From positions 1 through 64,000 of the IMG/VR virus record IMGVR_UViG_3300029220_000234: a stretch of DNA of 64,000 nucleotides; one strand, written 5' to 3'. A model generated the notes under the pieces. That model was not told the origin of the DNA, made no database searches, and saw only the letters and a list, made by a program, of their open reading frames with translations. This document shows positions 1-64,000 of the stretch, in pieces. Position numbers and translations under genes: made by a program. Source of the stretch: a virus. Every line of letters starts with the position of its first letter. Within the stretch, counting starts at the first letter, position 1.

Positions 1-273
1 TTAGCAGGGGTCTCCGGCTGCAGCATTTTCCTTTGCTTCCACGAACCACCTGTCCTCCTCAAAGAACAGATATGTTTTGGCTCTTCCTATCTGGCAGGTA
101 TAGCGAACTCCTACTCCGCCAGTTTTCGAGTATTTCCGGGGCAACACTTCCGAGATGCAGGTGATATCGAATCTCTGGCCCGTGTCCCAGATGACTGTCT
201 GAGGCGTTAATATGCCTTCAGGAGAGAAATCGGCAATGACCTCGACATATTTCTTAATTCTTGGTTCTGACAT
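1..273 (-). CDS. Small protein downstream of the Y-family polymerase, YolD-like by position
   Basis: 90-aa ORF overlapping the polymerase 3' end by 20 nt, in the usual umuC/yolD-type arrangement. Its stop codon lies at the window edge. Confidence 0.4.
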   Translation of the reverse strand: MSEPRIKKYVEVIADFSPEGILTPQTVIWDTGQRFDITCISEVLPRKYSKTGGVGVRYTCQIGRAKTYLFFEEDRWFVEAKENAAAGDPC

Positions 274-1555
274 AGATTAGATGCTCCCCTGTGCTTCCCT
301 GCAAATACCCGTGTGGGTGTATGGTGTGGTCTCCCTTGGCGTCACAATGAGAGAGAAACCGGTCTTTGTACATGACGGCTCGTTGTACGGAATAGTATCC
401 GAACCGGTTCCGTATCCCGTCAATCGCGGATTCAAGCCGCTCGGTCTCTTCCTGCTTTTCGGCGCTGTACTCAAAAGATATCTGGTTTGGTTCCGTATCT
501 GGCCGCAGGTCAATGGCACGCACGCCAACTGAGCGTAGGTGCTCACTCCACCGGTAGTTCTTCTTATACAGCTGGTAAGCTGCCTCCGCAATATCCTTTT
601 CCTGCATCGTTGGCTGGCCGAGCTTGCACTGTCTCTCAAAAGAGAAAAGGCTGGAATCCCGGAGACTCACCTCTACGCCTCGGCATCGGAAATGGTTCTC
701 TCTGAGCCGCGCAGCGACACTTTCCGCGAGCAGATAAATAACAATCCAGACATCCCGGTTAGTCTTCAAGTCCCGTGGCGTTGTCCAGCTGTTTCCGATG
801 CTCTTGATAGGTGCCTGAGCTTCCCTTCCCTCGTATTTCGCCACTGCTCCCGTGTCAAGGCCATTGGCGAATCCCCAAAGCATCGGGCCGATTTTCCCGA
901 GTTTTTCTTTCAGAAAGTTTGGATTGGCGGTTGCCAAATCCCCGATTGTATGAATGCAATAGTTTGACAGCTTTTTTCCCGTTCTGGACCCAACATACAA
1001 AAGGTCCGTTGCTGGCAGCGGGAATACGATATCTTTCCAGTTTGACCTTGATATGATGGTGGTGGCATTCGGTTTCTTATAGTCGGACCCCAGCTTTGCA
1101 AAGACTTTATTCCAGCTCACGCCGATAGAACAGGTGATGCCGAGCTCATCCTTCACGGCGTCGGAGATTTGTTTAGCTATTTCTTCCCCTGTTCCAAAGA
1201 GAGACCGGCTTGCGGTACAGTCGAGCCACGCCTCATCCAAGCCAAACGGTTCAACCATGTCGGAATATCTGAGGAATATCTCTCTGGTGTATCCGCTGTA
1301 TCGTGTATATAAATCATAATGAGCCGGGACAAAGATGATATCTCGGCAATGCTGCTGAGCCTCCCACAAAGCCATCCCTGTTTTGACCCCCATCCGCTTG
1401 GCCGGATACGAGGCAGTCAACACGATGCCATTTCGCCTTTCCGGGTCACCACATACCGCAATCGGCTTACCCTGTAATTCGGGATGGTAAGCCATTTCGC
1501 AACTGGCATAGAAAGAGTTCATGTCAGAGTGAAGTATCACTCGTTCGCTCACCAT
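254..1555 (-). CDS. Y-family (UmuC/DinB/ImpB-type) translesion DNA polymerase
   Basis: N-terminus ...HSDMNSFYASCE...GKPIAVCGD...RRNGIVLTASYPAKRMGVKTGM is the classic Y-family palm motif set. 433 aa. Confidence 0.85.
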   Translation of the reverse strand: MVSERVILHSDMNSFYASCEMAYHPELQGKPIAVCGDPERRNGIVLTASYPAKRMGVKTGMALWEAQQHCRDIIFVPAHYDLYTRYSGYTREIFLRYSDMVEPFGLDEAWLDCTASRSLFGTGEEIAKQISDAVKDELGITCSIGVSWNKVFAKLGSDYKKPNATTIISRSNWKDIVFPLPATDLLYVGSRTGKKLSNYCIHTIGDLATANPNFLKEKLGKIGPMLWGFANGLDTGAVAKYEGREAQAPIKSIGNSWTTPRDLKTNRDVWIVIYLLAESVAARLRENHFRCRGVEVSLRDSSLFSFERQCKLGQPTMQEKDIAEAAYQLYKKNYRWSEHLRSVGVRAIDLRPDTEPNQISFEYSAEKQEETERLESAIDGIRNRFGYYSVQRAVMYKDRFLSHCDAKGDHTIHPHGYLQGSTGEHLIYVRTKN

Positions 1556-1799
1556 GATTAGCCTCCCTTGTTTGCCACAACACCTGTTAGTTGTTATTTG
1601 CTCTTTGTTGGTTGTTATCGGTTGTTATAAGTATAGCAAATACAACCGTAAGTTGCAATATGTGCGTGTAAAATAGAATTTGGAAGTCCCATCAAATACA
1701 CTACAACTGGTAGTCATCGCCAGCGGTTGTATGGAACGGTTACTATTTTGTAATTCATGCATGAAATTGACGTATGGCAAGTAGTTGGCAAAAGAAAAA

Positions 1800-1835
1800 G
1801 CCGCCCACCCGGTTATGGGTGAACGGCAGGAAACG
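1800..1835 (-). terminator. Intrinsic terminator of the minus-strand Zn-ribbon operon
   Basis: Minus strand reads GCCGTTCACCC-ATAACC-GGGTGGGCGGC followed by TTTTTCTTTT. Confidence 0.4.
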
Positions 1836-1883
1836 CTATCTATGTAAAAAGACGACTGAGTTCGTCAGAGGTCTTGTAATCTA

Positions 1884-3443
1884 TCAGGCAGCTTTCTTTG
1901 CTGCGTTGTCGGTAGCTTTTGCAGAAATTCTTTTGCGATGAATATCGTACCACTTTTCGAATTCTTTAAAATCGACTAATTTTTGAATTTCAGGAGTGGC
2001 CTTGTAATTATAGATTTCCTCAAATAAAGAAATAAGCTTATAGCCAAGGTCCTCCATGATTTTTGATTCATACTCGTTACCGTGTTTGTAGTTTTTCGGC
2101 AATACAATGTCATATTTTTTGTCAAAAGCTTTTAAGCCCGGTTCCAGTATACGAATAAAAGTATATCCGGCATTATGGATTTTGATGAATTTATAGCAAT
2201 CAACTCTTTTTTTGTCTTTATGCCAATATACACCATTGTACTCCATGCAAACCTTGCGAGTGTTATCGACAAAATCTACACCATATTTGTTGTTATAGCC
2301 AAAAATGTGACGAACTTCATCGAATGCATTTGGAACTCCGTTTTCCCTTGCAAAACCCATTGCAATACGAACAGCATACTGCTCTGGCTTGGAAATAAAA
2401 TTTGTCGTTTGATTACAATTACCACACATATAACTAATGCCTTGTGCAGTCAGATAATTAGCTGAAATCACCCATTTGTTACCACATTCAGGGCAATTAA
2501 GAAATAATGTTTTGTTGCTGGAATAAGAAACTTCACTTGCCTGATACGGACTATCTGGACGAATACAGTTAAGAATATCCTCTCGATTATTTTTCTTTAA
2601 GTAAGTTTCCAAATCCATATGATTAGCGAGAATTTTCGTATCGCGGCAATAAGGACATGGGTAAACTACATTTGTGACTTTGCAAATTTTAGCCTCAAAC
2701 TCTTTTTTGCAATCAGGACAAGTAAAACTTGCAACCGCATTGCTTCCCATAGTGTACTTTGTTGCAAAGTCAGCGTTTTTTTTGCTTAACATAGCAGCTA
2801 CTTGGGGGCAGGTCGTAGCTAAATCATTGTAGCCAACAACAACTTTAGTCCCATTACAGATAGGGCAGCCAGTAGTATTGCCTTTCGATTTTTTGATGCT
2901 TTTCACAAAGGATGTGACAGTCGTCTCAAATTCGTGCTTACATTTTGGGCAATTGAAAATTGCAGTCTTAGTGCTTTGGGCGAAAACTTCTGCTGGGTAG
3001 CATTTATTCTTTTCGCTCCACATTGCTACAGCCTGCGGGCATTGCGAAGCCAAATCATTAACTCCAACAATAGGTTTCGGATTGCGACGCGCTTTTTTTA
3101 CTTTGCGGCAATAAGGACATGGGCAAACTGCTATTGTGACACTGCAAATTTTAGCCTCAAACTCTTTCTTGCAGTCAGGGCAGACAAAAGTAAGTTTCCT
3201 GTTGCTTCCAGCAGTAACTTCAAAAGCAAAGTGCTTATCTTTCTCACTCAGCATTGCGGCAACTTCAGGAGCGACCGTAGCCAAATCGTTTTCTCCAACA
3301 ATCAGTTTTTGGCGAGTCTTTCTAGTTTTAGTAGCTTTCTTTTCCTCTTCCTCATACGGCATCTTAATGCCAAGAGTCGGAACAGATGCGCAAGCAGCGC
3401 AATTGCAGGTGTTGACATGCATAACCTTCACAAAAGTATTCAT
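1884..3443 (-). CDS. Multi-repeat Zn-ribbon (DUF4379-like NDLAT..P..AA.W..KN ... CP.C) protein with a C-terminal nuclease-like domain
   Basis: At least five tandem repeats of GxNDLAT.xPxxAAMWSxKN...FxCPxCxxEFE. The start is taken at MNTFVKV because a GAGGAGAAAAGAGG RBS sits 6 nt upstream. The C-terminal tail (...GYNNKYGVDFVD...MEYNGVYWHKD...) resembles a PD-(D/E)xK or Vsr-like fold. Confidence 0.6.
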   Translation of the reverse strand: MNTFVKVMHVNTCNCAACASVPTLGIKMPYEEEEKKATKTRKTRQKLIVGENDLATVAPEVAAMLSEKDKHFAFEVTAGSNRKLTFVCPDCKKEFEAKICSVTIAVCPCPYCRKVKKARRNPKPIVGVNDLASQCPQAVAMWSEKNKCYPAEVFAQSTKTAIFNCPKCKHEFETTVTSFVKSIKKSKGNTTGCPICNGTKVVVGYNDLATTCPQVAAMLSKKNADFATKYTMGSNAVASFTCPDCKKEFEAKICKVTNVVYPCPYCRDTKILANHMDLETYLKKNNREDILNCIRPDSPYQASEVSYSSNKTLFLNCPECGNKWVISANYLTAQGISYMCGNCNQTTNFISKPEQYAVRIAMGFARENGVPNAFDEVRHIFGYNNKYGVDFVDNTRKVCMEYNGVYWHKDKKRVDCYKFIKIHNAGYTFIRILEPGLKAFDKKYDIVLPKNYKHGNEYESKIMEDLGYKLISLFEEIYNYKATPEIQKLVDFKEFEKWYDIHRKRISAKATDNAAKKAA

Positions 3444-3484
3444 AATTATCCTCTTTTCTCCTCGTAACATTCGAGGCTTGCAAT

Positions 3485-3527
3485 AAAAAAACAGCCATCA
3501 TCCCCCATTGCAGGAAGATGATAGCTG
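3485..3527 (-). terminator. Intrinsic terminator or attenuator between the two Zn-ribbon genes
   Basis: Minus strand: CAGCTATCATC..loop..GATGATGGCTG followed by TTTTTTT, immediately 5' of the conserved leader and RBS of the downstream gene. Confidence 0.45.
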
Positions 3528-3568
3528 CTACATTTATAAGCCAACTTCGTATTAGATGGCTTTTTTTA

Positions 3569-4729
3569 TTATTCTTCAGTAGCTTTCTGACCGTGGTGAA
3601 GAGCACCACGGACAAATTGGTTCCAGCGAGCATGGTACAAAACGAACCCGTCTTCAAACTCCACCGTGATGTTGTTGACACCATGATAAGCGGTGCAGGT
3701 GGCTTTGCTGCCATTCTTCATCGTCATCGTAGTGCCGACAGATTTCGGAGAACCGTGCTCGTCCTTGCGAGCTGCGTTGATGGCACGCCCCTGCAGTCTG
3801 CAATTGGGGCAGCAAGTAACACCGGACGCAATAGCCCGCGTCATGTTGTGGATGCTTGTCACAAACTCTTGTTTGCAATCGGGGCACACAAAAATGGCGC
3901 GTCTGGACGAACGGGCAGGAATTTCGCTGGGGGCGTAATCGTTCTTGCCGCTCCACATAGCAGCAGCTTTTGGATACATGGTCGCCAAATCGTTGACGCC
4001 GGAAATAGCCTTGCGACCTGCACAAACAGGGCAACCGGTATTGTCATGCAACAAAGAATTGACGACGTTGCAAACGGGAGCCTTAAACTCCTGTTTGCAG
4101 TCGGGGCAGACAAACCATGCCATTTTGTTGTTGCCTGCAGATATCTTACCGGGAGAGCAAGCGTTTTTGTCGCTCCACATGTTGGCTGCCGCAGGGCACT
4201 TTGTAGCCAAGTCATTGATTCCAGAAACCACTTTCAAACCACGACAAACGGGACAACCGGTGCGATAACGCATCAAAGAGTTGACAACATTGCAAATGGA
4301 AGACTCAAACTCTTGTCCGCAATCAGGGCATACAAAGACGGCCTTTTTGTGGCTGCCTGCAGGTGCTTCGCTGGGAGAGCAAGCGTTCTTGTTGCTCCAC
4401 ATGGCGGCTGCTTTCGGGTATTTGGTAGCCAAATCGTTGATGCCGGAAACAATCTTTTTACCTGCACAAACAGGGCAACCAGTGTTACCGTTCATTACCG
4501 AACGAACAACACTAAAGATTTTGCTTTCAAATTCCTGCCCACAGTCTGGGCAAACAAATGTGAACTTTCTTCTGCTTCCCGCAGCCACTTTACTGGGAGA
4601 GAAGGTGTTCTTGTCACTCCACATGGCAGCGACCTTAGGGCATTTGGTAGCCACGTCATTGATGCCGGGGATAACTTTCTTGGAATTGGTAGTGTTGGTG
4701 TTGATGTTGGTGTTCATAGCGGTTTTCAT
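3569..4729 (-). CDS. Multi-repeat Zn-ribbon (DUF4379-like) protein, paralog of 1884..3443
   Basis: Six repeats of GINDLATK.P..AAMWS.KN...F.CPDC.QEF. The start at MKTAMNT follows the RBS GAGGAGAAAGAGAG. The 5' leader (CAAGCCTCGAA...TACGAGGAGAAA) is conserved with the paralog. Confidence 0.6.
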   Translation of the reverse strand: MKTAMNTNINTNTTNSKKVIPGINDVATKCPKVAAMWSDKNTFSPSKVAAGSRRKFTFVCPDCGQEFESKIFSVVRSVMNGNTGCPVCAGKKIVSGINDLATKYPKAAAMWSNKNACSPSEAPAGSHKKAVFVCPDCGQEFESSICNVVNSLMRYRTGCPVCRGLKVVSGINDLATKCPAAANMWSDKNACSPGKISAGNNKMAWFVCPDCKQEFKAPVCNVVNSLLHDNTGCPVCAGRKAISGVNDLATMYPKAAAMWSGKNDYAPSEIPARSSRRAIFVCPDCKQEFVTSIHNMTRAIASGVTCCPNCRLQGRAINAARKDEHGSPKSVGTTMTMKNGSKATCTAYHGVNNITVEFEDGFVLYHARWNQFVRGALHHGQKATEE

Positions 4730-4862
4730 AGCAAACTCTCTTTCTCCTCGTATTTTCGAGGCTTGTAAAATAAAAATAGCAGCTATCATTTTTACGATAA
4801 CTGCTTCATATATGAGCATACGGCGTGCAGCCGAATGTCATGCTGGAATTGGATAGAGTGGC

Positions 4863-5213
4863 TTACTGCTCATCGAGCAGGATTCCACCGTGCTTGGCGA
4901 TGATGGCATCGACAACAGTGAGCGGCACATAGCCGTACACTCCGTCATCACCATATTCATCGAGCAATGGCTCGGACGGAGACGGGAACCCGACTTCTAC
5001 GCTCACGTAGCTCCCCTCGTCGTCCTTCTGGCAGTAGTGGTCTTCGGATGCCTGGATAGACATCTTAAAGCCATCTGCGCAGATTGCTTCGGGGCGGTTC
5101 TCGCGCATCGCCATCATAGCGGCAAATATGTTGACGCTATTTTTGGCAATTTTCTCCTTCTTCAGGAGGTCGGTAACGCGGATGAATTCGGCGGTGTTCA
5201 TAATGGTGTTCAT
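4863..5213 (-). CDS. Hypothetical protein, paralog of 45147..45473
   Basis: The motif ...AICADGFKMSIQAS..HYC......VPL.VVDAIIAKHGGI is shared with 45147..45473. The start is placed at MNTIMNT after a GAGGAAAGCT RBS. The N-terminal extension in the ORF track is translated promoter module. Coordinates are uncertain by 1 nt. Confidence 0.5.
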   Translation of the reverse strand: MNTIMNTAEFIRVTDLLKKEKIAKNSVNIFAAMMAMRENRPEAICADGFKMSIQASEDHYCQKDDEGSYVSVEVGFPSPSEPLLDEYGDDGVYGYVPLTVVDAIIAKHGGILLDEQ

Positions 5214-5249
5214 AGCTTTCCTCGACTTTCTCCGCATTACGCGGTCTTG

Positions 5250-5370
5250 CAACAAAAAAGACAGGTCACCCGATTGGTGCCTGTCTGAATTTGTCAGATT
5301 ATGAATGGTTGATGTCGGTTTATTATCTGTCGTACAACACTTATTGTAGGTTGTTCGCAAGTTTCGTCAA
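5250..5370 (-). promoter_or_regulatory. Promoter-leader-terminator module H, on the minus strand
   Basis: Reverse complement reads TTGACGAAAC-TTGCGAACAAC-CTACAATAA, then GTACGACAGATAATAAACC, then the hairpin GACAGGCACCAATCGGGTGACCTGTC plus TTTTTTG, then the RBS. It has the same architecture as modules A-G. Confidence 0.55.
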
Positions 5371-5382
5371 ACATTTTTTCAA

Positions 5383-5415
5383 AAGAAAAAAAGCCGCCCA
5401 TCCGAAGGCAGACGG
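5383..5415 (-). terminator. Minus-strand intrinsic terminator insulating the divergent region
   Basis: Reverse complement reads GCCGTCTGCCTTCGGATGGGCGGC followed by TTTTTTTC. Confidence 0.4.
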
Positions 5416-5442
5416 CTTATAGTTACTAAATTGTAATGGTTG

Positions 5443-5480
5443 TTTGCTTGTCGGGATATGCGAGCCAGATACAATAGGAG
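5443..5480 (+). promoter_or_regulatory. Phage-type promoter (TTGCTT ... ATGCGAG ... ATACAATA)
   Basis: Matches the window-wide consensus TTGnnn-TGTGCGAA-TAcAATA. Lies upstream of the lipoprotein gene. Confidence 0.5.
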
Positions 5481-5547
5481 TTGTACAACAAATACTACAT
5501 TGAAGTATTTGTGCAAAAACTATCCAAACGAAGGAGAACGAAAGAAC

Positions 5548-5892
5548 ATGAGAAACAAAAACCTGACCGCTGCCGCTGCCATGGCAACCGCCACAGCCCT
5601 GATGCTTGCCGGATGTGCTACTCAGAAGCCTGCCGCTTCCTCGTCCGAAGCAGCTTCTACCGCCCCGGCTGAAAGTTCTGTGGTTGAGGAGACTACGCCG
5701 GAGGAAGCGCCTTCCGAGGTTACTGATGTAGACGAAGCTGCTGCGGAGGACCTGCTGTTGAGCACCGAAACGATGCACTACAGCGCTGATGATGAAGATG
5801 GCGTTGTTACCGTCCATAAGTACGATGAGAACGGCAATGAGGTTTTCATGCGTGAAATCGACAAAGCAAGTGATGTCAACAACCCCGCCTAA
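5548..5892 (+). CDS. Small secreted lipoprotein
   Basis: The RBS AAGGAGAA precedes MRNKNLTAAAAMATATALMLAGC (signal peptide with LAGC lipobox). Acidic S/T/E-rich mature part. The N-terminus in the ORF track is over-extended. Confidence 0.6.
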   Translation: MRNKNLTAAAAMATATALMLAGCATQKPAASSSEAASTAPAESSVVEETTPEEAPSEVTDVDEAAAEDLLLSTETMHYSADDEDGVVTVHKYDENGNEVFMREIDKASDVNNPA

Positions 5893-6192
5893 ACCGGTTC
5901 GCCGGTTATAGACGGGGCTTGCGGGGCAACCTGTAAGCCCAGTTGATTAGCCTAAGCCCATTGCTCCGGCAGTGGGGAAAACTACGTTGTGTACTAATAA
6001 TATAGGCACCTTATCCATGCTCCACAAGTGGTGAGCTCTGCAGGCGTTTCGTTAAACATCTCCGAGGGGAGGAGAAGTGCGAGCGTCATGTCGAAAGGCT
6101 AAAACAGTGCATAACATTGGCGAAGTGGACCACAGGACGCAAGTCCTGACTTATAGTTTTATTACTATTTTACGAATGGAGAAACAAAAATT

Positions 6193-7836
6193 ATGGTATA
6201 TGTGATTGCGATTGTGGCAGCCCTGATTATTCTCTTTGGATTTCTCTGCTACAAGAAAGCTCCGCCCACGGAGGCTATCGTTGTGACCGGCTTTGGTCTG
6301 TCTAAGCCTAAAGTAGTTTGCGGAAAAGGTACATTTGTTCTGCCCGTTCTTCAGCGGGCTGACCGGCTAAATATGCGCCTTCTGAAAATTGACGTCAAAA
6401 CTCCTGAAACAGGTGTTAAGACGAAGAACGGCGTAAGTCTCTGGATTGACTCTGTTGTCACGATTCAAGTCTACAGCGAAAACTCTACCGTTCTGGATGA
6501 AGAAGTGAAGGCATCCGGTCTGAAAGACGCCAAGGCGTACATCATGTCCCGCCAACAGGCAGCCATCTCGAACTTTCTGGGCATGAACGAGCAGGGCATC
6601 AATGAGAAAGTTAATGACGTTCTGCAGGGCAATTTGCGTGAGATTGTCTCTGACATGACCGTCGACCAAATTCTGACGAACCGCAAGCAGATGGCTGTGA
6701 GCGTTATCGAGAATGCTCGCCCCGACCTTGCTAAGATGGGACTTGAGGTCGTGACTTTTAACGTCCAGGATATCAGGGATGCGGTGGATGTTCAGGGCCA
6801 CAACCACGGCGTCATTGAGGCTATCGGCATTGAACAGGAAGAGCTTGTGAAAAAACAGGCTGAAATTGCCCGTGCTCAGGCTGCCCGTGATGTAGCCTGC
6901 GCGAAGGCCGATGCTGAGATGGCTGCAAATGCCAAGGAAGTTGAAGCGCAGACTGCGATTGCAAAACGCAACAATGAATTGCAGCTCGCCAAGGCAAAGC
7001 TGAAAGCTGAAGCTGATAAAGCTGCGGCTGACGCAGATGCTGCCGGTCAGATTCAGATGAATCTCCGCGCCAAAGAAATCAAAGAAGCGGAAGCGGATGC
7101 TGAAATCGCCAAGCAGAAGAAAATGGTAGACCTTGCCGCACAGGAAGCCGAGGTCCAGCAACGCAAACTGGATGCGGAAGTCCGCAAACAGGCAGATGCT
7201 GACCTGTACCGCCGCCAGAAAGAGGCAGAAGCCAAGAAATATGAGGCGGAACGTGCAGCTGAGGCACAGAAGTTCTCCAAGCAGCAGGAAGCAGAAGGCA
7301 TTGAACTTGTCGGTAAGGCAGAAGCTGAAGCGATTCGTCAGAAAGGCTTGGCTGAAGCGGAAGCCATGAAACAGAAAGCAGAGGCATATAAGCAGTATAA
7401 CGATGCGGCTGTGGCTGAAATGCTCATCAAGGTTCTTCCTGACATTGCCAAAAGCGTGGCTCAGCCTTTGTCCAGCATTGATAAGGTTTCTATCATTGGC
7501 GGTGACGCCTCCGGCGTATCCGGCGTTTCCGGGAACGTTCCTATCCTGATGGCTCAAACCATGCAGACGGTGAAAGAAGCGACCGGAATCGACATGGGCG
7601 AAATTGTCCGTGCCAACAGCATCCAGGCAAAGACCGACCGCAACATCAACATCATGAATCAAGGCGAACAGCCTGTGAATAGTGAAAAGGAAGGAGGTGT
7701 CAATGCTATGGAACGCGTAGAAGGCGGCTATCTAATTCATGAGAAGAGTCTCAACGGTGAGGAAGTCACTCATTTTCGACCGGATGTGACCGAAGAAGAG
7801 AAGGCTATCATGAAAGACAAAAAGGCCAAAGATTAA
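6193..7836 (+). CDS. Flotillin-like SPFH/band-7 domain protein
   Basis: An N-terminal TM helix, then an SPFH domain, then a long Ala/Glu/Lys-rich coiled coil (EAEA/AKAEA repeats) typical of FloT/YuaG-type flotillins. 547 aa. Confidence 0.85.
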   Translation: MVYVIAIVAALIILFGFLCYKKAPPTEAIVVTGFGLSKPKVVCGKGTFVLPVLQRADRLNMRLLKIDVKTPETGVKTKNGVSLWIDSVVTIQVYSENSTVLDEEVKASGLKDAKAYIMSRQQAAISNFLGMNEQGINEKVNDVLQGNLREIVSDMTVDQILTNRKQMAVSVIENARPDLAKMGLEVVTFNVQDIRDAVDVQGHNHGVIEAIGIEQEELVKKQAEIARAQAARDVACAKADAEMAANAKEVEAQTAIAKRNNELQLAKAKLKAEADKAAADADAAGQIQMNLRAKEIKEAEADAEIAKQKKMVDLAAQEAEVQQRKLDAEVRKQADADLYRRQKEAEAKKYEAERAAEAQKFSKQQEAEGIELVGKAEAEAIRQKGLAEAEAMKQKAEAYKQYNDAAVAEMLIKVLPDIAKSVAQPLSSIDKVSIIGGDASGVSGVSGNVPILMAQTMQTVKEATGIDMGEIVRANSIQAKTDRNINIMNQGEQPVNSEKEGGVNAMERVEGGYLIHEKSLNGEEVTHFRPDVTEEEKAIMKDKKAKD

Positions 7837-8056
7837 AGACAACGAATAAAAAGAGGGTGACTCGAAAGAGCCATCCTTTTTTCTGTTGTGACGCAAACGA
7901 AAAGTTCATGGTAGCCATCCAATTAGGGTGACTGTCTTTTTTGCATGTTAAGGCTTTGTTGCTGAATCGTGCGAATCGAAGATAATTAGAAGCAAAAGAT
8001 ACTTCGTATCAAGCCCTCTTGATAGCAAATAGAGTAAAACCGGAGAGGTGAAGTTA

Positions 8057-8860
8057 ATGCTCGGCGTGAGTTTGATTATCATAGCAGCGGCTATAGTCTA
8101 CATGGTCGAAACCTATATCAGCACCTATTACACTATCGAATACATGCACGGAACATCGCTGTTCCTTATCCTCCTTGCGAAATATGGCACGCCAGTCCTG
8201 TTCCTGCTGCTCTGCGCCTACATTGCATATCGCAATTTTCTCAAAAAGCAGAAAGCTGCGGCTTCTGCTGCATCTGAACGGCCTACAAGCAAAGAAGAGC
8301 TGTATACCAACAAAATTCAAACGGCAGTAAAGACAAAAAGCGTCTTCTCAGAGCAGGCTGACCAAATGCTGTATCAGGTACGGCGCTTCGGGCAAAAAAT
8401 GGCCGTTGCCTACAGCATGACCCAGGATAGCAAGACATCCGGGGAACAAGCCAAGTGCCTAACGTTATTGGAATCCGCAGAACGTATCTTCTATGACCGA
8501 CTGGATGACGCGATTCGCTCGGCTTCAATGTTTGATGAAACGGAATACAAGGCTTTCTGTCAAGGCTCTATCTCGTTTGGAAACAAAGAAGAAGCGCAGA
8601 AAAAGAAAGAAATCTACAATGGTATCGTAAGTACCGTGGATAAGGTAGTTCATGACAATGAGCGCTTAATCCTCCGATTGGATTCTTTAGCATACGCTCT
8701 GAACCAACGTTCTGCCCAGAATCCGTGGGATACAGAGGTTGTACTCGCAATGTCAAAGCTCGATGCTGTCATTAACAAGACGACGCAGGATATTGAACAG
8801 GATGAAGATATCAGTCGTGAGGCTATGAAACGATATAACAACTTGAAAGGAGAAATTTAA
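8057..8860 (+). CDS. Membrane protein of unknown function (2-3 N-terminal TM helices plus a cytoplasmic helical domain)
   Basis: Start at MLGVSLIIIAAAIVYMV after a GGAGAGG RBS. Hydrophobic N-terminus. Sits in the flotillin/vWA operon. Confidence 0.5.
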   Translation: MLGVSLIIIAAAIVYMVETYISTYYTIEYMHGTSLFLILLAKYGTPVLFLLLCAYIAYRNFLKKQKAAASAASERPTSKEELYTNKIQTAVKTKSVFSEQADQMLYQVRRFGQKMAVAYSMTQDSKTSGEQAKCLTLLESAERIFYDRLDDAIRSASMFDETEYKAFCQGSISFGNKEEAQKKKEIYNGIVSTVDKVVHDNERLILRLDSLAYALNQRSAQNPWDTEVVLAMSKLDAVINKTTQDIEQDEDISREAMKRYNNLKGEI

Positions 8861-8861
8861 C

Positions 8862-10556
8862 GTGACAAAAAAGAACATTTTCCCTGTGGTTGCAACCATT
8901 GCTGTGGTAGGCGTTGTTCTCGGAGTATTTTCGATGACGGTGATGAGGGACTCAAACGTCAGCATTAGTACAATGACGTCCGAGCAGGCATATGCCAACT
9001 TGAGCAGCAAGATGAAGCGCATCGGCGTGCAGGAGGTCAAGGTCAATCCTCAGCAGCTGGATGTCTCTGAATTCCTTGATGCAAAGGATGAACTGCCCGA
9101 CATTGAATCCTCCTACCCATTCGTGGTCGTAGGAAACGGAGATGTGAACATCGAAATCTTTTCCTCTGGCGAGAAAGCAGCAGAGTCCGGCTCAGATTCT
9201 TTCCTGACCGAAATGGCAAAGAAGTTCAACGCCCAGCACAACAAGACTTCCGGAGACAAGACTATGAGTGTCTCCCTGCGCTCCATTCCGTCCGGTACGG
9301 CGGCTGAGTACATCTCGACGGGAAAGTATCAGCCCGAGTGCTATACCCCCTCAAATACGCTCTTTGGCGAGCTGGTGAAGAACGAGGGCGTAGAATTGAC
9401 CGTTGAGGCTGACCGTCTGGTCGGCAATGTGGCGGGTATTCTCGTATCAAAGAAGACAGGGGATATGCTTCGCTCTGAATACGGTGAAGCGTCTGTTTCT
9501 TCCGTTCTGAACGCAACCATCGATGGCAAACTCATGATGGGATACTCGAACCCCTACACAAGTGCTACGGGTCTTAATTTTCTGCTTGAGGCTCTTGCGA
9601 GCAGCGGCAGCGATACGATTGTCGATACGGCTGCTGTTGAGAATTTCCAGAAATTTCAAGCGAACGTCCCTCTCGTATCCTTCACGACCCAGCAGATGGT
9701 CCAGTCGGCAGACAAGGGCATCGTGGACGGCGTTGTCATGGAGTATCAGTCTTATCAGAATGACCCGACCTTACAGCGCAACTACGAGTTCATCCCGTTC
9801 GGTGTACGGCACGATAATCCTCTGTATTCCATCGGGAATGTCTCTGCGGAGAAGAAGGAAGTTATTGCTGCCTTCGTTTCCTTCTGCGCTCAGAACCAGG
9901 CAGAGGCGACCAAGGACGGATTCAATGGTCTTGACGACTATGCTTATACAGGCAAGGCATACGATGGCAACACCATCGCACAGGCTCAGAGTGTCTGGAA
10001 AGAAGAGAAGGACTCAGGCATTCCTATTGTGGCAGAGTTCGTTGTCGATACTTCCGGCTCGATGCGCGGCGAACCCCTGAATGCCCTGAAAACCGCGATG
10101 ATAAACACCATCCAGTATATCAATGACGACAACTATATCGGCATCATTGGCTTTGATTCAGATGTCAGGGAATACCTGCCCATTAACCAGTTCTCTCTGA
10201 CCCAGAAAACTCTGTATAAGGGTGCCGTGAACTCCCTCGATGCGAACGGCAGCACCGCAATGTACAACGGTCTTTGCGTTGCTATGGACCGCATCTACCA
10301 GAAATCTCAGGAACTGGGTGGGAATTGCACGCCCATCATCTTTGTGCTCACGGACGGTGACAACAATACCGGATATGGCTTCTCCGATACGAAGAACATC
10401 ATTGCCGGTATGGATATCCCCATTTACACCATCAGCTACAACTACGCAGCGGATAGTCTTTCGGAGCTCGCTTCCATCAACGAAGCGGCAGCTATCGTCG
10501 GCAACAGCGAGGATATCACCTACAAGCTCCGCAACCTGTTTAACGCAGAGATGTAA
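8862..10556 (+). CDS. Membrane-anchored von Willebrand factor A (vWA) domain protein
   Basis: GTG start after a GAAAGGAGAAA RBS. N-terminal TM helix. C-terminal VVDTSGSMRGEPL...NGSTAMYNGL...FVLTDGDNN is a MIDAS-type vWA domain. Confidence 0.8.
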   Translation: MTKKNIFPVVATIAVVGVVLGVFSMTVMRDSNVSISTMTSEQAYANLSSKMKRIGVQEVKVNPQQLDVSEFLDAKDELPDIESSYPFVVVGNGDVNIEIFSSGEKAAESGSDSFLTEMAKKFNAQHNKTSGDKTMSVSLRSIPSGTAAEYISTGKYQPECYTPSNTLFGELVKNEGVELTVEADRLVGNVAGILVSKKTGDMLRSEYGEASVSSVLNATIDGKLMMGYSNPYTSATGLNFLLEALASSGSDTIVDTAAVENFQKFQANVPLVSFTTQQMVQSADKGIVDGVVMEYQSYQNDPTLQRNYEFIPFGVRHDNPLYSIGNVSAEKKEVIAAFVSFCAQNQAEATKDGFNGLDDYAYTGKAYDGNTIAQAQSVWKEEKDSGIPIVAEFVVDTSGSMRGEPLNALKTAMINTIQYINDDNYIGIIGFDSDVREYLPINQFSLTQKTLYKGAVNSLDANGSTAMYNGLCVAMDRIYQKSQELGGNCTPIIFVLTDGDNNTGYGFSDTKNIIAGMDIPIYTISYNYAADSLSELASINEAAAIVGNSEDITYKLRNLFNAEM

Positions 10557-10675
10557 CTCAAAAGCGCGGTTTTGTCCGCGCAGCTGCTCCAAAAGACAGC
10601 CTCCACGCGGCGAGCAGCGGGCAACGGGAGACAGTCCCGGCAAATTGTCTTTGAGACGGAAGGAAGAAGTGCCCT

Positions 10676-11065
10676 ATGCGAGTACAACAGGTTCCGAACT
10701 CACCCTATTTCATCCATTACGACGATGAGGGCTTTTGCTGTATATCCAAAAGCAGAGAAAGCCAAGAACCTATCCCGGAATCTGAGATGCAAGCGTTCCT
10801 TGATGCAGTAGCCAACGGGTTACTCTACATCGAGAAAGAGCGAAAGAGCAGATACCAGCGCATCGAAGAAGCCGAAAAAGCAGCTTTTGCCAAGGGTGAA
10901 GCGGAAGGTCGAGAAGATAAGCTGCTCGCCACAGTCAAGGAGCTGAAGGAAGAACAAGCGTCAAGAGCAGAGTATGAGCGCAAGCTGCAATATGAAGTAT
11001 ATGCTCATCATACTTCGCACACCACGAAAACCGAGTGGGTTCGCCTTGGTCGTGGAGGATGGTGA
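10676..11065 (+). CDS. Hypothetical protein
   Basis: RBS GGAAGGAAGAAG. Coiled-coil-like central region. Confidence 0.4.
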   Translation: MRVQQVPNSPYFIHYDDEGFCCISKSRESQEPIPESEMQAFLDAVANGLLYIEKERKSRYQRIEEAEKAAFAKGEAEGREDKLLATVKELKEEQASRAEYERKLQYEVYAHHTSHTTKTEWVRLGRGGW

Positions 11066-11070
11066 TTGAC

Positions 11071-11331
11071 ATGATGGGAAGCATTCCGATTCCGAATACA
11101 AGATTTTATCTGACCAGCATCGATGGCAAAAAGTGGTTCGTAACAGAATACTACAGAACCGCACCATTTAACCCCGACAAAGAGACCTATGACTTGTACA
11201 AGGCGTTTGCGGAAGCATTCAGAAAGAACGAAATGGAAGAGCAGGAGTTTCAAGAGGAGCTCAAAAAGGCCGTCAATAAAGCTTACGGAAACGGCTTATA
11301 CGCCGGACGGCATAGTGTTGATTTCGGCTGA
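11071..11331 (+). CDS. Hypothetical protein
   Basis: ORF with an internal start at MMGSIPIPN. Overlaps the end of the upstream gene in another frame. Confidence 0.3.
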   Translation: MMGSIPIPNTRFYLTSIDGKKWFVTEYYRTAPFNPDKETYDLYKAFAEAFRKNEMEEQEFQEELKKAVNKAYGNGLYAGRHSVDFG

Positions 11332-11377
11332 ACCGAACAAGAAAAGAAAAACGGCACAGGAAAGCGGCAGAACGAAT

Positions 11378-11623
11378 ATGAGCATAGCAAAAATCGAAAC
11401 TGCATCAGGCGTAACGCTGGTTCTCAACGGCAAAACAGTTTTCGCCTCAGATGATACCTCATACTGGATGCAGGGGTCTAAAATCATCGACGAAAACGGT
11501 TGGATTTGTGGTAACGCCGAGACTATCCGAGATGCCCTGTGCATAGTCTTGGCAAAGTACGGCGGGCTAAAGGGAAACAGCGCAAAACAAACAAAACCAG
11601 TAAAGGCGGTGAGAGCATGGTAG
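11378..11623 (+). CDS. Small protein, member 1 of a tandem triplicated family
   Basis: MSIAKIETASGVTLVLNGKTVFASDDTSYWMQG...NGWICGN...DALCIVLAKYGG. This motif is shared with the next two genes. Confidence 0.4.
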   Translation: MSIAKIETASGVTLVLNGKTVFASDDTSYWMQGSKIIDENGWICGNAETIRDALCIVLAKYGGLKGNSAKQTKPVKAVRAW

Positions 11624-11808
11624 TATATACGAAATCAGGCGTGACGGTGAATTGCTGCGGTAATCTCTTCATTGCATCGGACGGCAAAACCTACAACCTC
11701 TGCGGCAGGATGCTGACCTGCAGCGGCAAGGTCATTAGCTACAACTGTCAGTCGAAAGACGAAGCACTGGGTACGGTCGTGGGACTGTACGGCGGTCGAA
11801 GGTTCTAG
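11617..11808 (+). CDS. Small protein, member 2 of the tandem triplicated family
   Basis: MVVYTKSGVTVNCCGNLFIASDGKTYNLCG...DEALGTVVGLYGG. Confidence 0.4.
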   Translation: MVVYTKSGVTVNCCGNLFIASDGKTYNLCGRMLTCSGKVISYNCQSKDEALGTVVGLYGGRRF

Positions 11809-11818
11809 GAGGTACAAT

Positions 11819-12028
11819 ATGCAAACGGTCATGACAAACAGAGACGTAGAGCTACGTGTGGAAAGCAGCATCATTTACACAACCGATTCGAAGGCGTTCT
11901 GGCGCAGCGGCAACATGCTGGTCGGAAACGGCACGGTCGTCAGCTACCAGTGCCACTCGATGGATGAGGCGGTCGATATGGTCGCCGCCTTGTACAATGG
12001 CAGAAAAACAGAAGCAGCGCAAGCATAA
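11819..12028 (+). CDS. Small protein, member 3 of the tandem triplicated family
   Basis: Strong RBS AGGAGG. ...YTTDSKAFWRSGNMLVGNGTVVSYQCHSMDEAVDMVAALYNG. Confidence 0.45.
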   Translation: MQTVMTNRDVELRVESSIIYTTDSKAFWRSGNMLVGNGTVVSYQCHSMDEAVDMVAALYNGRKTEAAQA

Positions 12029-12145
12029 CCATCCTGCAAAAATATATGCCGTTCATCTTTTTGGGTGGACGGCTTTTTGTTTTGTGAATACAGCGATTCA
12101 GTGGCGAAGCGAGCCGATTTTTCCAGCAGTTTGATACTCTGTGGG

Positions 12146-12180
12146 CAGTTGCACAGCCGTGCAAATTGCATACAATGGGA
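12146..12180 (+). promoter_or_regulatory. Phage-type promoter (GTTGCAC ... CGTGCAAATT ... CATACAAT)
   Basis: Consensus match. Followed by a roughly 340-nt leader before the 12518 gene. Confidence 0.4.
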
Positions 12181-12517
12181 ATTGGAGAACAAAAAAGCGA
12201 TGCAAGGATGTATTTGCAATAAATATGGCGGCTGTTTTTGGTATTCACGAAACAACACGAAATTAAACGAAACGCGAAGAGGATACAAGAAAAGACGAAT
12301 GAAATCCAGCTGAGGCGGATAATACTTGCGCCGAGTGGTTTGAAGTCCGGACAATGGGACAGCTAAAGTGGTAAAATAAAACTAGGAATACCTAAAATCA
12401 GATTTAACCGAAAAAACAAAAACCATGAATGAATAATTGGTTGCTAAAAAGTAACCGCTCGCTTTTATACCCAAACCAACAAATGACCCAAATCTGTTTA
12501 GGAAGGATAGGCACAAA

Positions 12518-14683
12518 ATGGCAAGAAGGAAAACAAACGACTTGGAAAATCAGATGTCGCTCATGGACATGATGGCATCGAAAAGCCCCGAATATACCGA
12601 AGAAGGCCCGGAAGAACTCTTGGACCCCGGCGAGGACATGGAGGACAGTGAAGGGCAGACGGATAAGCCCTTCAAACTCGTGGCGAACAAGACCACGAAG
12701 GCAAAGGCGAGCATCTCCACGCAGGCGTTGAGTGTTGTGAAGGCGGTATATGCTGATACGGTAGAAACGAATTGGGAAGAGTTGTTTGACGGGTTCGACA
12801 GACTCTATGCTATCACTTTTTCGTCCGGTATCGAGTTCGTGAATAAGGTCATCAACAAGTTCTCGTATGCGGAAGTCGTGTTCGGATGCGAGAAAATCAT
12901 CGCCAACGACATTGCTGCCATCATGTCGGTGCAAATCGACAGCGTGCAGCGGCTCGCTAAGTCTAAGTCGGCAGGGAACCTTGCGAACCGCCTCGATGAC
13001 GGGTCCTTGCAGCTGTATGTATCGCGAGACACGAAATCGCACGAGAAAATCTTTATCTTGGAGAGCGCTGACCATAAGCGTGTCCGAGTCATCACCGGCA
13101 GTGCGAATATGTCGGCATCGGCGTTTTGCGGCATTCAGCGAGAGAATATCGTCTGCTTCGATGACGAGGCGGCATTTTCGCATTACAAGGTTCTGTTCGA
13201 GACCTTCAAGGAGACCTGCTCCGACAATGTCTCCTATAAGGCAGTCGTGAACACCATGAACCAGGAAGATTATCTGAAAGAGAACATCAAAGAAGTGCCC
13301 GTCTTTCAGTCTATTGAAAAGCAGAAGCTTGTCTTTCTGGAACAGGCACAGCCTGAGGATGAGGTCGAATACGAGATAGCTGCCGATGTCAAGAAAATGC
13401 AGGAACTCGTCAAGCCAATCATGCCTAAGATGCCGGTACAGGCGAATCGTATTGTAGTGGCAGCGGAACCGATGCGCGTTTTCGGGAAACGATATACCGA
13501 GGTGCGGCGTGTGGCAGCTGAGGCAGTTAAGCAGCTCCCAAAATTACATATCGACTATGATGCCGGGACCATGACCTTCAACGACGAAAATATCGACCTC
13601 AATCCGAATCTCAGCGAGGTGGCAAAGAACATCGAGAGCATCCAGAAGTTCTTCTCAGGCATGGACTACTTTTACGGCGATGTCGAACAGGCCAAGAAGG
13701 ACTACTTCAAGTACATGACCTGGTATCTGGCTACTCCGTTCATGGCGTATCTGCGGTATTTCGCATCGAGGAACAACTACGATACGAAGCTGTTCCCGAT
13801 GTACGGCGTTATATACGGCGACTCAAACGGCGGCAAGACGACCTTTATAAAATTTCTTGTCAAACTCATGTGCGGTGAGACCGTTAAGATGAACACGACG
13901 GAGGATTTCACAGCCACAAGAATCGACGGCCTCAAACGAGTTTGTGAGGGACTGCCGCTGAACATCGACGACCTCGCCAAGACCCAGTTTCAGAACCATT
14001 CAGAACGGGTAATCAAGAACGATGAATGGGGTATCTCGGACAGGCTCGTGAACTATCCTGCTGTATCTATCACATCGAATAAAATTACCTCGCTGACAAA
14101 AGACCTCTCGAAACGTGCTATCATCTGTCGAATTGGTGCTAAAATCGACAACGAGCGCGGTGCCAAGAACTCGAAGCGTGTGAATGAGAGTATGTCGGAG
14201 CTGACAACCGCGTTCTATGGCGAATATGTCCGCCGAATGCTTGTTTGCATCGATGAGATGACGACGGAAATGCGTGAAAATGCGAATGGCAAGGAATACT
14301 TCCCGGATATCTTCCACGCTTCGTCTAGTGTCATTGCAGATATCTTCGAGGCATGCGGAATCGATTTGCCGGACTATGTGCGTATCCTGTACTATAACGA
14401 CTATATGGGTGATGAGAGCATTGGTCGTGCTGCAATTGAGAAAATCGAACTGGCATGGCAGGCTGACCCGAGCAAGTTCCGGGTCGATAAGAAGCAGAAC
14501 AGGCTCATTTACTCCTATCCGCCGGATGGACCGTGGTACGAACTGAAATACATTGCAGATGAGCTGCCGAACTCCCTCGAAGCAGAGATTTCTGGCGGCA
14601 ACCAGCTTATCATGAACTACGAGCAGGCACAGGAATTGTTCGGCATCAAGTTTCGGCGCTGGCTGGGCATCTTTAACCTCTAA
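12518..14683 (+). CDS. PLD-like (HxK..D..GSxN-type) domain fused to an SF3/P4-D5-type P-loop NTPase
   Basis: N-terminus ...HEKIFILESADHKRVRVITGSANMSASAF resembles a phospholipase-D-family nuclease motif. The C-terminus has the Walker A GDSNGGKTTFIKFL typical of primase/SF3 helicase C-terminal domains. 721 aa. Confidence 0.55.
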   Translation: MARRKTNDLENQMSLMDMMASKSPEYTEEGPEELLDPGEDMEDSEGQTDKPFKLVANKTTKAKASISTQALSVVKAVYADTVETNWEELFDGFDRLYAITFSSGIEFVNKVINKFSYAEVVFGCEKIIANDIAAIMSVQIDSVQRLAKSKSAGNLANRLDDGSLQLYVSRDTKSHEKIFILESADHKRVRVITGSANMSASAFCGIQRENIVCFDDEAAFSHYKVLFETFKETCSDNVSYKAVVNTMNQEDYLKENIKEVPVFQSIEKQKLVFLEQAQPEDEVEYEIAADVKKMQELVKPIMPKMPVQANRIVVAAEPMRVFGKRYTEVRRVAAEAVKQLPKLHIDYDAGTMTFNDENIDLNPNLSEVAKNIESIQKFFSGMDYFYGDVEQAKKDYFKYMTWYLATPFMAYLRYFASRNNYDTKLFPMYGVIYGDSNGGKTTFIKFLVKLMCGETVKMNTTEDFTATRIDGLKRVCEGLPLNIDDLAKTQFQNHSERVIKNDEWGISDRLVNYPAVSITSNKITSLTKDLSKRAIICRIGAKIDNERGAKNSKRVNESMSELTTAFYGEYVRRMLVCIDEMTTEMRENANGKEYFPDIFHASSSVIADIFEACGIDLPDYVRILYYNDYMGDESIGRAAIEKIELAWQADPSKFRVDKKQNRLIYSYPPDGPWYELKYIADELPNSLEAEISGGNQLIMNYEQAQELFGIKFRRWLGIFNL

Positions 14684-14688
14684 TATGC

Positions 14689-14725
14689 ATGGCAGGTTCT
14701 TTTCGGAGCCTGCCTTCTTATTTCG
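14689..14725 (+). terminator. Intrinsic terminator
   Basis: GGCAGGTTCTTTTCGGAGCCTGCC followed by TTCTTATTTCG. Confidence 0.5.
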
Positions 14726-14732
14726 CAAAAAT

Positions 14733-14765
14733 AGTTGCCCATTTGTGCGAATTGCAGACAATCAG
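14733..14765 (+). promoter_or_regulatory. Phage-type promoter (TTGCCC ... TGTGCGAATTGC ... GACAAT)
   Basis: Exact copy of the recurring TGTGCGAATTGCAGACAAT core. Confidence 0.55.
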
Positions 14766-14845
14766 AAATAAAGCGTAAAGCAAAGGAGCTGAGTACCATC
14801 TCAAAATTTGCAAGCAAAAAGTTGATTGAGCGAAATTGCAATATC

Positions 14846-15313
14846 ATGAAAGACTACGGCAACGGCTATTCCATTGAGGAGCTTGCCGCAAAATACAGGT
14901 TGAGCGTCCGTACATGCTATCGAGCGTTAGACGACGCGAAACAGGAGGCCAGAATTCAGTTGGCGCAGGTAGAGGATGCTAGAAAGGCCGAAATTCTTGC
15001 GGCATACAAGAACAGTGTCCCTCTCAAGGAAATGATTGCGAAATTTAACGTGGCAGAAGGATATTGCAGCATGGTTGCCAACGATGCGGGCCTGACTGAA
15101 AACCGTAGAAATGAGCGCATCAAAATTCGGCAAAAACCCCGCAATGAGAATATCTTTCGAGAATACGAGAGTGGCGTGCCGGTGCAGAAACTATCCGAAA
15201 AATATCAGCTCTCGGTTCCTGGTATTTACAAGGTTATCCAGCGAGTGAGAAGGCAAAAGGAGGCGATGAGTCTTGCAATGGATTGTGAAGCAAACCAAAT
15301 CGAAAGGATATGA
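14846..15313 (+). CDS. DNA-binding protein with three tandem HTH repeats (NUMOD1 / sigma-region-4-like)
   Basis: Three copies of a roughly 50-aa unit (YSIEELAAKYRLSVRTCYRAL, VPLKEMIAKFNVAEGYCSMV, VPVQKLSEKYQLSVPGIYKVI). They resemble the HTH repeats in the C-terminal half of the GIY-YIG enzyme at 26171. The start is uncertain because the in-frame AAGGAG is far upstream. Confidence 0.5.
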   Translation: MKDYGNGYSIEELAAKYRLSVRTCYRALDDAKQEARIQLAQVEDARKAEILAAYKNSVPLKEMIAKFNVAEGYCSMVANDAGLTENRRNERIKIRQKPRNENIFREYESGVPVQKLSEKYQLSVPGIYKVIQRVRRQKEAMSLAMDCEANQIERI

Positions 15314-15911
15314 GTTCACCTTCGATATCGTGAAAGGCAAGGCCGTTATCGGGCAGGCACACTATATCCCGAAATTGCTACGGCAGGGTTATGGCATCCG
15401 GCTGAATGATTCCAAGTTCCTGCTGCAATACATGCCAGCTGCTGACGCAAGGGCGTACATGCGCGGCATCAACACAAAAGATATTCTGAGACACCCTTTT
15501 GCTATCCGTGAGAACAACTGCACGGTAGGCGAGATTTCCGTCATCCATACAAAAACCGGATTCCTCCAAGGATACAATTCTATCGCCATGCAGCTGTATG
15601 GCGAGGAATACCAGAGCTACAAAATTGGTTTTGGAAAAGAAGGAGTATGCTGCCCTGTATTTCTTGGCGGACAGCAAATCGCCCAAATCAATAAGAGCGC
15701 GGTGGTCAAGGATAATCTGGATGAATACCTGATTTACGCAGTGAATGAAAAGGCACTGATGCCGTCCGTCATGTTCGCCATTTATATTGATGGAATATAC
15801 TACGCAAACCGAGGCATGTATGTGGATGACGCAACGACTATCAACTGCGAATACAGCTTGAACGAGGAAGTCCTGTCCCACTACGACCCGAATTTTGTCA
15901 AAGGACTATGA
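15273..15911 (+). CDS. Hypothetical protein
   Basis: TTG start 7 nt after the AAAGGAGG RBS. 212 aa. Confidence 0.4.
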   Translation: MQWIVKQTKSKGYEFTFDIVKGKAVIGQAHYIPKLLRQGYGIRLNDSKFLLQYMPAADARAYMRGINTKDILRHPFAIRENNCTVGEISVIHTKTGFLQGYNSIAMQLYGEEYQSYKIGFGKEGVCCPVFLGGQQIAQINKSAVVKDNLDEYLIYAVNEKALMPSVMFAIYIDGIYYANRGMYVDDATTINCEYSLNEEVLSHYDPNFVKGL

Positions 15912-15942
15912 CTCCGATAACTGGTATTCACAGACAATATCA

Positions 15943-15975
15943 TGTTGCGAAACTGTGCGAATTGCAGACAATTAA
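15943..15975 (+). promoter_or_regulatory. Phage-type promoter (TTGCGA ... TGTGCGAATTGC ... GACAAT)
   Basis: Consensus match directly upstream of the 16012 gene. Confidence 0.55.
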
Positions 15976-16011
15976 AAGTGAATGAATTACAAAAGCTACA
16001 GAGGATAAACA

Positions 16012-16611
16012 ATGAGCTATGAACCCATTATCACACCGGGCAGGAATTTCTTTCTTGTCTCGACGGAGTACAAAGAGAGCAGCTCTGCCTGGTGCCGCAA
16101 GCAAATTAGAGCGACACTGAGGACCTGTCAGGGACGAGTCATCATCATTGATGCAACGGGCGAGTACGCGGACTTGGCGCTTGAACATGACAGATTGATT
16201 CGAGAGAAAATCCCGTCCATCATTTATCGGTATAAGCTGGTGGACGGGAAACCGTATATTGCTCATGTCATTGAAGTTGATACGGAAGCAAATGAAGCAC
16301 CGCACCTGATTGTATACGATATCAGCCGGACCATAATCACCAGCTGGAAGGTCGGCGTGGAGGCAATTGATAAAATCCTACAATCCTACGCCGTGATGCA
16401 GGACAGTGAAATCGCGTGGCTGTATGTTCCGCTGGACTTATATACCAATGTCAAGCCCGAAAGCGAATCCTGGAACATTTTGGAACGAACTATCAAGGGT
16501 AATGAAGGCAAGCTCATGACAGTACTGACGACTCGCAAATTCACCATTGGGATGGTCCAGCGCTGTTTGCATATGGCAAAAATCAAAAATAATTTGGAGG
16601 ATAACAAATGA
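16012..16611 (+). CDS. Hypothetical protein
   Basis: RBS GAGGATAAACA-ATG. 199 aa. The stop overlaps the next start (ATGA). Confidence 0.5.
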   Translation: MSYEPIITPGRNFFLVSTEYKESSSAWCRKQIRATLRTCQGRVIIIDATGEYADLALEHDRLIREKIPSIIYRYKLVDGKPYIAHVIEVDTEANEAPHLIVYDISRTIITSWKVGVEAIDKILQSYAVMQDSEIAWLYVPLDLYTNVKPESESWNILERTIKGNEGKLMTVLTTRKFTIGMVQRCLHMAKIKNNLEDNK

Positions 16612-17501
16612 CCAATGAACAGCTGAGAATCGCATTGACGGCGAATGCCGTTACCAAACAAACCCGAAACCATTTTGGATTCAGTGACCCGTGTGGAAAA
16701 ACGCTGGAAGAATACAACAAGTCCGCGATGCTGTGCTGCATGACAGCGGCGCAGAGAATGAACACGCCGGGTTTTGAGCGTGTTTTGGCTGCGCAGATTT
16801 TTCCCTGCTTTACCATTGGCTGCTGGAATCAGACGAAGACGGTCTATGATTTTGACTACGAGTTTCAGAAAATGCTGATGGATACGGATGACGTGGCAAT
16901 TCATCAGGATATCCTGCAGCGACTCCCGGTTCGTGATTTCTTTATCCCGGTGTATGACAGCTACGACTACAACGGTATGTTCGTGCATGTGGAATTCGAC
17001 GAAAAAGAGAAAACCACAGCTTTCGGTATCGTTCTTGTCGGCCCCACTAAGGGCAGCCACGATGATTTCACGTTCCTGACTCTGCCTGCCTGGGCCAAGG
17101 AAAATCAGAGTTTGACGGAAGCAACTCGGAGCACGAAAGAATACCTGGAAAAGGCAGCAGGGCAGCGGCAAGTAAATGGTATCAGCGTACCGGCTGTGAT
17201 GGAAGCAGTCCCTTCGGTCTTTGACGGCGGCACACCTTATGTCCGGCTGGCAATCCTGTGCGCCAACTATCTTGCCAGCAAGAACCCTGATGTCCGCTTG
17301 GAAACTTCCAAAAAGCGTGACCGCCCGGTATTCGTGTTCCAAGGGAAAGCACAACGCATCAACGTCAAGGCATATACCGTTGGTGAGAATGCGGCCAAAG
17401 AATACAAGAAGAACGGGGAAGGCAAAACTCCCCGCTGGCGGCATTACTGGTGCGGCAATGGCCGGGAACGCCGGGAATGCAAGTTTATCTATCAGAATTG
17501 A
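16608..17501 (+). CDS. Hypothetical protein
   Basis: Translationally coupled to the upstream gene. 297 aa. Confidence 0.5.
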   Translation: MTNEQLRIALTANAVTKQTRNHFGFSDPCGKTLEEYNKSAMLCCMTAAQRMNTPGFERVLAAQIFPCFTIGCWNQTKTVYDFDYEFQKMLMDTDDVAIHQDILQRLPVRDFFIPVYDSYDYNGMFVHVEFDEKEKTTAFGIVLVGPTKGSHDDFTFLTLPAWAKENQSLTEATRSTKEYLEKAAGQRQVNGISVPAVMEAVPSVFDGGTPYVRLAILCANYLASKNPDVRLETSKKRDRPVFVFQGKAQRINVKAYTVGENAAKEYKKNGEGKTPRWRHYWCGNGRERRECKFIYQN

Positions 17502-17620
17502 AGGCAGAGTACCCCATCTATAGCCGCAAGGCTTAGGTGGGGGTGAATGCCGCTTTTAAGAGTTGACTCTGGTTCATTATTACTTGCTGCAATGTGCGAT
17601 TTGACAATAATTATATGTAG

Positions 17621-18175
17621 GATGATATCATCAGCAAAATAGGGAATCGCATCATCGACTGGTGCTGCGATAACGATATTGATACTATTATCATTGGCCA
17701 CAATACCCGCTGGAAGCAAAACGCTAACATGGGCAAAAAGAACAATCAGACCTTTACGCAGCTTCCGCTGTATAAGCTGATTGAAAATATCACCTATCGC
17801 GCCGAATGGTGCGGCATCCGCGTTATCGAGCGTGAGGAATCTTACACTTCAAAAGCCTCCTTTTTGGACAATGATGCTATTCCTACATACGGTGAGGCCA
17901 AAGAACCTACATTCAGCGGCAGGCGCATCAAGCGCGGCTTGTATAAAGCAGCTGACGGCACCATCATCAACGCTGACTTGAACGGCAGCGCCAATATTCT
18001 GCGGAAAGAGTTTCCTGACGCTTTTGCGTCTCGCCAACCGGATTTTAGCAGTGTGGTAATTATTCGCCATCCCGATTTAGAGAGCATCAAACGCAATCGT
18101 GAAAAGCAGCTTGCCAAACCGAAAGGTATCAGGAAGTCAAAAATCAAGCGTTTGAAAGCAAAAGGCAAAATGTAA
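17621..18175 (+). pseudogene. Truncated TnpB-like (IS200/IS605 OrfB) remnant: RuvC-II to C-terminus only, with RuvC-II Glu replaced
   Basis: The in-frame ORF opens at 17621 after a stop codon and reads ...IIDWCCDNDIDTIIIGHNTRWKQ...QLPLYKLIENITYRAEWCGIRVIEREESYTSKASFLD...INADLNGSANILRK. It is colinear with the C-terminal half of the TnpB at 49649, but the expected E of RuvC-II is G. There is no RuvC-I and no CxxC Zn finger. Confidence 0.6.
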
Positions 18176-18312
18176 TCCCTCTGGGATAGAGCTTTGTGAA
18201 TAGCTTTAAGCCTTACCCTTTAGTTTCGTCTTCTCCGGAAGCCCCGTCTATAAGGACGGAGCGGAGCAGCGTACTTTAGGCGGGGTAATTCACTGATGGA
18301 ATGAGGTAACAT

Positions 18313-19020
18313 ATGGCTTCCCATACTTATCAGGACCCGATTGGGTTCTATGAATGGTTCGATGACCTTCCTTATGCTATCCAGGATAGTATTCTGAAAC
18401 ACCTGCCGCATATCGAAGGCGAGGAATGGTTCATCGTCATTATCTTTGCTGCTCTTATTCTAATGATTCTGGTTTCAGCGTATCTGGGCTTTGCAAGACA
18501 TAATGTCAAAAAAACGAGTGAACGACTCAACGCTTTGAAAGAACTGAACAACACGACTGAATTCATGCCGGTCGAGGCGCAGTACCGCTACTATCTACGT
18601 TCTGATACGAAGCTGGAATTCGAGGAGTTCTCGCTCCCGAAGTTCTTTCGCCGTGAAGTGAGGGAAAACTTCAAGCTGTACAATACCCTGCTTGGCAATG
18701 CTCGGGCAAACACGGTATTGTATGAAACATATGGCCGCGAGATTCAGGAACTCCCGGAATGGACGGAATCGGATGACGATTGCGGACGGCATATCCCGTT
18801 CTTTCTCTACCGCAACATTGAGAAGGAACTGTACGATGAAACGGTTCTGGATTGTCCCGTGACAACTCCTGAATTCGTCTGCACGAAAAGCTACCTGCCC
18901 AAAGACGCTAAGAATCCGATTGAGATGGAAGAGACCTATACGCTGGAGGAACTGGAAGAGTACATACGCCGCTTGAAGGTTGCAGCCGATGTCAAGAAGA
19001 ACAGCCAGAACACAGGCTGA
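18313..19020 (+). CDS. Hypothetical protein with one TM helix
   Basis: RBS GAGGTAACAT-ATG. Hydrophobic segment FIVIIFAALILMILVSAYLGF. Confidence 0.5.
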   Translation: MASHTYQDPIGFYEWFDDLPYAIQDSILKHLPHIEGEEWFIVIIFAALILMILVSAYLGFARHNVKKTSERLNALKELNNTTEFMPVEAQYRYYLRSDTKLEFEEFSLPKFFRREVRENFKLYNTLLGNARANTVLYETYGREIQELPEWTESDDDCGRHIPFFLYRNIEKELYDETVLDCPVTTPEFVCTKSYLPKDAKNPIEMEETYTLEELEEYIRRLKVAADVKKNSQNTG

Positions 19021-19156
19021 AAAAGGCGGTAAACAAATGCAAGAGGCGGGAGCCCGGGTTTGTTGGTTCCAGAACGTTTTTCCGCCTGAACTTTAACAGC
19101 ACTTTGATATTCTGCGGCCATTGACAAACTGCCAAAAATGTGCTTAGGGCCAGAAC

Positions 19157-19190
19157 TCTTGCAAAAACGTGCGATACGCATACAATAAAT
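19157..19190 (+). promoter_or_regulatory. Phage-type promoter (TTGCAA ... GTGCGATACGCA ... TACAATAA)
   Basis: Consensus match upstream of the 19226 gene. Confidence 0.5.
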
Positions 19191-19225
19191 AAAAATCCAA
19201 GATAGAACGAATAGGAGATATAAAC

Positions 19226-19834
19226 ATGAGTGAACAGAAAGAAAATGCTCAGCTCGAAGCTTATCGGACTCTCGTTGACGATTTCAAGCGCTTCGTCAGT
19301 TCTGAAATTCGGGCAGAGGAGAACAGCTACCGGATTGTGGACATGACTTCCGAAGATGCCGAAATCGATGACCCGAGCGTTCCGGTGACTCAGCTGGAAG
19401 ATGAAAAGGCGGAGAAGCTCGCCGGTATCTGCATGGACCTGTCCAACGCTACGCTGTGGCTCTACTACAACCGCGATAAGTTTGCGAACGTTGAGTTTAT
19501 GCCTCTGAAAGAGGAGACTTTGAAGGAATACCAGAAGCAGGCTCAGAATGCTCTGAATGAGCCGAAGAGCCCGCTGTTCCTGAAATCCTGGTATCAGCTC
19601 ATTGAAATGTTGAGTCAGGAATGTATCCCGCAGCGCTACGAGGACGACGGTCAGCGATATACAGACGTCTATGTGAACACCTATATGCTCATGTACCTGA
19701 CCATGACCCGACTCAAGAACGGCGGAACTTTTACACGCCTTGCAAACGGGCAGGGAAGCGATGCTGTGAAAATCACGACCATCGCAATGTACTACTTCTC
19801 CAGCCTTTTGACGGTTCTCTGCACCGAGTACTAA
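19226..19834 (+). CDS. Hypothetical protein
   Basis: RBS AGGAGATATAAAC-ATG. 202 aa. Confidence 0.5.
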   Translation: MSEQKENAQLEAYRTLVDDFKRFVSSEIRAEENSYRIVDMTSEDAEIDDPSVPVTQLEDEKAEKLAGICMDLSNATLWLYYNRDKFANVEFMPLKEETLKEYQKQAQNALNEPKSPLFLKSWYQLIEMLSQECIPQRYEDDGQRYTDVYVNTYMLMYLTMTRLKNGGTFTRLANGQGSDAVKITTIAMYYFSSLLTVLCTEY

Positions 19835-19889
19835 GCAGCATTTTCCCGCGTGAGTGATAGCGCTCATGCGGGAATTTTTTGTAATTTTC

Positions 19890-19990
19890 TATTGCTAATC
19901 TGTGCGAATTGCGTACAATAGCAAATATAAAGTAGAAGTATATCGAATCGCTGCCCCGCATGAATTGCTTGTGCGGGGCTTTTTGTTTGC
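19890..19990 (+). promoter_or_regulatory. Phage-type promoter followed by a terminator-like hairpin (leader attenuator)
   Basis: TTGCTA ... TGTGCGAATTGC ... GTACAATA, then about 30 nt, then GCCCCGCATGAATTGCTTGTGCGGGGC plus TTTTTG, then the RBS. Confidence 0.5.
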
Positions 19991-20003
19991 GGAAAGGAAA
20001 TGC

Positions 20004-20204
20004 ATGATGTACGGTTTATCAGAAGAGAGCTTAACGATTGTTGGTGTTATTTTGATTGTGGTTGGTGTCGCTATGATTGGTTGGGGATTTGAATGGAATC
20101 AGGACATTACCAATGATAAACGGGTCGGAACCGTTGTCAGAGACATTGGCGTTATGGTTTTGGCAACCGGCATCATATTTGTGATGCAGCGGGCAATGAA
20201 CTAA
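20004..20204 (+). CDS. Small membrane protein
   Basis: MMYGLSEESLTIVGVILIVVGVAMIGW... One or two TM helices. Confidence 0.4.
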   Translation: MMYGLSEESLTIVGVILIVVGVAMIGWGFEWNQDITNDKRVGTVVRDIGVMVLATGIIFVMQRAMN

Positions 20205-20217
20205 ATTGGGAAAATGT

Positions 20218-20252
20218 AAGGCAGGCTCATTTCGGGCCTGCTTGTTTTTTTA
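20218..20252 (+). terminator. Intrinsic terminator immediately upstream of the helicase RBS
   Basis: AGGCAGGCTCATTTCGGGCCTGCTT followed by GTTTTTTT. Confidence 0.5.
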
Positions 20253-20260
20253 GGTGAAAT

Positions 20261-22456
20261 ATGACAATGACAAAGAAGATTGACTCCCGGCCCTACCAAC
20301 AGGAAGCTGCTGCAGCGATTCACAGGGAGTGGGATGCCGGGAATAAGAAAACGCTGGTTGTGATGCCGACCGGAACCGGCAAAACTATTGTGTTTGCAAG
20401 CATCGTGAACGACCAGGTGGCAAAGGGCGAACACGTTTTGATTCTTGCGCACCGGGAAGAGCTTTTACAGCAGGCAAGCGACAAGCTCAAGATGGTGACG
20501 GGGCTAGAGACCGCGTTAGAGAAAGCACAAAGCTCGGCGCTCGATTCCGATAAGATGGTCGTGGTTGCCAGTGTACAGACTCTCTCTAAGCAGAATCGGT
20601 TAATGAAGTATCCGCGTGATTATTTCGGGACTATCATCATTGATGAAGCGCATCACACGGCAACCAAAACTTACAAGGGAATTCTCGAGCATTTCATCGA
20701 TGCCAAAGTGTTGGGCGTGACCGCAACACCCGACCGAAGCGACATGAAATCCCTATCTGATATCTTTGATAGTCTTGCATTTGAATATAAGCTTCCGGAT
20801 GCAATTCGGGAAGGTTATCTCTGCAAAATCAACACGAAGACGATTCCTGTCAAGGTGGATATCAGCAAAGTCCATATCAACGCCGGTGATTTCAGTGCTC
20901 AGGACCTCGGCAATGTTCTTGACCTGTATCTGGACACGATTGCGGATGCCATTGTACGAGAATGCCAGAACCGAAAGACCGTTATCTTTACGCCTCTGGT
21001 ACGAATCAGCAAAAGACTGTGCAATATCCTCAATAAGCGGAACTTCAAGACTGCAGAAGTCAATGGCGCGTCTGCGGACCGCGAGGACGTTCTGAAAGGA
21101 TTCGACAACGGCGAGTACAAGGCGCTCACGAACGCGATGCTTCTGACGGAAGGCTGGGATTGCCCGACCGTTGACTGCATCATTTGCCTGCGTCCTACCA
21201 GGAGCCGCAGCCTGTATGCGCAGATTGTGGGACGCGGAACACGTCTGTGTGAAGGGAAAAAGAATCTTCTCGTGCTGGATTTCCTGTGGCTGACAAAGAA
21301 ACATAGTCTTTGCCATCCTGCTGATATTTTCTGTGAAGACCAAGAAGTGGCACAAAAGACCACCGATATGCTGGCGGATGCGGCACTCACCGGTTCGAAT
21401 AGCCAGGAGAATTTCGGGAGTCCTGAATTGGGGCTGATTGAGGCAATCGAGGAAGCACAGACTGAGCTGGACGAGGAAAAGCGGAAAGCACTGTGTGAAC
21501 TCGAAAAGCAGGATACGATTCAGCGTAAACTCCAGGCACAGCGTCAAAAGCCGAGAGGGCTCGTTGACCCTCTGCAGTATATCTTCAGCATCGAAGCGCC
21601 GGAACTCAACGACTATCAGCCGATGTTTGAGAGTGAGAGGCAGGAGCCTTCCGATGACATCATCGATAGTATTTCGTGCTACGGCGTAAAAGGGGATGCC
21701 ATCAAATCTCAGGGCCTTGCCGCTGCAATTCTCAAACGACTCATTGCTCGCAGAGCCAGCGGAATGGCTACCCCGAAACAGATTCGGTGTCTTGAAAGTT
21801 TTGGGTTCGTCCATGTTGGGCGCTGGACAATGCAGTATGCAAGCAGTTTCCTGAACGTCATCAGTTCTCATGACTGGGAGCTTCCAAATGGGTTCGACGC
21901 ATCTACGCTGGACCCGGAAAAGAATACGGCGGACGACCTCGCCAAGCTGTATCCAGACTACAAGGAGGATGAGACGAAGAAAGCACCGCGTGGGGATGCT
22001 TTCATCTGCTGCTACTACGATGCAGGGTATAATTTAGCACGCAAGAAGGTCTGCAGCAGCGAGAAAGAAATGCTTAATATGTATTATTCGCTGTTCAACA
22101 ATTGTGAAGCAAAGTACTTCTATTATATGAAGGAAGCTGATGCCTGGATGGCAGAAAAGCAGAATCTAATTGCCAGAAAGACCGGAACACCGATTTCTGC
22201 CGCACAGCCGACTCAGGCAACACCCGCAGTACCTCCTCCCTTTGTCCCGACAGCTCCCGCCAAGAGCCACGAATATTACTGCTGCCTTGCCCGATGGGAT
22301 GGGTCCTACATTGGCTATGAAACTTACAAGAGTGAGCAGGCAGCACAGAATGCCCGAAAGCAGATTGCCCGGCGCGGTGAGACGGCTGTGTATGCCACAG
22401 TAGAGGAAGCTGAAGCGTGGGTTGACAAGCAGAAGGCCGCAAGAACTAGGAGGTAA
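20261..22456 (+). CDS. SF2 DEAD/DEAH-box helicase (type III restriction res-subunit-like core) with a roughly 300-aa C-terminal extension
   Basis: Walker A VVMPTGTGKT, DEAHH box, TATPDRSD, and motif VI QIVGRGTRL. Confidence 0.8.
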   Translation: MTMTKKIDSRPYQQEAAAAIHREWDAGNKKTLVVMPTGTGKTIVFASIVNDQVAKGEHVLILAHREELLQQASDKLKMVTGLETALEKAQSSALDSDKMVVVASVQTLSKQNRLMKYPRDYFGTIIIDEAHHTATKTYKGILEHFIDAKVLGVTATPDRSDMKSLSDIFDSLAFEYKLPDAIREGYLCKINTKTIPVKVDISKVHINAGDFSAQDLGNVLDLYLDTIADAIVRECQNRKTVIFTPLVRISKRLCNILNKRNFKTAEVNGASADREDVLKGFDNGEYKALTNAMLLTEGWDCPTVDCIICLRPTRSRSLYAQIVGRGTRLCEGKKNLLVLDFLWLTKKHSLCHPADIFCEDQEVAQKTTDMLADAALTGSNSQENFGSPELGLIEAIEEAQTELDEEKRKALCELEKQDTIQRKLQAQRQKPRGLVDPLQYIFSIEAPELNDYQPMFESERQEPSDDIIDSISCYGVKGDAIKSQGLAAAILKRLIARRASGMATPKQIRCLESFGFVHVGRWTMQYASSFLNVISSHDWELPNGFDASTLDPEKNTADDLAKLYPDYKEDETKKAPRGDAFICCYYDAGYNLARKKVCSSEKEMLNMYYSLFNNCEAKYFYYMKEADAWMAEKQNLIARKTGTPISAAQPTQATPAVPPPFVPTAPAKSHEYYCCLARWDGSYIGYETYKSEQAAQNARKQIARRGETAVYATVEEAEAWVDKQKAARTRR

Positions 22457-22460
22457 TCAT

Positions 22461-23015
22461 ATGCGTACAGACAAGACGGCAAGCCACATTTGCTACGAGC
22501 TTGACCACGATGTGCAGGAATATGCGAAACGGCTTTTAGCCAAAAAAATTCTGCACGCGGCACAGCAGGACAATGCCGTTCCGTTCCCTGATGAAACGGC
22601 AAAGAGAATTGCCGAGACGGCGGTGTTTCTGACCGAACGCCTCACGCTTTTGTATGAGGTCAGTTCTGGCTTTCGAGGCATTCGGTTCAGCGATTCCGGG
22701 AAACAACCCGCTGTTTATACTACCATGGTTCAGCGCAATGCTCCTTTGTACGATGAGCCGATGCTTGGGCGGGCCTACAACCTCGCCAGCTTCCTTGCCG
22801 CTGAAAATGCGGATATCAGAGAAGTGGTTTTGATGAAGCATGGGGTTTTGGCGGCAATTTATAATGCTGCTGCGCACATGAAAGAGCGGACTCCGGAGCC
22901 GGGGAAAATCACGGTTCAGAGCCAGCTGTTTGTGTCCACGGCGGTTGAGCTGTTCGATGGCCTTTCGGATGCGGCGACAGAAAAGAAGAACGACAGCGAT
23001 AAAAGCGCTGCCTGA
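22461..23015 (+). CDS. Hypothetical protein
   Basis: RBS AGGAGGTAATCAT-ATG. 184 aa. Confidence 0.45.
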   Translation: MRTDKTASHICYELDHDVQEYAKRLLAKKILHAAQQDNAVPFPDETAKRIAETAVFLTERLTLLYEVSSGFRGIRFSDSGKQPAVYTTMVQRNAPLYDEPMLGRAYNLASFLAAENADIREVVLMKHGVLAAIYNAAAHMKERTPEPGKITVQSQLFVSTAVELFDGLSDAATEKKNDSDKSAA

Positions 23016-23037
23016 GCTATAAATTAGGAGAATTTGT

Positions 23038-23490
23038 ATGATTCGATTCAGAAAAGATACCCCTCGCTACTGGTTTATGAGTAACTATTATCCTTGCGAA
23101 TTCGTGATGGATGGGATTCGTTACAAGAATGCCGAAGCAGCGTTTCAGAGCCACAAGGTTCCGCTGGAAGAGCGCAAACAATTTTCAGACATGCCTCCGG
23201 CAACGGCTAAGCATTTTGGCCGTCATGTGGCTTTTCCTGCCAACTGGGACGAAACCCGGGACGATGTAATGCGCCGCGTGGTGATGGCCAAATTCGAGCA
23301 GAATGAGGACCTCAAACAGCGCCTCCTCGAAACGGGTACGCAGCCTATTGAGGAAGACACGACCAGCTGGCATGACAACTATTGGGGCAACTGCCACTGC
23401 CCGAAATGCCGGAACATCCCGGGCCAGAATCGGCTCGGTATCATTCTGATGGAAACCAGGGACAAGCTGAAAAAGCAAGCGGCCAAATAA
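23038..23490 (+). CDS. NADAR (YbiA/DUF1768) family ADP-ribose-processing enzyme
   Basis: WFMSNYYPCEFVMDGIRYKNAEAAFQSHK... matches the NADAR N-terminal signature (F.SNFYP..F..DG..Y.S.E..FQ..K). Confidence 0.7.
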   Translation: MIRFRKDTPRYWFMSNYYPCEFVMDGIRYKNAEAAFQSHKVPLEERKQFSDMPPATAKHFGRHVAFPANWDETRDDVMRRVVMAKFEQNEDLKQRLLETGTQPIEEDTTSWHDNYWGNCHCPKCRNIPGQNRLGIILMETRDKLKKQAAK

Positions 23491-23594
23491 TGCTTGCAAT
23501 GGCTTGCGGGTTCCATGTAATTAAAGGTGTAATCAAAAAGAATTATCTTTTGCGAGGACTCCGTTGCTGACGGCGTTCTCGTTCTCTTTTTTTA

Positions 23595-23655
23595 CAAAGA
23601 CAAAAGGCTGCCGCCCATCATGGGCAGCAGCCTTCTTTTTTTGTTTGTATCAACC
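23595..23655. terminator. Bidirectional intrinsic terminator between convergent genes
   Basis: AAGGCTGCCGCCCATCATGGGCAGCAGCCTT flanked by A-runs on one side and T-runs on the other. Confidence 0.55.
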
Positions 23656-23693
23656 GATAGGGCAGCAAATCATCTTGCCGCATTCAGAACGAC

Positions 23694-25580
23694 TCACTGA
23701 ACAACCTCGCCAAGGTCGTTTGCATATTTCGGGTCACACATCATGAAGTAGTTGACGGGGCCGTACTCCAGACCGAGCTCCTGCGCGTATGCCTTGATGG
23801 CTTCCAGGACGTCCTCTTTCTTGAGGCCAAACTTGGAATGCAGACGGGCAAACTCTTTGTCAGAGACAGAAACGCAAGAGCAATTTTCTGCATCGGTTTC
23901 TTTGCTGCCCAGCATCCCGTCAAAGATGTCCTGTCCTGCACAGAGAATCGTCTCATTGTTCATCACATAGGCGATAACGGAAGCCTTACAGTCAAAGTCG
24001 CTGTCTTCCACAAGGAAATCCTCAGGGCGGCCGTGACGTTCAACAACGTTTTCATAGATGTCCCGGAGTTCGATAGGAGCAGAAGGAGCGGTCAGCGCTG
24101 CTTTATGAAGGCGCATGAATTCCACGAACTTTTCATCCGAGAGGGTATCGGTATAAAAGCCGATGCCGGAAACGCGAACCTTCACTTCGCTGGCAAAGTA
24201 ATCGTCAATTTTGGAGACGATTTTCTGCTGGACCCGCTTGTATGCTTCCTGAACATTGGAAGCCGTGTAAAATACCGGAAACTTCATGATGTCGATTTCC
24301 TCCGGCAGACTCGCGTCATAGGCCGCATCAATGCCGCCTCGCAGCGCCGGAACCGCGTCATGCAGCTCTTTCACAGAAGAAATGTATCCGGTAATGTACA
24401 GCTCATCGTTTTTGCTGTAATGCCCGATAAGTCCCACATAGAGGGTCTGCATCAGCATCCGCTTGAAGCTGAACCAGCAAAGTCGAATAGGAAGAATGAC
24501 GTTTGCGGCCGAACCTTCCGCGTGATAGTTGCTGGGTGCAGAGACCTTTTCCAGCAGAATCTGGCCGTTCTTGTCACCGTATTTTTCCTTGAAAAGAGCT
24601 TGAAGAATTTCAGTGGACGAAAGAGGAGTGGACATTGGAATCGTTTCATTCAGAAAAGAGAGGAATGCATCCACGTTGTCTTTCTGCCATGCGTCATCAG
24701 ACATGCTTGCACGCTGCATAGAGAGCTTGTCTTTCCCGTCGTCAGGCAAGGGCTCATACCCACAGGCGATACGAAGCTCGTTCTCCGTGACAGCATCCGT
24801 TGCGCTTGCAATTTTCTTGAGGGTGTTTTCGGTCGGCTGAGCTTTTGCGTTGCCATTCACGAGGCTGCTGATATACCCACGAGTCAGTCCTGCCTGAAAC
24901 GCAAACTTACCCTGTGTTCGGGTTCCGATGGCTTTTTTGACCAGCGATGCCAGCCTTTGAAAGTCGGGCTCTTTGGGAAAGGTGGCCTCCGTATCCTTAT
25001 TGCTGTTCTTTTCAAGTACCGACTTGTCCCAACCGGTGACAAGAGAATACCCAATATCCTTCAAGGATTGGTAGGCAACCCCGTTCTGGTCAAGAGCCGG
25101 GGAGAATGTACCGCTGTTATCTTCCAGCTGCTCTACTGCCTCACGCACCATCCTTGCTTCGTTCATCAGGATGACGTCCGGGGCTTCAAGCCGGGCAAGA
25201 CTCTTGTACCGACTATTGAGGCGCTCGACTCGTGCGGCCAATGCAGTGATGTTGGCAACTTGGCCCTTCGTTGCATGGGCAGAGATATCTGCACCAAGTT
25301 CAAAATGGTTCAGTGCAGGAATATCCACGCTTTTGCTCTTGGCGAATTCCACAATGGCTTCCGCGCCATAGAAACGCTTCTCATGGGCTGCGACAACTTT
25401 CGTTATCGTGTCGGCCGAGTTGTCCAGCTCAAGCACTTCACCTTTTCCGGCATCCTCGACATAACACCTGGCGTTGGTGAGAAAGCCTTTCAAAAAATCA
25501 GCATCCACATCCAGCTTCTTAGCGATGCCGGGCAGCTGCTTATAGAAAATCACGGGTGTGGCGAGGTTAACAGAAATCAT
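23694..25580 (-). CDS. Large protein with a central XRE-type HTH
   Basis: The only long minus-strand gene in the phage core. TQGKFAFQAGLTRGYISSLVNGN is a canonical HTH_3 motif. The gene is divergent from the GIY-YIG cluster promoter repeats. Confidence 0.6.
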   Translation of the reverse strand: MISVNLATPVIFYKQLPGIAKKLDVDADFLKGFLTNARCYVEDAGKGEVLELDNSADTITKVVAAHEKRFYGAEAIVEFAKSKSVDIPALNHFELGADISAHATKGQVANITALAARVERLNSRYKSLARLEAPDVILMNEARMVREAVEQLEDNSGTFSPALDQNGVAYQSLKDIGYSLVTGWDKSVLEKNSNKDTEATFPKEPDFQRLASLVKKAIGTRTQGKFAFQAGLTRGYISSLVNGNAKAQPTENTLKKIASATDAVTENELRIACGYEPLPDDGKDKLSMQRASMSDDAWQKDNVDAFLSFLNETIPMSTPLSSTEILQALFKEKYGDKNGQILLEKVSAPSNYHAEGSAANVILPIRLCWFSFKRMLMQTLYVGLIGHYSKNDELYITGYISSVKELHDAVPALRGGIDAAYDASLPEEIDIMKFPVFYTASNVQEAYKRVQQKIVSKIDDYFASEVKVRVSGIGFYTDTLSDEKFVEFMRLHKAALTAPSAPIELRDIYENVVERHGRPEDFLVEDSDFDCKASVIAYVMNNETILCAGQDIFDGMLGSKETDAENCSCVSVSDKEFARLHSKFGLKKEDVLEAIKAYAQELGLEYGPVNYFMMCDPKYANDLGEVVQ

Positions 25581-25794
25581 GGTGTACTCCTTTCAAATAT
25601 GTCATTAGGTGTACAATGCTGTCATCTTCTGTAATTATAATAGCACATCCCGCACCAAAAAGCAAGCAAGAATTTACAATAAATGACAAGAAAATACACG
25701 AGATGACATATTTGAGTGTGACGGCTGATTTTTGAGTCTTTCCTGTTCAGCAGCGGAACAAGCCTTGTGCGTCTTGTCTATGCCATGACTTTGC

Positions 25795-26165
25795 CACTGT
25801 TTTGCCACAGTTTTGCCTTGTGCATCCGTGCAAATTGAATATTATTGTAAATATAGGATGAATCAGTGTGAGCTGCAGAGATTAGGAATTCTGCGGCTCT
25901 TTCTTATGTGGCCCCTAAAAGTCGTGATAAATGCACGCGTGCGTTCTAAAAATGTGTGCGTGCGTTTTTTGTGTATTTTCACGCATTTATCGCTCGTTAT
26001 TTGTGTGGGGTAGTGTTTTGCCATAATTTTGCCTTGTGCATCCGTGCGAATTAAATATGATAAGAAATATAAGATAAATAAGTGTGAGCCGTAGAGATTG
26101 AGTTTCTGCGGCTCCTTTCTTTTGTGGTCCCCATGCGGATGAAAATGTCTGCGTGGGGTTTTTTT
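25795..26165 (+). repeat. Two tandem roughly 210-bp units, each with TTTGCC(A/T) direct repeats, a phage-type promoter and a hairpin
   Basis: Unit 1 spans about 25795-26010 and unit 2 about 26015-26165. They share TTTTGCCTTGTGCATCCGTGC(A/G)AATT...AATA...AGTGTGAGC.G.AGAGATT....TCTGCGGCTC. The second unit ends in CCCCATGCGG...CTGCGTGGGG followed by TTTTTTTT, directly before the GIY-YIG start. Confidence 0.6.
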
Positions 26166-26170
26166 TAATT

Positions 26171-27361
26171 ATGGAATACTTGTATAAGCAATATAACAAC
26201 GAACCCGGGAAAGCTCCGACAGGAGAAAAATATATATACGTTATTACTGAAATAGAAACAGGAAAAATGTATATAGGACAAACCAGTAATTTCCACGCTC
26301 GTATGCGTTCGCATAGAACCTGCAAGTGCAACCAACATAGCGCAATTGATAGAGCTATTCAAGAAAAAGGTGCGGACGCATTCCAATATGAGATTTTAGA
26401 GTTGTGTGCTGCTGATGACGCTGATAGCAGAGAACGATATTGGATAGAAAAATCCGATTCTTGCAATGAACAAAAAGGTTTCAATACGTTTAAGGGCGGC
26501 CAAAAGAGTTTTTCAGATGAAAACTACTCTATGCTTGTAGAAATGCTTCAGCAAGGAATGACATTAAAGACTGCGTGTGACGCTATAAATACCTCTATTG
26601 CTTCTGCAAGGAGAGAATTGAAGAGGCGAGACACAAATTTGTCGGAAATCCGCTGTTCGGCAGCCGAACATAAATATCTGCGCCGCAAAAGCACTCTCGG
26701 AAAAGAAATCAATATAGCTGACGTACTGAAAATGTATCAAAATGGCATGTCATCGAAAGAAATAGCAGAGCACTATGGTATGAACTCATCCGCTTTTTAT
26801 CGCCGGTTAAAAGAAAATGGGTTGAGCGCCAGAGCAATTGCTCAGCCAAATTACGGAACAGCATCTGCTCTTTTCGACAAAGATAAAGCTATTGCAATGT
26901 GTAAAGACGGATATTCTGCCAGCGAGATAGGCGATGCTATGGGATTGCCGTATTACACAATAGAGAGGCTTCTTCGAAAGTCTGGATATTCTATATCATT
27001 GATTGCAGATGAAGAAGCAGCAGATAAAAGAAAGAAGCGAAACAAAAAACGAAGCCAAAATGGAAACTTCAATTTTGAAATGGCCGTTGATTTTTTAAGA
27101 GAAGGTTACAAGATACAAGCGATAGCTGATTTGATGGGCATATCAGATGCTCACCTAAGAACAAAGCTCAAACAAAACGGCTTTGATTTAGAAAAAACGC
27201 TTCCAATTATAGTCTGTGACGAAACGGGCGAAACGTTTCTTACAATGATAGAAGCGGCAAAAGCGTACAACGTAAGCTATACATCACTACGGAAATGTTT
27301 TGAAAAAAAGCAGGGTTACTGTGGCGGCTACCATTGGCACAAAGAAAAGCAGAATTTTTGA
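26171..27361 (+). CDS. GIY-YIG homing endonuclease with C-terminal NUMOD / HTH repeats
   Basis: The catalytic module is KYIYVITEIETGKMYIGQTSNFHARMRSH...RERYWIEK. Four HTH repeats follow (...MSSKEIAEHYGMNSSAFYRRLKENG and similar), with a C-terminal IENR-like motif. No SD is visible. The start is taken at MEYLYKQ. Confidence 0.8.
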   Translation: MEYLYKQYNNEPGKAPTGEKYIYVITEIETGKMYIGQTSNFHARMRSHRTCKCNQHSAIDRAIQEKGADAFQYEILELCAADDADSRERYWIEKSDSCNEQKGFNTFKGGQKSFSDENYSMLVEMLQQGMTLKTACDAINTSIASARRELKRRDTNLSEIRCSAAEHKYLRRKSTLGKEINIADVLKMYQNGMSSKEIAEHYGMNSSAFYRRLKENGLSARAIAQPNYGTASALFDKDKAIAMCKDGYSASEIGDAMGLPYYTIERLLRKSGYSISLIADEEAADKRKKRNKKRSQNGNFNFEMAVDFLREGYKIQAIADLMGISDAHLRTKLKQNGFDLEKTLPIIVCDETGETFLTMIEAAKAYNVSYTSLRKCFEKKQGYCGGYHWHKEKQNF

Positions 27362-27408
27362 CTCCAATGCAAAATACAGCATCGGATTTTTTATTGGGAG
27401 ATATAGAC

Positions 27409-28395
27409 ATGGCAAAGAATGAGAATCTGCACAAGGCAAAGGACGCGAAGAACGACGAGTTTTATACCAGAATCGAGGATGTTGCAGAGGAACTACGGCA
27501 CTACAAAAAGCATTTCGCGGGCAAGGTCGTATTCTGCAACTGCGATGACCCGACATGGTCCGCTTTCTGGCGGTATTTCCACCTGAACTTTGCAGAACTT
27601 GGCTTAAAGAAGCTGATTTCCACGCACTACGACCGTACAGAACCCACCTATAAAATGGAGTACGAGGGCGGAGATGACAACAATGTAGAAGTCGGAGTCA
27701 AGACTCCGCTGGAAGGCAACGGTGATTTCCGGAACAAAGAATGCCTTGACCTGCTGGATGAGTGCGACACCGTAGTCACAAATCCTCCATTCAGCTTAGC
27801 TAGAGCCTATGTCCAGTATCTACGTGAGCACAATAAGCAATTCGTTATTATTGGGGACCTCAACTGGATTACATACAAAGAAATTTTCCCGATGCTGAAA
27901 GATAATGAAATCTGGCTGGGATATTCTTCTGTAAAAGAGTTCACGCAACCTGACGGGACAATCAAGAAGTTCGGGAATAAATTGTGGTATACCAACCTCG
28001 ACATCCAGAAACGTCACGAGAAGCTGATTCTCTGGCAGCGGTACTATGACGATGACGGGAATCCGCTGCCGGATGCAGAGGAGCGCTACCCCCACTATGA
28101 TAACTACGACGCTATCAACGTGGATAGGGTCGCCGATATTCCGATGGATTATCAAGGTGTAATGGGTGTGCCGATTACATTCTTGAATGGTTACAATCCG
28201 GAGCAGTTTGAAATTGTGGAGTTAAGTAGATATCTTAACCATGAAGGAATGTCTAAGAAATTCGTTGAAACGTATTACAAACAAGGCGGAAAAGGCCAAA
28301 TTAAAGAAGGTCATCCAGACCTTTGCTATTATGATGACAAAGGTAAAGCAATCGTTCCATACATGCGAGTCCTTATAAAGAAAACAATTGCTTGA
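27409..28395 (+). CDS. Putative DNA N6-adenine (or N4-cytosine) methyltransferase
   Basis: TNPPF catalytic motif IV. Start at MAKNENL after a GGGAG RBS. Adjacent to the homing endonuclease. Confidence 0.55.
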   Translation: MAKNENLHKAKDAKNDEFYTRIEDVAEELRHYKKHFAGKVVFCNCDDPTWSAFWRYFHLNFAELGLKKLISTHYDRTEPTYKMEYEGGDDNNVEVGVKTPLEGNGDFRNKECLDLLDECDTVVTNPPFSLARAYVQYLREHNKQFVIIGDLNWITYKEIFPMLKDNEIWLGYSSVKEFTQPDGTIKKFGNKLWYTNLDIQKRHEKLILWQRYYDDDGNPLPDAEERYPHYDNYDAINVDRVADIPMDYQGVMGVPITFLNGYNPEQFEIVELSRYLNHEGMSKKFVETYYKQGGKGQIKEGHPDLCYYDDKGKAIVPYMRVLIKKTIA

Positions 28396-28448
28396 AATTG
28401 AATGTAATGTGCTTATTCTTTTTGTAAATAATGAGAGGAGAAAAAGCA

Positions 28449-29231
28449 ATGAAACTGATTGAATATCCCACGATGAACGCGGATATGTATTCACGCGTTA
28501 CATCAAATTATTCGTACTCTCCTTTTGAGTGTGTTACAACACCGTGGAGAAGCTATCCAAGCACACCTATTAAAGTACCTCATCCCGATACATGTCCATG
28601 CTGCAATAAAGTAATGTCGGATGATTTGAGCCCGGTAATGGCAATTAACAACATCAACATCGGAGAAGAAAAATACGAAAAATGCAAAGTAGTATCAGTT
28701 TATAGATGTGCATCGTGTAATTCGCTATTTGCAATTTGGAGTGAACATAAAGCAATCGAGCAAGACGAAACAACATTGGAAAATTTATCATATACATGCA
28801 AAATACTTGCCATGTTTCCTTTTGAAAAAGTTACAGTATTTACTCAAAACATTACCAATTTGTCTGCGGAATTTGTATCTGTATTTAATCAAACTGAAAT
28901 CGCAGAAGCGCAAAATTTGAATGATATTTGTGGTATGGGGTACAGGAGAGCATTAGAGTTTTTGGTGGATGCTTACATACGGAAAAATAGACCCGCAGAA
29001 ACCATTGATGCGAGCCTCCCTCTCAGCAAAAAAATACGCGATTATATCGATAACGAGCAAATTAAAACATTAGCACAAAAATCGGCGTGGCTTGGAAATG
29101 ATGCTACGCACATTGTAAACAATCATCCAGATAGAAGTGTAAAAGATGTCAAAAAATTTATAAAAGCTATAACAGCAATAATTGATGCCGAATTTGCTTG
29201 TGAAGACGCAAGTACCATAGAAAGGAATTGA
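28449..29231 (+). CDS. Cys-rich N-terminal domain plus a DUF4145-like C-terminal domain
   Basis: Start after GAGAGGAGAAAAAGCA. C-terminus ...ICGMGYRRALEFLVDAYI...AWLGNDATH resembles DUF4145, a domain common in defence-associated proteins. Confidence 0.45.
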   Translation: MKLIEYPTMNADMYSRVTSNYSYSPFECVTTPWRSYPSTPIKVPHPDTCPCCNKVMSDDLSPVMAINNINIGEEKYEKCKVVSVYRCASCNSLFAIWSEHKAIEQDETTLENLSYTCKILAMFPFEKVTVFTQNITNLSAEFVSVFNQTEIAEAQNLNDICGMGYRRALEFLVDAYIRKNRPAETIDASLPLSKKIRDYIDNEQIKTLAQKSAWLGNDATHIVNNHPDRSVKDVKKFIKAITAIIDAEFACEDASTIERN

Positions 29232-29237
29232 ACAACA

Positions 29238-30374
29238 ATGAAAATCACAGAAACGAAAATCAAGGTATCTGACCTTGTCGAGAACTACAAGGACAATGGT
29301 GATGGCGGAGTCTTTGGCTACAACGACCGCCTTACGATTCGCCCGTCTTTCCAGCGCGAGTTCATTTATGGAGAAAAACAGCGTGCAGCCGTCATCGATT
29401 CCGTAATGAACGGATTCCCTCTGAACGTCATGTACTGGTCTAAGACCGGGACTGACACATACGAGGTTCTTGATGGGCAGCAGCGTACCGTCTCTATTGC
29501 TCAGTACATCAACAAGGATTTTCCTATCAAAATCAATGGCAACGATAAGTTCTTCCAAAACTTGACCAACGAGGAAAAGCAGACAATTCTGGACTATGAA
29601 CTGACGGTTTATGTCTGCGAAGGTACTGAGGCAGAGAAGCTGGAATGGTTTAAGCGCATCAACATCGCTGGTGAAGTTCTGACTCCGCAGGAACTGCTGA
29701 ATGCTACTTATACAGGACCGTGGCTGGCCGATGCCAAGAACTACTTCTCGAAACGCAACTGTGTTGCTGCGAAGATGGCTGACGGATACCTGAAAGGCAA
29801 CCCGATTCGGCAGGAGTTGCTGGAAAAGGCACTGGCGTGGATTGCTGACCGTGACGGTCTGGAATCCGGGCAGATGTACATGGCGGTTCACCAGCATGAC
29901 GAGGACGCCAATGACCTCTGGCTTTACTTCCAGTCTGTCATCAACTGGGCGAAGATGTTGTTCCCGACGAAGCGGAAGGGAATTACTGATACGCAAGCAT
30001 GGGGTTTGCTCTATAACCAGTATCATACTAAGCAGTACAACAGCAACGCTCTGGAAGCTGATATCAAGAAACTCGTGCTGGATGATGATGTAACCAAGAA
30101 GGCAGGCATCATCCCGTTCATCCTCTCTGACCGTACTTGGCGTGACGAAAAGCATTTGTCCCTGCGTGCGTTTACCGAGTCTCAGAAGCTCCGTGCCTAC
30201 GAGCGGCAGGGTCACAAGTGTCCGCTGTGCGTTGCGAACGGCATCAACACCGAGTATGCCTATGAGGATATGGAAGGTGACCACATCATTCCTTGGAGCA
30301 AGGGCGGACATACCACGGATGACAATTTGCAGATGCTGTGCAAGAAGTGCAATTCGGCGAAGGCGGATAAGTAA
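29238..30374 (+). CDS. DUF262 (ParB/GmrSD-N-like, DGQQR motif) fused to an HNH endonuclease
   Basis: N-terminal FQREFIY...VLDGQQRTVSI. C-terminal CPLC...GDHIIPWSKGGHTTDDNLQMLCKKCNSAK HNH motif. Confidence 0.75.
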   Translation: MKITETKIKVSDLVENYKDNGDGGVFGYNDRLTIRPSFQREFIYGEKQRAAVIDSVMNGFPLNVMYWSKTGTDTYEVLDGQQRTVSIAQYINKDFPIKINGNDKFFQNLTNEEKQTILDYELTVYVCEGTEAEKLEWFKRINIAGEVLTPQELLNATYTGPWLADAKNYFSKRNCVAAKMADGYLKGNPIRQELLEKALAWIADRDGLESGQMYMAVHQHDEDANDLWLYFQSVINWAKMLFPTKRKGITDTQAWGLLYNQYHTKQYNSNALEADIKKLVLDDDVTKKAGIIPFILSDRTWRDEKHLSLRAFTESQKLRAYERQGHKCPLCVANGINTEYAYEDMEGDHIIPWSKGGHTTDDNLQMLCKKCNSAKADK

Positions 30375-30393
30375 AGTTGATAGGGAGGATGTG

Positions 30394-30855
30394 ATGAAAT
30401 ATCGCTATTTTATGTGCGGCATGTTCACTGGCACAGATGGAAACAGATACGGCATCAGCATCCCGTCTCCGTTCGTGAGAGATTCAGAATCGGAAGCGAT
30501 GAAAGACGAGGTTTTTGGCTATCGGTTCCTGACCATCGATTCGGCAGAGCCTCTGCTGGTCGTCTTTGCAAACGAGCACTTTGAGCCCATGAACAACGAC
30601 AAAATGCAGGTAAGATGCTGGGTAGACAAGAACGTTGTCGGGATTTATACCTTTGAAGAATTCAAAAAAAATGGCGGGTATATTCGACAACTGAAGCCGA
30701 GCAGCAGGGGAAAGTATGTAACTGATGAATCTGACTTTGTTGATGTTGACAAGTCGTTTGCTGATATATTCCCAAACATGGAAAGGCGCAAACTGTGTTA
30801 TATTGACGATGAAGCATACAAGATTAGCGAGGTAGAAGACAATGCTCAATACTAA
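30394..30855 (+). CDS. Hypothetical protein
   Basis: RBS GGGAGGATGTG-ATG. 153 aa. Confidence 0.45.
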   Translation: MKYRYFMCGMFTGTDGNRYGISIPSPFVRDSESEAMKDEVFGYRFLTIDSAEPLLVVFANEHFEPMNNDKMQVRCWVDKNVVGIYTFEEFKKNGGYIRQLKPSSRGKYVTDESDFVDVDKSFADIFPNMERRKLCYIDDEAYKISEVEDNAQY

Positions 30856-31309
30856 GAAAACCACACGCAAGAGCAATCACGGAAGTGAATCAACTTACTC
30901 CGGCTCTGTGACTGCCGTCACATCCAAGACTATTGTGGTCTTCATCCCGGCACTCGATGTCGAGGTGGATGTCCAGCGTAACCCCGACACATCCGCCCAG
31001 AACGGTTCTGTCCCCGAAGTGGGAGATATTGCTACTGTGCAGGTTACTCTCCGAGATGGTGACACTATTACCATTGCCGCCACCTTCGTACCGCAGCAAG
31101 ACATTGGTAAGGATACTTCAACCGATAACGACGATTTACTTTTACCGGATGACGATTGGAATGGCAACACAGCTCACACACAGCGACAATATAGCCACCA
31201 CGCAAACCGGCTCAATCCAAATAATAGTGCGTATACAGCTGCAATGAACAATCATGCAAACCAGTGCAATCCTAACAGCCCCAACTATCGTGGGAATCGA
31301 GGCAAATGA
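30842..31309 (+). CDS. Hypothetical protein with a C-terminal N.HANQ.NPN..NY repeat
   Basis: RBS GAGGTAGAAGACA-ATG. C-terminal Asn/His/Pro-rich tandem motif. Confidence 0.4.
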   Translation: MLNTKKTTRKSNHGSESTYSGSVTAVTSKTIVVFIPALDVEVDVQRNPDTSAQNGSVPEVGDIATVQVTLRDGDTITIAATFVPQQDIGKDTSTDNDDLLLPDDDWNGNTAHTQRQYSHHANRLNPNNSAYTAAMNNHANQCNPNSPNYRGNRGK

Positions 31310-31376
31310 GACCAAAGATTCCGCTAAATAAAAATAGACGACAATAATCAAATAAGATAAAATTGGAGGAAGCCCT

Positions 31377-31733
31377 ATGGTAGTTAAAGGAGAATCTTGT
31401 TTTGTTTCTATGAAATTGAGTATGAAATCCACTGATACTACGAGCGAAGGAATCATTATGCCGGATTTTCTTTGCTCTAGTGCAGACTTTTCACTTCCCT
31501 ACAATCCAGAGATTATCGACAAGTTTGTCTATGACGATAAACTAATTTCTCACATGATTCACGAATTGTATAGTCTCGTGAAGTGTCTTCGTCCTGATAA
31601 ATTGGACGGCAAAGAAAAATGTCTGGTGCTGGATATTGACGTTGATGATGAATTCTATGATTTCTATGATGTATACGTAACTATGAACAAAGACACTTGT
31701 ACCTACAGGGTCGAAGAAGATGATGACTGCTAA
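31377..31733 (+). CDS. Hypothetical acidic protein
   Basis: RBS GGAGGAAGCCCT-ATG. Confidence 0.4.
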   Translation: MVVKGESCFVSMKLSMKSTDTTSEGIIMPDFLCSSADFSLPYNPEIIDKFVYDDKLISHMIHELYSLVKCLRPDKLDGKEKCLVLDIDVDDEFYDFYDVYVTMNKDTCTYRVEEDDDC

Positions 31734-31921
31734 TGTGCTGCGCTCTCTCATCATACGATACAACGTTCTGAATGGCGCTTGTGGCGCTGCTTGAGATTAA
31801 GCTGACAGGTACCGGAGCTTATCTCTAAACCCTTGAAAAAAGAAGTGGAACGCAACAATATAGAAAATTATTAGAATTTTTTGAGAAATCCGACCTAGCC
31901 GGATTCCACGCTACTGGAGCA

Positions 31922-31955
31922 ATTGACCAGTCTTGCGAGCTGCGTAGAATTAAAA
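31922..31955 (+). promoter_or_regulatory. Phage-type promoter (TTGACC ... CTTGCGAGCTGCG ... TAGAATTA)
   Basis: Consensus-like. Upstream of the 31997 gene. Confidence 0.45.
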
Positions 31956-31996
31956 GTGCAAGAAGAAACCCAAAACACACAAAGGAGAATGCCAAC

Positions 31997-32317
31997 ATGT
32001 ACACTTGCACTTTGAAATTCGAAGCAACCGCGTTCCGCGAGGATGACGACAACGAGCTCGAAAGCATCTCTGCTTCCATCAGCGTCCCTGTAAAGGGCGA
32101 AGATGAAGATGTTGGAGAAGCACTTGGCAATGAAAAGCTGATTGTTCACGCCGTTGGAGCTCTGTATGACATCGTCAGCTACCTGCGCCCCAACTGGCTG
32201 GATAACGAAGATACCAGCCTGACTATCAAGGCATTCCTGGACGAAGCCGAGTGCCAGACGCTCAAGGGTCTTGTCGCAATGAAAGAGGGCGGCTATACCT
32301 TCATCCTTGAGGGCTAA
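31997..32317 (+). CDS. Small acidic hypothetical protein (GC3-rich)
   Basis: RBS AAAGGAGAATGCCAAC-ATG. Followed by a terminator. Confidence 0.45.
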   Translation: MYTCTLKFEATAFREDDDNELESISASISVPVKGEDEDVGEALGNEKLIVHAVGALYDIVSYLRPNWLDNEDTSLTIKAFLDEAECQTLKGLVAMKEGGYTFILEG

Positions 32318-32336
32318 GTATCTCAAACAAAAGTAA

Positions 32337-32378
32337 ACCCTGCTCGCAGTAAAATGCGGGCGGGGTCTTTTTTTGTTT
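32337..32378 (+). terminator. Intrinsic terminator
   Basis: CCCTGCTCGCAGTAAAATGCGGGCGGGG followed by TCTTTTTTTG. Confidence 0.5.
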
Positions 32379-32647
32379 GACAAGGTGTGCGAGATGGCTA
32401 TGATGATTATTGTATCAAAGATACCACTTACCTTCATTTTTAACATTCCGCTTTTGCAAGGACAGCCTCATTCCGAGGTTGTCCTTTTTCTTTTGCGTAA
32501 CTCTCCACGGAAACACTTGTCCCCGTGTTTAACATAAATCCGCAAGCTGCTCTAAATTTTGGAACAGCTTAATCAATTCAAATCGTACGAAAGTACGAAA
32601 ACGCTACGCAAACATTCTGCGTAGACTGTAAAAAAGGAGTAATAATT

Positions 32648-32947
32648 ATGAAGTTCGAAAATCTTTACATCCGTGCCACCCGTCATGGCAGCCAGGAACC
32701 CACCGAAATCAACCTTGCGGACGCCCTGAAGCTTCTCGGCATCCTTGACGCAGCCAACATAGCTCACTTTGACCTTGTGGTCAAGGACGAGAACGGCTGC
32801 GAAATCGCCGCCCAGGTCGATGGCGAAGGCGTCCTTTCGGACGGAATCAACATCGAAGGCGTAAACGAAGCTGGTGAACCTACCGGTTTTGCCCACGTCG
32901 CTCTCCCCAGTGAGGATTGCCCTCACATTGTCACCGAAATCCTGTGA
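32648..32947 (+). CDS. Small hypothetical protein (GC-rich). Its frame stays open for 66 more codons beyond the TGA, to 33146
   Basis: RBS AAAAGGAGTAATAATT-ATG. Composition and codon bias differ from neighbouring genes. See the finding on the in-frame TGA. Confidence 0.45.
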   Translation: MKFENLYIRATRHGSQEPTEINLADALKLLGILDAANIAHFDLVVKDENGCEIAAQVDGEGVLSDGINIEGVNEAGEPTGFAHVALPSEDCPHIVTEIL

Positions 32948-33454
32948 GGCGACGGTGACACCGAAGACCTTGACCATCCGGTTCTCGTGCGCGTCCCTGA
33001 CTGCGTGCGTGCCGAAGGGGACAAGAGTCTCCGCAAGGTGTACTTCGACAAGGAAGTTGCGAGTGCAACTGGCTTCAACACGGAGGAAGACCAGTCCAAG
33101 CTCAACGCATCCACCGTGGATGAGTACACCCGCAGCATGAAGAAGTGATTCTTCATGTTTCCCTAAGCATTGCCTTTAAGCTTTGTTTCTAGCTGCAGTA
33201 TGAATCAAGGCTGAATTGGCCCGGCTTGAAAGTCGTTCACCTTTTGGTGAGCGGCTTTTTCTTTTTGCCTGTTTGCGTAGCTGCGCTTTTTTCGTCGCCG
33301 AAACCGTAGGTGGCGGGATGCGTAGCTGCCGACATGGCTTGACCTGATGTGCGAGACTCGTACAATCAGATTTGTACGACAGATATCAAACACAAAATAG
33401 GACAAAATAGGATTTACATTGAGCTGTTCAGTGGCCTTATGGCTGTTGGATAGC

Positions 33455-33488
33455 TTTTTCTTTTGTGCGAGTTGCGTACAATAAAAAC
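33455..33488 (+). promoter_or_regulatory. Phage-type promoter (TTTGTGCGAGTTGCG ... TACAATAA) now feeding into the IscB element
   Basis: Consensus match. The GGAGG at 33492-33496 was probably the original RBS of the lipoprotein gene at 35124. Confidence 0.5.
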
Positions 33489-33504
33489 AAACGGAGGAAA
33501 TTAC

Positions 33505-33810
33505 CGTCAATAACCCACGACTAAAGTCGCGGGCTTGCTCCGGCAAGTCCGCACTTTAGAAGTGTCCGCAAGGATATGTTGACTACCCTTTGCGCATTAA
33601 GTTGCGCCCCGTTATAAGCGAATAGACAGTTACCGTACGGTGTAAATCCTAGCCGTGCGCTCTAAGGCAACACATCACGTAAAGCTGAGGCAAAGCCGAC
33701 AGGTGTGGCTGCATCAAGCCGTTTATAACCTTGGGGAAGGATTTTAACCCTCTTCGGAGGAGCGAGCAGCTTCTTTTTAGCTGCTAATTTACAGAAAGGA
33801 GCATGGCATC
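33505..33810 (+). ncRNA. Putative IscB omega-RNA scaffold
   Basis: 306-nt non-coding, GC-rich, hairpin-dense region between the left end and the iscB RBS (CTTGC-TCCG-GCAAG, CTCTTCGGAG, AGCAGCTTCTTTTTAGCTGCT). This is the position where IscB omega-RNAs are encoded. Confidence 0.5.
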
Positions 33811-35073
33811 ATGCAATATGTGTATGTACTCAACAGGCACGGCGAGCCTATGATGCCGTGCTCACCCGGAAAGGCTCGTTTGCTATTAAAACAGCAAAAA
33901 GCATGCGTTGTAAAGCGCACACCGTTTACAATCAAGCTCCTGTGCGGAAGCGTGGGATACAAACAACCTATCACTTTGGGCGTTGACGCAGGCAGCAAGC
34001 ATGTTGGTTTGTCTGCATCTACCGAGAAGCGCGAACTCTACCGTGAGGAATTTACTCCTCGCAGCGATGTAGCAGAATTGCTTTCTACGCGCAAACAAAA
34101 CCGCCGTTCGAGACGCAACCGTAAGACCCGTTACCGCGCACCGAGATTTGATAATCGCGTCCATAGCAAGCATAAAGGTTGGCTGGCACCTTCGGTTGAG
34201 GTAAAAATTCAAGAGCATATTACCGTCATCAAGCATATCTGCAAAATTTTGCCTATCTCTCTTGTAAGAGTAGAAACAGCAGAGTTTGACACGCAGCGCT
34301 TGAAGGCAATGCTTGCTGGAAAGCCTCTTCCTGTAGGAACAGACTATCAGCTTGGCGAGATGTACGACGAATACAATGTCCGTCAGTATGTCTTGAAGCG
34401 TGACCATTACACTTGTCAATGCTGTGGTGCTCATAATACTGCCGAAAAAGTAGTCAAGCTGCATGTACATCATCTCGAAAGCCGTAAGACTGGCGGCAAC
34501 GCTCCAAGCAACCTTGTTACTTTGTGTACCACATGCCACAAGAACCTTCACAAAGGAAGAGTGACCCTTGACGGCAAGGAACGCGGCAAGCCTCTTCGTG
34601 ATGCTGCTTTCATGGGAATCATGCGCAAAACCTTAATGACACGTTTGAAAGAAGAGCTGCCTATCCCTGTTCAGAGGACTTATGGCTATATCACTAAAAT
34701 GCGCCGTGAGCAAAATGACATCAAGAAGAGTCATACAAACGATGCTCGCTGTATTAGCAAGCATCCACTGGCTGAGCCTTGCAGCGTTTGCTACCGTACA
34801 AAGGCTATCAGACACCATAATCGGCAAACCCATAAAGCAAATTTCTCTAAAGGTGGCTACCGGAAAAGAAGTCAAACACCTTATATCGTTGAAGGCTACC
34901 GCTTGTGGGACAAGGTTCTCTACAAAGGGCAAGAATGCTTTGTATCCGGCCGCCGCTCTTCGGGAAGTTTTGCACTTAAAAAGCTGGATGGTACGAGCAT
35001 CTCTAAAGGCGTGACATTCAAAAAGCTGCGACTTTTAGAGCCCGCAGCAAATTATTTAATTGAAAGGATGTGA
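33811..35073 (+). CDS. iscB: IscB (OMEGA RNA-guided nuclease; RuvC-HNH-RuvC with PLMP N-terminus)
   Basis: PLMP-type N-terminus HGEPMMPCSPGKARLLLKQQKA. RuvC-I ITLGVDAGSKHVGLS. Zn finger DHYTCQCCG. HNH HHLESRKTGGNAPSNLVTLCTTCHKNLH. Arg-rich bridge helix. 420 aa. Confidence 0.85.
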   Translation: MQYVYVLNRHGEPMMPCSPGKARLLLKQQKACVVKRTPFTIKLLCGSVGYKQPITLGVDAGSKHVGLSASTEKRELYREEFTPRSDVAELLSTRKQNRRSRRNRKTRYRAPRFDNRVHSKHKGWLAPSVEVKIQEHITVIKHICKILPISLVRVETAEFDTQRLKAMLAGKPLPVGTDYQLGEMYDEYNVRQYVLKRDHYTCQCCGAHNTAEKVVKLHVHHLESRKTGGNAPSNLVTLCTTCHKNLHKGRVTLDGKERGKPLRDAAFMGIMRKTLMTRLKEELPIPVQRTYGYITKMRREQNDIKKSHTNDARCISKHPLAEPCSVCYRTKAIRHHNRQTHKANFSKGGYRKRSQTPYIVEGYRLWDKVLYKGQECFVSGRRSSGSFALKKLDGTSISKGVTFKKLRLLEPAANYLIERM

Positions 35074-35123
35074 ACGGGCAATTCCTCCCACGACTGAAGT
35101 CGCGGGTCTCCTTGCCCTAATTT

Positions 35124-35531
35124 ATGAAAAGATTTATTGGAACTGCTTTGGCATTATGCTGCCTGGCTTTGCCTTTGGCTGGCTGCAAAGAAGCTGTCGG
35201 CACTGTGACAAGCACCACGATGTCTGAACTCGAAGACATTCCGAGTCAGATATTGGCTACACCGGAAAGCGCTGATACGGAACCGGAATACAATTACATC
35301 CATTTTCGCTACGATAACATCTGGACCGTGTCTGCCCTTGTGAGCTACGAAATTGTGGACAACGGCCAGAACATTAAATTTGAAATCAACGATAGCCGTT
35401 ACCGTGACAAGGTCTTTTATACCAGCATGTCTAATGTGGAACTCGTATACCGAGACAATAACGTTGATTATGGCACAGACTATGCTATTTATCCAGGGAA
35501 TGCTTCGAAATTTGGAAAGGGGAGTAAGTGA
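35124..35531 (+). CDS. Lipoprotein separated from its RBS by the IscB insertion
   Basis: MKRFIGTALALCCLALPLAGC signal peptide plus lipobox. No SD in the 50 nt upstream, which is IS right-end sequence. Confidence 0.55.
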   Translation: MKRFIGTALALCCLALPLAGCKEAVGTVTSTTMSELEDIPSQILATPESADTEPEYNYIHFRYDNIWTVSALVSYEIVDNGQNIKFEINDSRYRDKVFYTSMSNVELVYRDNNVDYGTDYAIYPGNASKFGKGSK

Positions 35532-35532
35532 G

Positions 35533-36009
35533 ATGAGCGTGAAATTCATTGACGGCGATATCCTTTCCAAACGTTCTGAAGACGAACTGACCTACATTTG
35601 CCAGCAGGTGAATTGCCGTGGCGTGATGGGTGCCGGACTCGCTCTGCAAATCCGCTGCAAGTGGCCGGTCGTGTATCGGCGGTATCTGGGACTCTGCTAT
35701 GGCAGCGACGGAAACAAGCTCGGAATGTATCAGGAGGTCCTGGTAGAACCGAATCTGTACATCGTAAACCTGTTTGGCCAGGATGGCTATGGTCGGAGCG
35801 AAAGACAGACGAATTATGCTGCGCTGGCGACTGCACTGTTCTCATTTTTCCGAGACTGTGCTCAAAAGAATCAGAGCGCAATCATCCGGCTGCCATATGG
35901 TTTAGGCTGCGGCCTTGCTGGAGGTGACTGGGACATGGTTCTCGCCATCATCAGCGATGCGGCTAAAGCCTCGGACTTGAATGTCGAAATCTGGAAGCTT
36001 CAAAAGTGA
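35533..36009 (+). CDS. Macro-domain (ADP-ribose binding / hydrolase) protein
   Basis: YICQQVNCRGVMGAGLALQI matches the macro signature (VNAAN..L..GGGV..AI). RBS AAAGGGGAGTAAGTGAG-ATG. Confidence 0.75.
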   Translation: MSVKFIDGDILSKRSEDELTYICQQVNCRGVMGAGLALQIRCKWPVVYRRYLGLCYGSDGNKLGMYQEVLVEPNLYIVNLFGQDGYGRSERQTNYAALATALFSFFRDCAQKNQSAIIRLPYGLGCGLAGGDWDMVLAIISDAAKASDLNVEIWKLQK

Positions 36010-36018
36010 TAGCAAAAA

Positions 36019-36055
36019 AGGCCCTTACCGAAATTTGGTAGGGGTCTTTCCTTTT
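36019..36055 (+). terminator. Intrinsic terminator
   Basis: GGCCCTTACCGAAATTTGGTAGGGGTC followed by TTTCCTTTTTG. Confidence 0.5.
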
Positions 36056-36167
36056 TGTAGGGAGCATAAATATGGATAAATTGCAAACAAATAGTACCTT
36101 CTGTTGCGGGAAAAGCACGATGGTGGGATAATATTATTAGAAAGGCAGCGACAAAACCAGCAGTAAA

Positions 36168-37190
36168 GTGAGTGAAAAACCTATGACGAATACAGAAATG
36201 AAAGCAACCATCCAACGTGAGGAATACAACTTCCTGCGCACCAACAAACACTTGGGTAGCAACATTTTGTTTTTGACGCTTGGCGGCAGCCATGCTTACG
36301 GAACCAACGTTGAAGGCTCTGACATCGATATCCGTGGCGTGGCCGGTTCGCCTGAAATTTTGGGATTCAATCATTTTGAGCAGGCAATCGATAACCAAAC
36401 GGATACCGTCATCTACGCGGTCAACAAATTCGTCAGTTTGCTTGTGCAGGGCAACCCCAACATTATCGAACTTCTTGGCAATGACCCGGAGTTGTACGTT
36501 AATATGACACCGGAAGGCCAAATGCTGCTCGACAACAAAGAGCTATTTTTGACTCGCCGCATTGCCTATAGCTACGGCGGATTTGCGAACGACCAGCTCA
36601 GACGCCTGCAGATGGGCCTTCTTCGGAATGGGACCTCGCCAGAAGCATTTAAGAACAAATTTGAGAAGAGGAGCTTGGAACGGTCGATTGCCGGTTGGGG
36701 TAAGGATGACATTTTTGAAATCTCCATCAGCGAAGATGCGGATGAAGAAGGCAAACATCCGCTCCTGATTTCCGGCAATTTGAACGATTATCCGGTCACC
36801 TCTCTCAAGTCCCTGCTAAAGAGTCTGACTACGACCATCGACCAGTATGAGCAGCCGCAGCATCCGAAAGCACAAAAAGATGCTGCCCACATCAACAAAC
36901 ACGCGATGCACATTGTGCGGCTGTACTACACCGCGTTCGATATCCTGGAAAAGGGCGAAATCATCACTCGCCGGGACAAAGAGCGAGAAGAGCTGTTGGC
37001 GATTCGCAACGGCAAGTACCTGCGTGAAGACGGGTCGTATGCACCGGAATTCTTCGAGTTTGTTGATGCGCTTGAAAAGAGATTTCAGGATGATGCAAGG
37101 AAGACTGCACTTCCTGCGAAACCTGACTTTGGAAAAATTGAGGAGCTTCTGGTGGAAATCAACAAGGAATATTTGCGGCGTATCGTGTAA
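36168..37190 (+). CDS. Pol-beta-fold nucleotidyltransferase
   Basis: LTLGGSHAYGTNVEGSDIDIRGV is the canonical GS...D.D NTase motif. The start is uncertain (GTG at 36168 or ATG at 36183). Confidence 0.6.
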   Translation: MSEKPMTNTEMKATIQREEYNFLRTNKHLGSNILFLTLGGSHAYGTNVEGSDIDIRGVAGSPEILGFNHFEQAIDNQTDTVIYAVNKFVSLLVQGNPNIIELLGNDPELYVNMTPEGQMLLDNKELFLTRRIAYSYGGFANDQLRRLQMGLLRNGTSPEAFKNKFEKRSLERSIAGWGKDDIFEISISEDADEEGKHPLLISGNLNDYPVTSLKSLLKSLTTTIDQYEQPQHPKAQKDAAHINKHAMHIVRLYYTAFDILEKGEIITRRDKEREELLAIRNGKYLREDGSYAPEFFEFVDALEKRFQDDARKTALPAKPDFGKIEELLVEINKEYLRRIV

Positions 37191-37304
37191 AGCGGAACAC
37201 CAACGACAACAACCATCAAGGTTGTACAAGATTATGCGCTCATCCGCAAAATGCGGGTGGGCGTTCTTTTTTTGCAAAAAAACAAAAATAAAACATAGCA
37301 AAAA

Positions 37305-37398
37305 ACCTTGCACATCTGTGCGAATCGGATATAATAACCCTAATAAGATAAGAATTGTGCCCTGGCGGTTTCTGGATTGGATGCTGCCGGGGCTTTTT
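37305..37398 (+). promoter_or_regulatory. Phage-type promoter plus leader terminator hairpin ahead of the helicase gene
   Basis: CCTTGCACATCTGTGCGAATCGGATATAAT, then about 25 nt, then GCCCTGGCGG...CTGCCGGGGC plus TTTTTGTTTTT, then the RBS CAAGGAG. Confidence 0.55.
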
Positions 37399-37413
37399 GT
37401 TTTTCAAGGAGAT

Positions 37414-40140
37414 ATGGCTATGACACTGAACGACTTGTCAAGCGAACAGCAGAAGTTCGTACATTTGGCACTGTCGGGCAAGAACGTATTGTGTGACGCC
37501 TGCATTGGCAGCGGAAAAACATCTACCATCAATGTGCTCTGTGATGCGTACCCGCCAGAACGGCGTATTTTGTACTTGACCTATAACCGACTGCTCAAAC
37601 TGGATGCCAAAGACAAAATCAAGAATGGCAATGTCCTGGTTCAGAACTATCACGGATTTGCAAGCCTGCTGCTGAACAAGAAAGGAATCCGGAATTGTGG
37701 GCAGGGCGAGCAGCTTGCCATGGTACTAGAAAAGAAGATTCCGATTCCACCGATTGATACTCTTATCATTGACGAATATCAGGATATCAATGACGAGATT
37801 GCGGAACTGCTCAAATATATCCGCTCTCAGAACCCGGGCCTTCAAATCGTTGCTGTGGGCGATATGAAGCAAAAAATCTACGATGATACGGCACTGGATG
37901 TCTGGGAGTTCATGCAGGATTTCCTCGGCCGCCATGAACAGGTTGTTTTCACAAAATGTTTCCGTATTTCCCATGACTTGGCGGAACGGCTCGGCAATAT
38001 CTGGGGCAAGACCATCAACGGCGTAAATGGTTCCTGCATTGTGGAGCAGATGTCGGTCGATGAGGTGACGGAGTTCCTGAACAAGCAAAACCCGAAAGAT
38101 GTTTTGTGCCTGGGCGCTCGAATCGGGGCTATGACGAAGGTTCTCAATGACCTGGAAAATCGCCCCGGAAACCTTTACGACAAGCATCATGTCTATGCAA
38201 GTATCGCGGACAATGACGGAGACAAGGCGGTAGCACCTTCCTCAGATGTCGGCATCTTCACGACTTTTGACGGCAGCAAAGGTATGGAGCGACCTATCTG
38301 TGTCGTGTTCGATTTCACGGAAGAATACTGGTCGTCCCGCACAAACAAGCCGATGTCGCGATACGAGATTCTTCGAAATCTGTTTTGTGTTGCAGCAAGC
38401 CGAGGAAAACAGCGGATTATCTTCGTAAACTATGACCATCCGTTAAGCGATAAATCCCTGATGACTCCAACTGGGATGAATTGCGTGTTCCGGCATCCGT
38501 TTTCGTTCTCCGAGATGTTCGACCACAAATTCATCGAAGATGTGGATGCCTGCTATAAGCTGCTGGAAGTCACACCGATTGAGCACAACGACAATACGAC
38601 CATCGATGTGCAGGCAGCGGATGCCATGATTGACTTGTCTCCCTGCATCAGCATCTATATGCAGGCAGGGTTCTTCAACTCCTACGACATTGATGACGCA
38701 CTTGCATATTATATGGACCTGCATGATGATATGCAGTATTTGAAAATCAAGAAGGGGGCAACGGTCGAGGATAAGGTTCTGCTGCTCACGGCGCTTGAAA
38801 CGAATCAGTGCCGGTATGTAAAACAGGTCAAGCCTCCTTTTGTGAACGCAAAAGCCAAAATGTCGCTCAGTATGCGGCTTGGCACCGTGTTCACTCCCGA
38901 TGAGTATGTTCAGGCACGCGGAGATATCGACATCCATACTAATGACCATAAAGTAATTTATACTTCGGGCCTTGCGGATGTCGTAAAGAACAACACCGTC
39001 TACTGCATCAAGTTCATCAGCAGTCTGGCACACAAGCATTTTCTGCAGTGTGCGTGTTCTATGATTGCGCTGGGTCTTCCATATGGCGTTGTCTGGAACG
39101 TCAAAAGCAACCTGATGTACAGCGTAAAAATCAAGGATAAGGACGCTCTGATTGACGCAATCCTCAAGTGCATCACGAAACGAGCTTACAACGGCGCGGA
39201 TTATTACACCTGCCGAAAAGGCTTTGTACAGGATACGGCATCGATTATCGACCGCTGGACTGACGACGGATATGCGGAAGAACCCATCGCCATCACTTCC
39301 GGCGACGGTATCGCCATCATCAAGCAGGGAACTCGCTATTTTGTGATGGACGGGGCACGCCGAAACACTCTGAACGATAATTTAGGGCTTGGTTTTGCCG
39401 ATGTAAAAGATGCCTGTCTTGCATATGCAAAAAGCTGTGAACTACAGAAAGCCGTGGACCGTGATTCTCCTTATTCCGAAGTTGAGTTTTGGCTCGACCA
39501 GAACAAGGCATTTGAGGAATACATGACGCAGGCGAGCCATGAAATCGAACAGCACGAAGAAGGACCGTATGCCAAATACAAGTCTTTCGCTGCGCCTGTC
39601 GTCCGAAAGATGCTGGCGGAAAAGGGACTGACCATCACGTTCCCGGAAAAAGCCCTCATCAAGGTTTGGAAGATGCGCCGCGCCGAAGATGCCATGTATC
39701 AGAAAATCGAGGAAGCAAAGAAGCAGAACAATTCTAATGTACCGCTTGATGAAGCGTTCTTTGATTCTGAACTGGTGGATTCCGTCGAGGGAAATACCGA
39801 AAGCGCTAAGGCAAAAACCAAACCCAAAAAGGAATCGGCACTGCCGTTTTCCAAGTACGGTGCAGATGAAAAGAAGAGTTACCGTGTCGTGAAGAGTCCT
39901 GAACTTTCAAAGCCCAATCAGCCGCGCTATGTTGTGGTCGAGACGGCTACCGATAAGGTCCTGGACAACGCAAACGGATACGGATACCTCTCCTATCAGG
40001 CTGCCTGGAAAGGGTATTCGTACAAGAGCAAGCATCATCTGGATGGGGCAAAGAAGCCTATGAGCAAGAGCGCAAAAGAACGGGCTAAGAAAAAGGCAGC
40101 TTTCTTCTCGACCGATTCGGAACAGCTCAGTTTCGGCTGA
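37414..40140 (+). CDS. UvrD/PcrA-like SF1 DNA helicase with a roughly 350-aa C-terminal extension
   Basis: Walker A CIGSGKTST, DEYQD box, and TFDGSKGMERPICVV (motif V/VI-like). The ORF track extends further upstream in frame. The start is taken at the RBS-supported MAMTLND. Confidence 0.8.
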   Translation: MAMTLNDLSSEQQKFVHLALSGKNVLCDACIGSGKTSTINVLCDAYPPERRILYLTYNRLLKLDAKDKIKNGNVLVQNYHGFASLLLNKKGIRNCGQGEQLAMVLEKKIPIPPIDTLIIDEYQDINDEIAELLKYIRSQNPGLQIVAVGDMKQKIYDDTALDVWEFMQDFLGRHEQVVFTKCFRISHDLAERLGNIWGKTINGVNGSCIVEQMSVDEVTEFLNKQNPKDVLCLGARIGAMTKVLNDLENRPGNLYDKHHVYASIADNDGDKAVAPSSDVGIFTTFDGSKGMERPICVVFDFTEEYWSSRTNKPMSRYEILRNLFCVAASRGKQRIIFVNYDHPLSDKSLMTPTGMNCVFRHPFSFSEMFDHKFIEDVDACYKLLEVTPIEHNDNTTIDVQAADAMIDLSPCISIYMQAGFFNSYDIDDALAYYMDLHDDMQYLKIKKGATVEDKVLLLTALETNQCRYVKQVKPPFVNAKAKMSLSMRLGTVFTPDEYVQARGDIDIHTNDHKVIYTSGLADVVKNNTVYCIKFISSLAHKHFLQCACSMIALGLPYGVVWNVKSNLMYSVKIKDKDALIDAILKCITKRAYNGADYYTCRKGFVQDTASIIDRWTDDGYAEEPIAITSGDGIAIIKQGTRYFVMDGARRNTLNDNLGLGFADVKDACLAYAKSCELQKAVDRDSPYSEVEFWLDQNKAFEEYMTQASHEIEQHEEGPYAKYKSFAAPVVRKMLAEKGLTITFPEKALIKVWKMRRAEDAMYQKIEEAKKQNNSNVPLDEAFFDSELVDSVEGNTESAKAKTKPKKESALPFSKYGADEKKSYRVVKSPELSKPNQPRYVVVETATDKVLDNANGYGYLSYQAAWKGYSYKSKHHLDGAKKPMSKSAKERAKKKAAFFSTDSEQLSFG

Positions 40141-40294
40141 TTATTACTGCCGATGAGAGGAGGTGTATCAAGCGCAGCTTCAGGACGTTGCACGTTGTTT
40201 TCCAACACAAATAAAATCACAAATCGGAAAATCCTTCTGAATATCACATAACAAATATCAGACATATGCCCACATAGGCAGAAAGGAATTACAG

Positions 40295-41161
40295 ATGGGA
40301 CGCTATAATTTTAATCAGAGGACTCGGGACGGCTACGAAATCTCGCCCGAACAGGCGGCAAGATGGCTTGAAAGAAACGACAATAATCGAAACGTCAACG
40401 TCGCTAAAGTCAAAAAGATGGCAAAGGACATGAGAGAAGGGCATTGGGATACAACGCATCAGGGTATTGCCATCGCCTCCGATGGTACGCTGGTCGATGG
40501 ACAGCACCGGCTGCTTGCTATCGTTGAATCCGGTGTGACCGTGCGTATGAACGTGACCTTTAATGCCGCCAAGTCTCAGCACATCGATTCCGGAAACATC
40601 CGCTCCATGGCAAATCGCGTGCAGATGTCTGAGTACGATATGAGCTGGACAAACAATACGATTCTCTCCGCAGCAAATCTCATTGGCCGCGTATTCACGG
40701 GTTCCAACCTCAGTCACGAGGAAGCCTTGAGTGAATGGCTGATGAAATACCGCACGCAAATCGAATCTGCCACCAAATGCATCAAGAAGGCTACGCTGCC
40801 GGGACTCAATTCTGCAGGCACAACAGCCGCTATCATTGTAGCCGCCATGAACGATGTCCCCGCCATCTACATTGAGAAATTCATGGACGTGTTCTATTCT
40901 GGATTCACCAACAACGAAGCCGAGCATTATGCTATCACGCTGCGGGACGAACTGCTGCGCGAAAACCGTGTCAAGCGCGGCACACAGTATGCAAGGTTTG
41001 CCTTTTTCCGTACTGCCAATCGCCTGAACCAGTATTACAAGACTGCCACCGGGCAGCGGGTTGCCAAGCGTGTCAACAATGGGGATTTTCCGTACAACGT
41101 CTATGACGCAAACGGCGGAATCGTAAAGCCCGAAACCAAGAAAACCAAGAAGGCTGTGTAA
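40295..41161 (+). CDS. ParB-like nuclease domain protein
   Basis: LVDGQHRLLAI is the ParB/Srx-fold motif. RBS AGAAAGGAATTACAG-ATG. Confidence 0.7.
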   Translation: MGRYNFNQRTRDGYEISPEQAARWLERNDNNRNVNVAKVKKMAKDMREGHWDTTHQGIAIASDGTLVDGQHRLLAIVESGVTVRMNVTFNAAKSQHIDSGNIRSMANRVQMSEYDMSWTNNTILSAANLIGRVFTGSNLSHEEALSEWLMKYRTQIESATKCIKKATLPGLNSAGTTAAIIVAAMNDVPAIYIEKFMDVFYSGFTNNEAEHYAITLRDELLRENRVKRGTQYARFAFFRTANRLNQYYKTATGQRVAKRVNNGDFPYNVYDANGGIVKPETKKTKKAV

Positions 41162-41271
41162 TTTCAAAATGGCTTGAATCTTTGAGGTTGTATATATGTT
41201 GCAAAGTTCAGATACAACCCCAAAAATTCCGATAAATCGCATAAAAGATTGTTGCAAGGAGGACAAAAACC

Positions 41272-41547
41272 ATGAATAAGTTTGAAGCAAGGAGCACGCT
41301 GGGGAGCGAGGCTGTCCCGGTTTTCGACGATGACGGTGAGCTCACAGAATGGCTGCACCGGGACAACTATACTGTCGAGGAATTGGAACTGATGAACTTT
41401 GTCGGCAATGAAAAGCCCGTCATCAAAAAGGACGGTGTGAAAATCATCCGGGATGGCACGGTCATTCGGAGAACCAACACTGAAACAAGAAAAACTGAAT
41501 TTCTGTTCATTCCGCGCATTGTCGTCGATGAGCAGAAAACCGTGTGA
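41272..41547 (+). CDS. Hypothetical protein
   Basis: RBS CAAGGAGGACAAAAACC-ATG. Confidence 0.4.
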   Translation: MNKFEARSTLGSEAVPVFDDDGELTEWLHRDNYTVEELELMNFVGNEKPVIKKDGVKIIRDGTVIRRTNTETRKTEFLFIPRIVVDEQKTV

Positions 41548-41837
41548 GGTGCAGCGTGGTAAAAATTTACGGGTCGAGTGATGACCTTGTCTGCCTGGAT
41601 AATTCCAACTATGGGGTCGATGAAATTGGTTGCTTCGATGTCAAGGGAGTTCGGCTATTTCTGGACGACGACACCATTTTGGTAGTGCGCTATACGAACG
41701 GTATCTGGCGCATCGAAATCGAGCGAAAAGGCACGGCACCGTATCAACGCACGGTTTGTCCTGGCGATGATGAGGACGATTATAGCGATGTGTTTTGTAC
41801 GGAGTCCGATATCATCGCACATGAAATCATTCGATAA
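41544..41837 (+). CDS. Hypothetical protein
   Basis: GTG start overlapping the upstream stop (GTGA). Confidence 0.35.
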   Translation: MRCSVVKIYGSSDDLVCLDNSNYGVDEIGCFDVKGVRLFLDDDTILVVRYTNGIWRIEIERKGTAPYQRTVCPGDDEDDYSDVFCTESDIIAHEIIR

Positions 41838-41851
41838 GGATTGGAGTAGCC

Positions 41852-42517
41852 ATGGCAAAAACTCTTCTGACTCAAAAAATAGAATCAGCGCTAAAGGTTT
41901 GGCATCCTGCCAACTATGGTGGATACCGGGTTGATTCGTTCCGTCAAGGCTTCGACGCTCTGGAAGTACCTGTCGAGTGTGGCTCGATAAAATCCGGCCT
42001 TGTTGACTTCGTTCGGGTTCAAGAGTGCTTCACATCAGAAACAAAATGTGGGACCTGCAAGCTGTCGATGTACAAAGACGAAGACAAAGACTTAGTTATG
42101 CCGTCCATCCAACAATGGACGCAGGAAGTGTCATGCCCTAAAGACATCTCCAGCTGGAATTTTCGAAACGAACCCTGCACGGAACGGTTCTGCAGGCTGT
42201 ACAAAACGAAACATACATACACCATCGACACTGTCATCACCTGTGTGGAAATCAAAGTTTCGGTAGGGGATTTTCATTCTGACCACGGCCACAACTTTGT
42301 AGGGCACTGCAACTACTACGCAATGCCGTTAGCGTTGTATAAGAAAGTGAAAGACGAGATTCCTGACGGCATAGGCGTTTTGATTCATTATGACGGCGAA
42401 AACGCCTGCGGAATTCGCAAGAAAGTGGAGTGCAAGCCTCATCAGCTTTCAGAAGAAAGCCAAAAATGGCTCATCATGTCGGTTGCGAAACGGCTTGCAA
42501 AAGCAAGTGGAAGTTGA
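41852..42517 (+). CDS. Hypothetical Cys-rich protein, possibly a PD-(D/E)xK-like nuclease
   Basis: RBS AAGGATTGGAGTAGCC-ATG. The segment YTIDTVITCVEIKVS resembles a D..E.K motif. Weak. Confidence 0.4.
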   Translation: MAKTLLTQKIESALKVWHPANYGGYRVDSFRQGFDALEVPVECGSIKSGLVDFVRVQECFTSETKCGTCKLSMYKDEDKDLVMPSIQQWTQEVSCPKDISSWNFRNEPCTERFCRLYKTKHTYTIDTVITCVEIKVSVGDFHSDHGHNFVGHCNYYAMPLALYKKVKDEIPDGIGVLIHYDGENACGIRKKVECKPHQLSEESQKWLIMSVAKRLAKASGS

Positions 42518-42547
42518 GCATTTCTTAATTTGAAAAAGGAGAAAGTA

Positions 42548-42664
42548 ATGAGAAAGTTTCTAAAGTTAATTGTTATCGCATTTTTGGCAGGATTCGCTAT
42601 TTTCTGGTATGCAGAAACCCGAAAGCGCCGAACACTGATTCCGCTTGAATTCCGAGGCGAATGA
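42548..42664 (+). CDS. 38-aa single-TM peptide
   Basis: RBS AAAAAGGAGAAAGTA-ATG. MRKFLKLIVIAFLAGFAIFWY... Confidence 0.3.
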   Translation: MRKFLKLIVIAFLAGFAIFWYAETRKRRTLIPLEFRGE

Positions 42665-42665
42665 A

Positions 42666-42878
42666 ATGCGGCAAAACATTAAAATTCTACTGGAAACCAT
42701 CTGGTATCTGGTTCTGCCGGTGTTTATTTTTGTACTTAACATTAGATACTGGCATGGATATCTTGCGAATCCTGGCTGGTCCTTGACCCATCCGTCATAT
42801 GTTGTTCTTGGATTTGTCTTGAGCGCTGCGTTGTGCTTTGAGATTGTATATATCGACATCAAGTTTGGGGAAAAATAG
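42666..42878 (+). CDS. Small two-TM membrane protein (holin-like)
   Basis: MRQNIKILLETIWYLVLPVFIFVL...VVLGFVLSAALCFEIVYI. Confidence 0.4.
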   Translation: MRQNIKILLETIWYLVLPVFIFVLNIRYWHGYLANPGWSLTHPSYVVLGFVLSAALCFEIVYIDIKFGEK

Positions 42879-42964
42879 CGCTTGCTATATTATTCGATTT
42901 CGGTAAAATATAAAATGTAAACAGATACTAAGAACCAGTAGGATTCACAATCTGTATGTTTAGC

Positions 42965-43003
42965 GGACTTATCCCATCGTGGGGTAGGTCCGCTTTTTTT
43001 GTT
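42965..43003 (+). terminator. Intrinsic terminator directly before the MBL lipoprotein RBS
   Basis: GCGGACTTATCCCATCGTGGGGTAGGTCCGC followed by TTTTTTTG. Confidence 0.5.
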
Positions 43004-43019
43004 GAAAGGAGAAGAATTC

Positions 43020-44180
43020 ATGAAAATCAAAAACAAGCTTTTACGGAGTACAGCGGCAATCATCGCTGCACTCTTTGCACTCAGCTTCACCGGCTGCGGT
43101 CAGAGTCCGATAACCTCGGAAAGTCCATCCAGCACCGGGGTCGTCTCAGAAAGCACTGCAAGCAGTGAACAGACGGCTGGCGGTTCGGTGGACGGCAGCT
43201 TTACTATTCACTTTTTAGACGTAGGACAGGCGGATTCAGCTCTTATCACCTGCGACGGCCACTCAATGCTGATTGATGGCGGCAATGTAGATGATTCTAA
43301 CCTCTTATATTCTGTCATGCAGCGTGAAACCGATGGGCACCTGGATTATGTCGTTGGGACTCACGCGCACGAAGACCACATCGGCGGCTTGTCTGGTGCT
43401 TTTGAAGCCGTTACTGCGGACATGACTCTATGCCCTGTGACAGAATACGACAGCAAAGCATTTCGGAACTTTGCAAGCTACGCGGAACAAAAAGGCGGAG
43501 GCATCACGATACCGGATGTGGGTGAAACCTACACTCTGGGGGAAGCGAAATTCACGATAGTTGGTGTTAATTCTGTTCCCGATGATACGAACAATGCATC
43601 GATTGTTCTGCGCATCGTTTATGGGAATACTTCGTTCCTCTTTACTGGTGATGCTGAACAGGAAGCCGAAAATGTGATACTTGCATCGGGACAAGACATT
43701 CAGTCAACGGTTCTGAAAGTAGGTCATCACGGTTCAAGCACATCTACCTCAGAGGCTTTTCTGGACGCAGTGAATCCGACCTATGCTGTGATTTCCTGTG
43801 GAGCAGGGAACAGCTATGGCCATCCGCATCAGGAAACACTCGACAAGCTGCAAAACAAAGGTGTTGAGGTTTATCGTACAGACCTGCTGGGCGATATCTA
43901 TTGTACATCGGATGGCAAAGAGGTAAGTTTCACTACCGGAGAATATCATGATGAGAATCGGATTGAAGCCGGTTCTGCTGCAGAGTCCAATGATGAACAA
44001 AACAGCAGACCTCTTGTAATAGACAAAACATACGTTCTGAACACAAGTACCATGAAGTTTCACAGGCCCGATTGTTCTGCAGTCGAATCGATGAGCCAGA
44101 AGAATAGAATCGACTATATGGGTTCACGTGACGAGCTCATCCAGGAAGGGTATTCGGCGTGCGGGATTTGCAAACCATAA
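43020..44180 (+). CDS. Secreted metallo-beta-lactamase-fold (ComEC/Rec2-C-terminal-like) lipoprotein with a C-terminal Zn-finger motif
   Basis: MKIKNKLL...ALSFTGC lipobox. IHFLDVGQADSALI...GTHAHEDHIGG...TGDAE...VGHHGS motifs. C-terminal MKFHRPDC...CGIC. Confidence 0.75.
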   Translation: MKIKNKLLRSTAAIIAALFALSFTGCGQSPITSESPSSTGVVSESTASSEQTAGGSVDGSFTIHFLDVGQADSALITCDGHSMLIDGGNVDDSNLLYSVMQRETDGHLDYVVGTHAHEDHIGGLSGAFEAVTADMTLCPVTEYDSKAFRNFASYAEQKGGGITIPDVGETYTLGEAKFTIVGVNSVPDDTNNASIVLRIVYGNTSFLFTGDAEQEAENVILASGQDIQSTVLKVGHHGSSTSTSEAFLDAVNPTYAVISCGAGNSYGHPHQETLDKLQNKGVEVYRTDLLGDIYCTSDGKEVSFTTGEYHDENRIEAGSAAESNDEQNSRPLVIDKTYVLNTSTMKFHRPDCSAVESMSQKNRIDYMGSRDELIQEGYSACGICKP

Positions 44181-44194
44181 AAATTGCACCTGAT

Positions 44195-44340
44195 TTACTC
44201 GACAAGCTGTGCGAACTGACTACAATAAAAAATGTACGATAGATAACAAACATCGAAAAAGGCATTCTGCCTTTCGTACAATTCACAATTCTGCAGACAT
44301 AAGGCAGACTCACCGTCTTGGTGGGCCTGCCTTTTTTGTT
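44195..44340 (+). promoter_or_regulatory. Promoter-leader-terminator module A
   Basis: GTGCGAA(44209), TACAATAA(44221), GTACGATAGATA(44234), TCGTACAATTCACAATTCTGC(44274), hairpin AGGCAGACTCACCGTCTTGGTGGGCCTGCCT plus TTTTTTG, then the RBS. Confidence 0.6.
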
Positions 44341-44370
44341 TGCGCAACTATAAAAAAGGAGTATAACGCA

Positions 44371-45111
44371 ATGTTCAAAATTCACAATGACAAAGTCTAT
44401 TTCGTCGCCGAGACCCCCGATATCAACAAAGTTATCGAAATCTTCCTACCCAAGGATGGCCATGGCACCATTATGAATTCACACGAAATTCGTGTGGACC
44501 TGTGCCGTGCCGTCATTCACATGGAGAAGAAGGGTATCCGTGTCTTGAAGGTCCGCAACATTGAGGATACCAACAAGGCAAACATCGACGTCTGGCACAT
44601 GCCGGAATATCAGGAGGCTGCAGAGTCTCCCACGAGCGATGTGGTCGATGCCTGCATCGAGTCCAACTTTGATTCCGGCGCAACGTTCAACCTGCCCTGC
44701 AAAGCAAACCGCAAGACTCGCGAAGTCTTCGACATTGAGTGCGGCGCTTGCCCTAATGACGATGACACGTTCAGCTATGCAGAGGTTAAAGTTAATGGAT
44801 GGCACTATCCGGTCAACAACATCACCGACATTATGGAGGAAAACGATGTTGACAGTGCGTTGGATGAGCTCTACCGCATCCAGCAGAAAGGCGAGTATTG
44901 GGAAGCATACGAGGGCAAATCGCTCACGGATGCCATCCACGAATTCCGCTGGGCTATCCTGAAGGATGCCATTCAGAAGCGCGGACATGAGGCTGTTGCT
45001 GATTTTGTCGGAACCGACATTTCCAGTGACGCTTATGACCGCGTGATGGACGAAACCGAAACCCAGATGCCGAACGAAGAATTCGAGCGCTTCTGGGAAA
45101 AGTACATCTAA
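44371..45111 (+). CDS. Hypothetical protein
   Basis: RBS AAAAAGGAGTATAACGCA-ATG. The ORF-track N-terminus is translated module A. Confidence 0.5.
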   Translation: MFKIHNDKVYFVAETPDINKVIEIFLPKDGHGTIMNSHEIRVDLCRAVIHMEKKGIRVLKVRNIEDTNKANIDVWHMPEYQEAAESPTSDVVDACIESNFDSGATFNLPCKANRKTREVFDIECGACPNDDDTFSYAEVKVNGWHYPVNNITDIMEENDVDSALDELYRIQQKGEYWEAYEGKSLTDAIHEFRWAILKDAIQKRGHEAVADFVGTDISSDAYDRVMDETETQMPNEEFERFWEKYI

Positions 45112-45146
45112 GAAACATCTCACACACAGAAAGGGAGCATATTACT

Positions 45147-45473
45147 ATGGCTATTTTCAACACCAACGATTTCCTTCGCAAAACCTTCAGCAAGACCATT
45201 TTTGGTACTGCTGCACTTCGTCCGGAAGCGGTTTGTGCAGACGGCTTCACCCTGTCTATTCAGGCAAGCAGCATGCACTACTGTATACCGAGTGAGGACC
45301 TGTCGGACGGCGATTACTCTAAGGTCGAACTCAGCTACTTGTCTGAGGAGGTCGAAGAGTTTCTGCCGTTTGCTGAAGACGACGAGGCTCCGCTGGCTAC
45401 GGTCTACGGGTATGTGCCTGTAGAAATCGTGGATGCGGTTCTTGCCAAGCACGGCGGCATCGTCAACGTTTAA
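45147..45473 (+). CDS. Hypothetical protein, paralog of 4863..5213
   Basis: Shared motif AVCADGFTLSIQASSMHYC ... VPVEIVDAVLAKHGGI. Confidence 0.5.
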   Translation: MAIFNTNDFLRKTFSKTIFGTAALRPEAVCADGFTLSIQASSMHYCIPSEDLSDGDYSKVELSYLSEEVEEFLPFAEDDEAPLATVYGYVPVEIVDAVLAKHGGIVNV

Positions 45474-45488
45474 GAAGGAGGGATACCA

Positions 45489-45830
45489 ATGTTAAAGACT
45501 TTTACTGTCGTTGCCAATGAAGTTATTGGCTTATCCGCAACGGAATGCACGCTGATGCAGTTCAACTACAATCCGGAACAGATTCATGACCCCGAAACCG
45601 TTCTGCGCAGTGCCGTTAAGGACTATCTCCTGACGGATGAAGGCAAGCGTCAGTTGGAACTCAACTGTGGCTGCTGGAACTGGGGCGATGTCGATGACAT
45701 TCCCGACTCGTTCTTTTTGAACTATGGCCTAGCTAAAGTTGCTCCGCTTGATGTGGATATTGTCGTTGACCGCAACGAAAGCTTTACGGATGGCTGCGAC
45801 GAGGACGAGGAGGAGTTATGCAATGAGTAA
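45489..45830 (+). CDS. Hypothetical acidic protein
   Basis: RBS AAGGAGGGATACCA-ATG. Confidence 0.45.
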   Translation: MLKTFTVVANEVIGLSATECTLMQFNYNPEQIHDPETVLRSAVKDYLLTDEGKRQLELNCGCWNWGDVDDIPDSFFLNYGLAKVAPLDVDIVVDRNESFTDGCDEDEEELCNE

Positions 45831-45987
45831 GTTGTACATTAACGGCGAAGTTGTGCAAAACGCTATTGGCTGGCGCTTGACCGCAGTTCCCGAACTGGGT
45901 TGGGCTATTTTGCTGAGTGATGGCACGCAGAGCTTTATCCCGAAAACAGAAATCAAATTCATGTACGTTGAAAAGGGAGATGAATAA
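45823..45987 (+). CDS. Small hypothetical protein
   Basis: ATG overlapping the upstream stop. 54 aa. Confidence 0.35.
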   Translation: MSKLYINGEVVQNAIGWRLTAVPELGWAILLSDGTQSFIPKTEIKFMYVEKGDE

Positions 45988-45988
45988 C

Positions 45989-46729
45989 ATGCGCATTTGT
46001 AGTGTAAGCAATGTGGTCATAGAAATCACGCGCCGGTGCAATATGTGTTGTGCGCACTGCCTGCGCGGAGATGCCGAAAATGTCGATATTCAGGAAAGAT
46101 ACATAGATGCTTTTCTTGACAGCTTTGAGAAAGGCGCTTGTATCAGCTATATCGTTTTCAGCGGTGGAGAGATTTCTCTGAATATCCCGGCAATTCGGTA
46201 TATTCTGAAAGCCGTTAAAGAGCGAAACATCTCGGTTGGCAGCTTCTATATGGTCACCAATGGCAAGGCTGTCGATAAGATGGCGGACCTTGCTTTGGCG
46301 AGTCTTGAATGGTGGAACTACTGTTGCGACAAAGACGACGACATGTGCGGTCTTTGTATCAGCAGCGACAACTTCCACGAGAAAATCCCGCATGAAAGCG
46401 AAGGCTTCTTTAGTGGCTTGAAATACAGCCACGACGATAAGGTGACGGACTTTCGCTTTCATCCCCTTATCAACGAAGGCCGCGCCGAAACCATCAATTC
46501 GAGTCTCTACAGAAAATGCGAACCATGCGTGGAGAAGCTCGAATACGAAATCAATGGAGATGACGGTATCGATTTCTGGTGCAGCGAGATGTACCTGAAC
46601 GCTGTTGGTGATGTTGTCTCCGGCTGTAACTGGTCTTATGAGTCTCAGAAAAAGTACCGTATCGGGAACGTGATGGACAAAAACTGGCTGGATAATATCT
46701 CCGACAGCGAATGGTGCATTGCGAACTAA
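45989..46729 (+). CDS. Radical SAM domain protein
   Basis: CNMCCAHC is a CxxxCxxC [4Fe-4S] motif near the N-terminus. VFSGGEISL is a GGE SAM-binding motif. The Cys-rich C-terminus is SPASM-like. RBS AAAAGGGAGATGAATAAC-ATG. Confidence 0.65.
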   Translation: MRICSVSNVVIEITRRCNMCCAHCLRGDAENVDIQERYIDAFLDSFEKGACISYIVFSGGEISLNIPAIRYILKAVKERNISVGSFYMVTNGKAVDKMADLALASLEWWNYCCDKDDDMCGLCISSDNFHEKIPHESEGFFSGLKYSHDDKVTDFRFHPLINEGRAETINSSLYRKCEPCVEKLEYEINGDDGIDFWCSEMYLNAVGDVVSGCNWSYESQKKYRIGNVMDKNWLDNISDSEWCIAN

Positions 46730-46747
46730 AAAATATCATCAACAAAT

Positions 46748-46790
46748 AGCCACCGCCTCCTTAACGGGAACGGTGGCCTTTTTTCAAAAA
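46748..46790 (+). terminator. Intrinsic terminator directly before the next RBS
   Basis: GCCACCGCCTCCTTAACGGGAACGGTGGC followed by CTTTTTTC. Confidence 0.5.
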
Positions 46791-46802
46791 GGAGACCAAA
46801 AA

Positions 46803-48236
46803 ATGGCTGAAATTAAGAACATGCTTGCACAAATCGGTGCAATGCTGACCAATAAAAAAGATAAACCATTTTCTTACGAAGAACTTGCAGCAATGCTCAA
46901 AACCGACCCGGATGCTCTCAAGACCTTTGATGAAGTTTATAAGACTCAGGTCCTGGAAAGCCGAGAACTGCATGAGAACATGCTCCAGTGGAATTCGGCT
47001 ACTATCAAAGCAATTCTCGACAAAAAGGTCTATTTTCCGCCAGAACTCAATTCACTGATTGACCGCATCGTTGATGAACTGATTCCTGAAACGCGTCTGT
47101 ATATCTACAATGCGAAACACGGCGGTTATTACGTGAAATACTCTGCCAACCGCGATTTTGTGACGGATGTGACGAACAAAGAGCTCAATCGCTACCCGGA
47201 GGAACTTCGTCCGCAGCTTACCGGAAAGTTGATGATGGTTGATGTTTCGGAGCCGTCGTACAAGTCACTGCTCCAGAATTACGCAGAATACAAGAACGCC
47301 AAAAACGACCGCATGAAAATGCTCTACTACAACCTCTTCCGTCAGGGTCTTGATATCCTTGACCTTGACGACTTCACTTATCAGATGTTGGAGATGAATC
47401 CCATTTCTATGGGTTTCTGGCTCCCGCCTCTGGTAGGAGGGTTGTACGGTAACAAGTTCTTCAAAGTGCCGGATACGAAGATTCTTCACGTTCCCATCAC
47501 GATGCTGCAGCTTACCCGTCTTGGCTTTGAGACTCTAAATCCCGTGACGAAAGAAATCGTGAACCGCTATTGCCAGAAGGTCTTCCATCTCGACAGACAC
47601 GAAGATTATTTCATTAAGACGGGCACGTACTCCTCCAAATACGAATTCCGAAACGCTCATATCCACGAGCCTAAGGAAGTCGATGAGATGGGCGAGTATT
47701 TCCTGCTCCTAAATCATCTGACTTGCTCTATGGCAGCTCCCACGAATAACCGCAGTTTCTACGGCGCAAACACCACCAATGAGTGGGTTGTCCGAGAGTA
47801 TATCAAGGATAAGGAAAACAATCCCACCATCTACAATGGCCTGCCGCTTCATACCGAATATCGCGTGTTTGTGGATTTTGACACGAAGGAAATTCTTGGT
47901 GTGAGTCCCTATTGGCGCAGTGACGTTATGAAGAATAAGTTCAAGGAAGTCGCCAGCCCACAGGAACGCCATGATTACGTTGTCTACCAGATACACGAAG
48001 ATGTTCTGAACCAACGTTACCATGAGAGCGTTCAGACCGTTCTGAATGAGATGGAAAAGGTCATTCCTCGAATTAAGCTGACAGGGCAGTGGAGTATTGA
48101 TGTAATGCGCAATGGTGATGACTACTATATCATCGACATGGCCCTTGCTGAACATTCCGCTCTGAACGACTGCGTACCGAAAAATCTGCTTCGCGCTTAT
48201 CCTCAGCAGTGGCTGCCGGGGGAATCGAACGGCTGA
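46803..48236 (+). CDS. Hypothetical protein, possibly ATP-grasp-like
   Basis: RBS AAAAGGAGACCAAAAA-ATG. EYRVFVDFDTKEILGV resembles the ATP-grasp E.R motif. Weak. Confidence 0.4.
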   Translation: MAEIKNMLAQIGAMLTNKKDKPFSYEELAAMLKTDPDALKTFDEVYKTQVLESRELHENMLQWNSATIKAILDKKVYFPPELNSLIDRIVDELIPETRLYIYNAKHGGYYVKYSANRDFVTDVTNKELNRYPEELRPQLTGKLMMVDVSEPSYKSLLQNYAEYKNAKNDRMKMLYYNLFRQGLDILDLDDFTYQMLEMNPISMGFWLPPLVGGLYGNKFFKVPDTKILHVPITMLQLTRLGFETLNPVTKEIVNRYCQKVFHLDRHEDYFIKTGTYSSKYEFRNAHIHEPKEVDEMGEYFLLLNHLTCSMAAPTNNRSFYGANTTNEWVVREYIKDKENNPTIYNGLPLHTEYRVFVDFDTKEILGVSPYWRSDVMKNKFKEVASPQERHDYVVYQIHEDVLNQRYHESVQTVLNEMEKVIPRIKLTGQWSIDVMRNGDDYYIIDMALAEHSALNDCVPKNLLRAYPQQWLPGESNG

Positions 48237-48272
48237 TTACAAACAACTAATAACATTTTGGGAGGTAAAATT

Positions 48273-49352
48273 ATGGCCACTATTAACGACGTAAAATATC
48301 TGACAGAAGAAGGAATTTATGAATTTCTTCACAACCCGAACGAAAATTATCTTGAGGGGTTCGCGGTAGATAAGGAACCCGCTTTCTATTGCCCTAGCAA
48401 CTGCGAAGATGGAACGTATCTAAGGCTCTTCAAGGCCCCGGTTAACAGTAGGATGACAGAGTTGCTTATGCAGGATTTTAGATGGAGCGCACGAGAAGGC
48501 TGTTACAACACGCCGCTCCCTGAAGACTGCACAATCAGCTTTAAGCGTGCCGGATTTATTGCCGATTCATCCAAGTTCTGGATTCTGTCGGATTATCTTC
48601 TTAAAGTTTGCCCTAAATTGAAACCTGAATTAACAGATTTCCGTCAGCAGTTTGAACGGGCATTCTGCAAGAAAATTCTCGACGATTTCAGTATGAGCCG
48701 TGACCTAATCAATAGCAAAGAAGCAGAAGGACGTGCAGAGCAGTATGCCATCTATGCTATGCTCAAGAAGAAGCCGGTTTATCATGAATATGTAATTGAC
48801 GATGCAATGAGTATTGTTCGCAGTTTTGGCTTTAGAAGCATGGCAAACTATATCCTTGACGCGAATGATTATCTTGAAAGTGCATTAGCCAACCTCAAAG
48901 ATAGAGTAATAAGAAGCTTTGTTTTTCAAGGAGTATGGTACAGCAGACGAGCATGTGATTTTCCTAAAAAAGTTGAAGCTGCAAGACTGGCTGATAAAAT
49001 TGCACATACGTTCATTGCTGCCGACAATGACTCTCAACGTATTGCAAAAAGTGTATGTGCATATTGCTCACGGGAACTTAATGATAGAAAAAACGTGACC
49101 ATCACGATTGGAACCAGCGATGATAACGGTATTCCCGTTAAAGTTTCTTGCGATACCCTGCTTCATTATGAGCCAACCTCCAAAGAGATTTTTATCAATG
49201 TCAAATCCGCAAGCAAGAACGAACGCGAAAAAATCAATCAATACGTAAAAGATAACGGCGCTTTTGTAAGCGAAGACCTTGTTCCAATGAACCTTTTACA
49301 GTCTGTTATCTCCTACGGTTGGGAACATTGGAATCGAGATTTTCCTGAATAA
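48273..49352 (+). CDS. Hypothetical protein
   Basis: RBS GGGAGGTAAAATT-ATG. 359 aa. Confidence 0.5.
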   Translation: MATINDVKYLTEEGIYEFLHNPNENYLEGFAVDKEPAFYCPSNCEDGTYLRLFKAPVNSRMTELLMQDFRWSAREGCYNTPLPEDCTISFKRAGFIADSSKFWILSDYLLKVCPKLKPELTDFRQQFERAFCKKILDDFSMSRDLINSKEAEGRAEQYAIYAMLKKKPVYHEYVIDDAMSIVRSFGFRSMANYILDANDYLESALANLKDRVIRSFVFQGVWYSRRACDFPKKVEAARLADKIAHTFIAADNDSQRIAKSVCAYCSRELNDRKNVTITIGTSDDNGIPVKVSCDTLLHYEPTSKEIFINVKSASKNEREKINQYVKDNGAFVSEDLVPMNLLQSVISYGWEHWNRDFPE

Positions 49353-49422
49353 TAATCCTAGATATTTGTATCACTCATACAAAGCTGGAAAACTCCTGGA
49401 TTGACTTTCCCAAAAAATAACA

Positions 49423-49467
49423 GTTAAGACCACTGCCCCGAAAAGGGTAGTGGTCTTATTTTTTTGC
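49423..49467 (+). terminator. Intrinsic terminator
   Basis: AAGACCACTGCCCCGAAAAGGGTAGTGGTCTT followed by ATTTTTTTG. Confidence 0.55.
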
Positions 49468-49499
49468 ACAATACTTACCATAAATTACCAGAAAGAAAA

Positions 49500-49533
49500 A
49501 CGTTGTGCATCTGTGCGAATTGCATATAATACA
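49500..49533 (+). promoter_or_regulatory. Phage-type promoter driving tnpB (GTTGTGCATCTGTGCGAATTGCATATAAT)
   Basis: Near-identical to the helicase promoter at 37305. Confidence 0.55.
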
Positions 49534-49648
49534 AAATATAGAACGAAAGGCATCAAAAAATATCGTTGGTCGGGCAAAATCGGACCAAAAGGCTAGGGCA
49601 GCTCGGAAATACAGAAGGAGTCAAATCTAATGGAAAGGAGGCTTCACG

Positions 49649-50980
49649 GTGAAAATAACTTCAAGCTATGCCGTAGAAATAAAAAAGCAGCGGATGTTCG
49701 ATGATACTATAAAATTGTATCGTGAAGCCGTTTCTTTCTTGATTGATTGCTTTAATAAAGAATGGCTGGCAATTCAATCAGTTGATAAGGCGAAAGCCAA
49801 ATTCAACTTTGCTGAAAAGCTGGTACATACAACAAAATACAATGTAGCAAAGTATGATTTTGATGCCAAATTCTATAAGTTTCCCAGCTACTTGCGCAGA
49901 GCTGCTATTCAAGCGGCATTGGGCTCGGTAAGCAGTTACCGCAGCAACTACAAGAACTGGGAAGCTAACGGTAAGGTTGGCAATGAGCCGAAGCTACAAT
50001 GCGATAGGTTTTGTTTCCCGACTTTCTATAAAACCGTTATGTTTACTGAAAGCAATGAACCTAACCAGTGCTACTTAAAGCTGTATAGCAAAAATGACTG
50101 GGTTTGGGTTCCTGTTGCAATGCGTGCTACCGATGTGAAGTACATCACGAAATACTGGTCGCATTGCCAAAAGAGTGCTCCCACTCTCGAAAAGAAGTAC
50201 GGAAAGTATTTCCTACGCTTCGCTTTCGAAGAAGAGGTGAAGCTCTCTGATACTGAAATTCAGGATAGGCGTATCTGCGCTGTTGACCTTGGCCTCAATA
50301 CCGACGCTGTGTGCAGCATCATGACTGCCGATGGAACTGTCATTGCAAGAAAGTTTATCAATTTTGCAAGTGAAAAAGACCATCTGTATCATGTGCTAAA
50401 CCGTATTAAGCGTAAACAAAGGGAACGCGGTCCCAAGAGCACTGCCGCTATGTGGCGATACGCCAAAGCCTTGAATGATGATATAGCGAAAAAGGTGGCT
50501 GCCGCCATTACCGAGTTTGCAGTGCTTTACTCTGTCGATGTAATTGTTTTTGAACATTTATCATTTACAGGCAAAAAGCACGGCGGCAGTAAAGCACAAA
50601 AGTTGTCGATGTGGAAGCGTAATTCTATACAGGATTATATAGAACATAAGGCGCATCGCTGCGGCATCCGTATTTCGCGTATCTGCGCTTGGGGGACAAG
50701 CAAACTTGCCTTTGATGGCAGCGGTTCTCTCAAGCGTGATGAAACCAACCACGCCATTGCAGCTTTTGCAAGTGGCAAACGATACAACTGTGACCTTAGT
50801 GCGAGCTACAACATTGGCGCTCGCTACTTTGTCAGAGAGTTGCTAAAACCCTTGCCAGTGATGGTGAGGTCTCAGCTTTCGGCTAAAGTTCCGGAAGCTG
50901 AGCGTAGAATCCAAGTTACACTTGCCACGCTTAAAGTCTTGTACCCTGAGTATCAAAAACTTACGGCACAAGCAGCGTAA
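49649..50980 (+). CDS. tnpB: TnpB-like RNA-guided nuclease (IS200/IS605 OrfB family) lacking the C-terminal Zn finger
   Basis: GTG start after GGAAAGGAGG. RuvC-I RICAVDLGLNTDAVCS. RuvC-II VDVIVFEHLSF. WGTSKL. RuvC-III-like NCDLSASYNIGARYF (D..S..NI). There is no CxxC...CxxC. Confidence 0.8.
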   Translation: MKITSSYAVEIKKQRMFDDTIKLYREAVSFLIDCFNKEWLAIQSVDKAKAKFNFAEKLVHTTKYNVAKYDFDAKFYKFPSYLRRAAIQAALGSVSSYRSNYKNWEANGKVGNEPKLQCDRFCFPTFYKTVMFTESNEPNQCYLKLYSKNDWVWVPVAMRATDVKYITKYWSHCQKSAPTLEKKYGKYFLRFAFEEEVKLSDTEIQDRRICAVDLGLNTDAVCSIMTADGTVIARKFINFASEKDHLYHVLNRIKRKQRERGPKSTAAMWRYAKALNDDIAKKVAAAITEFAVLYSVDVIVFEHLSFTGKKHGGSKAQKLSMWKRNSIQDYIEHKAHRCGIRISRICAWGTSKLAFDGSGSLKRDETNHAIAAFASGKRYNCDLSASYNIGARYFVRELLKPLPVMVRSQLSAKVPEAERRIQVTLATLKVLYPEYQKLTAQAA

Positions 50981-51140
50981 GATGTACAGATGCTAACTGA
51001 GTCATTAGTTTTCTTGCGGTAGAGGTATCCATCCAGATACCTTGGCTGAGAGATTACCGTATCTTATGTTAGAACGCCGCTTCCCCTAAAAGGGGCGGGA
51101 AGCCCGCGACTTTAGTCGTGGGAGGATTCACAAGGTCTGA
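50900..51140 (+). ncRNA. Candidate TnpB omega/reRNA region (3' end of tnpB through the downstream hairpins)
   Basis: After the stop codon come CCGCTTCCCCTAAAAGGGGCGGGAAGC and then CCCGCGACTTTAGTCGTGGG. The latter is the reverse complement of the IscB-element terminal hairpin. The region ends just before module B. Position-based inference only. Confidence 0.3.
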
Positions 51141-51147
51141 CAAATAG

Positions 51148-51282
51148 GCTTGCTCAAACGTGCGATTTCACTAAAATTGTAATTGTACGATAGATAACAG
51201 CCTTTTGGCCTAAATGCGTACAATTCATATTCTGCAAAGAATCAGCAGACTCACCATCTCGGTGGGCCTGCTTTTTGTTTTG
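51148..51282 (+). promoter_or_regulatory. Promoter-leader-terminator module B
   Basis: CTTGCT...GTGCGAT...GTACGATAGATA(51185)...GCGTACAATTCATATTCTGC...hairpin AGCAGACTCACCATCTCGGTGGGCCTGCT plus TTTTTG. It is followed by a 6-codon mini-ORF (MKIIPN) before the real gene. Confidence 0.6.
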
Positions 51283-51359
51283 CAAGCAATAAAAGGAGTA
51301 ATGAAAATTATACCGAACTGAACAAAATCTAAAATCACACAACAAAAGGAGAAGTAATT

Positions 51360-52202
51360 ATGTATTGCATTCAGTATGACGAAATCTGCAAAATGCACGG
51401 CTTTGAGATTGAACATGATGCTCATGGTGACGGAGTAACCCTCAAATACCCAGCAGGTCATACCCCGAAAAAATCCTTTCGTCTTTCTCAGAATCATCTT
51501 TCTGAGGAAGTATCGGCTATGGCTGAAAAGTACCGCAGTGACAGCTTTGCCATGTTTATATTTAGAGCTGCTGCGGCGGCGGGAAACACCATCAGTCTTT
51601 CCGAGACTATGGAGGAAAACAAAAAAGTTTCCGCAGCTCTCTCTGATTTAGCGGACGACCTGAAACAAGCAGAGCTGGAAGCCAAGACTTGGGTTTGCAC
51701 CGACCCTGATACATGCCAGTGGCGGCGTCAGGTTGGCGGAACTCGATACGAGCTGTACGACATTTTCGAAGCTCCGAATGGCACTTATTTTGCTGTTCAC
51801 GGTGAAGTTGACCCGACCGAGCTTGACCCAGATGACTACGACCAACTGCTTGAGGCTTATTCCGGCTTGCTGGACTCTGCCAACTGTGAGAGCGAACGCT
51901 GGGCACTCATTGCGGAAGCACAGTTTGAGACCGAAGAACTTTCTATGGAGCGTGAACGCTTTTCGACTTTCGAAGGAGCTGAAAGAGCGATTCGGAAAAA
52001 GGTTGGTGCAGACGTTTCAGATAAGAATGCTGTGACCGAAACTCGTCTCGATGCGATTCGCAAGCTCGATAAGCTGCGTCTTGCCATCTTTTTGAACGAT
52101 GTTCGCAGAGGCGTGAAAGACTTTCCTTCCGATAACATGAGCTGGTGTGACTGGCTTAGCAAACCGGATGACGGACATTTGCTGGATGTGAAGCCTGTTT
52201 AA
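51360..52202 (+). CDS. Hypothetical acidic protein
   Basis: RBS AAAGGAGAAGTAATT-ATG. 280 aa. Confidence 0.5.
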   Translation: MYCIQYDEICKMHGFEIEHDAHGDGVTLKYPAGHTPKKSFRLSQNHLSEEVSAMAEKYRSDSFAMFIFRAAAAAGNTISLSETMEENKKVSAALSDLADDLKQAELEAKTWVCTDPDTCQWRRQVGGTRYELYDIFEAPNGTYFAVHGEVDPTELDPDDYDQLLEAYSGLLDSANCESERWALIAEAQFETEELSMERERFSTFEGAERAIRKKVGADVSDKNAVTETRLDAIRKLDKLRLAIFLNDVRRGVKDFPSDNMSWCDWLSKPDDGHLLDVKPV

Positions 52203-52214
52203 TTGTGTAATTTG

Positions 52215-52250
52215 CTGTTTGTCGCAAAATATGGTATAATAGAAATGAGG
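52215..52250 (+). promoter_or_regulatory. Extended -10 promoter (TATGGTATAAT)
   Basis: TGnTATAAT immediately upstream of the zeta-like kinase RBS GAGGTGATACC-ATG. A different promoter class from the phage consensus. Confidence 0.45.
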
Positions 52251-52257
52251 TGATACC

Positions 52258-52815
52258 ATGAAAATTTATACTCTGATTGGCGGCGTAAACGGCGCAGGTA
52301 AATCCAGCTTAACAGGTTCGTTGCGCTCTGAGCGTAACGATTTTGGCATCGTGGTAGACCCCGACAAGCTGACTGCTCAGTGTGGTGGTGACGAATACGA
52401 AGGCGGCAAACTTGCTGTCGAACGCATCGAGCATGCTCTGAAAGACGGCGTGAATTTTACGCAGGAGACAACTCTTTCCGGTGGATACCCAAAACGCCTT
52501 TGCAAGCGTGCAAAAGAAGCTGGGTATTATATTCGTCTGTACTATGTCGGTCTTGATACCGCCGAAGAAAGCATTCGGCGAATCCGGAACCGTGTAGAGC
52601 GTGGGGGACACGATATTCCCGCTAAGGATGTTAACGCCCGCTTTTCTCACCGTTTTGAGGATGTCCTCAAAATTTTGCCGTACTGCGATGAAGCTAAGTT
52701 TTTCGATAATGACAATGGATTTGTGCTTGTTGCGGAATATCGCAACGGGCAGCTTCTTCCTATTGGAACATATCGACCAACTTGGCTCAGTCAACTTCTG
52801 AATCAAGCCCAATAA
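52258..52815 (+). CDS. Zeta-toxin / AAA_33-like P-loop kinase
   Basis: Walker A GGVNGAGKSSL, and VVDPD, in the same order as zeta/UNAG-kinase family proteins. 185 aa. Confidence 0.6.
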   Translation: MKIYTLIGGVNGAGKSSLTGSLRSERNDFGIVVDPDKLTAQCGGDEYEGGKLAVERIEHALKDGVNFTQETTLSGGYPKRLCKRAKEAGYYIRLYYVGLDTAEESIRRIRNRVERGGHDIPAKDVNARFSHRFEDVLKILPYCDEAKFFDNDNGFVLVAEYRNGQLLPIGTYRPTWLSQLLNQAQ

Positions 52816-52849
52816 CATTTTTGCCGTTCACCTTCGGATGAGCGGCATT

Positions 52850-52992
52850 TTTTGTTTGCTATACTGTGCGAACGGTATAAAATAGTAGTTGTACGATAGA
52901 TACCATCTACTTAGGCGCATCCAGCGTTCGTACGATTCACAATTCTGCTTTAAGGCGGATTTCCCGGTTTTTGGGAGGCCCGCCTTTTTGCA
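52850..52992 (+). promoter_or_regulatory. Promoter-leader-terminator module C
   Basis: GTGCGAACGG, TATAAAAT, GTACGATAGATACCAT(52890), TTCGTACGATTCACAATTCTGC, hairpin AAGGCGGATTTCCCGGTTTTTGGGAGGCCCGCC plus TTTTTG. Confidence 0.6.
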
Positions 52993-53014
52993 TTCACAGA
53001 AAGGAAGATTGAAA

Positions 53015-53578
53015 ATGACCGTTTACGATTACCGAGAAATCACCCTAAAAGATGACTTGTGCCTCGAAATAAGCCGTGACACGGACATCGAAAACTCACG
53101 CGAAAATGACTGCAATGCAGCCACTTTCTATTGTCTTAAAAGCCCTCGCCACAAGATAGGCGATATCATCGACAGTTCCTACTACCTTAGCGAAACAAAG
53201 CGGACGCTTACGAAAACAGGCGAATATGTCATTTTGCCCATTTATATCTATGAGCATAGTGGCATTGCGCTCCGCACGGTTCCGTTCCATGATGTTTGGG
53301 ATTCTGCCTGTATTGGCTTTGCGGTCGCAAACATCAAGGATTTCATGAAGCAGGGAGTTGCTGACGCACCCGTATCCCGCTTTGAAGCAATGCGCCGCGC
53401 CGAGGACTGCATCCGCAACGAACTCGAAGCATTCAGCGACTATCTGCAGGGAAATTGCTGGCAATACTGCATCACGGATGAGGACGGCAATGTCGTTGAT
53501 TCCTGCAGCGGCTTTATCGGCGATGACCTTGAAAAGAACGGTATGCTGAACTACATCTGCGATTACATCGAAAAGTAA
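53015..53578 (+). CDS. Hypothetical protein
   Basis: RBS GAAAGGAAGATTGAAA-ATG. Confidence 0.5.
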   Translation: MTVYDYREITLKDDLCLEISRDTDIENSRENDCNAATFYCLKSPRHKIGDIIDSSYYLSETKRTLTKTGEYVILPIYIYEHSGIALRTVPFHDVWDSACIGFAVANIKDFMKQGVADAPVSRFEAMRRAEDCIRNELEAFSDYLQGNCWQYCITDEDGNVVDSCSGFIGDDLEKNGMLNYICDYIEK

Positions 53579-53593
53579 GAAGGAGAAAGCACT

Positions 53594-53902
53594 ATGGAAA
53601 TCACGTTAAAAGGCAATAATGGCGAAAAGGTTGTCATCCCCATCGAAGACCTGATTCAGAAATACTGGTCTGACGAAAACAGCAAGCCCAACCGCATTGA
53701 GATGTCTGCTACGGTCGAGGATGAGACCATCCTTGCCACCATGACAATTTGCGATGAGAAGAAGGAGAACTACCTGAGTGTTGACCTTGAGAGTCGAAAT
53801 GAAAAGTTCGACACCGAAGCGCTCTGGTGTTCTCTTGAAGCTCCGAATACGCTGAATCCGTTCGTGACCGGATACTTGTATTCCGGTAGGAGGTTTATAT
53901 GA
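53594..53902 (+). CDS. Hypothetical protein
   Basis: RBS GAAGGAGAAAGCACT-ATG. Confidence 0.45.
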   Translation: MEITLKGNNGEKVVIPIEDLIQKYWSDENSKPNRIEMSATVEDETILATMTICDEKKENYLSVDLESRNEKFDTEALWCSLEAPNTLNPFVTGYLYSGRRFI

Positions 53903-54627
53903 AAACTATTACAAAGGAAATCTTCGATTCCTATATCGCAAATGACTCGGATACCGTTCTGGAAGGTGTTGTCACCAACACTTTCGGAACCACTACTTTT
54001 TGGCGCTTTGTGCGCGTTCCTTTGGCTGAGGGAGAACATTATGTCGAAGCTCTCTACGCGCAGAGCTCCTTCTCTTTCCCTCTGGCTATGGGCGTGAACC
54101 ATTTCAGCATTAAGAATGGTCTCGAGTTCATGGCGTTCATCGTTGACCACAAAGAGACCTACTGCAAGTCTGTTGAGTTTGCTCTGCTCTTTGACGATTA
54201 TAGGCAGGCTAATTCTAACTGGGTCACGGCTGAAATGAGAGAAAAGTTTCTCGCATACATCGAGAAGAACTACACTCCCTCCGCCGAGGTGATGAAGGAC
54301 AAGAGGTTTCAGTCCTTGACATACGACAACGCCATCAAGCAGTATGTTTATGACCGGAACAACGATACCACTTCGCTCGATGTGATGTTGAAACTTCTGG
54401 AGAAATTCGATGATTCTGTTGTCGTTGACTACCTTGCAAACCCCACCGGATGGGAAGAGCGGTTTGCCAAGGTTCTGGAACAGTCTGGAATTTGGGATTC
54501 GTTCGCCAAGGAGTTTGCCGAACCTTTTGTGGCATATCTGGTTCAGGCCCGGCAACATCTGGATGCGTTCAGCGCGGACCCTTCTTGCTGGGAAAGCGTC
54601 TGCAAGAATCTGATGGCTGCTGTCTAA
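53899..54627 (+). CDS. Hypothetical protein
   Basis: Coupled ATGA overlap. RBS AGGAGG. Confidence 0.5.
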   Translation: MKTITKEIFDSYIANDSDTVLEGVVTNTFGTTTFWRFVRVPLAEGEHYVEALYAQSSFSFPLAMGVNHFSIKNGLEFMAFIVDHKETYCKSVEFALLFDDYRQANSNWVTAEMREKFLAYIEKNYTPSAEVMKDKRFQSLTYDNAIKQYVYDRNNDTTSLDVMLKLLEKFDDSVVVDYLANPTGWEERFAKVLEQSGIWDSFAKEFAEPFVAYLVQARQHLDAFSADPSCWESVCKNLMAAV

Positions 54628-54652
54628 GACCGCAAAAATGGAGGAAAACAAG

Positions 54653-55225
54653 ATGAAAGTAAAAAGAATGATTGAGTCTGACGTTGATACTTTTAAGGTC
54701 GGAGACGTCATCGAGGTCAAACTTGCAGATGGTGTAAATGTACAGGCTATGGCAGTGCAGCAAGAAGAGGACGGCATGGTTTTCTGTCTAGTTGATTGCC
54801 TGCCTAGCGAGCACCCGATGAACAGCACCCGTACCAATGAAGGAGGTTACGAAGAGAGTGACCTGCGTAAGAAGCTGAATGGTGAGATTCTGAATCTCTT
54901 CCCGGTTGGACTCACGGATATGATGGCTCCGTTTGATAACGGTGACCTGCTCCGTCTGCCGACCGAGAAAGAGATTTTCGGAAAGAACTACTACGGTGAG
55001 TACGAAAGCCCGTATGTGAAGCAGTGGAAGCCTATGAAGAAGCGCAGGAACCGTATGGCATTCGATGGCACTAAGGATGAGAACTTGCAGTGGTACTGGC
55101 TGATGAACAAGGTCAGAGAATCCGCTACTTACTTCTCCCTTGTCGGCAACTACGGTTATGCGTACAACAACTACGCTTCTTACTCTTTTGGCGTTCGCCC
55201 CGCTTTCAAACTCAAGAACCATTAA
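54653..55225 (+). CDS. Hypothetical protein
   Basis: RBS AAAATGGAGGAAAACAAG-ATG. Confidence 0.5.
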   Translation: MKVKRMIESDVDTFKVGDVIEVKLADGVNVQAMAVQQEEDGMVFCLVDCLPSEHPMNSTRTNEGGYEESDLRKKLNGEILNLFPVGLTDMMAPFDNGDLLRLPTEKEIFGKNYYGEYESPYVKQWKPMKKRRNRMAFDGTKDENLQWYWLMNKVRESATYFSLVGNYGYAYNNYASYSFGVRPAFKLKNH

Positions 55226-55244
55226 CGCTTTTTGCACAAACTTT

Positions 55245-55382
55245 TCTTGACCTTTTGTACGAACGGCATAGAATAGTATTCGTACGATAGATACTATCCA
55301 CAGGGACGCTATTTGCGTTCGTACAATTTACAATTCTGCTTTAAGGCGGGCTTCCTGATTCTGGGAGGTCCGCTTTTTTGCG
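55245..55382 (+). promoter_or_regulatory. Promoter-leader-terminator module D
   Basis: TTGACC...TGTACGAACGG...CGTACGATAGATACTAT(55280)...TTCGTACAATTTACAATTCTGC...hairpin AAGGCGGGCTTCCTGATTCTGGGAGGTCCGC plus TTTTTTG. Confidence 0.6.
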
Positions 55383-55406
55383 TTCAAAAAAGGAGTGTAT
55401 TTGAAA

Positions 55407-56132
55407 ATGGCGAACAATGTAACCCGTACAACTTGTCGTTCTTGCAGCAACCCATACTATGTTCGAGCACGAATCATCGCAAAAAGTGCCGGTAGTCCCG
55501 CGTATCGATTTGACATCAATGAAAGTGTAAGTCTTCCGATGTACCAACATGGCTTTGTCAGGGACATAATTGACGGCGGCAAAATATATGTCGTGCAGAT
55601 GTTCGAATCGACCGAATACCGCTGCTATGCGTGGCCTGACATGAGACCGGAATACGGATACAAAGATATCGGTTCCATCTACGGAAAGCCGAACCCGCAC
55701 AAGCCACTTCCGGTCAGTAACTACAATCACACCGTTCGATTTTTGCTGGGTTTCCTGTACTTCTATAATGTTGATTTGACACCCGCTTATCAGAGCCACT
55801 ATGCCTGGAACGAAGCACGGAAAGTCGCATATCTTGCTGATATTTTCGCGGGAAAAAATGCCGGAGAAGTCGTATTTCAGGAAGTTCCGTCATCTGACCC
55901 GAAACCAAAATATCAACTCATCAAAGGAGAACAAGAAGCCATCACACTTCGAGAGTTTTACGAAAATCGACTCTTGTACAAAAAAGCATGCTACAACGAC
56001 ATTCGTGCGGAGGATGTTTCCCAGTTTAACTACACCTTGCTGCGAATGATTGTCTACAACCAAAAGCACAAACCTTCCACTACATACGAAGACATATCAC
56101 TTATCGGCGGGATACTCTTAGGAAGGTACTAA
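55407..56132 (+). CDS. Hypothetical protein
   Basis: RBS AAAAAGGAGTGTATTTGAAA-ATG. Confidence 0.5.
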   Translation: MANNVTRTTCRSCSNPYYVRARIIAKSAGSPAYRFDINESVSLPMYQHGFVRDIIDGGKIYVVQMFESTEYRCYAWPDMRPEYGYKDIGSIYGKPNPHKPLPVSNYNHTVRFLLGFLYFYNVDLTPAYQSHYAWNEARKVAYLADIFAGKNAGEVVFQEVPSSDPKPKYQLIKGEQEAITLREFYENRLLYKKACYNDIRAEDVSQFNYTLLRMIVYNQKHKPSTTYEDISLIGGILLGRY

Positions 56133-56164
56133 AACCAAAAAACAATAACGAAGGAGTAATTTTT

Positions 56165-56674
56165 ATGAACATGGTAACTGAAACAAAGCGCCTCGATTAC
56201 TGCGACAAATTGGTCGATTTTTACAAAAGCATCGATTGGGGCTGGCTCTTTGATTTCGTCCGTAAAAAATACGGCGTTGGAATGGTGCAGCACCCTGAAG
56301 CCAAGATGAGCAAGGATGGACGTATCGAAGTTTCTTGGCCTGAAAATCTCAAAGACAAATGCGGTCTGCTCGGAAAGGCATATCGTGAAGTACGCCTGCG
56401 GACCTTCTCGTCGCTCAATTTCCATGACGTGACCTACGACAAGGACATTCTGGACGAGTATAAGAAGCGGCCGGATTTCTACAAGCTCGACCTGTCTTAT
56501 GCCGACTTGAATGGAACCTACTCGGATGCGTACTTGCAGATTGATATTTCATTCTACTACAAGACGTACAGCGGCGGATACAATTACACCGACCTGTTCT
56601 TTGCGGAGTACCACAATGATACTGGCTGGTTCATCCGCACTGCAGAAGGTGAAAAATTCCAGCAGGAGAAGTAA
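56165..56674 (+). CDS. Hypothetical protein, paralog pair member 1
   Basis: IDWGWLFDFVRKKYGVGM motif shared with the next gene. Confidence 0.5.
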   Translation: MNMVTETKRLDYCDKLVDFYKSIDWGWLFDFVRKKYGVGMVQHPEAKMSKDGRIEVSWPENLKDKCGLLGKAYREVRLRTFSSLNFHDVTYDKDILDEYKKRPDFYKLDLSYADLNGTYSDAYLQIDISFYYKTYSGGYNYTDLFFAEYHNDTGWFIRTAEGEKFQQEK

Positions 56675-56675
56675 T

Positions 56676-57158
56676 ATGGCTAAGAAGAAAGTGCAAGTTC
56701 CGCTTGATGAGCAGGAGTCCCGCCAGGTCTATGACAAGGTCGATTGGAACTGGTTGTTCTATTTTGTTATGAACTCCTTTGGCATTGGCATTCCCGATAG
56801 CTTCCCCAAGCCTTACATCGGAAACAAGAGGGATTCCATCACTGGAATTGAGCATCCTGATGTAGCTCTCGTCTGGAAAGACGAGCTGAAGGAACACTGT
56901 GGTCCGCTTGCCGTTGCCTTGCAGAGCGTAAAGCTCATGGCTACATCAACCAAGTTCTACAAGGAAGTAGACACGGCGAGCAACGTCTTGGACTGTCAGA
57001 TGGAGCTTACCCTGTCATTCCAGTTAGCAAGCGCCACGGACGGATACAGTTATCCTCGCCTGTTGACAGCCACCTATTCTGAAAGAAGAGGTTGGCTTGT
57101 TAAAACCGCCAACGCGCTCACATTCAAGCAGAGCAAAGGACACATTGCAGTTACCTAA
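56676..57158 (+). CDS. Hypothetical protein, paralog pair member 2
   Basis: VDWNWLFYFVMNSFGIGI. Tandem paralog of 56165..56674. Confidence 0.5.
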   Translation: MAKKKVQVPLDEQESRQVYDKVDWNWLFYFVMNSFGIGIPDSFPKPYIGNKRDSITGIEHPDVALVWKDELKEHCGPLAVALQSVKLMATSTKFYKEVDTASNVLDCQMELTLSFQLASATDGYSYPRLLTATYSERRGWLVKTANALTFKQSKGHIAVT

Positions 57159-57169
57159 AGCATCACACT

Positions 57170-57213
57170 TCAGCAGCCGCTCGCCAATATGGTGGGCGGC
57201 TTTTTTTTGTTGC
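57170..57213 (+). terminator. Intrinsic terminator
   Basis: CAGCCGCTCGCCAATATGGTGGGCGGCTT followed by TTTTTTGTTG. Confidence 0.55.
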
Positions 57214-57577
57214 TGAATAGTGCGAAACGATTAGGATGAAAGATATAGCCGATATGAATGTGAAATCTCGAAGTGAGGTGACCAGCGTGGATGAATTTCA
57301 GTATATTGTGCTGCCGAATGGCAAAAAGAGATACTACCGTGAGCCTGATATGTCTCGGACGGACAGAAAAACCGCAAATATAATTTACAACCCCTGCGCC
57401 GGGAAAGCCCACTCCGTGAGGGGTGGGAGTGCGTCAAAATGCATTCGAAAATCGTGAACCCTATAACGCAAAAATGCGAGAACTGAAGAAGCGAGTCAAA
57501 AAGCAGAATGCAGAATTGCAGGCATTGGCTGAAAAGGGCGTGAAAATTTGACAACAAGGCATTTTATTTTTTCGCCC

Positions 57578-57722
57578 ACTTGTCAGCATGTGCGAATCAG
57601 AGATAATGGTATATGTACGATAGATACCATCTACAAAAAGGCGTTATTTGCGCTCGTACAAAATTCATAATTGCGCTTCATGGCGGACTTCCTGAGAAAT
57701 CGGGAGGCCCGCCTTTTTGCGT
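57578..57722 (+). promoter_or_regulatory. Promoter-leader-terminator module E
   Basis: TTGTCAGCATGTGCGAATCAGAGATAAT, GTACGATAGATACCAT(57616), CTCGTACAAAATTCATAATTGCGC, hairpin GGCGGACTTCCTGAGAAATCGGGAGGCCCGCC plus TTTTTG. Confidence 0.6.
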
Positions 57723-57739
57723 AGAAAGGAAGTATTTAT

Positions 57740-58450
57740 ATGGCAACTCGAACAATTTTATTCCGTGGCCAAACGCGACGCAAGGGTGAACGAACCTCAA
57801 TATCTGGTATCCCACTGCCAGGCATCTGGGTCACGGGCGGCGTCTTTCCTCAGAACAAGGGGTATGATTACGCGATAATCTACCAGCAAAACCCCAAGGT
57901 CGAGAAATACGTTGTACACACGGACACTATTGGCCAGTATACCGGAATCAACGATTCTCTTGGCACCTTCGTCTTTGAAGATGACTTCATCACATTCTGG
58001 CTGAAAGGTGATTCGACTCGAACTCGCTGTAAAGGTGTGGTCGAATATCCGGAATCATCAGCCTGCTTCATGGTTCGCCTTTGCGAATCCAAAGACATCG
58101 TCATGCTCAAGGATTGCTGCTGCATTCACGTGATTGGCAATGTCTTTGACGGCGAATTCGACAAGAATGAAAGCGAGATGAAACGTCTTTACGCGGAATG
58201 CTTGAACCTTGCAAAGCACATTGACACTATCATGCTCCGCTATAGCCCTGATATCGACGCTCTCGAAGCCGAAAGCCTTTCCGATATGGCTGTGCGCTTG
58301 CTCGATGGAACTTCTCGCCATGACGTTGTTAAGGGCTTGGAGGATTTTCACGACAAGTGGAGTCACTACAACGAACAGGCAGCGGCAGAATCTCAAGTGA
58401 TTCTTGACAAGATTTCTGAGCTGTTCAACAAGGGTGGTGATTGCCAATGA
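57740..58450 (+). CDS. YopX-family phage protein
   Basis: ILFRGQTRRKGE...GIWVTGGVF......YVVHTDTIGQYTGINDSLGTFVFEDDFI fits the YopX N-terminal pattern. Confidence 0.55.
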   Translation: MATRTILFRGQTRRKGERTSISGIPLPGIWVTGGVFPQNKGYDYAIIYQQNPKVEKYVVHTDTIGQYTGINDSLGTFVFEDDFITFWLKGDSTRTRCKGVVEYPESSACFMVRLCESKDIVMLKDCCCIHVIGNVFDGEFDKNESEMKRLYAECLNLAKHIDTIMLRYSPDIDALEAESLSDMAVRLLDGTSRHDVVKGLEDFHDKWSHYNEQAAAESQVILDKISELFNKGGDCQ

Positions 58451-58722
58451 CGACTGAAACCGAATACCAAAACGCTGTGAAATACCTCACCAGGCTCCTG
58501 AACGGCGGCTTGATGGGGGAACGTGGCAGCAAACCTCTGCGTATAGCCATTGAGGCTTGTGAGCTGCAAATTCCAAAGCAGCCCATCTCGAAGAACTGGT
58601 CTCCGAACCTCTGCCCACATTGCGATGCGGACCTGGGCGGCGACTGCAATGATGGCTACTATCAGAACCCGCATTATGAGCGCTGTCCTGTCTGTGGTCA
58701 GAAACTCGATTATAGCGAGTAA
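58447..58722 (+). CDS. Small Cys-rich (CxxC...CxxC) protein
   Basis: ATGA-coupled start. CPHCDADLGGDC...CPVCGQKL Zn-ribbon. Confidence 0.4.
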   Translation: MTTETEYQNAVKYLTRLLNGGLMGERGSKPLRIAIEACELQIPKQPISKNWSPNLCPHCDADLGGDCNDGYYQNPHYERCPVCGQKLDYSE

Positions 58723-58738
58723 AGGAGCGTGAAGAACT

Positions 58739-59332
58739 ATGATGTTGTCTGAGTTCGAGAAGCTCACCGGCTTAAAGGTTACGACAGCAGAATACGCAAA
58801 AATTGAGGCTGAATATATGGAAAGCCCCGATGACAAAGCAAAGTTCTGCAAGATGTGGCTCAAAAAAGGAGGGCTTCAAAAGCTCCATAACGCAAGGCTT
58901 GAGGAAATTGAACATCTGAAAAAGACCATCAAGGACCTTGAGCACAAACTTGATGAAGAGCAAGACTGGCAGATTTCTCATAAGTACGGCACGCACTACC
59001 AAAAAACATCTTATGACCATCTTACCAAACGCTGCTCTAATGAGCATCAGTTTGAGTCCGAGGCGAAAGCTGCAGAGTTCATCAGTTCTCAGTATGGTTT
59101 CGACAAAGATAGGATTGTCTTTATCCACGATGTCGAAGTCTATGAGACGAATCGGCACGGAATAACGCGTCTGAAAGAACGGCTTACTCGTTTTCCTTAC
59201 TATGTCGGTTGCAGAGCAAACTATGCACGTTTCGATGTGCGTTGCTGCGGCGGGAGTATGCAATGGGAACTTGTAGACGGAGAACTTAAAGACTATTCCA
59301 CGCCTCCATTTTTACCCGATGGGGAGCAATAG
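58739..59332 (+). CDS. Hypothetical protein
   Basis: RBS AAAGGAGCGTGAAGAACT-ATG. Confidence 0.5.
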   Translation: MMLSEFEKLTGLKVTTAEYAKIEAEYMESPDDKAKFCKMWLKKGGLQKLHNARLEEIEHLKKTIKDLEHKLDEEQDWQISHKYGTHYQKTSYDHLTKRCSNEHQFESEAKAAEFISSQYGFDKDRIVFIHDVEVYETNRHGITRLKERLTRFPYYVGCRANYARFDVRCCGGSMQWELVDGELKDYSTPPFLPDGEQ

Positions 59333-59433
59333 TTCCCCAAGAATCATCACACCGCACAGGCCCCAATGATGCCTGTGCATGATTTTTTGTATTTCATAAA
59401 ACCATCAATGTTTCAAAAGGAGTGTGTAAGCAC

Positions 59434-59838
59434 ATGATTACTTTACCTACTAACCATCCCTATTTCTTCACTTGCCCGTCTTGTGGCTGCAAACTCATTT
59501 CCGTTTCTACCGGCAACCGAGCCAAACCCCATTGCCCAAAGTGCAACTACTCAGCCGATGATGCTTTTGTGGTCAAAGACCGCGTTACGAGCGAGGCCAT
59601 GAATGTCATCGCTGACAACACAGAACTGGCTGAAAACTTTGCCGAAACCGTGAAGCGTGAAATCGCGAACGATGACGATTCATATGCACACATCGGTTTC
59701 CACTTGGCAAACGACATTCGGAATCAGAGTCCCGCGTCCGAAGTGCTCCTAACCCTCTGTGGCTGGACCATCGAGACGCTGCTTGACAAGACGCCGCCCA
59801 TCGCAATCGATGAAGGCGACAACAACAATGAAAAATAA
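59434..59838 (+). CDS. Small Zn-ribbon protein. Its 3' 100 nt are duplicated at 61555..61655
   Basis: RBS AAAGGAGTGTGTAAGCAC-ATG. CPSCGC...CPKCNY. Confidence 0.5.
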   Translation: MITLPTNHPYFFTCPSCGCKLISVSTGNRAKPHCPKCNYSADDAFVVKDRVTSEAMNVIADNTELAENFAETVKREIANDDDSYAHIGFHLANDIRNQSPASEVLLTLCGWTIETLLDKTPPIAIDEGDNNNEK

Positions 59839-59853
59839 GAGGTATACAAAAAA

Positions 59854-60264
59854 ATGTTTGAATTAAATCTTTCCAACGCTCTGGCGTTGATTGACCAGCC
59901 CGTGTGGGTCGTCACTGAAGTGCGCAGCCGCAACAAGAACGGTCGCATCTACGCAAAGTCACGTGCGAAAAGCACGGTTTATCCCGGAAACATTCAGACC
60001 GTCAGCGTTTGGCGCGGCTATACTCGCGCCGGAGACAGCGTCGGTGCGCCAAAGTGTACTGTTGAAGTCTGCATCCATACCGGCGATGACCTTGCTGACA
60101 ATGTCATCCTACCCGCTGAGCTGCTGAATGTTACGGTGTTTGACAAGAAAGAGGATGCCGAAAAAGAGCTGGCGTACCTCAACGCCAACATGAACACTAT
60201 GACATTCTCTGAACAGCGTCAGCGTGAAAACAAAAAAAACGCAACTGTATTCGGAATCGCTTGA
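59854..60264 (+). CDS. Hypothetical protein
   Basis: RBS AAGAGGTATACAAAAAA-ATG. Confidence 0.45.
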   Translation: MFELNLSNALALIDQPVWVVTEVRSRNKNGRIYAKSRAKSTVYPGNIQTVSVWRGYTRAGDSVGAPKCTVEVCIHTGDDLADNVILPAELLNVTVFDKKEDAEKELAYLNANMNTMTFSEQRQRENKKNATVFGIA

Positions 60265-60282
60265 GGCACCCTAGATTTTTCT

Positions 60283-60420
60283 GCTTGCCACTTTATGCGA
60301 GTCGGATATAATTAGAACTGTACGATAGATACCATTCTACAAAAGCACATCTTGTGCTCGTACGGTTCACAATTCTGCTTTAAGGTGGACTTCTCATTAC
60401 GAGAGGTCCGCCTTTTTGTT
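60283..60420 (+). promoter_or_regulatory. Promoter-leader-terminator module F
   Basis: CTTGCCACTTTATGCGAGTCGGATATAAT, GTACGATAGATACCAT(60320), CTCGTACGGTTCACAATTCTGC, hairpin AAGGTGGACTTCTCATTACGAGAGGTCCGCC plus TTTTTG. Confidence 0.6.
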
Positions 60421-60447
60421 TAACTATGAAAAAAGGAGTGTTTTATC

Positions 60448-61521
60448 ATGACCGAAAACGAAAAAGCAAGAGAGCTCATAGCTACCTCTGAAACGACCGT
60501 GAAGGTTGACCCCCAGAACGGCTGGTATCTCAAGCGGTTTGCCGCCCTGCAGTTTGAGGGCTCCGTGGACAATTTCAGCACAAATATGCCAATTCATGTC
60601 CTTGAACAGCAGCTTCCGAAAGATGATACCATGAAGTTGGATGACGCTGTCGCTGAAGGTCAAGATATCGATTACAGCAAGTTTTATGACGAAGATGGCT
60701 GCAGCTATTCGTCGGTCAGCGAGCTTGTAGAAGTACAGCTCGGCCTTGACGATGACGATTCAATTCGGGAATATAACGAGGAAAACCCTGACTTGCCGTA
60801 CATCCCGTATGAAAAGCTGCAGGAAATGGATACGAAGGATATTCCGGAATTGTTGTTGTCTGTCACTGATGAGGCCGACTATGTGGATGCATACAAGGAA
60901 GTAACCGATATCGCATCTTGGAATGTGGAAGTCACTCCCATGAGCAACAACTATGAAGCCATGGGATTCGCGTTCACGCATCAGGGACTCAAAGAGTACG
61001 AAAAGTCCATCGATAACCATATTTTCCATTCCTGCCGTACATATGCCTATGCAGGGGAGCAGCACAACCGCCGCGAGGGCGATTTTTATCCCATCATGGA
61101 ATTCCTGCACAGCGCCGGTGAACAGCTTCTGGTTGACGACCTTAAGCGGTTCGATGTCAAGGTGATGGAACTCGCTACTGCGGAAGAGGTGGAAAATCTT
61201 TATCGAACCGTTCCCAATGAGCCGCATCAGGCTGCTTATATCAAGGTCATGGATAGAAAAACGAATACGGTATATAGCCGCATCTATGTTTTCTGTGCAG
61301 GCCAAGAAGAGAAGTGCCTCAACGGCGATACTTATCTGAGCAATAAGCAGCATTATGTCTTGGTCAAAAAGGGTGACGATACCTATAAGGTTCCTTATCC
61401 GTTTGACTGTGATAAGACAGTTGAAGCCCTGAATAAGAAGTCCGAAAAGGAAGAGACACTGACCGCAGCACAGCGGCTGTTCTTCTGGGCAGAATACAAG
61501 AAAACTATCAAGTTGGATTGA
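60448..61521 (+). CDS. Hypothetical protein, paralog of 61866..62945
   Basis: Colinear similarity throughout (..LKRFAALQFEGSVDNFSTNMPIHVL.. versus ..LKQYAALQFPGSVDNFGTKTPIHLL..). Confidence 0.55.
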   Translation: MTENEKARELIATSETTVKVDPQNGWYLKRFAALQFEGSVDNFSTNMPIHVLEQQLPKDDTMKLDDAVAEGQDIDYSKFYDEDGCSYSSVSELVEVQLGLDDDDSIREYNEENPDLPYIPYEKLQEMDTKDIPELLLSVTDEADYVDAYKEVTDIASWNVEVTPMSNNYEAMGFAFTHQGLKEYEKSIDNHIFHSCRTYAYAGEQHNRREGDFYPIMEFLHSAGEQLLVDDLKRFDVKVMELATAEEVENLYRTVPNEPHQAAYIKVMDRKTNTVYSRIYVFCAGQEEKCLNGDTYLSNKQHYVLVKKGDDTYKVPYPFDCDKTVEALNKKSEKEETLTAAQRLFFWAEYKKTIKLD

Positions 61522-61554
61522 GGCAAATAAGCCAAGAAATTGCAACCCATGTGG

Positions 61555-61655
61555 TTGCGTCAGAGTCCCGCGTCCGAAGTGCTCCTAACCCTCTGCGGCT
61601 GGAACATTGACACGCTACTCGACAAAACGCCTCCCATCGCTATCGAGGACTGACG
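61555..61655 (+). repeat. Roughly 100-bp duplicate of the 3' end of gene 59434..59838 (gene fragment)
   Basis: CAGAGTCCCGCGTCCGAAGTGCTCCTAACCCTCTG(C/T)GGCTGGA...ACGC(T/C)(A/G)CT(C/T)GACAA(A/G)ACGCC(T/G)CCCATCGC matches 59716-59825 at about 90% identity. Confidence 0.6.
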
Positions 61656-61698
61656 CCATTGGTACTGTCCAGAACGTCAAAACTTTGGCACAAATACG

Positions 61699-61840
61699 CC
61701 TTGCCGATACGTGCGAATCAGAGATAATAATATTTGTACGATAGATATCATTTGTCTTTGACAAGGTCTCTTGTGCATGTACTATTCACAATTTCGTTGA
61801 AGAGCGGACTTCTTGTTATTCAGGAAGCCCGCTTTTTATA
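61699..61840 (+). promoter_or_regulatory. Promoter-leader-terminator module G
   Basis: CTTGCCGATACGTGCGAATCAGAGATAATAA, GTACGATAGATATCAT(61736), GCATGTACTATTCACAATTTCG, hairpin AGAGCGGACTTCTTGTTATTCAGGAAGCCCGCT plus TTTTTA. Confidence 0.55.
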
Positions 61841-61865
61841 TTAAATTTTAAGGAGTGTATTATCT

Positions 61866-62945
61866 ATGTCTAACAAAACAAACCAATCCGTTCTGGTCAA
61901 TGACACCAGCAGCTACTACCTCAAGCAGTATGCAGCCCTGCAGTTCCCGGGCTCCGTTGACAATTTCGGGACCAAGACACCCATTCATCTTTTGCAGCAG
62001 CAAGAAGAATCTGAGCGCAGCGTATCCTTACGTGAAGCTTGCGATTCGGACTATGACCTCGATGGTGCGCAGTTCTTGTTCGAGGGCGCGACTTATGACT
62101 CGGTGACAGATTTGGTCAAGGACAATCTGTGCCTTGACGACGAAGAATCGATTCAGAAATACAATGAGCATCCTCGGTTTGACCCGTTTATTCCGTACGA
62201 TGAACTGGTTGACAAAAAGAATGCCGACAGGGAAGACATCCGCGATATTCGTGATTCGCACCGTCTCGACACGATGGCCGACTATGTCGATATGTACTCC
62301 ACGGCAAGCGGGTATGATACAGCAGATGACATCACGGTTCTGCTTCCTTCTTCCTCGTATGAAACTGTGGGTATGGCGTTCACACATCAGGCTCTCAAGC
62401 AGTATGAGAAGTCGATTGACAATCATCTGTTCCGTAAGCACCGTTGCTATGCGGCGTGCGGAGAAGGCTATGGCCGTGAAGCTGGCGACTACTATCCCAT
62501 CATGAATTTTATTCGTGATGCAGGGGAACAGCTGCTGGTTCAGGACCTTGAGAATTTCGATGTCAAGGTCATGGAACTCGCTTCCGACGATGAAGTCGCT
62601 GACTTTTATTGCGAACATCCTCACGAGTTGTTTCGAGCTGCTTATATCAAAGTCTCTGAAAAAGACACCATTGGCAAATGCTATTCTCGTCTGTACGTCT
62701 TTTGCTCCGGTCACGAGGAAACCTTCTCTGACGGAAGCAGTTTCCCGGTTTGCGACAGCCATTATGTCAAGGCCGTCAAGGAAGGGAAGGAATACAAAGT
62801 TCCTTATCCTTTTGACTGCAACCGTTTCGCCGATGAACTGAACAAAAAGTCCAATGAAAAGGAACGCTTGACACCCGCTCAGCGTCTCTTCTTCTGGACC
62901 GAATACAAACGTACAAATGATTTAAGGAGAAAAAGAAATGATTAG
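61866..62945 (+). CDS. Hypothetical protein, paralog of 60448..61521
   Basis: See 60448..61521. Confidence 0.55.
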   Translation: MSNKTNQSVLVNDTSSYYLKQYAALQFPGSVDNFGTKTPIHLLQQQEESERSVSLREACDSDYDLDGAQFLFEGATYDSVTDLVKDNLCLDDEESIQKYNEHPRFDPFIPYDELVDKKNADREDIRDIRDSHRLDTMADYVDMYSTASGYDTADDITVLLPSSSYETVGMAFTHQALKQYEKSIDNHLFRKHRCYAACGEGYGREAGDYYPIMNFIRDAGEQLLVQDLENFDVKVMELASDDEVADFYCEHPHELFRAAYIKVSEKDTIGKCYSRLYVFCSGHEETFSDGSSFPVCDSHYVKAVKEGKEYKVPYPFDCNRFADELNKKSNEKERLTPAQRLFFWTEYKRTNDLRRKRND

Positions 62946-63114
62946 ATTCTATATTTCCAATCCGGATGATTTTGACGAAGCCTGTGAGGCTCTTGACTCC
63001 TGCGGTGTTGAATTTGAATTGGACGGAGGCGACCGCATTATAGTTGAAGATGAACTTCGCCAGGATGCGCTCAGTGTCTTCGACGAATATGACATTGATG
63101 CTGAGGAGGTCTGA
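62938..63114 (+). CDS. Small acidic protein, family member 1 of 3
   Basis: ATGA-coupled. MIRFYISNPDDFDEACEALDSCGVEFELDGGDRIIVEDE... is shared with 63330..63497. Confidence 0.35.
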   Translation: MIRFYISNPDDFDEACEALDSCGVEFELDGGDRIIVEDELRQDALSVFDEYDIDAEEV

Positions 63115-63117
63115 ACT

Positions 63118-63330
63118 ATGCTGCGTCCCAACAAAATCAGTCCCCAAAAACCATGCCCATTCTGCGGTGCCTTTCTCGAAAATCAAGCACCCAGCGTCCT
63201 CTGGTGCCACCCGCAAAACGGTTGTTTGCTGAGTCTCCGTGCTATCGCCGGAGACGACCAAATTGCTCAGTGGGATACGCGATACGGTGAGACGGCTGGC
63301 AAAAGCAATGTAAATTGTGAGGAACGATAA
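63118..63330 (+). CDS. Small Cys-containing protein
   Basis: RBS GAGGAGGTCTGAACT-ATG. CPFCGAFLEN... Confidence 0.4.
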   Translation: MLRPNKISPQKPCPFCGAFLENQAPSVLWCHPQNGCLLSLRAIAGDDQIAQWDTRYGETAGKSNVNCEER

Positions 63331-63497
63331 TGGCCAGATTTTTCGTTTATAGCACGAAGGAAGCTGCTGTGGCTTTGAAAGAAGCGCATATCCCTTACCG
63401 GGTACACGGCGAATGCTGTATATCGGTGAACAATGATGATTACAGCACCGCTGTTGAGGCTTTCTTTCGCAACGATGTAAGTTTTCAACCGGAATAA
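63330..63497 (+). CDS. Small acidic protein, family member 2 of 3
   Basis: TAATG-coupled. MARFFVYSTKEAAVALKEAHIPYRVHGECCISVNNDDYSTAVEAFFRNDVSF. Confidence 0.35.
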   Translation: MARFFVYSTKEAAVALKEAHIPYRVHGECCISVNNDDYSTAVEAFFRNDVSFQPE

Positions 63498-63701
63498 AGG
63501 AGGTATTTCTCATTACAAGATTCTTGGCGTTTGGCCTTGCTGCCGCATGCGCCGCACTTGCTCAGGAAGCGATTCCGTATTCACTTGACTGCCATCGACT
63601 GATTCTGGTTGATGAAAGCCATTACTTTGAAACCATTGATATTTTCGATGATTACGACATCGATTTCGATGTTATCGGAAATTTTTGAAAGGAGAACTGT
63701 T

Positions 63702-63977
63702 ATGTTTACAAAAGAACTCTATAAAATCACATGTACCCGCAACGGTGAAACCAGCGATATCGGCACTTATTTGCTGAAGCCTGGTCCCGAGGCTCCAATG
63801 GACTGCTACCGCAACTTTTTGAACAAAACGGATGTGGCCGTTTCCATCAAAAGCGTACCGGACGGATTTATCATCACTGATAATTCTGAACCTGACACCA
63901 GCTACCACCTGATGTTTATCCCGATGGACGACGATTTCTGGGCCCGCTGCGCGGCTGAGAAAGAAACGAAACAATAA
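63702..63977 (+). CDS. Hypothetical protein
   Basis: RBS GAAAGGAGAACTGTT-ATG. Confidence 0.45.
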   Translation: MFTKELYKITCTRNGETSDIGTYLLKPGPEAPMDCYRNFLNKTDVAVSIKSVPDGFIITDNSEPDTSYHLMFIPMDDDFWARCAAEKETKQ

Positions 63978-64000
63978 TATTTGCCCCTTCATCCCTTTTG

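Follow-up and report, generated by a model that had tools for sequence, protein, structure and literature searches.

A sigma-A-type promoter with a conserved spacer block precedes accessory genes in a 64-kb stretch resembling a gut conjugative megaplasmid

The window, meaning the whole 64-kb stretch of DNA analysed here, carries a recurrent promoter-like motif, termed class I, whose copies stand upstream of genes and contain a short conserved block between the -35 and -10 elements. Two copies form a divergent pair: a minus-strand site at 5343..5370 (variant block TTGCGAA) with a leader at 5254-5336 and the gene 4863-5216, and a plus-strand site at 5448..5475 (variant block ATGCGAG) with a degenerate leader and the gene 5555-5892. 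The remaining sites are on the plus strand. The site at 7959..7986 precedes gene 8048-8860, and that at 12149..12176 (GTGCAAA) is separated by a 334-nt leader from a PLD-nuclease-like gene (12518-14683). Further along, 14735..14762 lies ahead of a gene for a Mor-like protein with three HTH repeats (14846..15313, plus strand), 15945..15972 ahead of gene 16012-16611, 17584..17611 ahead of a TnpB-fragment gene (17729-18175), 19159..19186 ahead of gene 19226-19834, and 19892..19919, through a leader with a terminator hairpin, ahead of a ResIII helicase gene (20261-22456). A tandem pair follows, with 11-bp TTTGCCAnnG repeats upstream of its first member (25818..25845; GTGCAAA, TATTAT) and a GIY-YIG/HTH gene (26153-27361) downstream of its second (26034..26061). 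The gene at 27334-28395 codes for an orphan methyltransferase of the EcoRI family, and relatives carry N6-methylases. The site at 31923..31950 (TTGCGAG) serves gene 31997-32317, and 32377..32404 has a variant leader with a terminator before gene 32648-32947.

The next two sites overlap in their elements: the promoter at 33339..33366 is followed by a leader of the kind we call type A (33374-~33464), whose terminator T-run enters the promoter at 33455..33482. In the latter, located upstream of IscB (33811-35073), TTT replaces the -35 TTG with block and -10 intact, and this arrangement is also kept in three relatives (L035, L046 and L065). The best-scoring site, 37308..37335, has a leader with a terminator and precedes a UvrD-like helicase gene (~37432-40140). 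The site at 49503..49530 lies before a TnpB-like gene (49649-50980) that is an insertion into a leader conserved in four relatives (L022, L033, L045 and L054). Type-A leaders also follow the sites at 44199..44226 (-35 TCG; leader 44234-44337; gene 44389-45111), 51150..51177 (51185-51276; gene 51360-52202), 52856..52883 (52891-52989; gene 53030-53578), 55247..55274 (GTACGAA; 55282-55379; gene 55395-56132), 57580..57607 (57615-57718; YopX gene 57740-58450), 60285..60312 (ATGCGAG; 60320-60417; gene 60448-61521) and 61701..61728 (61736-61837; gene 61866-62945). One weak class I-like site at 57210..57237, with TAGGAT as its -10, is doubtful.

The motif is far more frequent than chance would allow. 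The composite pattern TTG-N7-GTGCGA-N7-AnAAT, with at most one mismatch, has 24 matches in the window where 0.16 would be expected, and 23 of them are on the plus strand; among 100 dinucleotide shuffles, no shuffle gave more than one match. A position-weight-matrix scan returned 25 class I sites against 0.18 in shuffles. None of them is coding: all 25 fall between genes, in DNA that makes up 15% of the window, and of the 39 intergenic gaps measuring 40 bp or more, 22 contain one. The 9-mer taken alone, with one mismatch allowed, shows no enrichment in the window (22 versus 21.3 expected); the distinctive signal is the composite in its fixed register. The earlier observation of a recurrent promoter-like motif heading gene cassettes is confirmed, and every coordinate it gave carries a class I copy, including the one on the minus strand. 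It had missed further copies at 7959, 17584, 32377, 55247, 60285 and the weak 57210; those at 33339, 44199, 51150, 52856, 57580 and 61701 lie inside leader modules that it had pooled.

We looked for the motif in related DNA. Correctly spaced class I patterns match more than 115 IMG/VR stretches each, while a control with the spacing shifted by one base gave 14 unrelated single matches only. Hundreds of copies are present in related giant gut plasmids, where they stand immediately before at least 99 different gene families and the strand coherence of sites within loci is 0.997. These relatives are IMG/VR contigs from the gut, the longest of 389,222 bp. The element had been taken for a phage; its close relatives encode the VirB4/TraC conjugation ATPase, topoisomerase III and giant surface proteins, and no capsid or terminase was seen among the annotated proteins. 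A VirB4-type ATPase is encoded in 8 IMG/VR contigs as well as in L018, a relative that shares identical genes with the window and parts from it at the divergent promoter pair; the relatives' proteins include a 2649-aa surface-type protein and a topoisomerase. The Hodor megaplasmids of the human gut, which are filed in viral databases, measure 211-389 kb, have a GC content of about 47% (G1) or 44.6% (G2), and are marked by a VirB4-type T4SS ATPase, Rep_3, ParA/ParB, a sortase/surface module and a MOBH-like relaxase (PMC12934698). The GC content of the window, about 47%, agrees with this, and the window fits as part of such a Hodor conjugative megaplasmid. Extrapolating from 25 in 64 kb, a plasmid probably carries on the order of a hundred class I copies.

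The class I layout is TTG-N7-GTGCGA-N6-TAnAAT, with exactly 16 bp between -35 and -10. As originally proposed, the conserved block lies inside this spacer; the variable distances proposed with it (N4-6 and N7-9) gave way to an invariant 7 nt and 6 nt. The 7-bp block, GTGCGAA, spans -24 to -18, always 7 nt past TTG, and with the -35 it forms a TTGC-N6-GTGC direct repeat one helical turn apart. This N7/N6 arrangement accounts for 141 unique strict sites, and other spacing combinations occur 0 or 1 time each, barring five hybrids with a 17-bp spacer in which the block keeps its distance to the -35 and the extra base pair is on the -10 side. The register also emerges when parts of the motif are left out of the definition. 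Sites defined by block and -10 alone have TTG in register in 176 of 184 cases (96%), and TTG-N19-TAnAAT, with no selection for the block, occurs 503 times against 75 in shuffles, with TGCGA at one fixed offset in 379 of the 503 (~428 sites above shuffle level). The corresponding 17-bp-spacer class is found 142 times against 60 in shuffles, and nearly all of its members are without the block. Across 285 unique sites, six block positions are 98-100% conserved, a frequency that comes from sites picked with a matrix containing the block, and the adjacent columns 6-7, 9-10 and 26 are near random. Outside promoters, the hexamer occurs at background frequency.

The -35 and -10 are classical sigma-A elements, which argues against the earlier view that the signature is not sigma-A like: class I sites have a -35 like TTGACA, a -10 like TATAAT and a spacer within 17 +/- 1 bp, and the block is the sole extra. 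Their fourth -35 base is C rather than A in ~75% of sites; in the -10, A2, A5 and T6 reach 94-99% and T is unusually rare at the third position. The predicted start, ~8 nt past the -10, has a purine at +1 in 93% of sites and is preceded by T at -1 in 77%. Sites with a weak block tend to have a -35 hexamer that is nearer to TTGACA (odds ratio 3.3).

Downstream of about half of the class I promoters lies a conserved leader RNA ending in a terminator. It has a conserved P1 stem, and 8 terminator pairs covary. The window holds at least 10 such modules rather than the eight counted before, and some promoters without a leader still retain the block.

A second promoter class coexists with the first, as had been predicted. 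At 52212..52240 (plus strand), a promoter with TTGCTG, a 17-bp spacer, a TGGTATAAT extended -10 and no block precedes the zeta-like kinase gene 52258-52815, and promoters of this type are found family-wide. They are of the Gram-positive extended -10 or '-16 region' type (TGTGGTATAAT, TATGGTATAAT; TRTGnTATAAT), in which TG stands one base before the -10, whereas the G of class I stands two bases before it. Because canonical TGTGGTATAAT promoters without the block occupy the same plasmids as class I, the host polymerase can do without the block, and the suggestion of an unusual host specificity is disfavoured. Use of the two classes is also divided by region: across 8 plasmids, the 145 kb surrounding VirB4 contained no class I site, and TGGTATAAT-type canonical extended -10 promoters are used there. 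In 85 kb of Subdoligranulum and Vescimonas plasmids there is no class I site. The accessory genes of the plasmid thus seem to run as one separately controlled set.

Several known promoter architectures were compared with class I, and it differs from each. An extended -10 promoter would need TG at -15/-14, where class I has T(-16) G(-15) C(-14). Regulation through the spacer in the MerR manner needs 19-20 bp and a palindromic operator, against 16 bp and a non-palindromic block here. Leading-region promoters of the Frpo type use a long imperfect hairpin to rebuild -35 and -10 in single-stranded DNA; class I has plain duplex-type elements, and no hairpin spans the motif. In T4 middle promoters, which combine a MotA box with sigma appropriation by AsiA, an extra box at a fixed distance from a sigma-70-type -10 likewise defines a temporal gene class, but that box replaces the -35, and class I keeps TTG in 96% of sites. 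Phage lambda cII sites (TTGC-N6-TTGC), at which an HTH protein binds the sigma-70 -35 region from the side of the DNA away from polymerase, resemble class I in having direct repeats of four bases spaced by one helical turn. In cII sites the two repeats flank a poor -35, whereas in class I the -35 TTG itself serves as the first repeat and the second is ~4 bp nearer the -10; no cII-like protein was seen.

A close parallel in organisation is EGeRS2, the establishment-gene regulatory sequences of p576 and the pLS20 family, Gram-positive conjugative plasmids on which a repeated sequence, combining one conserved strong sigma-A promoter with a regulatory site, defines a regulon of several small operons of variable genes, including anti-restriction genes and methylases (PMC8708921). 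Many variable establishment operons there are preceded by conserved sigma-A promoters with repressor operators (PMC8708921). A comparable repeat unit stands before variable operons here, with 25 units in the window and the many downstream families in relatives. The systems differ in that operators of the RHH repressor Reg flank the EGeRS2 promoter on one or both sides and there are 3-5 copies per plasmid (PMC8708921), against a single 7-mer in the spacer in rigid register and 25 copies in 64 kb.

Our best guess, held tentatively and at somewhat less than even confidence, is that class I promoters are served by the host sigma-A polymerase together with a putative plasmid-encoded factor that reads the block. 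Host sigma-A RNA polymerase would initiate at class I sites, and a conserved plasmid-encoded DNA-binding factor would read the block together with the -35 repeat, shutting or opening the whole accessory set at once. The set might, for instance, be expressed for a short time once the plasmid has been transferred, as in the establishment regulons of p576 and pLS20. Where a leader RNA with its intrinsic terminator is present, in roughly half of the units, it may act as a second checkpoint, by attenuation or antitermination. Of the dedicated factor in the original prediction, the trans-acting part stays as this best guess, and its sigma form fared worse, with no sigma-like gene found by an insensitive search of ~1.7 Mb of family DNA. 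Against a factor speaks that one non-palindromic 7-mer offers little length for a classical dimeric regulator. Moreover, the block does not vary between plasmid lineages in which the XRE regulator and its operator diverged together (TGTCAT versus TGTATC), as would suit a block reader that is highly conserved, for example RNA polymerase. Because weak blocks pair with better -35 elements and one conserved promoter has the block without TTG, there is a hint that the block helps polymerase binding, unlike a repressor site.

These last two points also favour an unlikely alternative, in which the block is an intrinsic element read by the host polymerase with no dedicated factor, as a strong and sequence-specific form of Z-element, boosting promoter strength or offsetting the short 16-bp spacer. 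The rigid register would suit such an element, as would its position, which is that of the Z-element, contacted by the beta' zipper at -24 to -18, where it acts with the -35 or partly replaces it (PMC3173786). The block thereby covers the -22 to -18 part of the spacer that marks a Z-element promoter. However, known Z-elements have a loose consensus (AACCT/AACAT) and effects below 2-fold (PMC3173786), while GTGCGAA is unrelated and, at six positions in the matrix-selected sites, nearly invariant. In the five 17-bp-spacer variants the block tracks the -35, setting it apart from the Z-element, whereas clamp and zipper sit on the -10 side. Block-free canonical promoters on the same plasmids, including the whole conjugation region, and the lack of sites in the Subdoligranulum and Vescimonas plasmids also argue against it.

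An improbable reading assigns the whole three-part motif to a plasmid sigma, or to a sigma-A-like paralog carrying one more module for reading DNA. It would account for three elements in one rigid register with class-restricted use, and among distant relatives, conjugative plasmids of Oscillospiraceae have genes for sigma-70-family and ECF sigmas beside their transfer genes. Alternative sigmas, however, normally have different hexamers, and TTG with TAnAAT is what housekeeping sigma-A reads. In ~1.7 Mb of partial family DNA, an insensitive phmmer search with RpoD regions 2-4 and two Vescimonas plasmid sigmas found no sigma-like ORF, and the text of the Hodor preprint does not mention sigma (PMC12934698). 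The triple-HTH protein that had been put forward as specificity factor has close homologs only, frequently occurs in truncated form and has many paralogs; nothing links it to the block, and its role as block reader is unsupported.

It is quite improbable that the sequence is shared mainly because it was copied, with duplicated promoter-leader cassettes serving as homology patches for accessory shuffling and the block itself without a role in initiation. In T4-type phages, promoter-stem-loop cassettes aid gene shuffling, and here the same promoter-leader units precede many unrelated genes in mosaic arrays, the sites at 25818/26034 are a tandem duplication, and the window and L018 diverge at the divergent promoter pair. 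Against this speak the block's conservation next to near-random neighbours (285 sites, matrix including the block) and its retention at leaderless promoters; its presence in 379 of the ~428 excess sites defined without it points to selection on it rather than recent copying. The faintest prospect is that the block contains a methylation site for one of the plasmid's orphan methyltransferases, with firing only on unmethylated or hemimethylated DNA just after transfer or replication; the consensus GCGAATTG does hold GAATT, enzymes of this kind are encoded, and transient expression would follow without a repressor, but GAATT occurs at a minority of sites, GTGCGA is the invariant part, and the hexamer is at background level outside promoters.

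A separate observation concerns the XRE-family regulator conserved on these plasmids, a 628-aa protein encoded on the minus strand at 23694..25580. It is driven by a non-class-I promoter, TGCTATTATAAT (25634..25669, minus strand), flanked by four TGTCAT/ATGACA sites at 25600, 25620, 25683 and 25703. Its gene is the only minus-strand gene within the plus-strand arrays, and the protein carries, at residues ~108-176, a copy of the clamp helices of the beta' subunit of RNA polymerase.

The repeated promoter-like motif noticed in the original prediction is real. When the sites first listed are aligned on the GTGCGAA element of the spacer, hereafter the block, they share a gap-free register throughout, with TTG followed by 7 nt, GTGCGA, 6 nt and TAnAAT. 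The register is thus invariant, and the variable spacings first described (N4-6 and N7-9) were wrong. Searching the window for TTG-N7-GTGCGA-N7-AnAAT with at most one mismatch gave 24 matches (23 of them on the + strand) against 0.16 expected, and at most 1 in any of 100 dinucleotide-preserving shuffles. A weight-matrix scan, which the original prediction had proposed as a check, returned 25 sites in the window versus 0.18 in shuffles, adding copies at 7959, 17584, 32377, 55247 and 60285, besides a weak copy at 57210. By itself, the 9-mer TGTGCGAAT showed no enrichment in the window when one mismatch was allowed (22 vs 21.3 expected), and a generic sigma-70 consensus scan of the window did not discriminate (27 sites vs 27.2 expected). 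On a working gene map built from codon scoring and Pfam, all 25 sites fall in the non-coding 15% of the window. Gaps of at least 40 bp hold such a site in 22 of 39 cases, and every site faces a gene lying downstream, the predicted 5′ UTRs measuring 32 to ~500 nt. A literature search on the 8-mer returned only unrelated primer matches.

The same register holds across related contigs. Correctly spaced composite patterns each recovered more than 115 IMG/VR stretches, nearly all from gut metagenomes, whereas the pattern with 8 N between TTG and block matched just 14 unrelated single sites in viral contigs and none in the window, and therefore serves as an accidental negative control for the register. 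A matrix scan of 1.5 Mb of family loci yielded 450 sites with a within-locus strand coherence of 0.997, which were de-duplicated in two ways, to 285 unique sites for the logo and 356 for the leader and downstream-gene analysis. As these loci had been selected for the block, sites were also counted by TTG and TAnAAT alone. With a 16-bp spacer, 503 sites were observed against 75 in shuffled sequence, and 379 carried TGCGA, all at one fixed offset; with a 17-bp spacer the counts were 142 and 60, with TGCGA in 10; spacers of 13-15 and 18 bp showed no excess. Among unique sites defined by block and -10 alone, TTG was in register in 176 of 184, and the GTGCGA hexamer away from promoter context occurs at background frequency. 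The logo of the 285 sites reads cTTGC(a/c)(a/c)A..(T/C)GTGCGAA(T/C)(T/C)GCATAnAAT, followed by an A-rich discriminator; position -1 is T in 77% of sites and +1 a purine in 93%, often as GTA. Among 339 sites, the first genes behind these promoters fall into at least 99 families.

The assignment of the window to a phage was not borne out. Exact-protein look-ups found window genes on human-gut contigs of 58-244 kb, and on one of these a TraC/VirB4-type conjugation ATPase adjoins genes identical to the left end of the window. The closest database kin of this ATPase (38% identity) belong to plasmids of Subdoligranulum variabile (247 kb) and Vescimonas fastidiosa (142 kb). Family loci encode topoisomerase III, a surface-type protein of at least 2649 aa and methylases, and neither capsid nor terminase was present among the proteins annotated here. 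No match was returned by megablast of the window against phages and plasmids or by blastn of one leader, a predicted transcribed element described below, against plasmids. The 'Hodor' conjugative megaplasmids of the human gut, reported in a 2026 preprint, are 211-389 kb long, TnpB-rich, with a GC content of 47.1% in group G1 and 44.6% in group G2; they were first filed as huge phages, sit mostly in viral databases, and are described in a text that mentions neither promoters nor sigma factors (PMC12934698). The window has a GC content of ~47% and IMG/VR relatives of up to 389,222 bp, and is likely a member of this group. IMG/VR contigs 3300045988_18xxxx and others (our loci L022-L209 and L212-L219), plasmid-family members of up to 389 kb, are stored as viral genomes despite their conjugation genes, which agrees with the remark in the preprint (PMC12934698).

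The proposal of at least two promoter classes proved right. Besides the block-containing promoters (class I), extended -10 promoters lacking the block (class II) occur in both the window and the family loci. In the window they precede the zeta-like kinase (52212-52240) and, on the minus strand, a Y-family polymerase gene (1630-1658), and a class II-related promoter serves the gene of an XRE-type regulator (25634-25669, minus). The motif loci contain TGTGGTATAAT 33 times and TATGGTATAAT 18 times, and the VirB4 loci hold 8 sites of the TGGTATAAT type. The 20-kb VirB4 neighbourhoods of eight plasmids (145 kb in total) contain zero class I sites versus ~45-55 expected at the accessory-array density of ~0.3-0.4 per kb; the canonical Gram-positive extended -10 is used in these VirB4 regions, in many other intergenic gaps and in a G2-type locus. 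Two Oscillospiraceae plasmids, only distantly related, likewise lacked class I sites over 85 kb. Since ordinary promoters operate alongside class I on the family plasmids, the block is unlikely to reflect an odd host sigma-A, a reading close to the unusual host specificity first considered. Family-wide, the third base of the class I -10 is rarely T, with TACAAT, TAGAAT and TAAAAT far commoner than TATAAT, and class I seems to avoid the perfect sigma-A -10 consensus, unlike class II, which uses TATAAT.

The original observation is therefore confirmed and sharpened, while its interpretation is partly supported. In the best-supported description, class I comprises plasmid-wide sigma-A-type promoters with a spacer element locked to the -35, found at the head of accessory cassettes and kept out of the conjugation core. 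The timing of phage and plasmid genes is set by element-specific promoter classes; here one sequence-recognisable class marks cargo that is accessory and probably serves establishment or anti-defence, on gut megaplasmids that are very common though little studied, and the motif provides a direct sequence handle for listing the regulon in thousands of metagenomes.

With the -10 hexamer numbered -12 to -7, positions -24 to -18 belong to the block. Class I lacks the canonical extended -10 TG, since its G stands two bases ahead of the hexamer instead of one. A register test gave 141 unique strict sites for N7/N6 and 0 or 1 for each of the other N6-8/N5-7 combinations, except N7/N7 with 5. These five are hybrids that pair a class II -10 with a 17-bp spacer; each keeps the 7-nt distance between TTG and block and takes up the added base pair on the -10 side. 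The invariant unit is thus TTGC-N6-GTGC(GAA), a direct repeat one helical turn apart, and a third TGC is found at -16 to -14. The geometry recalls the lambda cII sites, TTGC-N6-TTGC. A -35-locked block argues against a reader anchored on the -10 side, where clamp and zipper are located, and favours a composite site read with, or beside, sigma region 4. The hybrids, in L145, L151, L181, L138 and L206, join the -35 and block to a TGTGGTATAAT or ATGGTATAAT -10, and the genes behind them are TnpB-like in L145 and L181, IscB in L206 and an unannotated 267-aa gene in L138.

A nearly invariant 7-bp element in a sigma-A spacer, locked to the -35, is unusual, and the block is either the operator of a new global regulator or a polymerase-spacer contact far more specific than any described. 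The most likely mechanism, which we put forward tentatively, is that a putative conserved plasmid factor acts at the promoter-bound polymerase; among published systems, the p576/pLS20 establishment regulon comes closest (PMC8708921). Three observations run against the reading drawn from the -35 locking. The block is identical across plasmid lineages whose XRE regulator and operator co-diverged. Where the block is weak, the -35 hexamer tends to be nearer to TTGACA (odds ratio 3.3, p = 2e-4), which is weak evidence because the sites are related to each other, and one promoter type keeps block and -10 without TTG in at least four plasmids. The invariance of the block, its trade with the -35 and the TTG-less promoter suggest that it aids polymerase rather than blocking it.

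As to the factor itself, the triple-HTH protein (14846-15313, +), originally nominated for specificity, does carry three Mor/HTH_23-type repeats, but a role as specificity factor is unsupported. Its close homologs number only 27, each of them a fragment or at least 86% identical; on contigs of 226-228 kb it is found truncated or split, and it is one of many paralogs (161, 172, 186, 322 and 410 aa). This particular gene is unsupported as the reader of the block. The paralogs form an expanded family built from 3-6 such repeats, often in adjacent pairs (window, L122, L045, L202 and others), and the repeats are also fused to a GIY-YIG nuclease domain at 26153-27361. Since tandem HTH repeats would suit a direct-repeat site, the multi-HTH class as a whole stays plausible as a candidate reader. 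A NusG/RfaH search returned nothing.

The alternative that survives best, although we consider it unlikely, is that the block is an intrinsic element read by polymerase itself. The β′ zipper touches the spacer at the same position, -24 to -18, but this 'Z-element' is loose, AACCT-like and of small effect (PMC3173786), and the locking to the -35 points away from the zipper. The chance that a dedicated sigma factor reads class I, as first envisaged, is smaller still. The Vescimonas plasmid encodes sigma factors near its transfer genes; against this, phmmer, an insensitive search here run over parts of the family plasmids, found zero sigma-like ORFs. Overlapping sigma-54, sigma-H and sigma-E/K promoters were considered and rejected on spacing and base preferences, by comparison with their consensus sequences. 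It is more doubtful again that the shared motif is a legacy of cassette copying.

Another possible participant is the 628-aa XRE protein, whose gene (23694-25580, -) is the sole minus-strand gene inside the arrays. In 13 of 13 loci, where no other gene shares its strand, it runs opposite to the class I promoters; the same orientation holds in G2-type plasmids, and the protein family is confined to plasmids of this kind, G1 and G2 types alike. Four TGTCAT/ATGACA sites around its own promoter (25600-25710), the only such cluster in the window, are most likely read by its HTH. In a lineage of 40% identity these sites read TGTATC/GATACA, and regulator and operator appear to have co-evolved. As the operator shifts while the block remains constant, the XRE protein is probably not the block reader. 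Its residues ~108-176 share homology with the β′ clamp helices of RNA polymerase, on which sigma region 2 and NusG/RfaH dock. A single-sequence search gave 75 PDB matches, all β′ or cyanobacterial gamma (best E = 2.9e-5), and the family profile gave 73, all β′ (E = 3e-8), spanning E. coli residues 262-330. In the AlphaFold model (mean pLDDT 85), ~108-176 includes a helical hairpin, and the 50 listed of 116 Foldseek PDB matches (E <= 1e-3) are all β′ or cyanobacterial gamma. The E. coli β′ residues compared are presumably sigma-binding positions: equivalents of N294, E295, A302, N309 and R278 are kept in the alignment, those of N294, E295, N309 and R278 being nearly invariant across the family, and R275 and R293 have no conserved counterpart. 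For the C-terminal half, structural comparison gave nothing significant (best E = 0.056, NTF2-like).

The XRE protein may bind host sigma-A or a NusG-type factor, and its link to class I promoters is speculative. One could imagine a plasmid device built around host sigma-A, in which the XRE protein, unaided or joined by a multi-HTH protein, would bind free sigma-A through its clamp-helix copy. The resulting core-less pseudo-holoenzyme would occupy the -35, the block at the clamp-contact position and the -10 of these three-part promoters, keeping accessory genes, probably some hundred of them, silenced or bookmarked up to the plasmid's arrival in another cell. The fixed geometry of a single complex would then account for the rigid register. 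We regard this scheme as improbable. Also improbable, and the least likely of the alternatives, is a methylation switch at the block; the window encodes an orphan EcoRI-family adenine methyltransferase (27334-28395, Pfam E = 9e-105), and a minority of class I sites (consensus GCGAATTG) include GAATT, which may offer a link to methylation.

A conserved leader follows ~45% of the sites in family loci. The leader RNA begins at the predicted start site with the 5′ end GUACGAUAGAUA and forms a stem P1 (GUACG...CGUAC) enclosing a variable hairpin, followed by single-stranded AUUCAYAAUU and a strong intrinsic terminator, with folding z-scores of -2.4 to -5.7. Alignment of 27 diverse copies revealed compensatory changes at 8 terminator pairs, while P1 is invariant, and zero Rfam families match. 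More than 150 unique copies exist in relatives and at least 10 modules in the window, among them 44234-44337, 51185-51276, 52891-52989, 55282-55379, 57615-57718, 60320-60417, 61736-61837, 33374-33464 and, on the minus strand, 5254-5336. The class I promoters at 19892, 25818/26034 and 37308 have different leaders, also with terminator hairpins. We infer that many units would require read-through of the leader terminator, which would add a second control layer, and the leader may be an attenuator or an antitermination target. Together with the β′ clamp-helix regulator, this leader-terminator RNA suggests undescribed ways of manipulating host transcription. A promoter-plus-leader unit is tandemly duplicated at 25750-26150 (copies 25818 and 26034), and in front of either copy 11-bp repeats of TTTGCCAnnG extend into the -35.

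Several mobile-element and RNA features were also recorded. Class I promoters drive IscB (RRXRR+HNH; 33455-35073), a TnpB-like gene (49503-50980) and a TnpB fragment (17584-18175); the TnpB-like gene at 49649 seems to interrupt a leader whose uninterrupted form is present in L022, L033, L045 and L054. A HEARO RNA of the IscB omega-RNA type (5875-6135, +; 91 bits, above the Rfam gathering score) has no adjacent IscB gene and is followed by a flotillin/SPFH gene, and a HEARO-like sequence is also present in the G2-type locus L220 (1891-2153). An HDV-like ribozyme (Rfam HDV-F-prausnitzii, 60 bits) lies at 10583-10652 (+), just 3′ of a VWA gene (8862-10556), and L220 has a similar ribozyme sequence after its VWA gene (15639-15760).

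Follow-up and report, generated by a model that had tools for sequence, protein, structure and literature searches.

Terminator hairpins next to the start codons of six genes

The DNA analyzed here is a 64-kb window (i.e., the whole stretch presented) of an uncultured gut phage-like element with a Firmicute-type host, and belongs to a genome of perhaps up to 389 kb. A preliminary description had singled out six genes as being directly preceded by a hairpin terminator, i.e., those for an SF2 helicase (site 1, ATG at 20261), a UvrD-like helicase (site 2, ATG at 37420), an MBL lipoprotein (site 3, ATG at 43020), an ATP-grasp-like protein (site 4, ATG at 46803), a protein with GIY-YIG plus HTH domains (site 5, ATG at 26171) and a Zn-ribbon protein (site 6, ATG at 3443; the second Zn-ribbon gene, with the first, a DUF4379 gene, at 4729-3569 on the same minus strand). 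All six hairpins were indeed found close to where they had been placed (Table 1), and the gene identities were confirmed by Pfam, except that the "ATP-grasp-like" gene (referred to as the 46803 gene) had no Pfam match.

The six hairpins are stable and GC-type, and T accounts for 6-8 of the 8 nt behind each of them. From the end of the T-tract to the start codon, 9 (SF2 helicase), 15 (UvrD-like), 18 (MBL), 18 (46803 gene), 4 (GIY-YIG) and 40 nt (Zn-ribbon) were counted. Five sites thus have a spacing of 4-18 nt, and the Zn-ribbon site falls outside the proposed 5-20 nt. The T-tracts are followed by an AGGAG-type RBS (e.g., AGGTGA at site 1, AAGGAGA at site 2 and AAAGGAGA at site 4) and then the start codon. 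The GIY-YIG site is the exception to the described abutment of terminator and RBS, as no Shine-Dalgarno sequence lies between its T-tract and ATG in the window, while one relative does have it.

Folding of hairpin plus T-tract yielded -17.0 kcal/mol for 20216-20252, -24.9 kcal/mol for 37356-37404, -25.5 kcal/mol for 42960-43002, -17.0 kcal/mol for 46746-46786, -21.1 kcal/mol for 26126-26167 and -27.0 kcal/mol for 3531-3484 on the minus strand (z scores in Table 1), and at none of the six sites did any of 200 shuffles fold as well as the native sequence. Terminators in general are also more abundant in the window than expected by chance, with scans returning 39, 34 and 32 sites versus 21, 21 and 20 in shuffles (sd of ~4), and more often intergenic, as intergenic sequence makes up 15.6% of the window but holds 33 of the 41 strong compact hairpins with a T-tract (binomial p = 6.5e-20).

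Table 1. Promoters, leaders and terminators in the window, in order of position
Feature	Position	Strand	Details
Site 6, intercistronic terminator	3484-3528	-	z -7.3; third in series after P5370
Intercistronic terminator	4778-4805	-	dG -14.8; 48 nt ahead of first Zn-ribbon gene
Promoter P5370 with class-A-like leader, terminator 5286-5259	5250-5370	-	PWM 24.2; 31.6 bits; heads Zn-ribbon unit
Consensus promoter P19892 (TTGCTAATCTGTGCGAATTGCGTACAAT)	19892-19919	+	PWM 44.9; kept in relatives; heads SF2 helicase unit
Leader terminator of P19892	19953-19989	+	dG -18.4; begins 33 nt after -10
Site 1, intercistronic terminator	20219-20252	+	z -5.0; 15 nt past small-ORF stop
Orphan unit P25818 with two terminator hairpins (25870-25899, 25929-25967)	25818-25967	+	no downstream ORF
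Consensus promoter P26034	26034-26061	+	PWM 46.1; upstream of GIY-YIG/HTH gene
First leader terminator of P26034	26086-26123	+	dG -19.0; begins 24 nt after -10
Site 5, second leader terminator of P26034	26129-26166	+	T8 tract; z -5.4
Promoter, diverged class-A leader and terminator, orphan	32377-32494	+	25.5 bits; no same-strand ORF downstream
Promoter, diverged class-A leader and terminator	33339-33463	+	21.4 bits
End-of-unit terminator after RlaP-family gene	37236-37274	+	dG -21.7; followed by P37308
Consensus promoter P37308 (TTGCAC-16-TATAAT, GTGCGA spacer block)	37308-37335	+	PWM 37.2
Site 2, leader terminator	37359-37404	+	z -5.4; begins 23 nt after -10
Promoter P42882, MBL gene	42882-42909	+	PWM 21.5; spacer block degenerate (ATTCGA)
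Site 3, diverged class-A leader RNA, terminator 42962-43001	42915-43004	+	covariance model R1 32.6 bits, E ~5e-4; z -7.1
Promoter P44199 with canonical class-A leader, terminator 44301-44333	44199-44341	+	99.1 bits; heads 46803-gene unit
Site 4, intercistronic terminator	46749-46785	+	z -4.4; 19 nt past radical-SAM gene stop
Promoter, canonical class-A leader and terminator	51150-51282	+	75.2 bits
Promoter, canonical class-A leader and terminator	52856-52994	+	95.4 bits; end-of-unit terminator 52822-52847 just upstream
Promoter, canonical class-A leader and terminator	55247-55384	+	87.7 bits
Promoter, canonical class-A leader and terminator	57580-57723	+	85.0 bits
Promoter, canonical class-A leader and terminator	60285-60422	+	95.9 bits
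Promoter, canonical class-A leader and terminator	61701-61843	+	78.9 bits

A recurrent promoter upstream of the hairpins

Since a promoter would not fit into the 4-40 nt left between a T-tract and its start codon, as the preliminary description had rightly argued, the downstream genes must be transcribed through the hairpins, and their expression solely by polymerases that read through is well supported by this geometry. That description had, however, overlooked conserved promoters upstream of the hairpins. One promoter (TTGc-N6-tGTGCGAa-N6-TAnAAT) occurs in ~27 copies in the window, and three of these (P37308, P42882 and P26034) lie 23-67 nt upstream of the UvrD-like, MBL and GIY-YIG hairpins, respectively. 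Because these hairpins are located downstream of their own promoter, they are leader terminators and not operon ends, which gives the earlier claim that the sites are not just operon ends firmer support than its original argument did. The spacer block of P42882 is closer to the consensus in relatives L003 and L007 (ATACGAAC).

In total, 17 hairpins have a consensus promoter 23-74 nt upstream, i.e., the UvrD-like, MBL and GIY-YIG sites and ~14 other leaders, the class-A leader RNAs described below among them. They start at ~+16 to +67 from the predicted 5′ end and end 13-37 nt ahead of the start codon. The SF2 helicase, 46803-gene and Zn-ribbon sites are intercistronic, and their units also begin with a leader terminator. 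Specifically, the leader terminator of P19892 ends 24 nt ahead of a 66-aa ORF (20004-20204) and shows one compensatory C-G to U-A change in relatives, and a PWM scan revealed no consensus promoter between P19892 and the SF2 helicase gene. Among close relatives, the site 4 hairpin has three different inner stems, and it is missing from relatives at 73-76% amino-acid identity. P37308, its hairpin and the RBS travel together with the UvrD-like gene in relatives with unrelated upstream sequence, and the orphan P25818 unit is a tandem duplicate (85% identity) of the P26034 unit.

The 17 leader terminators could not be distinguished from 12 true end-of-unit terminators (Mann-Whitney p of 0.23-0.79), with a median dG of -19.9 vs. 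-21.4, a stem length of 13 bp in both and 7/8 T in the T-tract of both. Each of the 17 leader hairpins runs into a T-tract, and covariation of the stems (8-10 pairs with double changes) is seen between paralogous copies as well as between copies across the clade. At five leaders, a terminator is present both upstream of the promoter and in the leader (19843/19953, 32337/32458, 33228/33421, 37236/37359 and 52822/52952), so blocking upstream read-in cannot be their whole purpose there. At 44199, 51150, 55247, 60285 and 61701 the leader terminator is the sole one between neighboring genes. Moreover, terminators stand in series within the units of P5370 (5286, 4805 and 3528, minus strand), P19892 (19953 and 20220), P26034 (26086 and 26129) and P44199 (44301 and 46749).

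The class-A leader RNA

The class-A element consists of a structured RNA of ~45 nt, for which 33 of 37 copies give a fold of P1, P1a and a P2 that is variable and shows covariation, and of a conserved single-stranded 14-nt motif (AAUUCACAAUUCUG); structure and motif are conserved over more than 60 diverged copies. While the MBL site had been regarded as lying beyond the modules of the window, the covariance model of the module leader recognizes it as well (Table 1). The element is absent from three of the six sites (37359, 26129 and 20220). At 33339-33463 the promoter of the IscB guide RNA, P33455, overlaps the T-tract, and the segment 32380-33260 is missing from relatives. Other intergenic RNA devices of the element are an HDV-like ribozyme (10583-10652) and HEARO RNAs.

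In the clade set, all but 2 of ~165 unique class-A promoters are trailed by a terminator, and 147 of 165 carry a -10-like TAnnAT at ~+3 to +8. This hexamer was also seen at 24 of 68 other leader-terminator promoters vs. 4 of 109 plain promoters, the non-class-A cases representing just two or three independent lineages. Since TACGAT doubles as the 5′ strand of stem P1, its likeness to a -10 element may be incidental. No sequence or Rfam relationship of the class-A element to put was found, no alternative antiterminator pairing was visible in the leaders, and the conserved leader motifs had no antisense targets in the window.

Read-through and its possible basis

In the explanation that we tentatively prefer, with chances that seem close to even, the hairpins are intrinsic (Rho-independent) terminators inside transcription units rather than at their ends, and read-through would depend on signals at the beginning of each unit, close behind the promoter. 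One candidate signal is the ~45-nt structured leader RNA with its single-stranded motif, which might work like put or nut, and another is the TAnnAT hexamer, which might hold sigma-bound polymerase and let a Q/AlpA-like factor load. The polymerase thus modified would then get past its leader terminator as well as the intercistronic terminators farther along, while transcription derived from upstream would be halted at the hairpin, so that only polymerase from the cassette's own promoter would pass. If true, the accessory genes would lie in gated, mutually insulated cassettes.

The genome-wide N/Q- or put-like regime proposed earlier is in line with the serial terminators, the operon-end strength of the leader terminators, the structured leader RNA and the -10-like element. 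The protein content speaks against it, since the ~70 proteins scanned in the window, which is part of a genome of maybe 389 kb, held no member of the Q, N, AlpA, NusG-paralogue or sigma families and, as sole regulators, a Mor-family activator and HTH proteins. Moreover, since plain promoters likewise carry an invariant GTGCGA spacer block, this block is not a specific loading site, and internal terminators are no denser in leader-terminator units than in plain ones (~0.1 per kb in both, in 1.3 Mb of relatives). Active antitermination fits several features, but leaky constitutive attenuation accounts for the same anatomy.

The latter, our main alternative and a serious if not a probable one, holds that the hairpins attenuate or insulate constitutively and with some leakage, in promoter-flanked gene cassettes that recombine and need no dedicated antiterminator. 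A strong standard promoter followed by a terminator that lets a constant share of polymerases through would set a low expression level, suiting nucleases, helicases and possibly toxic ORFans and damping spill-over from neighbors, while the conserved promoter and hairpin sequences would double as homology for cassette exchange in the fashion of the T4-type PeSLs, which are experimentally supported composite promoter/terminator cassettes of hyperplastic regions (PMC2839356, PMC4122927). Relatives are indeed highly mosaic, with indel breakpoints at promoters and terminators (25841|31960, 32379|33261, 35999|37248 and 36062|37303), and the conserved promoter, hairpin and RBS of the UvrD-like gene amid varying upstream sequence, the five junctions with a leader terminator alone, the lack of an antiterminator gene among the window proteins and the internal terminators of plain units all agree with it. 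Nevertheless, the leader terminators match true operon ends in apparent strength, and up to three or four terminators in series, were each one efficient, would all but abolish the expression of distal genes. Insulation would be redundant at the five leaders with a terminator already upstream of the promoter, a fixed leak leaves the conserved leader structure and its 14-nt motif unexplained, and the PeSL stem-loop, which overlaps or precedes the promoter, lies outside the transcript.

It is unlikely that the hairpins serve chiefly in steps that follow termination or are separate from it, be it as 5′-proximal mRNA stabilizers or processing signals for the downstream cistron, or in that the short transcripts from promoter to terminator (~55-110 nt) are the actual product and form a multicopy small RNA family. 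The structured and conserved class-A RNA, the other intergenic RNA devices and three promoter-to-terminator units without a downstream ORF (P23494, P25818 and P32377) would suit such roles, but the orphan units may also be what cassette deletions left behind. Stabilizers or RNase sites need no T-tract, which all leader hairpins have, the hairpins are set back from the predicted 5′ end by 16-67 nt, and a small RNA family is not supported by the search for antisense targets in the window. Highly improbable, finally, is that the hairpins are no more than operon-end terminators belonging to the upstream genes and that the downstream genes are transcribed from unrecognized promoters. The hairpins at 20220 and 46749 do sit at the usual gene-end position, 15-19 nt past the upstream stop, but the space up to the start codon is partly occupied by the RBS, the true operon ends of this element have a recognizable promoter 10-110 nt downstream, and half of the six hairpins have a promoter upstream.

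Comparison with known systems

In rpsU-dnaG-rpoD, an internal attenuator, i.e., an intrinsic terminator before dnaG, lowers expression of the distal gene. The hairpins at 20220, 46749 and 3528 are placed likewise, just past one cistron and just before the next RBS, but such attenuators are isolated cases, whereas here they recur and are combined with leader terminators.

Under the preferred explanation, the promoter-proximal antitermination by lambdoid Q and Pseudomonas AlpA comes close, with a sigma-70-type promoter whose -35/-10 spacer contains a conserved element (PMC9371919, PMC9388147, PMC6606751), a -10-like hexamer at ~+1 to +8 (here TACGAT or TAAGAT) and a nearby downstream intrinsic terminator that must be bypassed for gene expression. 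The published layout has the -10-like element near +1 and the terminator downstream (PMC9371919), and PalpB carries CACGAT at -1 to +5 (PMC9371919, PMC9388147, PMC6606751). In contrast to these systems, no Q or AlpA homologue was found among the ~70 window proteins, the spacer element is present in every promoter (terminator-less ones included), at least 15 such promoters occur per 64 kb instead of one each for Q and AlpA, the host is of the Firmicute type and the terminator directly adjoins the RBS.

The put RNA of HK022 (~70 nt, two stem-loops) causes antitermination in cis and independently of protein just downstream of an early promoter (PMC9378689). The class-A element (P1, P1a, P2 and a single-stranded tail) is likewise a structured RNA right after the promoter, and both hold a -10-like sequence and are followed by terminators. 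Unlike put, however, it is fused to the first terminator and present in dozens of copies per genome instead of two, and half of the six sites lack it.

T4-type PeSLs (promoter-early stem-loops) also combine a repeated strong sigma-70-like promoter, a terminator stem-loop and a Shine-Dalgarno sequence and lie in hyperplastic regions, where they flank accessory genes and ORFans (PMC2839356, PMC4122927), and recombination between motifs accounts for indels among close relatives. Their stem-loop precedes the promoter, overlaps it or lies within it and halts upstream transcription (PMC2839356, PMC4122927), whereas the present hairpins are found 16-67 nt into the transcript that the promoter itself starts, often besides a separate upstream terminator. 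Phage lineage and host phylum differ as well.

In the bipartite conAn antitermination system of Gram-positive conjugative plasmids (PMC8191782) and in LoaP, i.e., also in Firmicute mobile elements, a leader RNA enables read-through of several in-operon intrinsic terminators, which keep spurious transcription down and allow the genes of an operon to be expressed differentially. In conAn, one large RNA and one protein head a single very long operon, in contrast to the many short units, each with its own leader, observed here.

Terminator hairpins ahead of six genes

The hairpins at all six sites (i.e., ahead of the SF2 helicase, UvrD-like helicase, MBL lipoprotein, GIY-YIG and second Zn-ribbon genes and of the gene at 46803) were found to be compact, GC-rich stems of 9–16 bp, with folding energies of –17 to –27 kcal/mol and z-scores of –4.4 to –7.3 (folding vs. 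200 dinucleotide shuffles). Each stem was directly followed on its 3′ side by a tract of 6–8 T in 8 nt (5–8 T in 8 nt for the other leader hairpins). The hairpins lie on the strand of their flanking genes, with predicted consensus promoters upstream, and the T-tract is followed by an AGGAG-type ribosome-binding site (RBS) and then a long ORF. The GIY-YIG site is the exception, having no Shine-Dalgarno sequence between T-tract and ATG in the window (one is present in one relative). Reading and folding each site thus bore out the terminator-then-RBS layout of the preliminary description, and by their anatomy (stem, U-tract and transcribed strand) the six hairpins qualify as predicted intrinsic (Rho-independent) terminators. 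The spacing of 5–20 nt claimed there between T-tract and start codon applies to four of the sites, with the GIY-YIG site at 4 nt and the Zn-ribbon site outside the range at 40 nt. Pfam searches confirmed five of the gene types named (SF2 helicase, UvrD-like helicase, MBL, GIY-YIG together with several HTH domains, and Zn-ribbon, DUF4379), but returned no match for the "ATP-grasp-like" product of the 46803 gene.

The observation at these six sites is real and goes beyond chance. In a terminator scan, terminator-like sites occurred in the window at ~1.7 times the shuffle frequency, and 33 of the 41 strong compact hairpins with a T-tract were intergenic, intergenic sequence making up 15.6% of the window (p = 6.5e-20).

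Coordinates of start codons, T-tracts, transcription units and leaders (P, consensus promoter; T, terminator hairpin; each with its coordinate)
Feature	Strand	Position	Detail
SF2 helicase, start codon (ATG)	+	20261	T-tract ends 9 nt before
UvrD-like helicase, start codon	+	37420	T-tract ends 15 nt before
MBL gene, start codon	+	43020	T-tract ends 18 nt before
46803 gene, start codon	+	46803	T-tract ends 18 nt before
GIY-YIG gene, start codon	+	26171	T-tract ends 4 nt before
Zn-ribbon gene, start codon	minus	3443	T-tract ends 40 nt before
T-tracts of key hairpins	+	19989, 20252, 26123, 26166, 37404, 43001, 46785	
T-tract of key hairpin	minus	3484	
Unit of P19892	+		T19953, 66-aa ORF, T20220, SF2 helicase
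Unit of P44199	+		T44301, five genes, T46749, 46803 gene
Unit of P5370	minus		T5286, gene, T4805, Zn-ribbon gene, T3528, second Zn-ribbon gene
Diverged class-A leader (MBL)	+	42915–43004	32.6 bits, E about 5e-4
Diverged class-A leader	minus	5337–5250	31.6 bits
Diverged class-A leader	+	32410–32494	covariance model
Diverged class-A leader	+	33372–33463	covariance model
Orphan unit	+	23494–23643	consensus promoter, one or two terminators, no same-strand ORF
Orphan unit	+	25818–25967	as above
Orphan unit	+	32377–32494	as above

A common promoter type

Searches for repeats and with a position weight matrix revealed ~27 copies of one promoter (TTGc-N6-tGTGCGAa-N6-TAnAAT) in the window, of the sigma-70/sigma-A type and with a 16-nt spacer containing an invariant TGCGA block. 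The copies are on the coding strand with one exception, and a shuffled copy of the window yielded no match to the matrix. These promoters are predictions, and their 5′ ends are expected ~7 nt past the –10. Other readings of the promoter (as a second overlapping promoter, a sporulation-sigma –10 or a Gram-positive –16 TRTG motif) were weighed by eye and dropped, since their spacing does not fit.

The TGCGA block (about –23 to –19) was invariant in 203 promoters with a leader terminator (i.e., a hairpin in the promoter's own 5′ transcript), and likewise in 139 plain promoters (i.e., consensus promoters without one). The block thus does not discriminate between the two kinds of promoter. The GTGCGA spacer block was for this reason not retained as an analogue of a Q-binding element, and the TGCGA block appears to be a general promoter feature rather than a loading site. 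In promoters with a class-A leader (e.g., 52856–52903), tGTGCGAa (about –24 to –18) and TGTACGAt (about +1 to +8) form near-identical direct repeats 25 bp apart, both of which might be recognised by one DNA-binding protein.

Three hairpin classes and terminators in series

When genes, promoters and terminators were placed on one map, the strong hairpins sorted into three classes. Class I hairpins (n = 12) are unit ends, located 6–79 nt past a stop codon with a promoter next, and their T-tract often joins the –35 directly, as at 52822, 57175 and 32337. Within 52822–52883, 57175–57237 and 32337–32404, the operon-end T-tract passes without a break into the TTG of the following –35 (TTTTTTGTTTGC...), with bases shared between terminator and promoter, and could double as an UP-like element. 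Class II hairpins (n = 17) are the leader terminators, starting 23–74 nt past the consensus –10 (transcript positions ~+16 to +67) and ending 13–37 nt ahead of the start codon. Class III hairpins (n = 5) are intercistronic and have no promoter close to them. Among the six sites, 37359, 42962 and 26129 belong to class II, and 20220, 46749 and 3528 (minus strand) to class III. The latter three lie in units headed by a class II leader, so that two or three successive terminators precede their genes. Two tandem leader terminators precede the GIY-YIG gene, and the P25818 orphan unit (a promoter with two terminators and no ORF behind) is a duplicate situated immediately upstream of the GIY-YIG unit.

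At five junctions (19843/19953, 32337/32458, 33228/33421, 37236/37359 and 52822/52952) a class I terminator is already present ahead of the promoter, so that the leader terminator is not solely a stop for incoming transcription and must act on the promoter's own transcripts. Moreover, with no room between T-tract and start codon, simple operon ends combined with hidden promoters are excluded. That the genes behind the hairpins are transcribed by read-through only is well supported by this geometry, and the dependence on read-through put forward earlier now stands on firmer grounds, i.e., the location of the promoters upstream of the hairpins.

In the window, intercistronic terminators (hairpins between genes of one unit) number five in units headed by a leader terminator vs. 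none in plain units. Among 313 unique units of relatives, however, the density of internal terminators was equal (63 per 626 kb in leader-terminator units vs. 14 per 150 kb in plain units), and this clade-wide test gave no support for their restriction to leader-terminator units. Some of the plain units with internal terminators among the relatives were artefacts, and at least two were real.

Leader RNA families and conservation of the hairpins

About ten promoters of the window carry a class-A leader, the conserved leader RNA of the modules of the preliminary description, which opens with UGUACGAUAGAUAcCAU from about +1. Of 37 diverged copies, 33 have a 5′ part that can be folded from about +2 into a stem P1 (GUACG/CGUAC) with two hairpins inside it, the small P1a and the variable, covarying P2; downstream of P2 come the conserved single-stranded AAUUCACAAUUCUG and then the terminator. 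A covariance model of 37 clade-wide copies recovered seven canonical class-A copies in the window (75–99 bits) and four diverged ones. Since the model matches the MBL leader, the MBL site belongs to the module leader family, and its earlier placement beyond the modules was not upheld. No Rfam match to the class-A leaders was obtained (whole window at the gathering threshold; 51.1–62 kb at E below 1). A second, shorter leader type, reading (T)ATAAGATAA, 4–6 nt, GTG and hairpin, is found at P37308, P26034 and P25818. The relatives contributed over 160 unique class-A promoter-leader copies. Two class-A copies lack a terminator, both of them truncated, and the other apparent cases were artefacts of start-codon calling.

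Double compensatory changes were observed in 10 of 13 pairs of the terminator stems among the window paralogues, and double changes in eight pairs among the 37 clade-wide copies (e.g., one pair occurs 19 times as G-C and 17 times as A-U). In the 19953 hairpin, one C-G pair is replaced by U-A, a compensatory change. Relatives at 85–97% identity differ in the inner stem of the 46749 hairpin, of which three versions occur; in lineages at 73–76% identity this hairpin is missing and the gene adjoins other coding sequence. The UvrD-like gene retains promoter, hairpin and RBS in relatives with unrelated upstream sequence. A distant UvrD-like homologue (L034, 37% identity) has no such hairpin or promoter, and the architecture is accordingly clade-specific. 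Class II terminators are indistinguishable from class I in energy (median –19.9 vs. –21.4 kcal/mol), stem (13 bp in both) and T-tract (7/8 in both), with Mann-Whitney p-values of 0.23–0.79 across measures.

Relatives and mosaicism

The close relatives (93–98% protein identity) comprise a "Clostridiales bacterium" MAG from the human gut and IMG/VR contigs reaching 389 kb, and related contigs include IMGVR_UViG_3300045988_181067 (389 kb) and MAG DYBQ01000001.1. Megablast against the phage collection gave no match to a cultured relative, and the only tblastn matches in that collection concerned a 60-aa stretch in Staphylococcus jumbo phages. The window is an accessory region encoding nucleases, helicases, an EcoRI-type methylase, GmrSD-like proteins, a zeta-toxin-like kinase, IscB and TnpB elements and many ORFans.

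The relatives are strongly mosaic, with indel breakpoints that coincide with regulatory motifs. At 25841/31960 a promoter is joined to a promoter with 6 kb removed, and at 32379/33261 and 35999/37248 a T-tract is joined to a T-tract. The location of the 25841/31960 junction inside promoters points to promoter-to-promoter recombination. The block 25842–31959, missing in two relatives (L007 and L018), contains the GIY-YIG/HTH gene, the EcoRI-type adenine methylase, a DUF4145 protein, a GmrSD-HNH nuclease and ORFans. Elsewhere, a 90-nt piece from the 3′ end of gene 59434–59838 (59724–59813) recurs with 89% identity at 61560–61649 before P61701, and paralogous 357/359-aa genes (60448–61521 and 61866–62945) lie behind P60285 and P61701; these repeats are probably traces of cassette duplication and recombination.

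Antitermination or fixed leak

Promoter-proximal terminators bypassed by antitermination are textbook regulation, but to our knowledge each known case involves one or two promoters per phage. In the present element, at least 15 promoters within 64 kb share this layout of promoter and leader terminator.

The preliminary description had read the layout as a genome-wide antitermination or attenuation regime. Its dependence on read-through, as opposed to simple operon ends, stands, but active antitermination is only plausible. In such a regime, each cassette would comprise the common promoter, a leader signal acting in cis (put-like structured RNA and/or sigma-pause element) and a full-strength terminator before the RBS, so that gene entry would be limited to polymerases started and modified at the cassette's own promoter. 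The signal would be located at the start of each unit, with the P1 and P2 stems, the AAUUCACAAU motif and the TACGAT/TAAGAT hexamer (A2, T6) as candidates. An antitermination signal is favoured because full-strength terminators stand behind strong promoters, terminators occur in series and the structured leader is conserved. A TAnnAT hexamer at about +3 to +8, a candidate for the sigma-pause element, was present in 147 of 165 promoters with a class-A leader and in 24 of 68 with another leader terminator, vs. 4 of 109 plain promoters (Fisher p = 3e-8), the non-class-A cases stemming from two or three independent lineages only. It reads TACGAT in class A, where it is also the 5′ strand of RNA stem P1, and TAAGAT or TAGGAT in short leaders. 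That distributed antitermination gates dozens of accessory-gene cassettes in a huge uncultured phage-like element of gut Clostridia is a tentative reading that we consider rather unlikely.

The closest known systems are Q/AlpA, put, conAn and PeSL, and the element is at most a candidate member of each. The published layouts of Q/AlpA and put are both compatible with an antitermination signal at the unit start. Q/AlpA-type factors are loaded where sigma has paused the polymerase, at a –10-like hexamer close to +1 (in PalpB, CACGAT from –1 to +5), with a DNA site between –35 and –10 and an intrinsic terminator downstream (PMC9371919). The 17 leader terminators likewise offer a terminator to bypass, and a conserved block between –35 and –10 is also present, but it is shared with plain promoters. 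Moreover, no Q- or AlpA-family protein, and no N, NusG or sigma family, was found in the window (Pfam on ~70 proteins, PHROGs on 10), nor was the lambda N family among the matches in these general scans. The only regulators in the window are a Mor-family activator and HTH proteins. The Mor-family protein (phage Mu middle/late activator; 14960–15310, plus strand), which also matches PHROG 532 "late transcriptional activator", is the sole recognisable phage-type transcription factor in the window and a candidate reader of the conserved promoter.

The HK022 put RNA (~70 nt, two stem-loops) is transcribed right behind PL and needs no protein for its action in cis (PMC9378689). Class-A leaders, that of the MBL site included, similarly place a two-stem-loop structured RNA after the promoter, whereas the 37359, 26129 and 20220 sites have no such RNA, and Rfam searches of the leaders indicated no homology to put. 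The PeSL cassettes of T4-type phages are recombining cassettes of regulatory motifs (PMC2839356, PMC4122927). They resemble the present composites of sigma-70-like promoter, stem-loop and Shine-Dalgarno sequence, repeated ahead of accessory ORFs, and here too indels among close relatives are bounded by regulatory motifs. The PeSL stem-loop, however, overlaps or precedes the promoter and acts on upstream transcripts only (PMC2839356), whereas the hairpin described here starts 23–74 nt past the –10 and is transcribed from the promoter.

Constitutive leaky attenuation, combined with insulation in recombining cassettes, is the main rival, and we regard it and active antitermination as about equally probable. 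A fixed leak accounts for the mosaicism and for the absence of an antitermination factor from the window, and fits those junctions where the leader terminator is the sole terminator between two genes, but it explains less well why the terminators are strong and arranged in series and why the leader RNA is conserved. A post-transcriptional or small-RNA role of hairpins and leaders is suggested by the three orphan promoter-to-terminator units (P23494, P25818 and P32377), which may represent small-RNA genes or else what is left of deleted cassettes. Such a role is at odds with the invariable presence of T-tracts, and no antisense partners or targets of the conserved leader motifs were found in the window.

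If distributed antitermination is true, the element would represent the first Q- or put-type regulon with multiple promoters and the first put-like RNA outside lambdoid phages. Regulated read-through would be a new means by which very large phages time and insulate their accessory, anti-defence and mobile genes, and would bring with it a new leader RNA family. A fixed leak would provide a clear second example, from another phage lineage and another host phylum, of promoter/terminator cassettes with two roles, tuning expression and driving the shuffling of gene modules. With either outcome, a predicted terminator in these genomes should not be taken for the boundary of an operon.

Other RNAs and genes in the window

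An HDV-like self-cleaving ribozyme (Rfam HDV-F-prausnitzii, 60.4 bits vs. a gathering score of 44) was identified at 10583–10652 (plus strand), in the intercistronic gap from a VWA-domain gene (8862–10556) to the next ORF (10676), where it would cut the polycistronic transcript. On the minus strand, the two Zn-ribbon genes (2695–4681) are built of 222- and 231-nt tandem repeats in five to seven copies of 61–73% identity, each unit encoding one DUF4379 treble-clef zinc finger.

A HEARO/IscB guide-RNA match (5875–6135, plus strand; 91 bits) has no IscB gene beside it, the next ORF (6193–7836) encoding an SPFH/flotillin-family protein. A complete IscB element is located at 33455–35073 (plus strand), with a HEARO RNA at 33506–33748 (79 bits, slightly under the gathering score of 83) and an RRXRR/HNH IscB gene at 33811–35073; the –35 of its promoter P33455 is replaced by the T-tract of terminator 33421–33456. 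Segment 33500–35122 is absent from most relatives, which marks it as a recent IscB insertion. A TnpB/Cas12f-like fragment (TNB domain; 17729–18175, plus strand) is preceded by a plain consensus promoter and a long leader. The same holds for a 443-aa basic protein (49649–50980, plus strand), putatively TnpB-like by its N-terminal sequence and with no Pfam match, and the ~118-nt leader of P49503 might encode a guide RNA.

Follow-up and report, generated by a model that had tools for sequence, protein, structure and literature searches.

DarTG1 is countered by the orphan phage NADARs T4 AdfN, NADAR-Bas32, and NADAR-Bas60 (PMC11257639); the validated NADAR-Bas32 stems from a T5 relative. E36A and K43A substitutions inactivate T4 AdfN (PMC11257639), and residues E88 and K95 are essential in the Escherichia coli C7 NADAR (PMC11543638). 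In vitro, removal of ADP-ribose from guanine has been seen with all NADAR subfamilies tested to date, YbiA and phage gp30.3 among them, and a myxobacterial YbiA-like protein that hydrolyzes guanine-ADP-ribose is the antitoxin to an ADP-ribosyltransferase (ART) toxin; E. coli YbiA gave no protection from DarT1 in cells (PMC11125620). YbiA-type NADARs also remove cytidine-linked ADP-ribose (PMC12945103). DarTG2 is countered by the orphan phage macrodomain PhiKZ AdfM (PMC13309987) and by T4 Tk.4/AdfM, and deletion of tk.4 sensitizes T4 to DarTG2 (bioRxiv 10.1101/2025.11.20.689424). The macrodomain protein SCO6735 takes thymidine-linked ADP-ribose off DNA and can save cells exposed to DarT; either substitution, Q85A or N27S, abolishes its function, and Lys34 and Val25 matter to its DNA activity (PMC9411070). 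In tRNA repair, characterized RlaP proteins extend the 3'-OH ends of RNA by one or two NMPs, and the biochemistry of PfRlaP and PaRlaP has been described (PMC12776372). Here we analyzed a 64-kb stretch of viral DNA, referred to below as the window, in which genes for a NADAR protein, a macrodomain protein, and a nucleotidyltransferase (NTase) had been described in a preliminary way as a probable counterdefense set.

Results

The relatives of the window are IMG/VR viral contigs of 88 to 389 kb. No structural genes were found within the window; YopX, Bro-N/ANT, and Mor genes are present, and the backbone helicase is 52% identical to its homologue in Faecalibacterium phage FP_Lugh. It is plausible that the window is phage DNA, and the source is probably a large gut phage whose host is Faecalibacterium or another member of the Oscillospiraceae. 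The three genes all lie in one variable accessory region, which is flanked by two conserved helicase genes. A YpsA/SLOG gene is seen in relatives just outside the window start. The features of the region are as follows:

22461 to 23015, + strand: p184 gene, 184 aa, of no known family, directly upstream of the NADAR gene
23038 to 23490, + strand: NADAR gene, 150 aa, predicted YbiA-like branch (intact ORF; Pfam PF08719)
23602 to 23636, no strand assigned: GC-rich 16-bp hairpin with T/A runs on both sides (terminator scan on the - strand; + strand T-run read from the sequence)
23694 to 35073, no strand assigned: interval between the NADAR gene and the lipoprotein-macrodomain pair (Pfam and PADLOC matches)
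35124 to 35531, + strand: lipoprotein gene, 135 aa, lipobox LAGC (sequence)
35533 to 36009, + strand: macrodomain gene, 158 aa, ALC1/TARG1-like class, predicted SCO6735/BT1257/T4 Tk.4 subtype (intact ORF; PDB matches)
36017 to 36049, + strand: terminator-like hairpin of 15 pairs plus a T-run, between the macrodomain and RlaP genes (terminator scan and sequence)
36183 to 37190, + strand: predicted RlaP-family Pol-beta nucleotidyltransferase gene, 335 aa (Pfam PF10127; PHROG 388)
37236 to 37264, + strand: terminator-like hairpin 3' of the RlaP gene (terminator scan)

All three genes are intact ORFs on the + strand, and family and structure matches bear out the description of the first two as small, stand-alone genes for ADP-ribose-removing domains. 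The NADAR gene, with an AGGAG ribosome-binding site 7 nt upstream of its ATG, encodes a single-domain protein that matched Pfam PF08719 (E = 1.3e-26; 94 bits, cutoff of 35), PHROG 1017 (1.7e-36), and the riboflavin-intermediate N-glycosidase model NCBIfam TIGR02464 (82.6 bits, cutoff of 73.7). YbiA was the best PDB match (2b3w; 5e-14), and P. nicotianae NADAR was also matched (8bau; 4e-11). The catalytic residues Glu33 and Lys40 are kept within the motif NAEAAFQSHK and align with E36 and K43 of T4 AdfN, and in the alignment to 2b3w, Glu106 and Asp113 correspond to acidic residues of YbiA. The protein lacks the N-terminal DNA-groove (DNA-binding) extension seen in DarT1-linked NADARs, its gene has no DarT neighbor, and by homology it is assigned to the YbiA-like and not the DarG1-like branch. 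Homologues are present in 428 phage records covering many hosts, several of them labeled GTP cyclohydrolase II, COG3236, or riboflavin; identity to the NADAR of 106- to 120-kb Escherichia and Salmonella phages, perhaps T5-like to judge by their size, is about 32% (E of about 1e-11).

The macrodomain protein, also single domain and stand-alone, gave no Pfam match at E ≤ 0.01 but matched the PDB entries for SCO6735 (5e3b; 1e-12), BT1257 (2e-10), Poa1p (1e-6), DarG (3e-6), and TARG1 (2e-4). A family profile gave BT1257 at 3e-24, SCO6735 at 7e-22, and Poa1p at 4e-14, and the AlphaFold2 (AF2) model (pLDDT of 90.8) had a Foldseek TM score of 0.86 to 2fg1; BT1257 and SCO6735 are the best solved relatives in these comparisons. 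Matches were also obtained to PHROG 335 (3e-36) and to the macro part of DarG in PADLOC (2e-14); PHROG and RefSeq label the family "phosphatase." The protein is homologous to T4 Tk.4 (BLASTP E = 9e-12, with the Gln aligned) and shares with SCO6735 the Asn/Gln active-site signature, here Asn27 and Gln83, both invariant across the family. The glycine loops MGAGLA (residues 32 to 37) and GLGCGLAGG (residues 123 to 131) are present, with most of G125 to G131 invariant in the family. In contrast, Lys34 and Val25 of SCO6735 are replaced by Ala34 and Gln25 in the alignment. By homology, the protein is a SCO6735/T4 Tk.4-type macrodomain rather than a copy of the lysine-type DarG. Its gene is translationally coupled to the lipoprotein gene (stop TGA at 35529 to 35531; macrodomain ATG at 35533), an adjacency preserved in close relatives. 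Among 146 neighboring ORFs, bacterial homologues adjoin NAD synthase (6), NAPRTase/NAMPT (4), cREC (2), and KptA (1), and DarT is not among the 25 commonest neighbor families.

The NTase-fold gene is next to the macrodomain gene, as first described, and lies 173 bp 3' of it. Its ORF opens at GTG 36168; gene callers on identical contigs choose ATG 36183, giving 335 aa, and no gene record starts at the GTG. The product belongs to the RlaP family, with matches to Pfam PF10127 (6.8e-20; 72 bits, cutoff of 23), over its full length to PHROG 388, "nucleotidyltransferase" (1.3e-51), and to T4 NrdC.11 (E = 1e-9). A GS motif at residues 35 and 36 is accompanied by the catalytic residues Asp47, Asp49, and Asp74, which are invariant in 30 homologues, and the AF2 model (pLDDT of 86.8) has a helical, RlaP-type C-terminal domain. 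PADLOC and NCBIfam gave no match, and Pfam NTP_transf_2 scored below its cutoff. A CCA-adding enzyme gene lies near RlaP in two unrelated elements (L057 and L145), and the closest annotated RlaP, from Clostridioides difficile phage AR1086-1, has kptA 5 kb away; neither the window nor the annotated relatives showed a gene for an RNA ligase, KptA, or PNK that could partner RlaP. The catalytic residues of all three proteins are thus retained. At dS values of 0.7 to 1.15, dN/dS was 0.05 for NADAR, 0.10 for the macrodomain, and 0.054 for RlaP, indicating purifying selection on each.

Terminators punctuate the region. The hairpin at 23602 to 23636 sits between the convergent genes for NADAR (+) and a 628-aa HTH protein (-) and is a probable bidirectional terminator. 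Across 30 related contigs, the three genes vary in presence, absence, and truncation: the macrodomain gene occurs without RlaP (L021, L023, and L024), and RlaP occurs beside a truncated or deleted macrodomain gene (L008, L012, L038, and L039). The NADAR gene is upstream of the macrodomain gene, at a distance of about 3.4 kb in L020 and L025 to L033 and about 1 kb in L004 and L005. Most close relatives keep the macrodomain gene beside RlaP, as does the distant phage L057; more distant RlaPs at 45 to 52% identity have no macrodomain neighbor. Because terminators separate the genes and relatives gain and lose them independently, the three genes form neither an operon nor a strict set and are probably transcribed separately; what stands of the proposed set is their placement in one mosaic accessory region. 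Within the NADAR-macrodomain interval, the HTH gene (23694 to 25580, - strand) is backbone, and the other ~9.5 kb is variable cargo that includes a restriction-modification system; it carries GIY-YIG endonuclease, EcoRI-like methylase, DUF4145, and type II restriction endonuclease genes, small ORFs, and an omega RNA with IscB. The cargo of this 12-kb gap is swappable. The p184 gene adjoins the NADAR gene in every NADAR-bearing relative, its product being the fastest-evolving protein of the block (dN/dS of 0.24), and it had no match in Pfam, PHROG, PADLOC, or NCBIfam.

Discussion

The best reading of these analyses is that NADAR and the macrodomain would together provide dual anti-DarT armor, because the closest characterized relatives of the macrodomain de-ADP-ribosylate thymidine in DNA and because T4 carries the AdfN/AdfM pair. 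To the proposal as a whole, that a large gut phage carries an accessory region with these two proteins as anti-DarT erasers, plus RlaP, we assign a probability of roughly 0.55. NADAR most likely cleaves the N-glycosidic bond joining ADP-ribose to the exocyclic amino group of guanine in nucleic acid, and possibly acts on cytosine-linked ADP-ribose too, while the macrodomain most likely strips ADP-ribose from thymidine in single-stranded DNA, with Asn27 and Gln83 positioning the substrate in place of a catalytic lysine. As orphan antitoxins, the two would erase DarT1-type (guanine) and DarT2-type (thymine) marks on replicating phage DNA, and RlaP would be an RNA-end-repair enzyme. These in vivo substrates are inferred, as is the presence of corresponding ADP-ribosyltransferases or anticodon nucleases in the host. 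The anti-DarTG role first suggested thus gains from homology to T4 AdfN and AdfM, but it is qualified by the YbiA-like character of NADAR and by a macrodomain that is not a lysine-type DarG copy; since YbiA fails against DarT1 in cells (PMC11125620), the in vivo target of NADAR is uncertain.

The other suggestion, that the NTase is a signal-modifying anti-CBASS or anti-Thoeris enzyme or an MNT-like counter-toxin, found no support; the protein is an RlaP-family enzyme. The generic Pol-beta fold is all that speaks for it, with weak Foldseek similarity to MntA and the Hailong HalB NTase (E of 0.02 to 0.5; TM ≤ 0.41), and the clear family match, the blank PADLOC and NCBIfam searches, the subthreshold NTP_transf_2 score, and the RlaP-type helical C-domain of the 335-aa protein make it extremely unlikely. 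MNT proteins are only about 100 to 140 aa long, and to our knowledge the anti-CBASS, anti-Thoeris, and anti-Pycsar proteins described are phosphodiesterases or sponges, none of them Pol-beta NTases. The macrodomain and RlaP might instead be an RNA repair pair, RlaP refilling cleaved tRNA ends and a Poa1p-like macrodomain phosphatase, with no anti-DarT role, clearing the ADP-ribose-1''-phosphate left by KptA/Tpt1 2'-phosphate removal. The recurrent adjacency of the two genes, kptA near the AR1086-1 RlaP, the KptA and cREC neighbors of bacterial homologues, and the "phosphatase" label would fit; however, that label is also borne by the anti-DarTG2 factor T4 Tk.4, the partner genes are missing from the window and the annotated relatives, a terminator divides the pair, each gene occurs in relatives without an intact copy of the other, and more distant RlaPs lack the macrodomain neighbor. 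We consider this pairing distinctly unlikely.

Small-molecule ADP-ribose derivatives, rather than modified DNA, could also be the targets of both erasers: Thoeris-type cyclic or histidine-ADP-ribose signals, ADP-ribose-1''-phosphate, O-acetyl-ADP-ribose, or by-products of NAD+ depletion, with the effect of blunting NAD- or ADP-ribose-based immune signaling or toxicity or of feeding NAD+ salvage. The NAD-related and cREC neighbors of bacterial macrodomain homologues also fit such a role, the macrodomain cluster of L057 is flanked by ORFs that appear, on sequence alone, SLOG-like and DUF4326-like, the YpsA/SLOG gene of relatives is immediately outside the window start, and the yeast ADP-ribose-1''-phosphate phosphatase Poa1p is a clear relative. 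Nevertheless, SCO6735 and T4 Tk.4 act on thymidine-ADP-ribose DNA or against DarTG2 (PMC9411070; 10.1101/2025.11.20.689424), base-linked ADP-ribose is a substrate of all tested NADARs, and NAD salvage, Nudix, and SLOG genes are absent from the window, which leaves this explanation possible but unlikely. For NADAR alone, a metabolic role as a YbiA-type N-glycosidase acting on reactive riboflavin pathway intermediates, i.e., as an auxiliary metabolic gene product without any part in defense evasion, is suggested by the TIGR02464 score, the YbiA structural match, and the labels on phage homologues. We regard it as very unlikely, given that riboflavin genes are absent from the window, that E. coli YbiA and its myxobacterial counterpart hydrolyze guanine-ADP-ribose (PMC11125620), that YbiA-type enzymes accept cytidine-ADP-ribose (PMC12945103), and that riboflavin damage control hardly accounts for the spread of the family among phages.

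The dual anti-DarT arrangement favored here is reminiscent of phage T4, which has the same three families, encoded by 30.3 (NADAR), tk.4 (macrodomain), and nrdC.11 (RlaP). In T4, AdfN counters DarTG1 and AdfM counters DarTG2, and the window has the same pair. Dual anti-DarT armor has already been published as a concept, and the window would represent a new example of this known strategy.

RESULTS

Three intact genes

The preliminary description had named NADAR, macrodomain, and nucleotidyltransferase (NTase) genes, and this part of it was borne out: each is an intact open reading frame (ORF) with a family match, and alignment showed that the catalytic residues are kept (Glu33/Lys40 in NADAR, Asn27/Gln83 in the macrodomain, and Asp47/Asp49/Asp74 in the NTase, a member of the RlaP family). 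These genes, their immediate neighbors, and the adjoining hairpins are as follows:

22461-23015 (+), p184, a 184-aa protein
23038-23490 (+), NADAR
23602-23636, terminator-like hairpin after NADAR
23694-25580 (-), HTH628, a 628-aa helix-turn-helix (HTH) protein
35124-35531, lipoprotein
35533-36009 (+), macrodomain
36017-36049, terminator-like hairpin after the macrodomain gene
36183-37190 (+), RlaP
37236-37264, terminator-like hairpin after RlaP

NADAR

The 150-aa NADAR ORF, whose ATG is preceded by an AGGAG ribosome-binding site at a distance of 7 nt, matched Pfam PF08719 (94.3 bits; cutoff, 35.1) over residues 4 to 145 and also matched PHROG 1017. Comparison with solved NADAR proteins gave Escherichia coli YbiA (5e-14) and P. 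nicotianae NADAR (4e-11), and the protein scored above the cutoff of NCBIfam TIGR02464, a riboflavin-intermediate N-glycosidase model (82.6 versus 73.7 bits). Glu33 and Lys40, seven residues apart in the motif NAEAAFQSHK, align with E36 and K43 of the T4 NADAR protein AdfN (gp30.3) and with the YbiA motif, and Glu106 and Asp113 align with acidic residues of YbiA. The E36A and K43A substitutions abolish counterdefense by AdfN (PMC11257639), and the counterparts of Glu33 and Lys40 in the E. coli C7 NADAR protein are E88 and K95 (PMC11543638).

By its sequence, the protein is placed in the YbiA-like branch. The NADAR domain of Geobacter lovleyi DarG1 gave no match at an E value of ≤1. In DarG1-type NADAR antitoxins, an N-terminal beta1-beta2-alpha1 extension forms a basic DNA groove (PMC11543638); this extension is absent here, residue 2 of the 150 aligning with YbiA residue 17, the start of the YbiA core. 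The protein also fell below the cutoff of Phage_30_3 (PF08010), the Pfam family of T4 AdfN (20.4 versus 36 bits), and is approximately 25% identical to gp30.3. There is no DarT1 gene next to NADAR, its neighbors being p184 and the convergent HTH628 gene, and no ART family was found in the scans of the window.

The p184 protein, which has no detectable family, is always encoded directly upstream of NADAR and evolves faster than any other protein of the block (72 to 92% identity; dN/dS, 0.24); it is another possible candidate for counterdefense. HTH628 belongs to the conserved backbone (96 to 97% identity; dS, 0.075) and carries an HTH_3 domain; over residues 108 to 175, it weakly resembles RNA polymerase beta' (29 bits, well short of the cutoff).

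Macrodomain

The 158-aa macrodomain protein matched no Pfam family at an E value of ≤0.01, Macro (PF01661) included, although homologues at 45 to 48% identity carry PF01661. By sequence, it matched SCO6735 (1e-12), BT1257 (2e-10), Poa1p (1e-6), Mycobacterium tuberculosis DarG (3e-6), and TARG1 (2e-4); a profile of 35 homologues matched solely these ALC1/TARG1-like macrodomains (BT1257, 3e-24; SCO6735, 7e-22; Poa1p, 4e-14; DarG, 6e-14; TARG1, 5e-10). The AlphaFold2 model (pLDDT, 90.8) had a TM score of 0.86 to BT1257 (2fg1) and of 0.75 to 0.83 to SCO6735, TARG1, Poa1p, and DarG. Despite the lack of a Pfam match, the protein is clearly a macrodomain, with a three-layer alpha/beta fold and glycine-rich ADP-ribose-binding loops (MGAGLA and GLGCGLAGG) that are largely invariant in the family. 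Across the 35 homologues, the invariant residues are Q25, V26, N27, M32-G33, G35-L36-A37, N79, Q83, G125-C126-G127-L128, G130-G131, and W133.

Gln83 aligns with Lys84 of TARG1 and takes the place of the catalytic lysine of the DarG2/PhiKZ AdfM type (DarG Lys80 and AdfM Lys78), which is thus absent. In the alignment with PhiKZ AdfM, the numbering of TARG1 K84 and D125 is consistent. The Asn27/Gln83 pair is instead the signature of SCO6735 (N27 and Q85), in which Q85A and N27S abolish the removal of thymidine-linked ADP-ribose from DNA (PMC9411070). Two other SCO6735 residues, the DNA-positioning Lys34 and Val25, which holds the catalytic water, are replaced by Ala34 and Gln25. The C-terminal DarT-binding domain is also missing: the match to the NCBIfam DarG model spans positions 2 to 147 of 338 (52 bits; cutoff, 250). 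Orthology to DarG or PhiKZ AdfM was rejected, since AdfM (gp104) keeps the lysine, matches DarG at 1e-24, and is 24 to 26% identical to the macrodomain studied here. T4 Tk.4 (AdfM) is homologous (BLASTP E value, 9e-12) and likewise has a glutamine at the catalytic-lysine position.

The lipoprotein gene, which encodes a signal peptide and a lipobox (LAGC), is translationally coupled to the macrodomain gene, with 1 nt between stop codon and ATG, and the pairing is kept in close relatives.

RlaP

The ORF at 36168-37190 matched Pfam PF10127 (72.2 bits; cutoff, 23), although the Pfam model aligned over the N-terminal 127 residues only; PHROG 388 matched over the full length (1.3e-51). Gene callers place the start at ATG 36183 on identical metagenomic contigs, giving 335 aa, and an exact-protein lookup of the 340-aa form from GTG 36168 returned no record. 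The GS motif and the three aspartates are invariant in 30 homologues (43 to 91% identity), and all of the full-length homologues listed carry PF10127. The AlphaFold2 model (pLDDT, 86.8) shows two domains, an NTase domain at the N terminus and a helical one at the C terminus.

The NTase had been suggested to be an anti-CBASS, anti-Thoeris, or minimal nucleotidyltransferase (MNT) protein. This assignment was rejected on the basis of the RlaP match, the 335-aa two-domain model, and the absence of a PADLOC match. The NTP_transf_2 and Polbeta profiles scored below their cutoffs (18.8 versus 21 bits and 16.8 versus 26.9 bits, respectively), and a Foldseek search of the PDB found weak generic NTases only, led by kanamycin NTase (E value, 5e-3) and including Hailong HalB (0.02).

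RlaP enzymes extend RNA 3'-OH ends by one or two nucleoside monophosphates, with a preference for damaged tRNA mimics; they are inactive on DNA or protein, and they restore the aminoacylation of tRNA that is short of a nucleotide (PMC12776372). In L145, RlaP neighbors a gene for a CCA-adding enzyme; in the distant phage L057, an RlaP-like N-terminal ORF (34% identical) lies approximately 1.3 kb downstream of the macrodomain gene together with an ORF resembling a CCA-adding enzyme gene; and in Clostridioides difficile phage AR1086-1, RlaP is near kptA. These contexts strengthen an RNA-repair reading of RlaP. Scans of approximately 40 window proteins, like the annotation precomputed for the relatives, revealed no RNA ligase (RtcB or 5'-P ligase), KptA, or PNK partner.

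The RlaP gene is a hot spot for recombination and for insertions and deletions. Many 438-aa database proteins (among P0037 to P0070) consist of the C-terminal 64 to 83% of RlaP joined to unrelated N termini, and in one lineage of relatives (L008 and L012) a deletion has fused GmrSD_N to RlaP.

Genome organization, relatives, and selection

The region is transcribed almost entirely from the plus strand. Many metagenomic contigs from the human gut (35 to 237 kb) carry identical or related genes, and the macrodomains encoded on IMG/VR viral contigs of 88 to 389 kb are 76 to 93% identical to that of the window. The shared backbone runs from a 731-aa helicase gene through p184 and NADAR to the convergent HTH628, then to cargo, the lipoprotein, macrodomain, and RlaP genes, further cargo, and a UvrD-like helicase gene. 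NADAR and the macrodomain gene are approximately 3.4 kb apart in many relatives and approximately 1 kb apart in two (L004 and L005); the window carries approximately 9.5 kb of extra cargo, namely, a GIY-YIG endonuclease gene, an EcoRI-like methylase/DUF4145/type II restriction endonuclease set, small ORFs, and IscB with its omega RNA.

The three genes vary independently among relatives: three contigs have the macrodomain gene without RlaP (L021, L023, and L024), two have a truncated macrodomain gene (L038 and L039), and L011 lacks the macrodomain, RlaP, and UvrD-like genes altogether. Together with the separate terminators, this variation indicates that the genes are neighbors in an accessory hot spot and not an operon. 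The adjacency of the macrodomain and RlaP genes is not general: it is absent among RlaP relatives of 45 to 52% identity.

Median dN/dS values against relatives were 0.05 for NADAR, 0.10 for the macrodomain, and 0.054 for RlaP, at dS values of 0.68, 1.15, and 0.74, respectively, and they indicate constrained, functional proteins. All three are under purifying selection, with no sign of positive selection as a signature of counterdefense. The macrodomain has diverged more than any other protein of the block (median identity, 78%), and the contrast between its dS and that of the neighboring HTH628 points to allele exchange by recombination.

Other elements in the region

The cargo between NADAR and the macrodomain gene includes an apparent phage-borne type II restriction-modification module (27334-30374):

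27334-28395, EcoRI-like adenine methylase (Pfam, 9e-105)
28431-29231, DUF4145 protein
29238-30374, GmrSD_N and HNH protein (PADLOC type II restriction endonuclease model, full length, 9e-132)

In the same cargo is IscB (33811-35073; NCBIfam guided_IscB, 328 bits; Pfam RRXRR and HNH), with a HEARO/omega RNA directly upstream (33506-33748) that scored 79 bits, slightly short of the Rfam gathering threshold (83). A second HEARO RNA (5875-6135; 91 bits, above the gathering score) has no adjoining IscB and is followed by an SPFH/flotillin gene (6193-7836); this guide RNA is an orphan or a remnant. A TnpB family RNA-guided endonuclease is encoded at 49649-50980 (NCBIfam guided_TnpB, 5e-20), and 17729-18175 carries a short fragment of the TnpB/Cas12f TNB domain, so that several OMEGA-type elements, of the IscB and TnpB kinds, occur in one phage region. 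In L004, an insert between RlaP and the UvrD-like helicase gene, where the window has nothing, encodes Cas5d, Csd1 (Cas8c), and Cas7, which make up a type I-C Cascade, and TnpB (12183-17344 of that contig); no Cas3 was seen.

Products of relatives corresponding to 16608-17501 have a precomputed match to PF26125 ("AcrVA2-like"), and a Pfam scan of the window protein gave nothing at an E value of ≤0.001. The gene at 42999-44180 encodes a metallo-beta-lactamase-fold protein that is closest to the ComEC/Rec2 domain of this fold (NCBIfam, 137 bits, below the cutoff); its relatives have only a faint match to the anti-Pycsar protein Apyc1.

Probable phage affiliation and host

IMG/VR classes the relatives as viral. 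The backbone helicase shares 52% identity with the helicases of Faecalibacterium phage FP_Lugh and of streptococcal prophages; Mor, YopX, and Bro-N/ANT genes are present; and many window proteins have PHROG matches. No structural gene was found within the 64 kb. Megablast gave no match when 23000-37200 and 39001-64000 were compared with phages or when 1-25000 was compared with plasmids; the element is not a deposited genome. A search of genome contigs with the 731-aa helicase found no relative and hence yielded no prophage or host by that route. An HDV-like self-cleaving ribozyme of the Faecalibacterium prausnitzii type (Rfam RF02682; 60 versus 44 bits) at 10583-10652, at the end of a VWA-domain gene, hints at a Faecalibacterium-related host. 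The host is probably Faecalibacterium or another member of the Oscillospiraceae, a gut firmicute.

DISCUSSION

DarT1 ADP-ribosylates guanine, a modification that is reversed by NADAR proteins, and DarT2 modifies thymine, which is reversed by macrodomains (PMC11543638). Orphan phage NADAR proteins (T4 AdfN, NADAR-Bas32, and NADAR-Bas60) act against DarTG1 but not DarTG2 (PMC11257639), and the orphan phage macrodomains of PhiKZ (AdfM; PMC13309987) and T4 (Tk.4/AdfM; bioRxiv 10.1101/2025.11.20.689424) act against DarTG2. The best reading of the NADAR and macrodomain proteins described here is that they would act as an orphan-antitoxin-like pair of de-ADP-ribosylases, which together would cover DNA marks of the guanine and thymine types. 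For RlaP, the best reading is an RNA-end repair enzyme that would counter RNA-cleaving defenses. The proposal that the genes form anti-DarT armor therefore holds in part: the antitoxin-like pair stands as the best reading, whereas NADAR is YbiA-like, the macrodomain is not of the DarG type, and the three genes are not an operon.

Gene context keeps alive a different role for the macrodomain, namely, action on small molecules or in RNA repair. Among the 146 ORFs flanking bacterial or metagenome-assembled homologues, the commonest families were NAD synthase (6), YezG-like (6), MutS_V (5), NAPRTase/NAMPT (4), cREC (2), and KptA (1), and DarT is not among the 25 commonest of the 62 neighbor families. 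In L057, the macrodomain gene lies between ORFs that read, by sequence only, as SLOG-like and DUF4326-like, and the RlaP neighbors point in the same direction. DarT, NAD-salvage, and tRNA genes were not found in the window, either in scans of approximately 40 proteins or in the annotation precomputed for the relatives.

It can also be envisioned that NADAR and the macrodomain are aimed not at DarT but at ADP-ribose on RNA or on other bases and that, with RlaP alongside, they make up an RNA-centered counterdefense island. The marks concerned might be cytidine-N4, CmdT-like adenine-N6 on mRNA, or phosphate-end or 2'-OH ADP-ribosylation of RNA; ADP-ribose would be stripped from the damaged RNA first, and the 3' end would then be rebuilt. 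To our knowledge, such a coupling has not been described. We consider this arrangement unlikely. The pair of DNA de-ADP-ribosylases remains the preferred reading.

No new mechanism is revealed by these data. Their significance lies in extending the orphan-antitoxin counterdefense idea, previously based on E. coli and Pseudomonas phages (T4 and PhiKZ), to a large uncultured gut phage, and they suggest that ADP-ribosylating defenses matter in gut firmicutes. Two natural variants are now on offer, a YbiA-type NADAR protein and a glutamine-type macrodomain without the Lys34 of SCO6735, and testing both would show the reach of DNA de-ADP-ribosylation across families. For genetic comparison, the related contigs already offer natural cases in which the genes are present, absent, or truncated. 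Among 50,697 phage records, homologues numbered 428 for NADAR, 1,024 for the macrodomain subtype, and 369 for RlaP.

NADAR shares the minimal YbiA-like core and the catalytic residues with E. coli YbiA and with NADAR proteins not associated with DarT; in vivo, E. coli YbiA gives no protection against DarT1 (PMC11125620). It is also approximately 32% identical to NADAR proteins of 106- to 120-kb Escherichia and Salmonella phages, which are probably T5-like, to judge by their size; the orthology of these proteins to NADAR-Bas32, from a T5 relative, and NADAR-Bas60 is drawn from phage type only. NADAR-Bas32 counters DarTG1 (PMC11257639). For the macrodomain, the best sequence and structure matches are SCO6735 and BT1257, with which it shares Asn27, the glutamine at SCO6735 position 85, Gly87, and the GCGLAGG loop, and SCO6735 hydrolyzes thymidine-linked ADP-ribose on DNA and neutralizes DarT (PMC9411070). 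Unlike SCO6735 and BT1257, whose genes are chromosomal, the macrodomain is phage-borne, and its mobile loop is two residues shorter than that of SCO6735 and lacks the Lys89 position, with Arg88 and Arg91 nearby. The DarG2 macrodomain is of the same class (TM score, 0.77 to 0.80), and PhiKZ AdfM is, like the window protein, a stand-alone phage form without a toxin partner. The Pseudomonas enzymes PfRlaP and PaRlaP share with the window RlaP the PF10127 family, the three catalytic aspartates, and an N-terminal NTase domain with a C-terminal helical domain (PMC12776372); unlike them, the window RlaP gene is outside any RtcB/RtcA or other RNA ligase operon.

The closest parallel is T4, in which AdfN, AdfM (Tk.4), and NrdC.11 represent the same three families as small, separate genes in one phage; NrdC.11 is an RlaP (PMC12776372), with an N-terminal NTase domain homologous to that of the window protein (E value, 1e-9), and nrdC.11 and tk.4 are 4.5 kb apart. 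The two trios are only approximately 25 to 28% identical, and the host of T4 is E. coli, whereas that of the window phage is probably a gut firmicute. In addition, AdfN is apparently specific for hydroxymethylated DNA (PMC11257639), whereas no modified DNA is known for the window phage. A 2022 study reported that Macro and NADAR occur together in DNA viruses more often than expected by chance (PMC9503650), and the concept of dual armor is likewise already published; with AdfN and Tk.4/AdfM in a single phage, T4 already shows the dual arrangement and is the direct precedent for the gene set described here.
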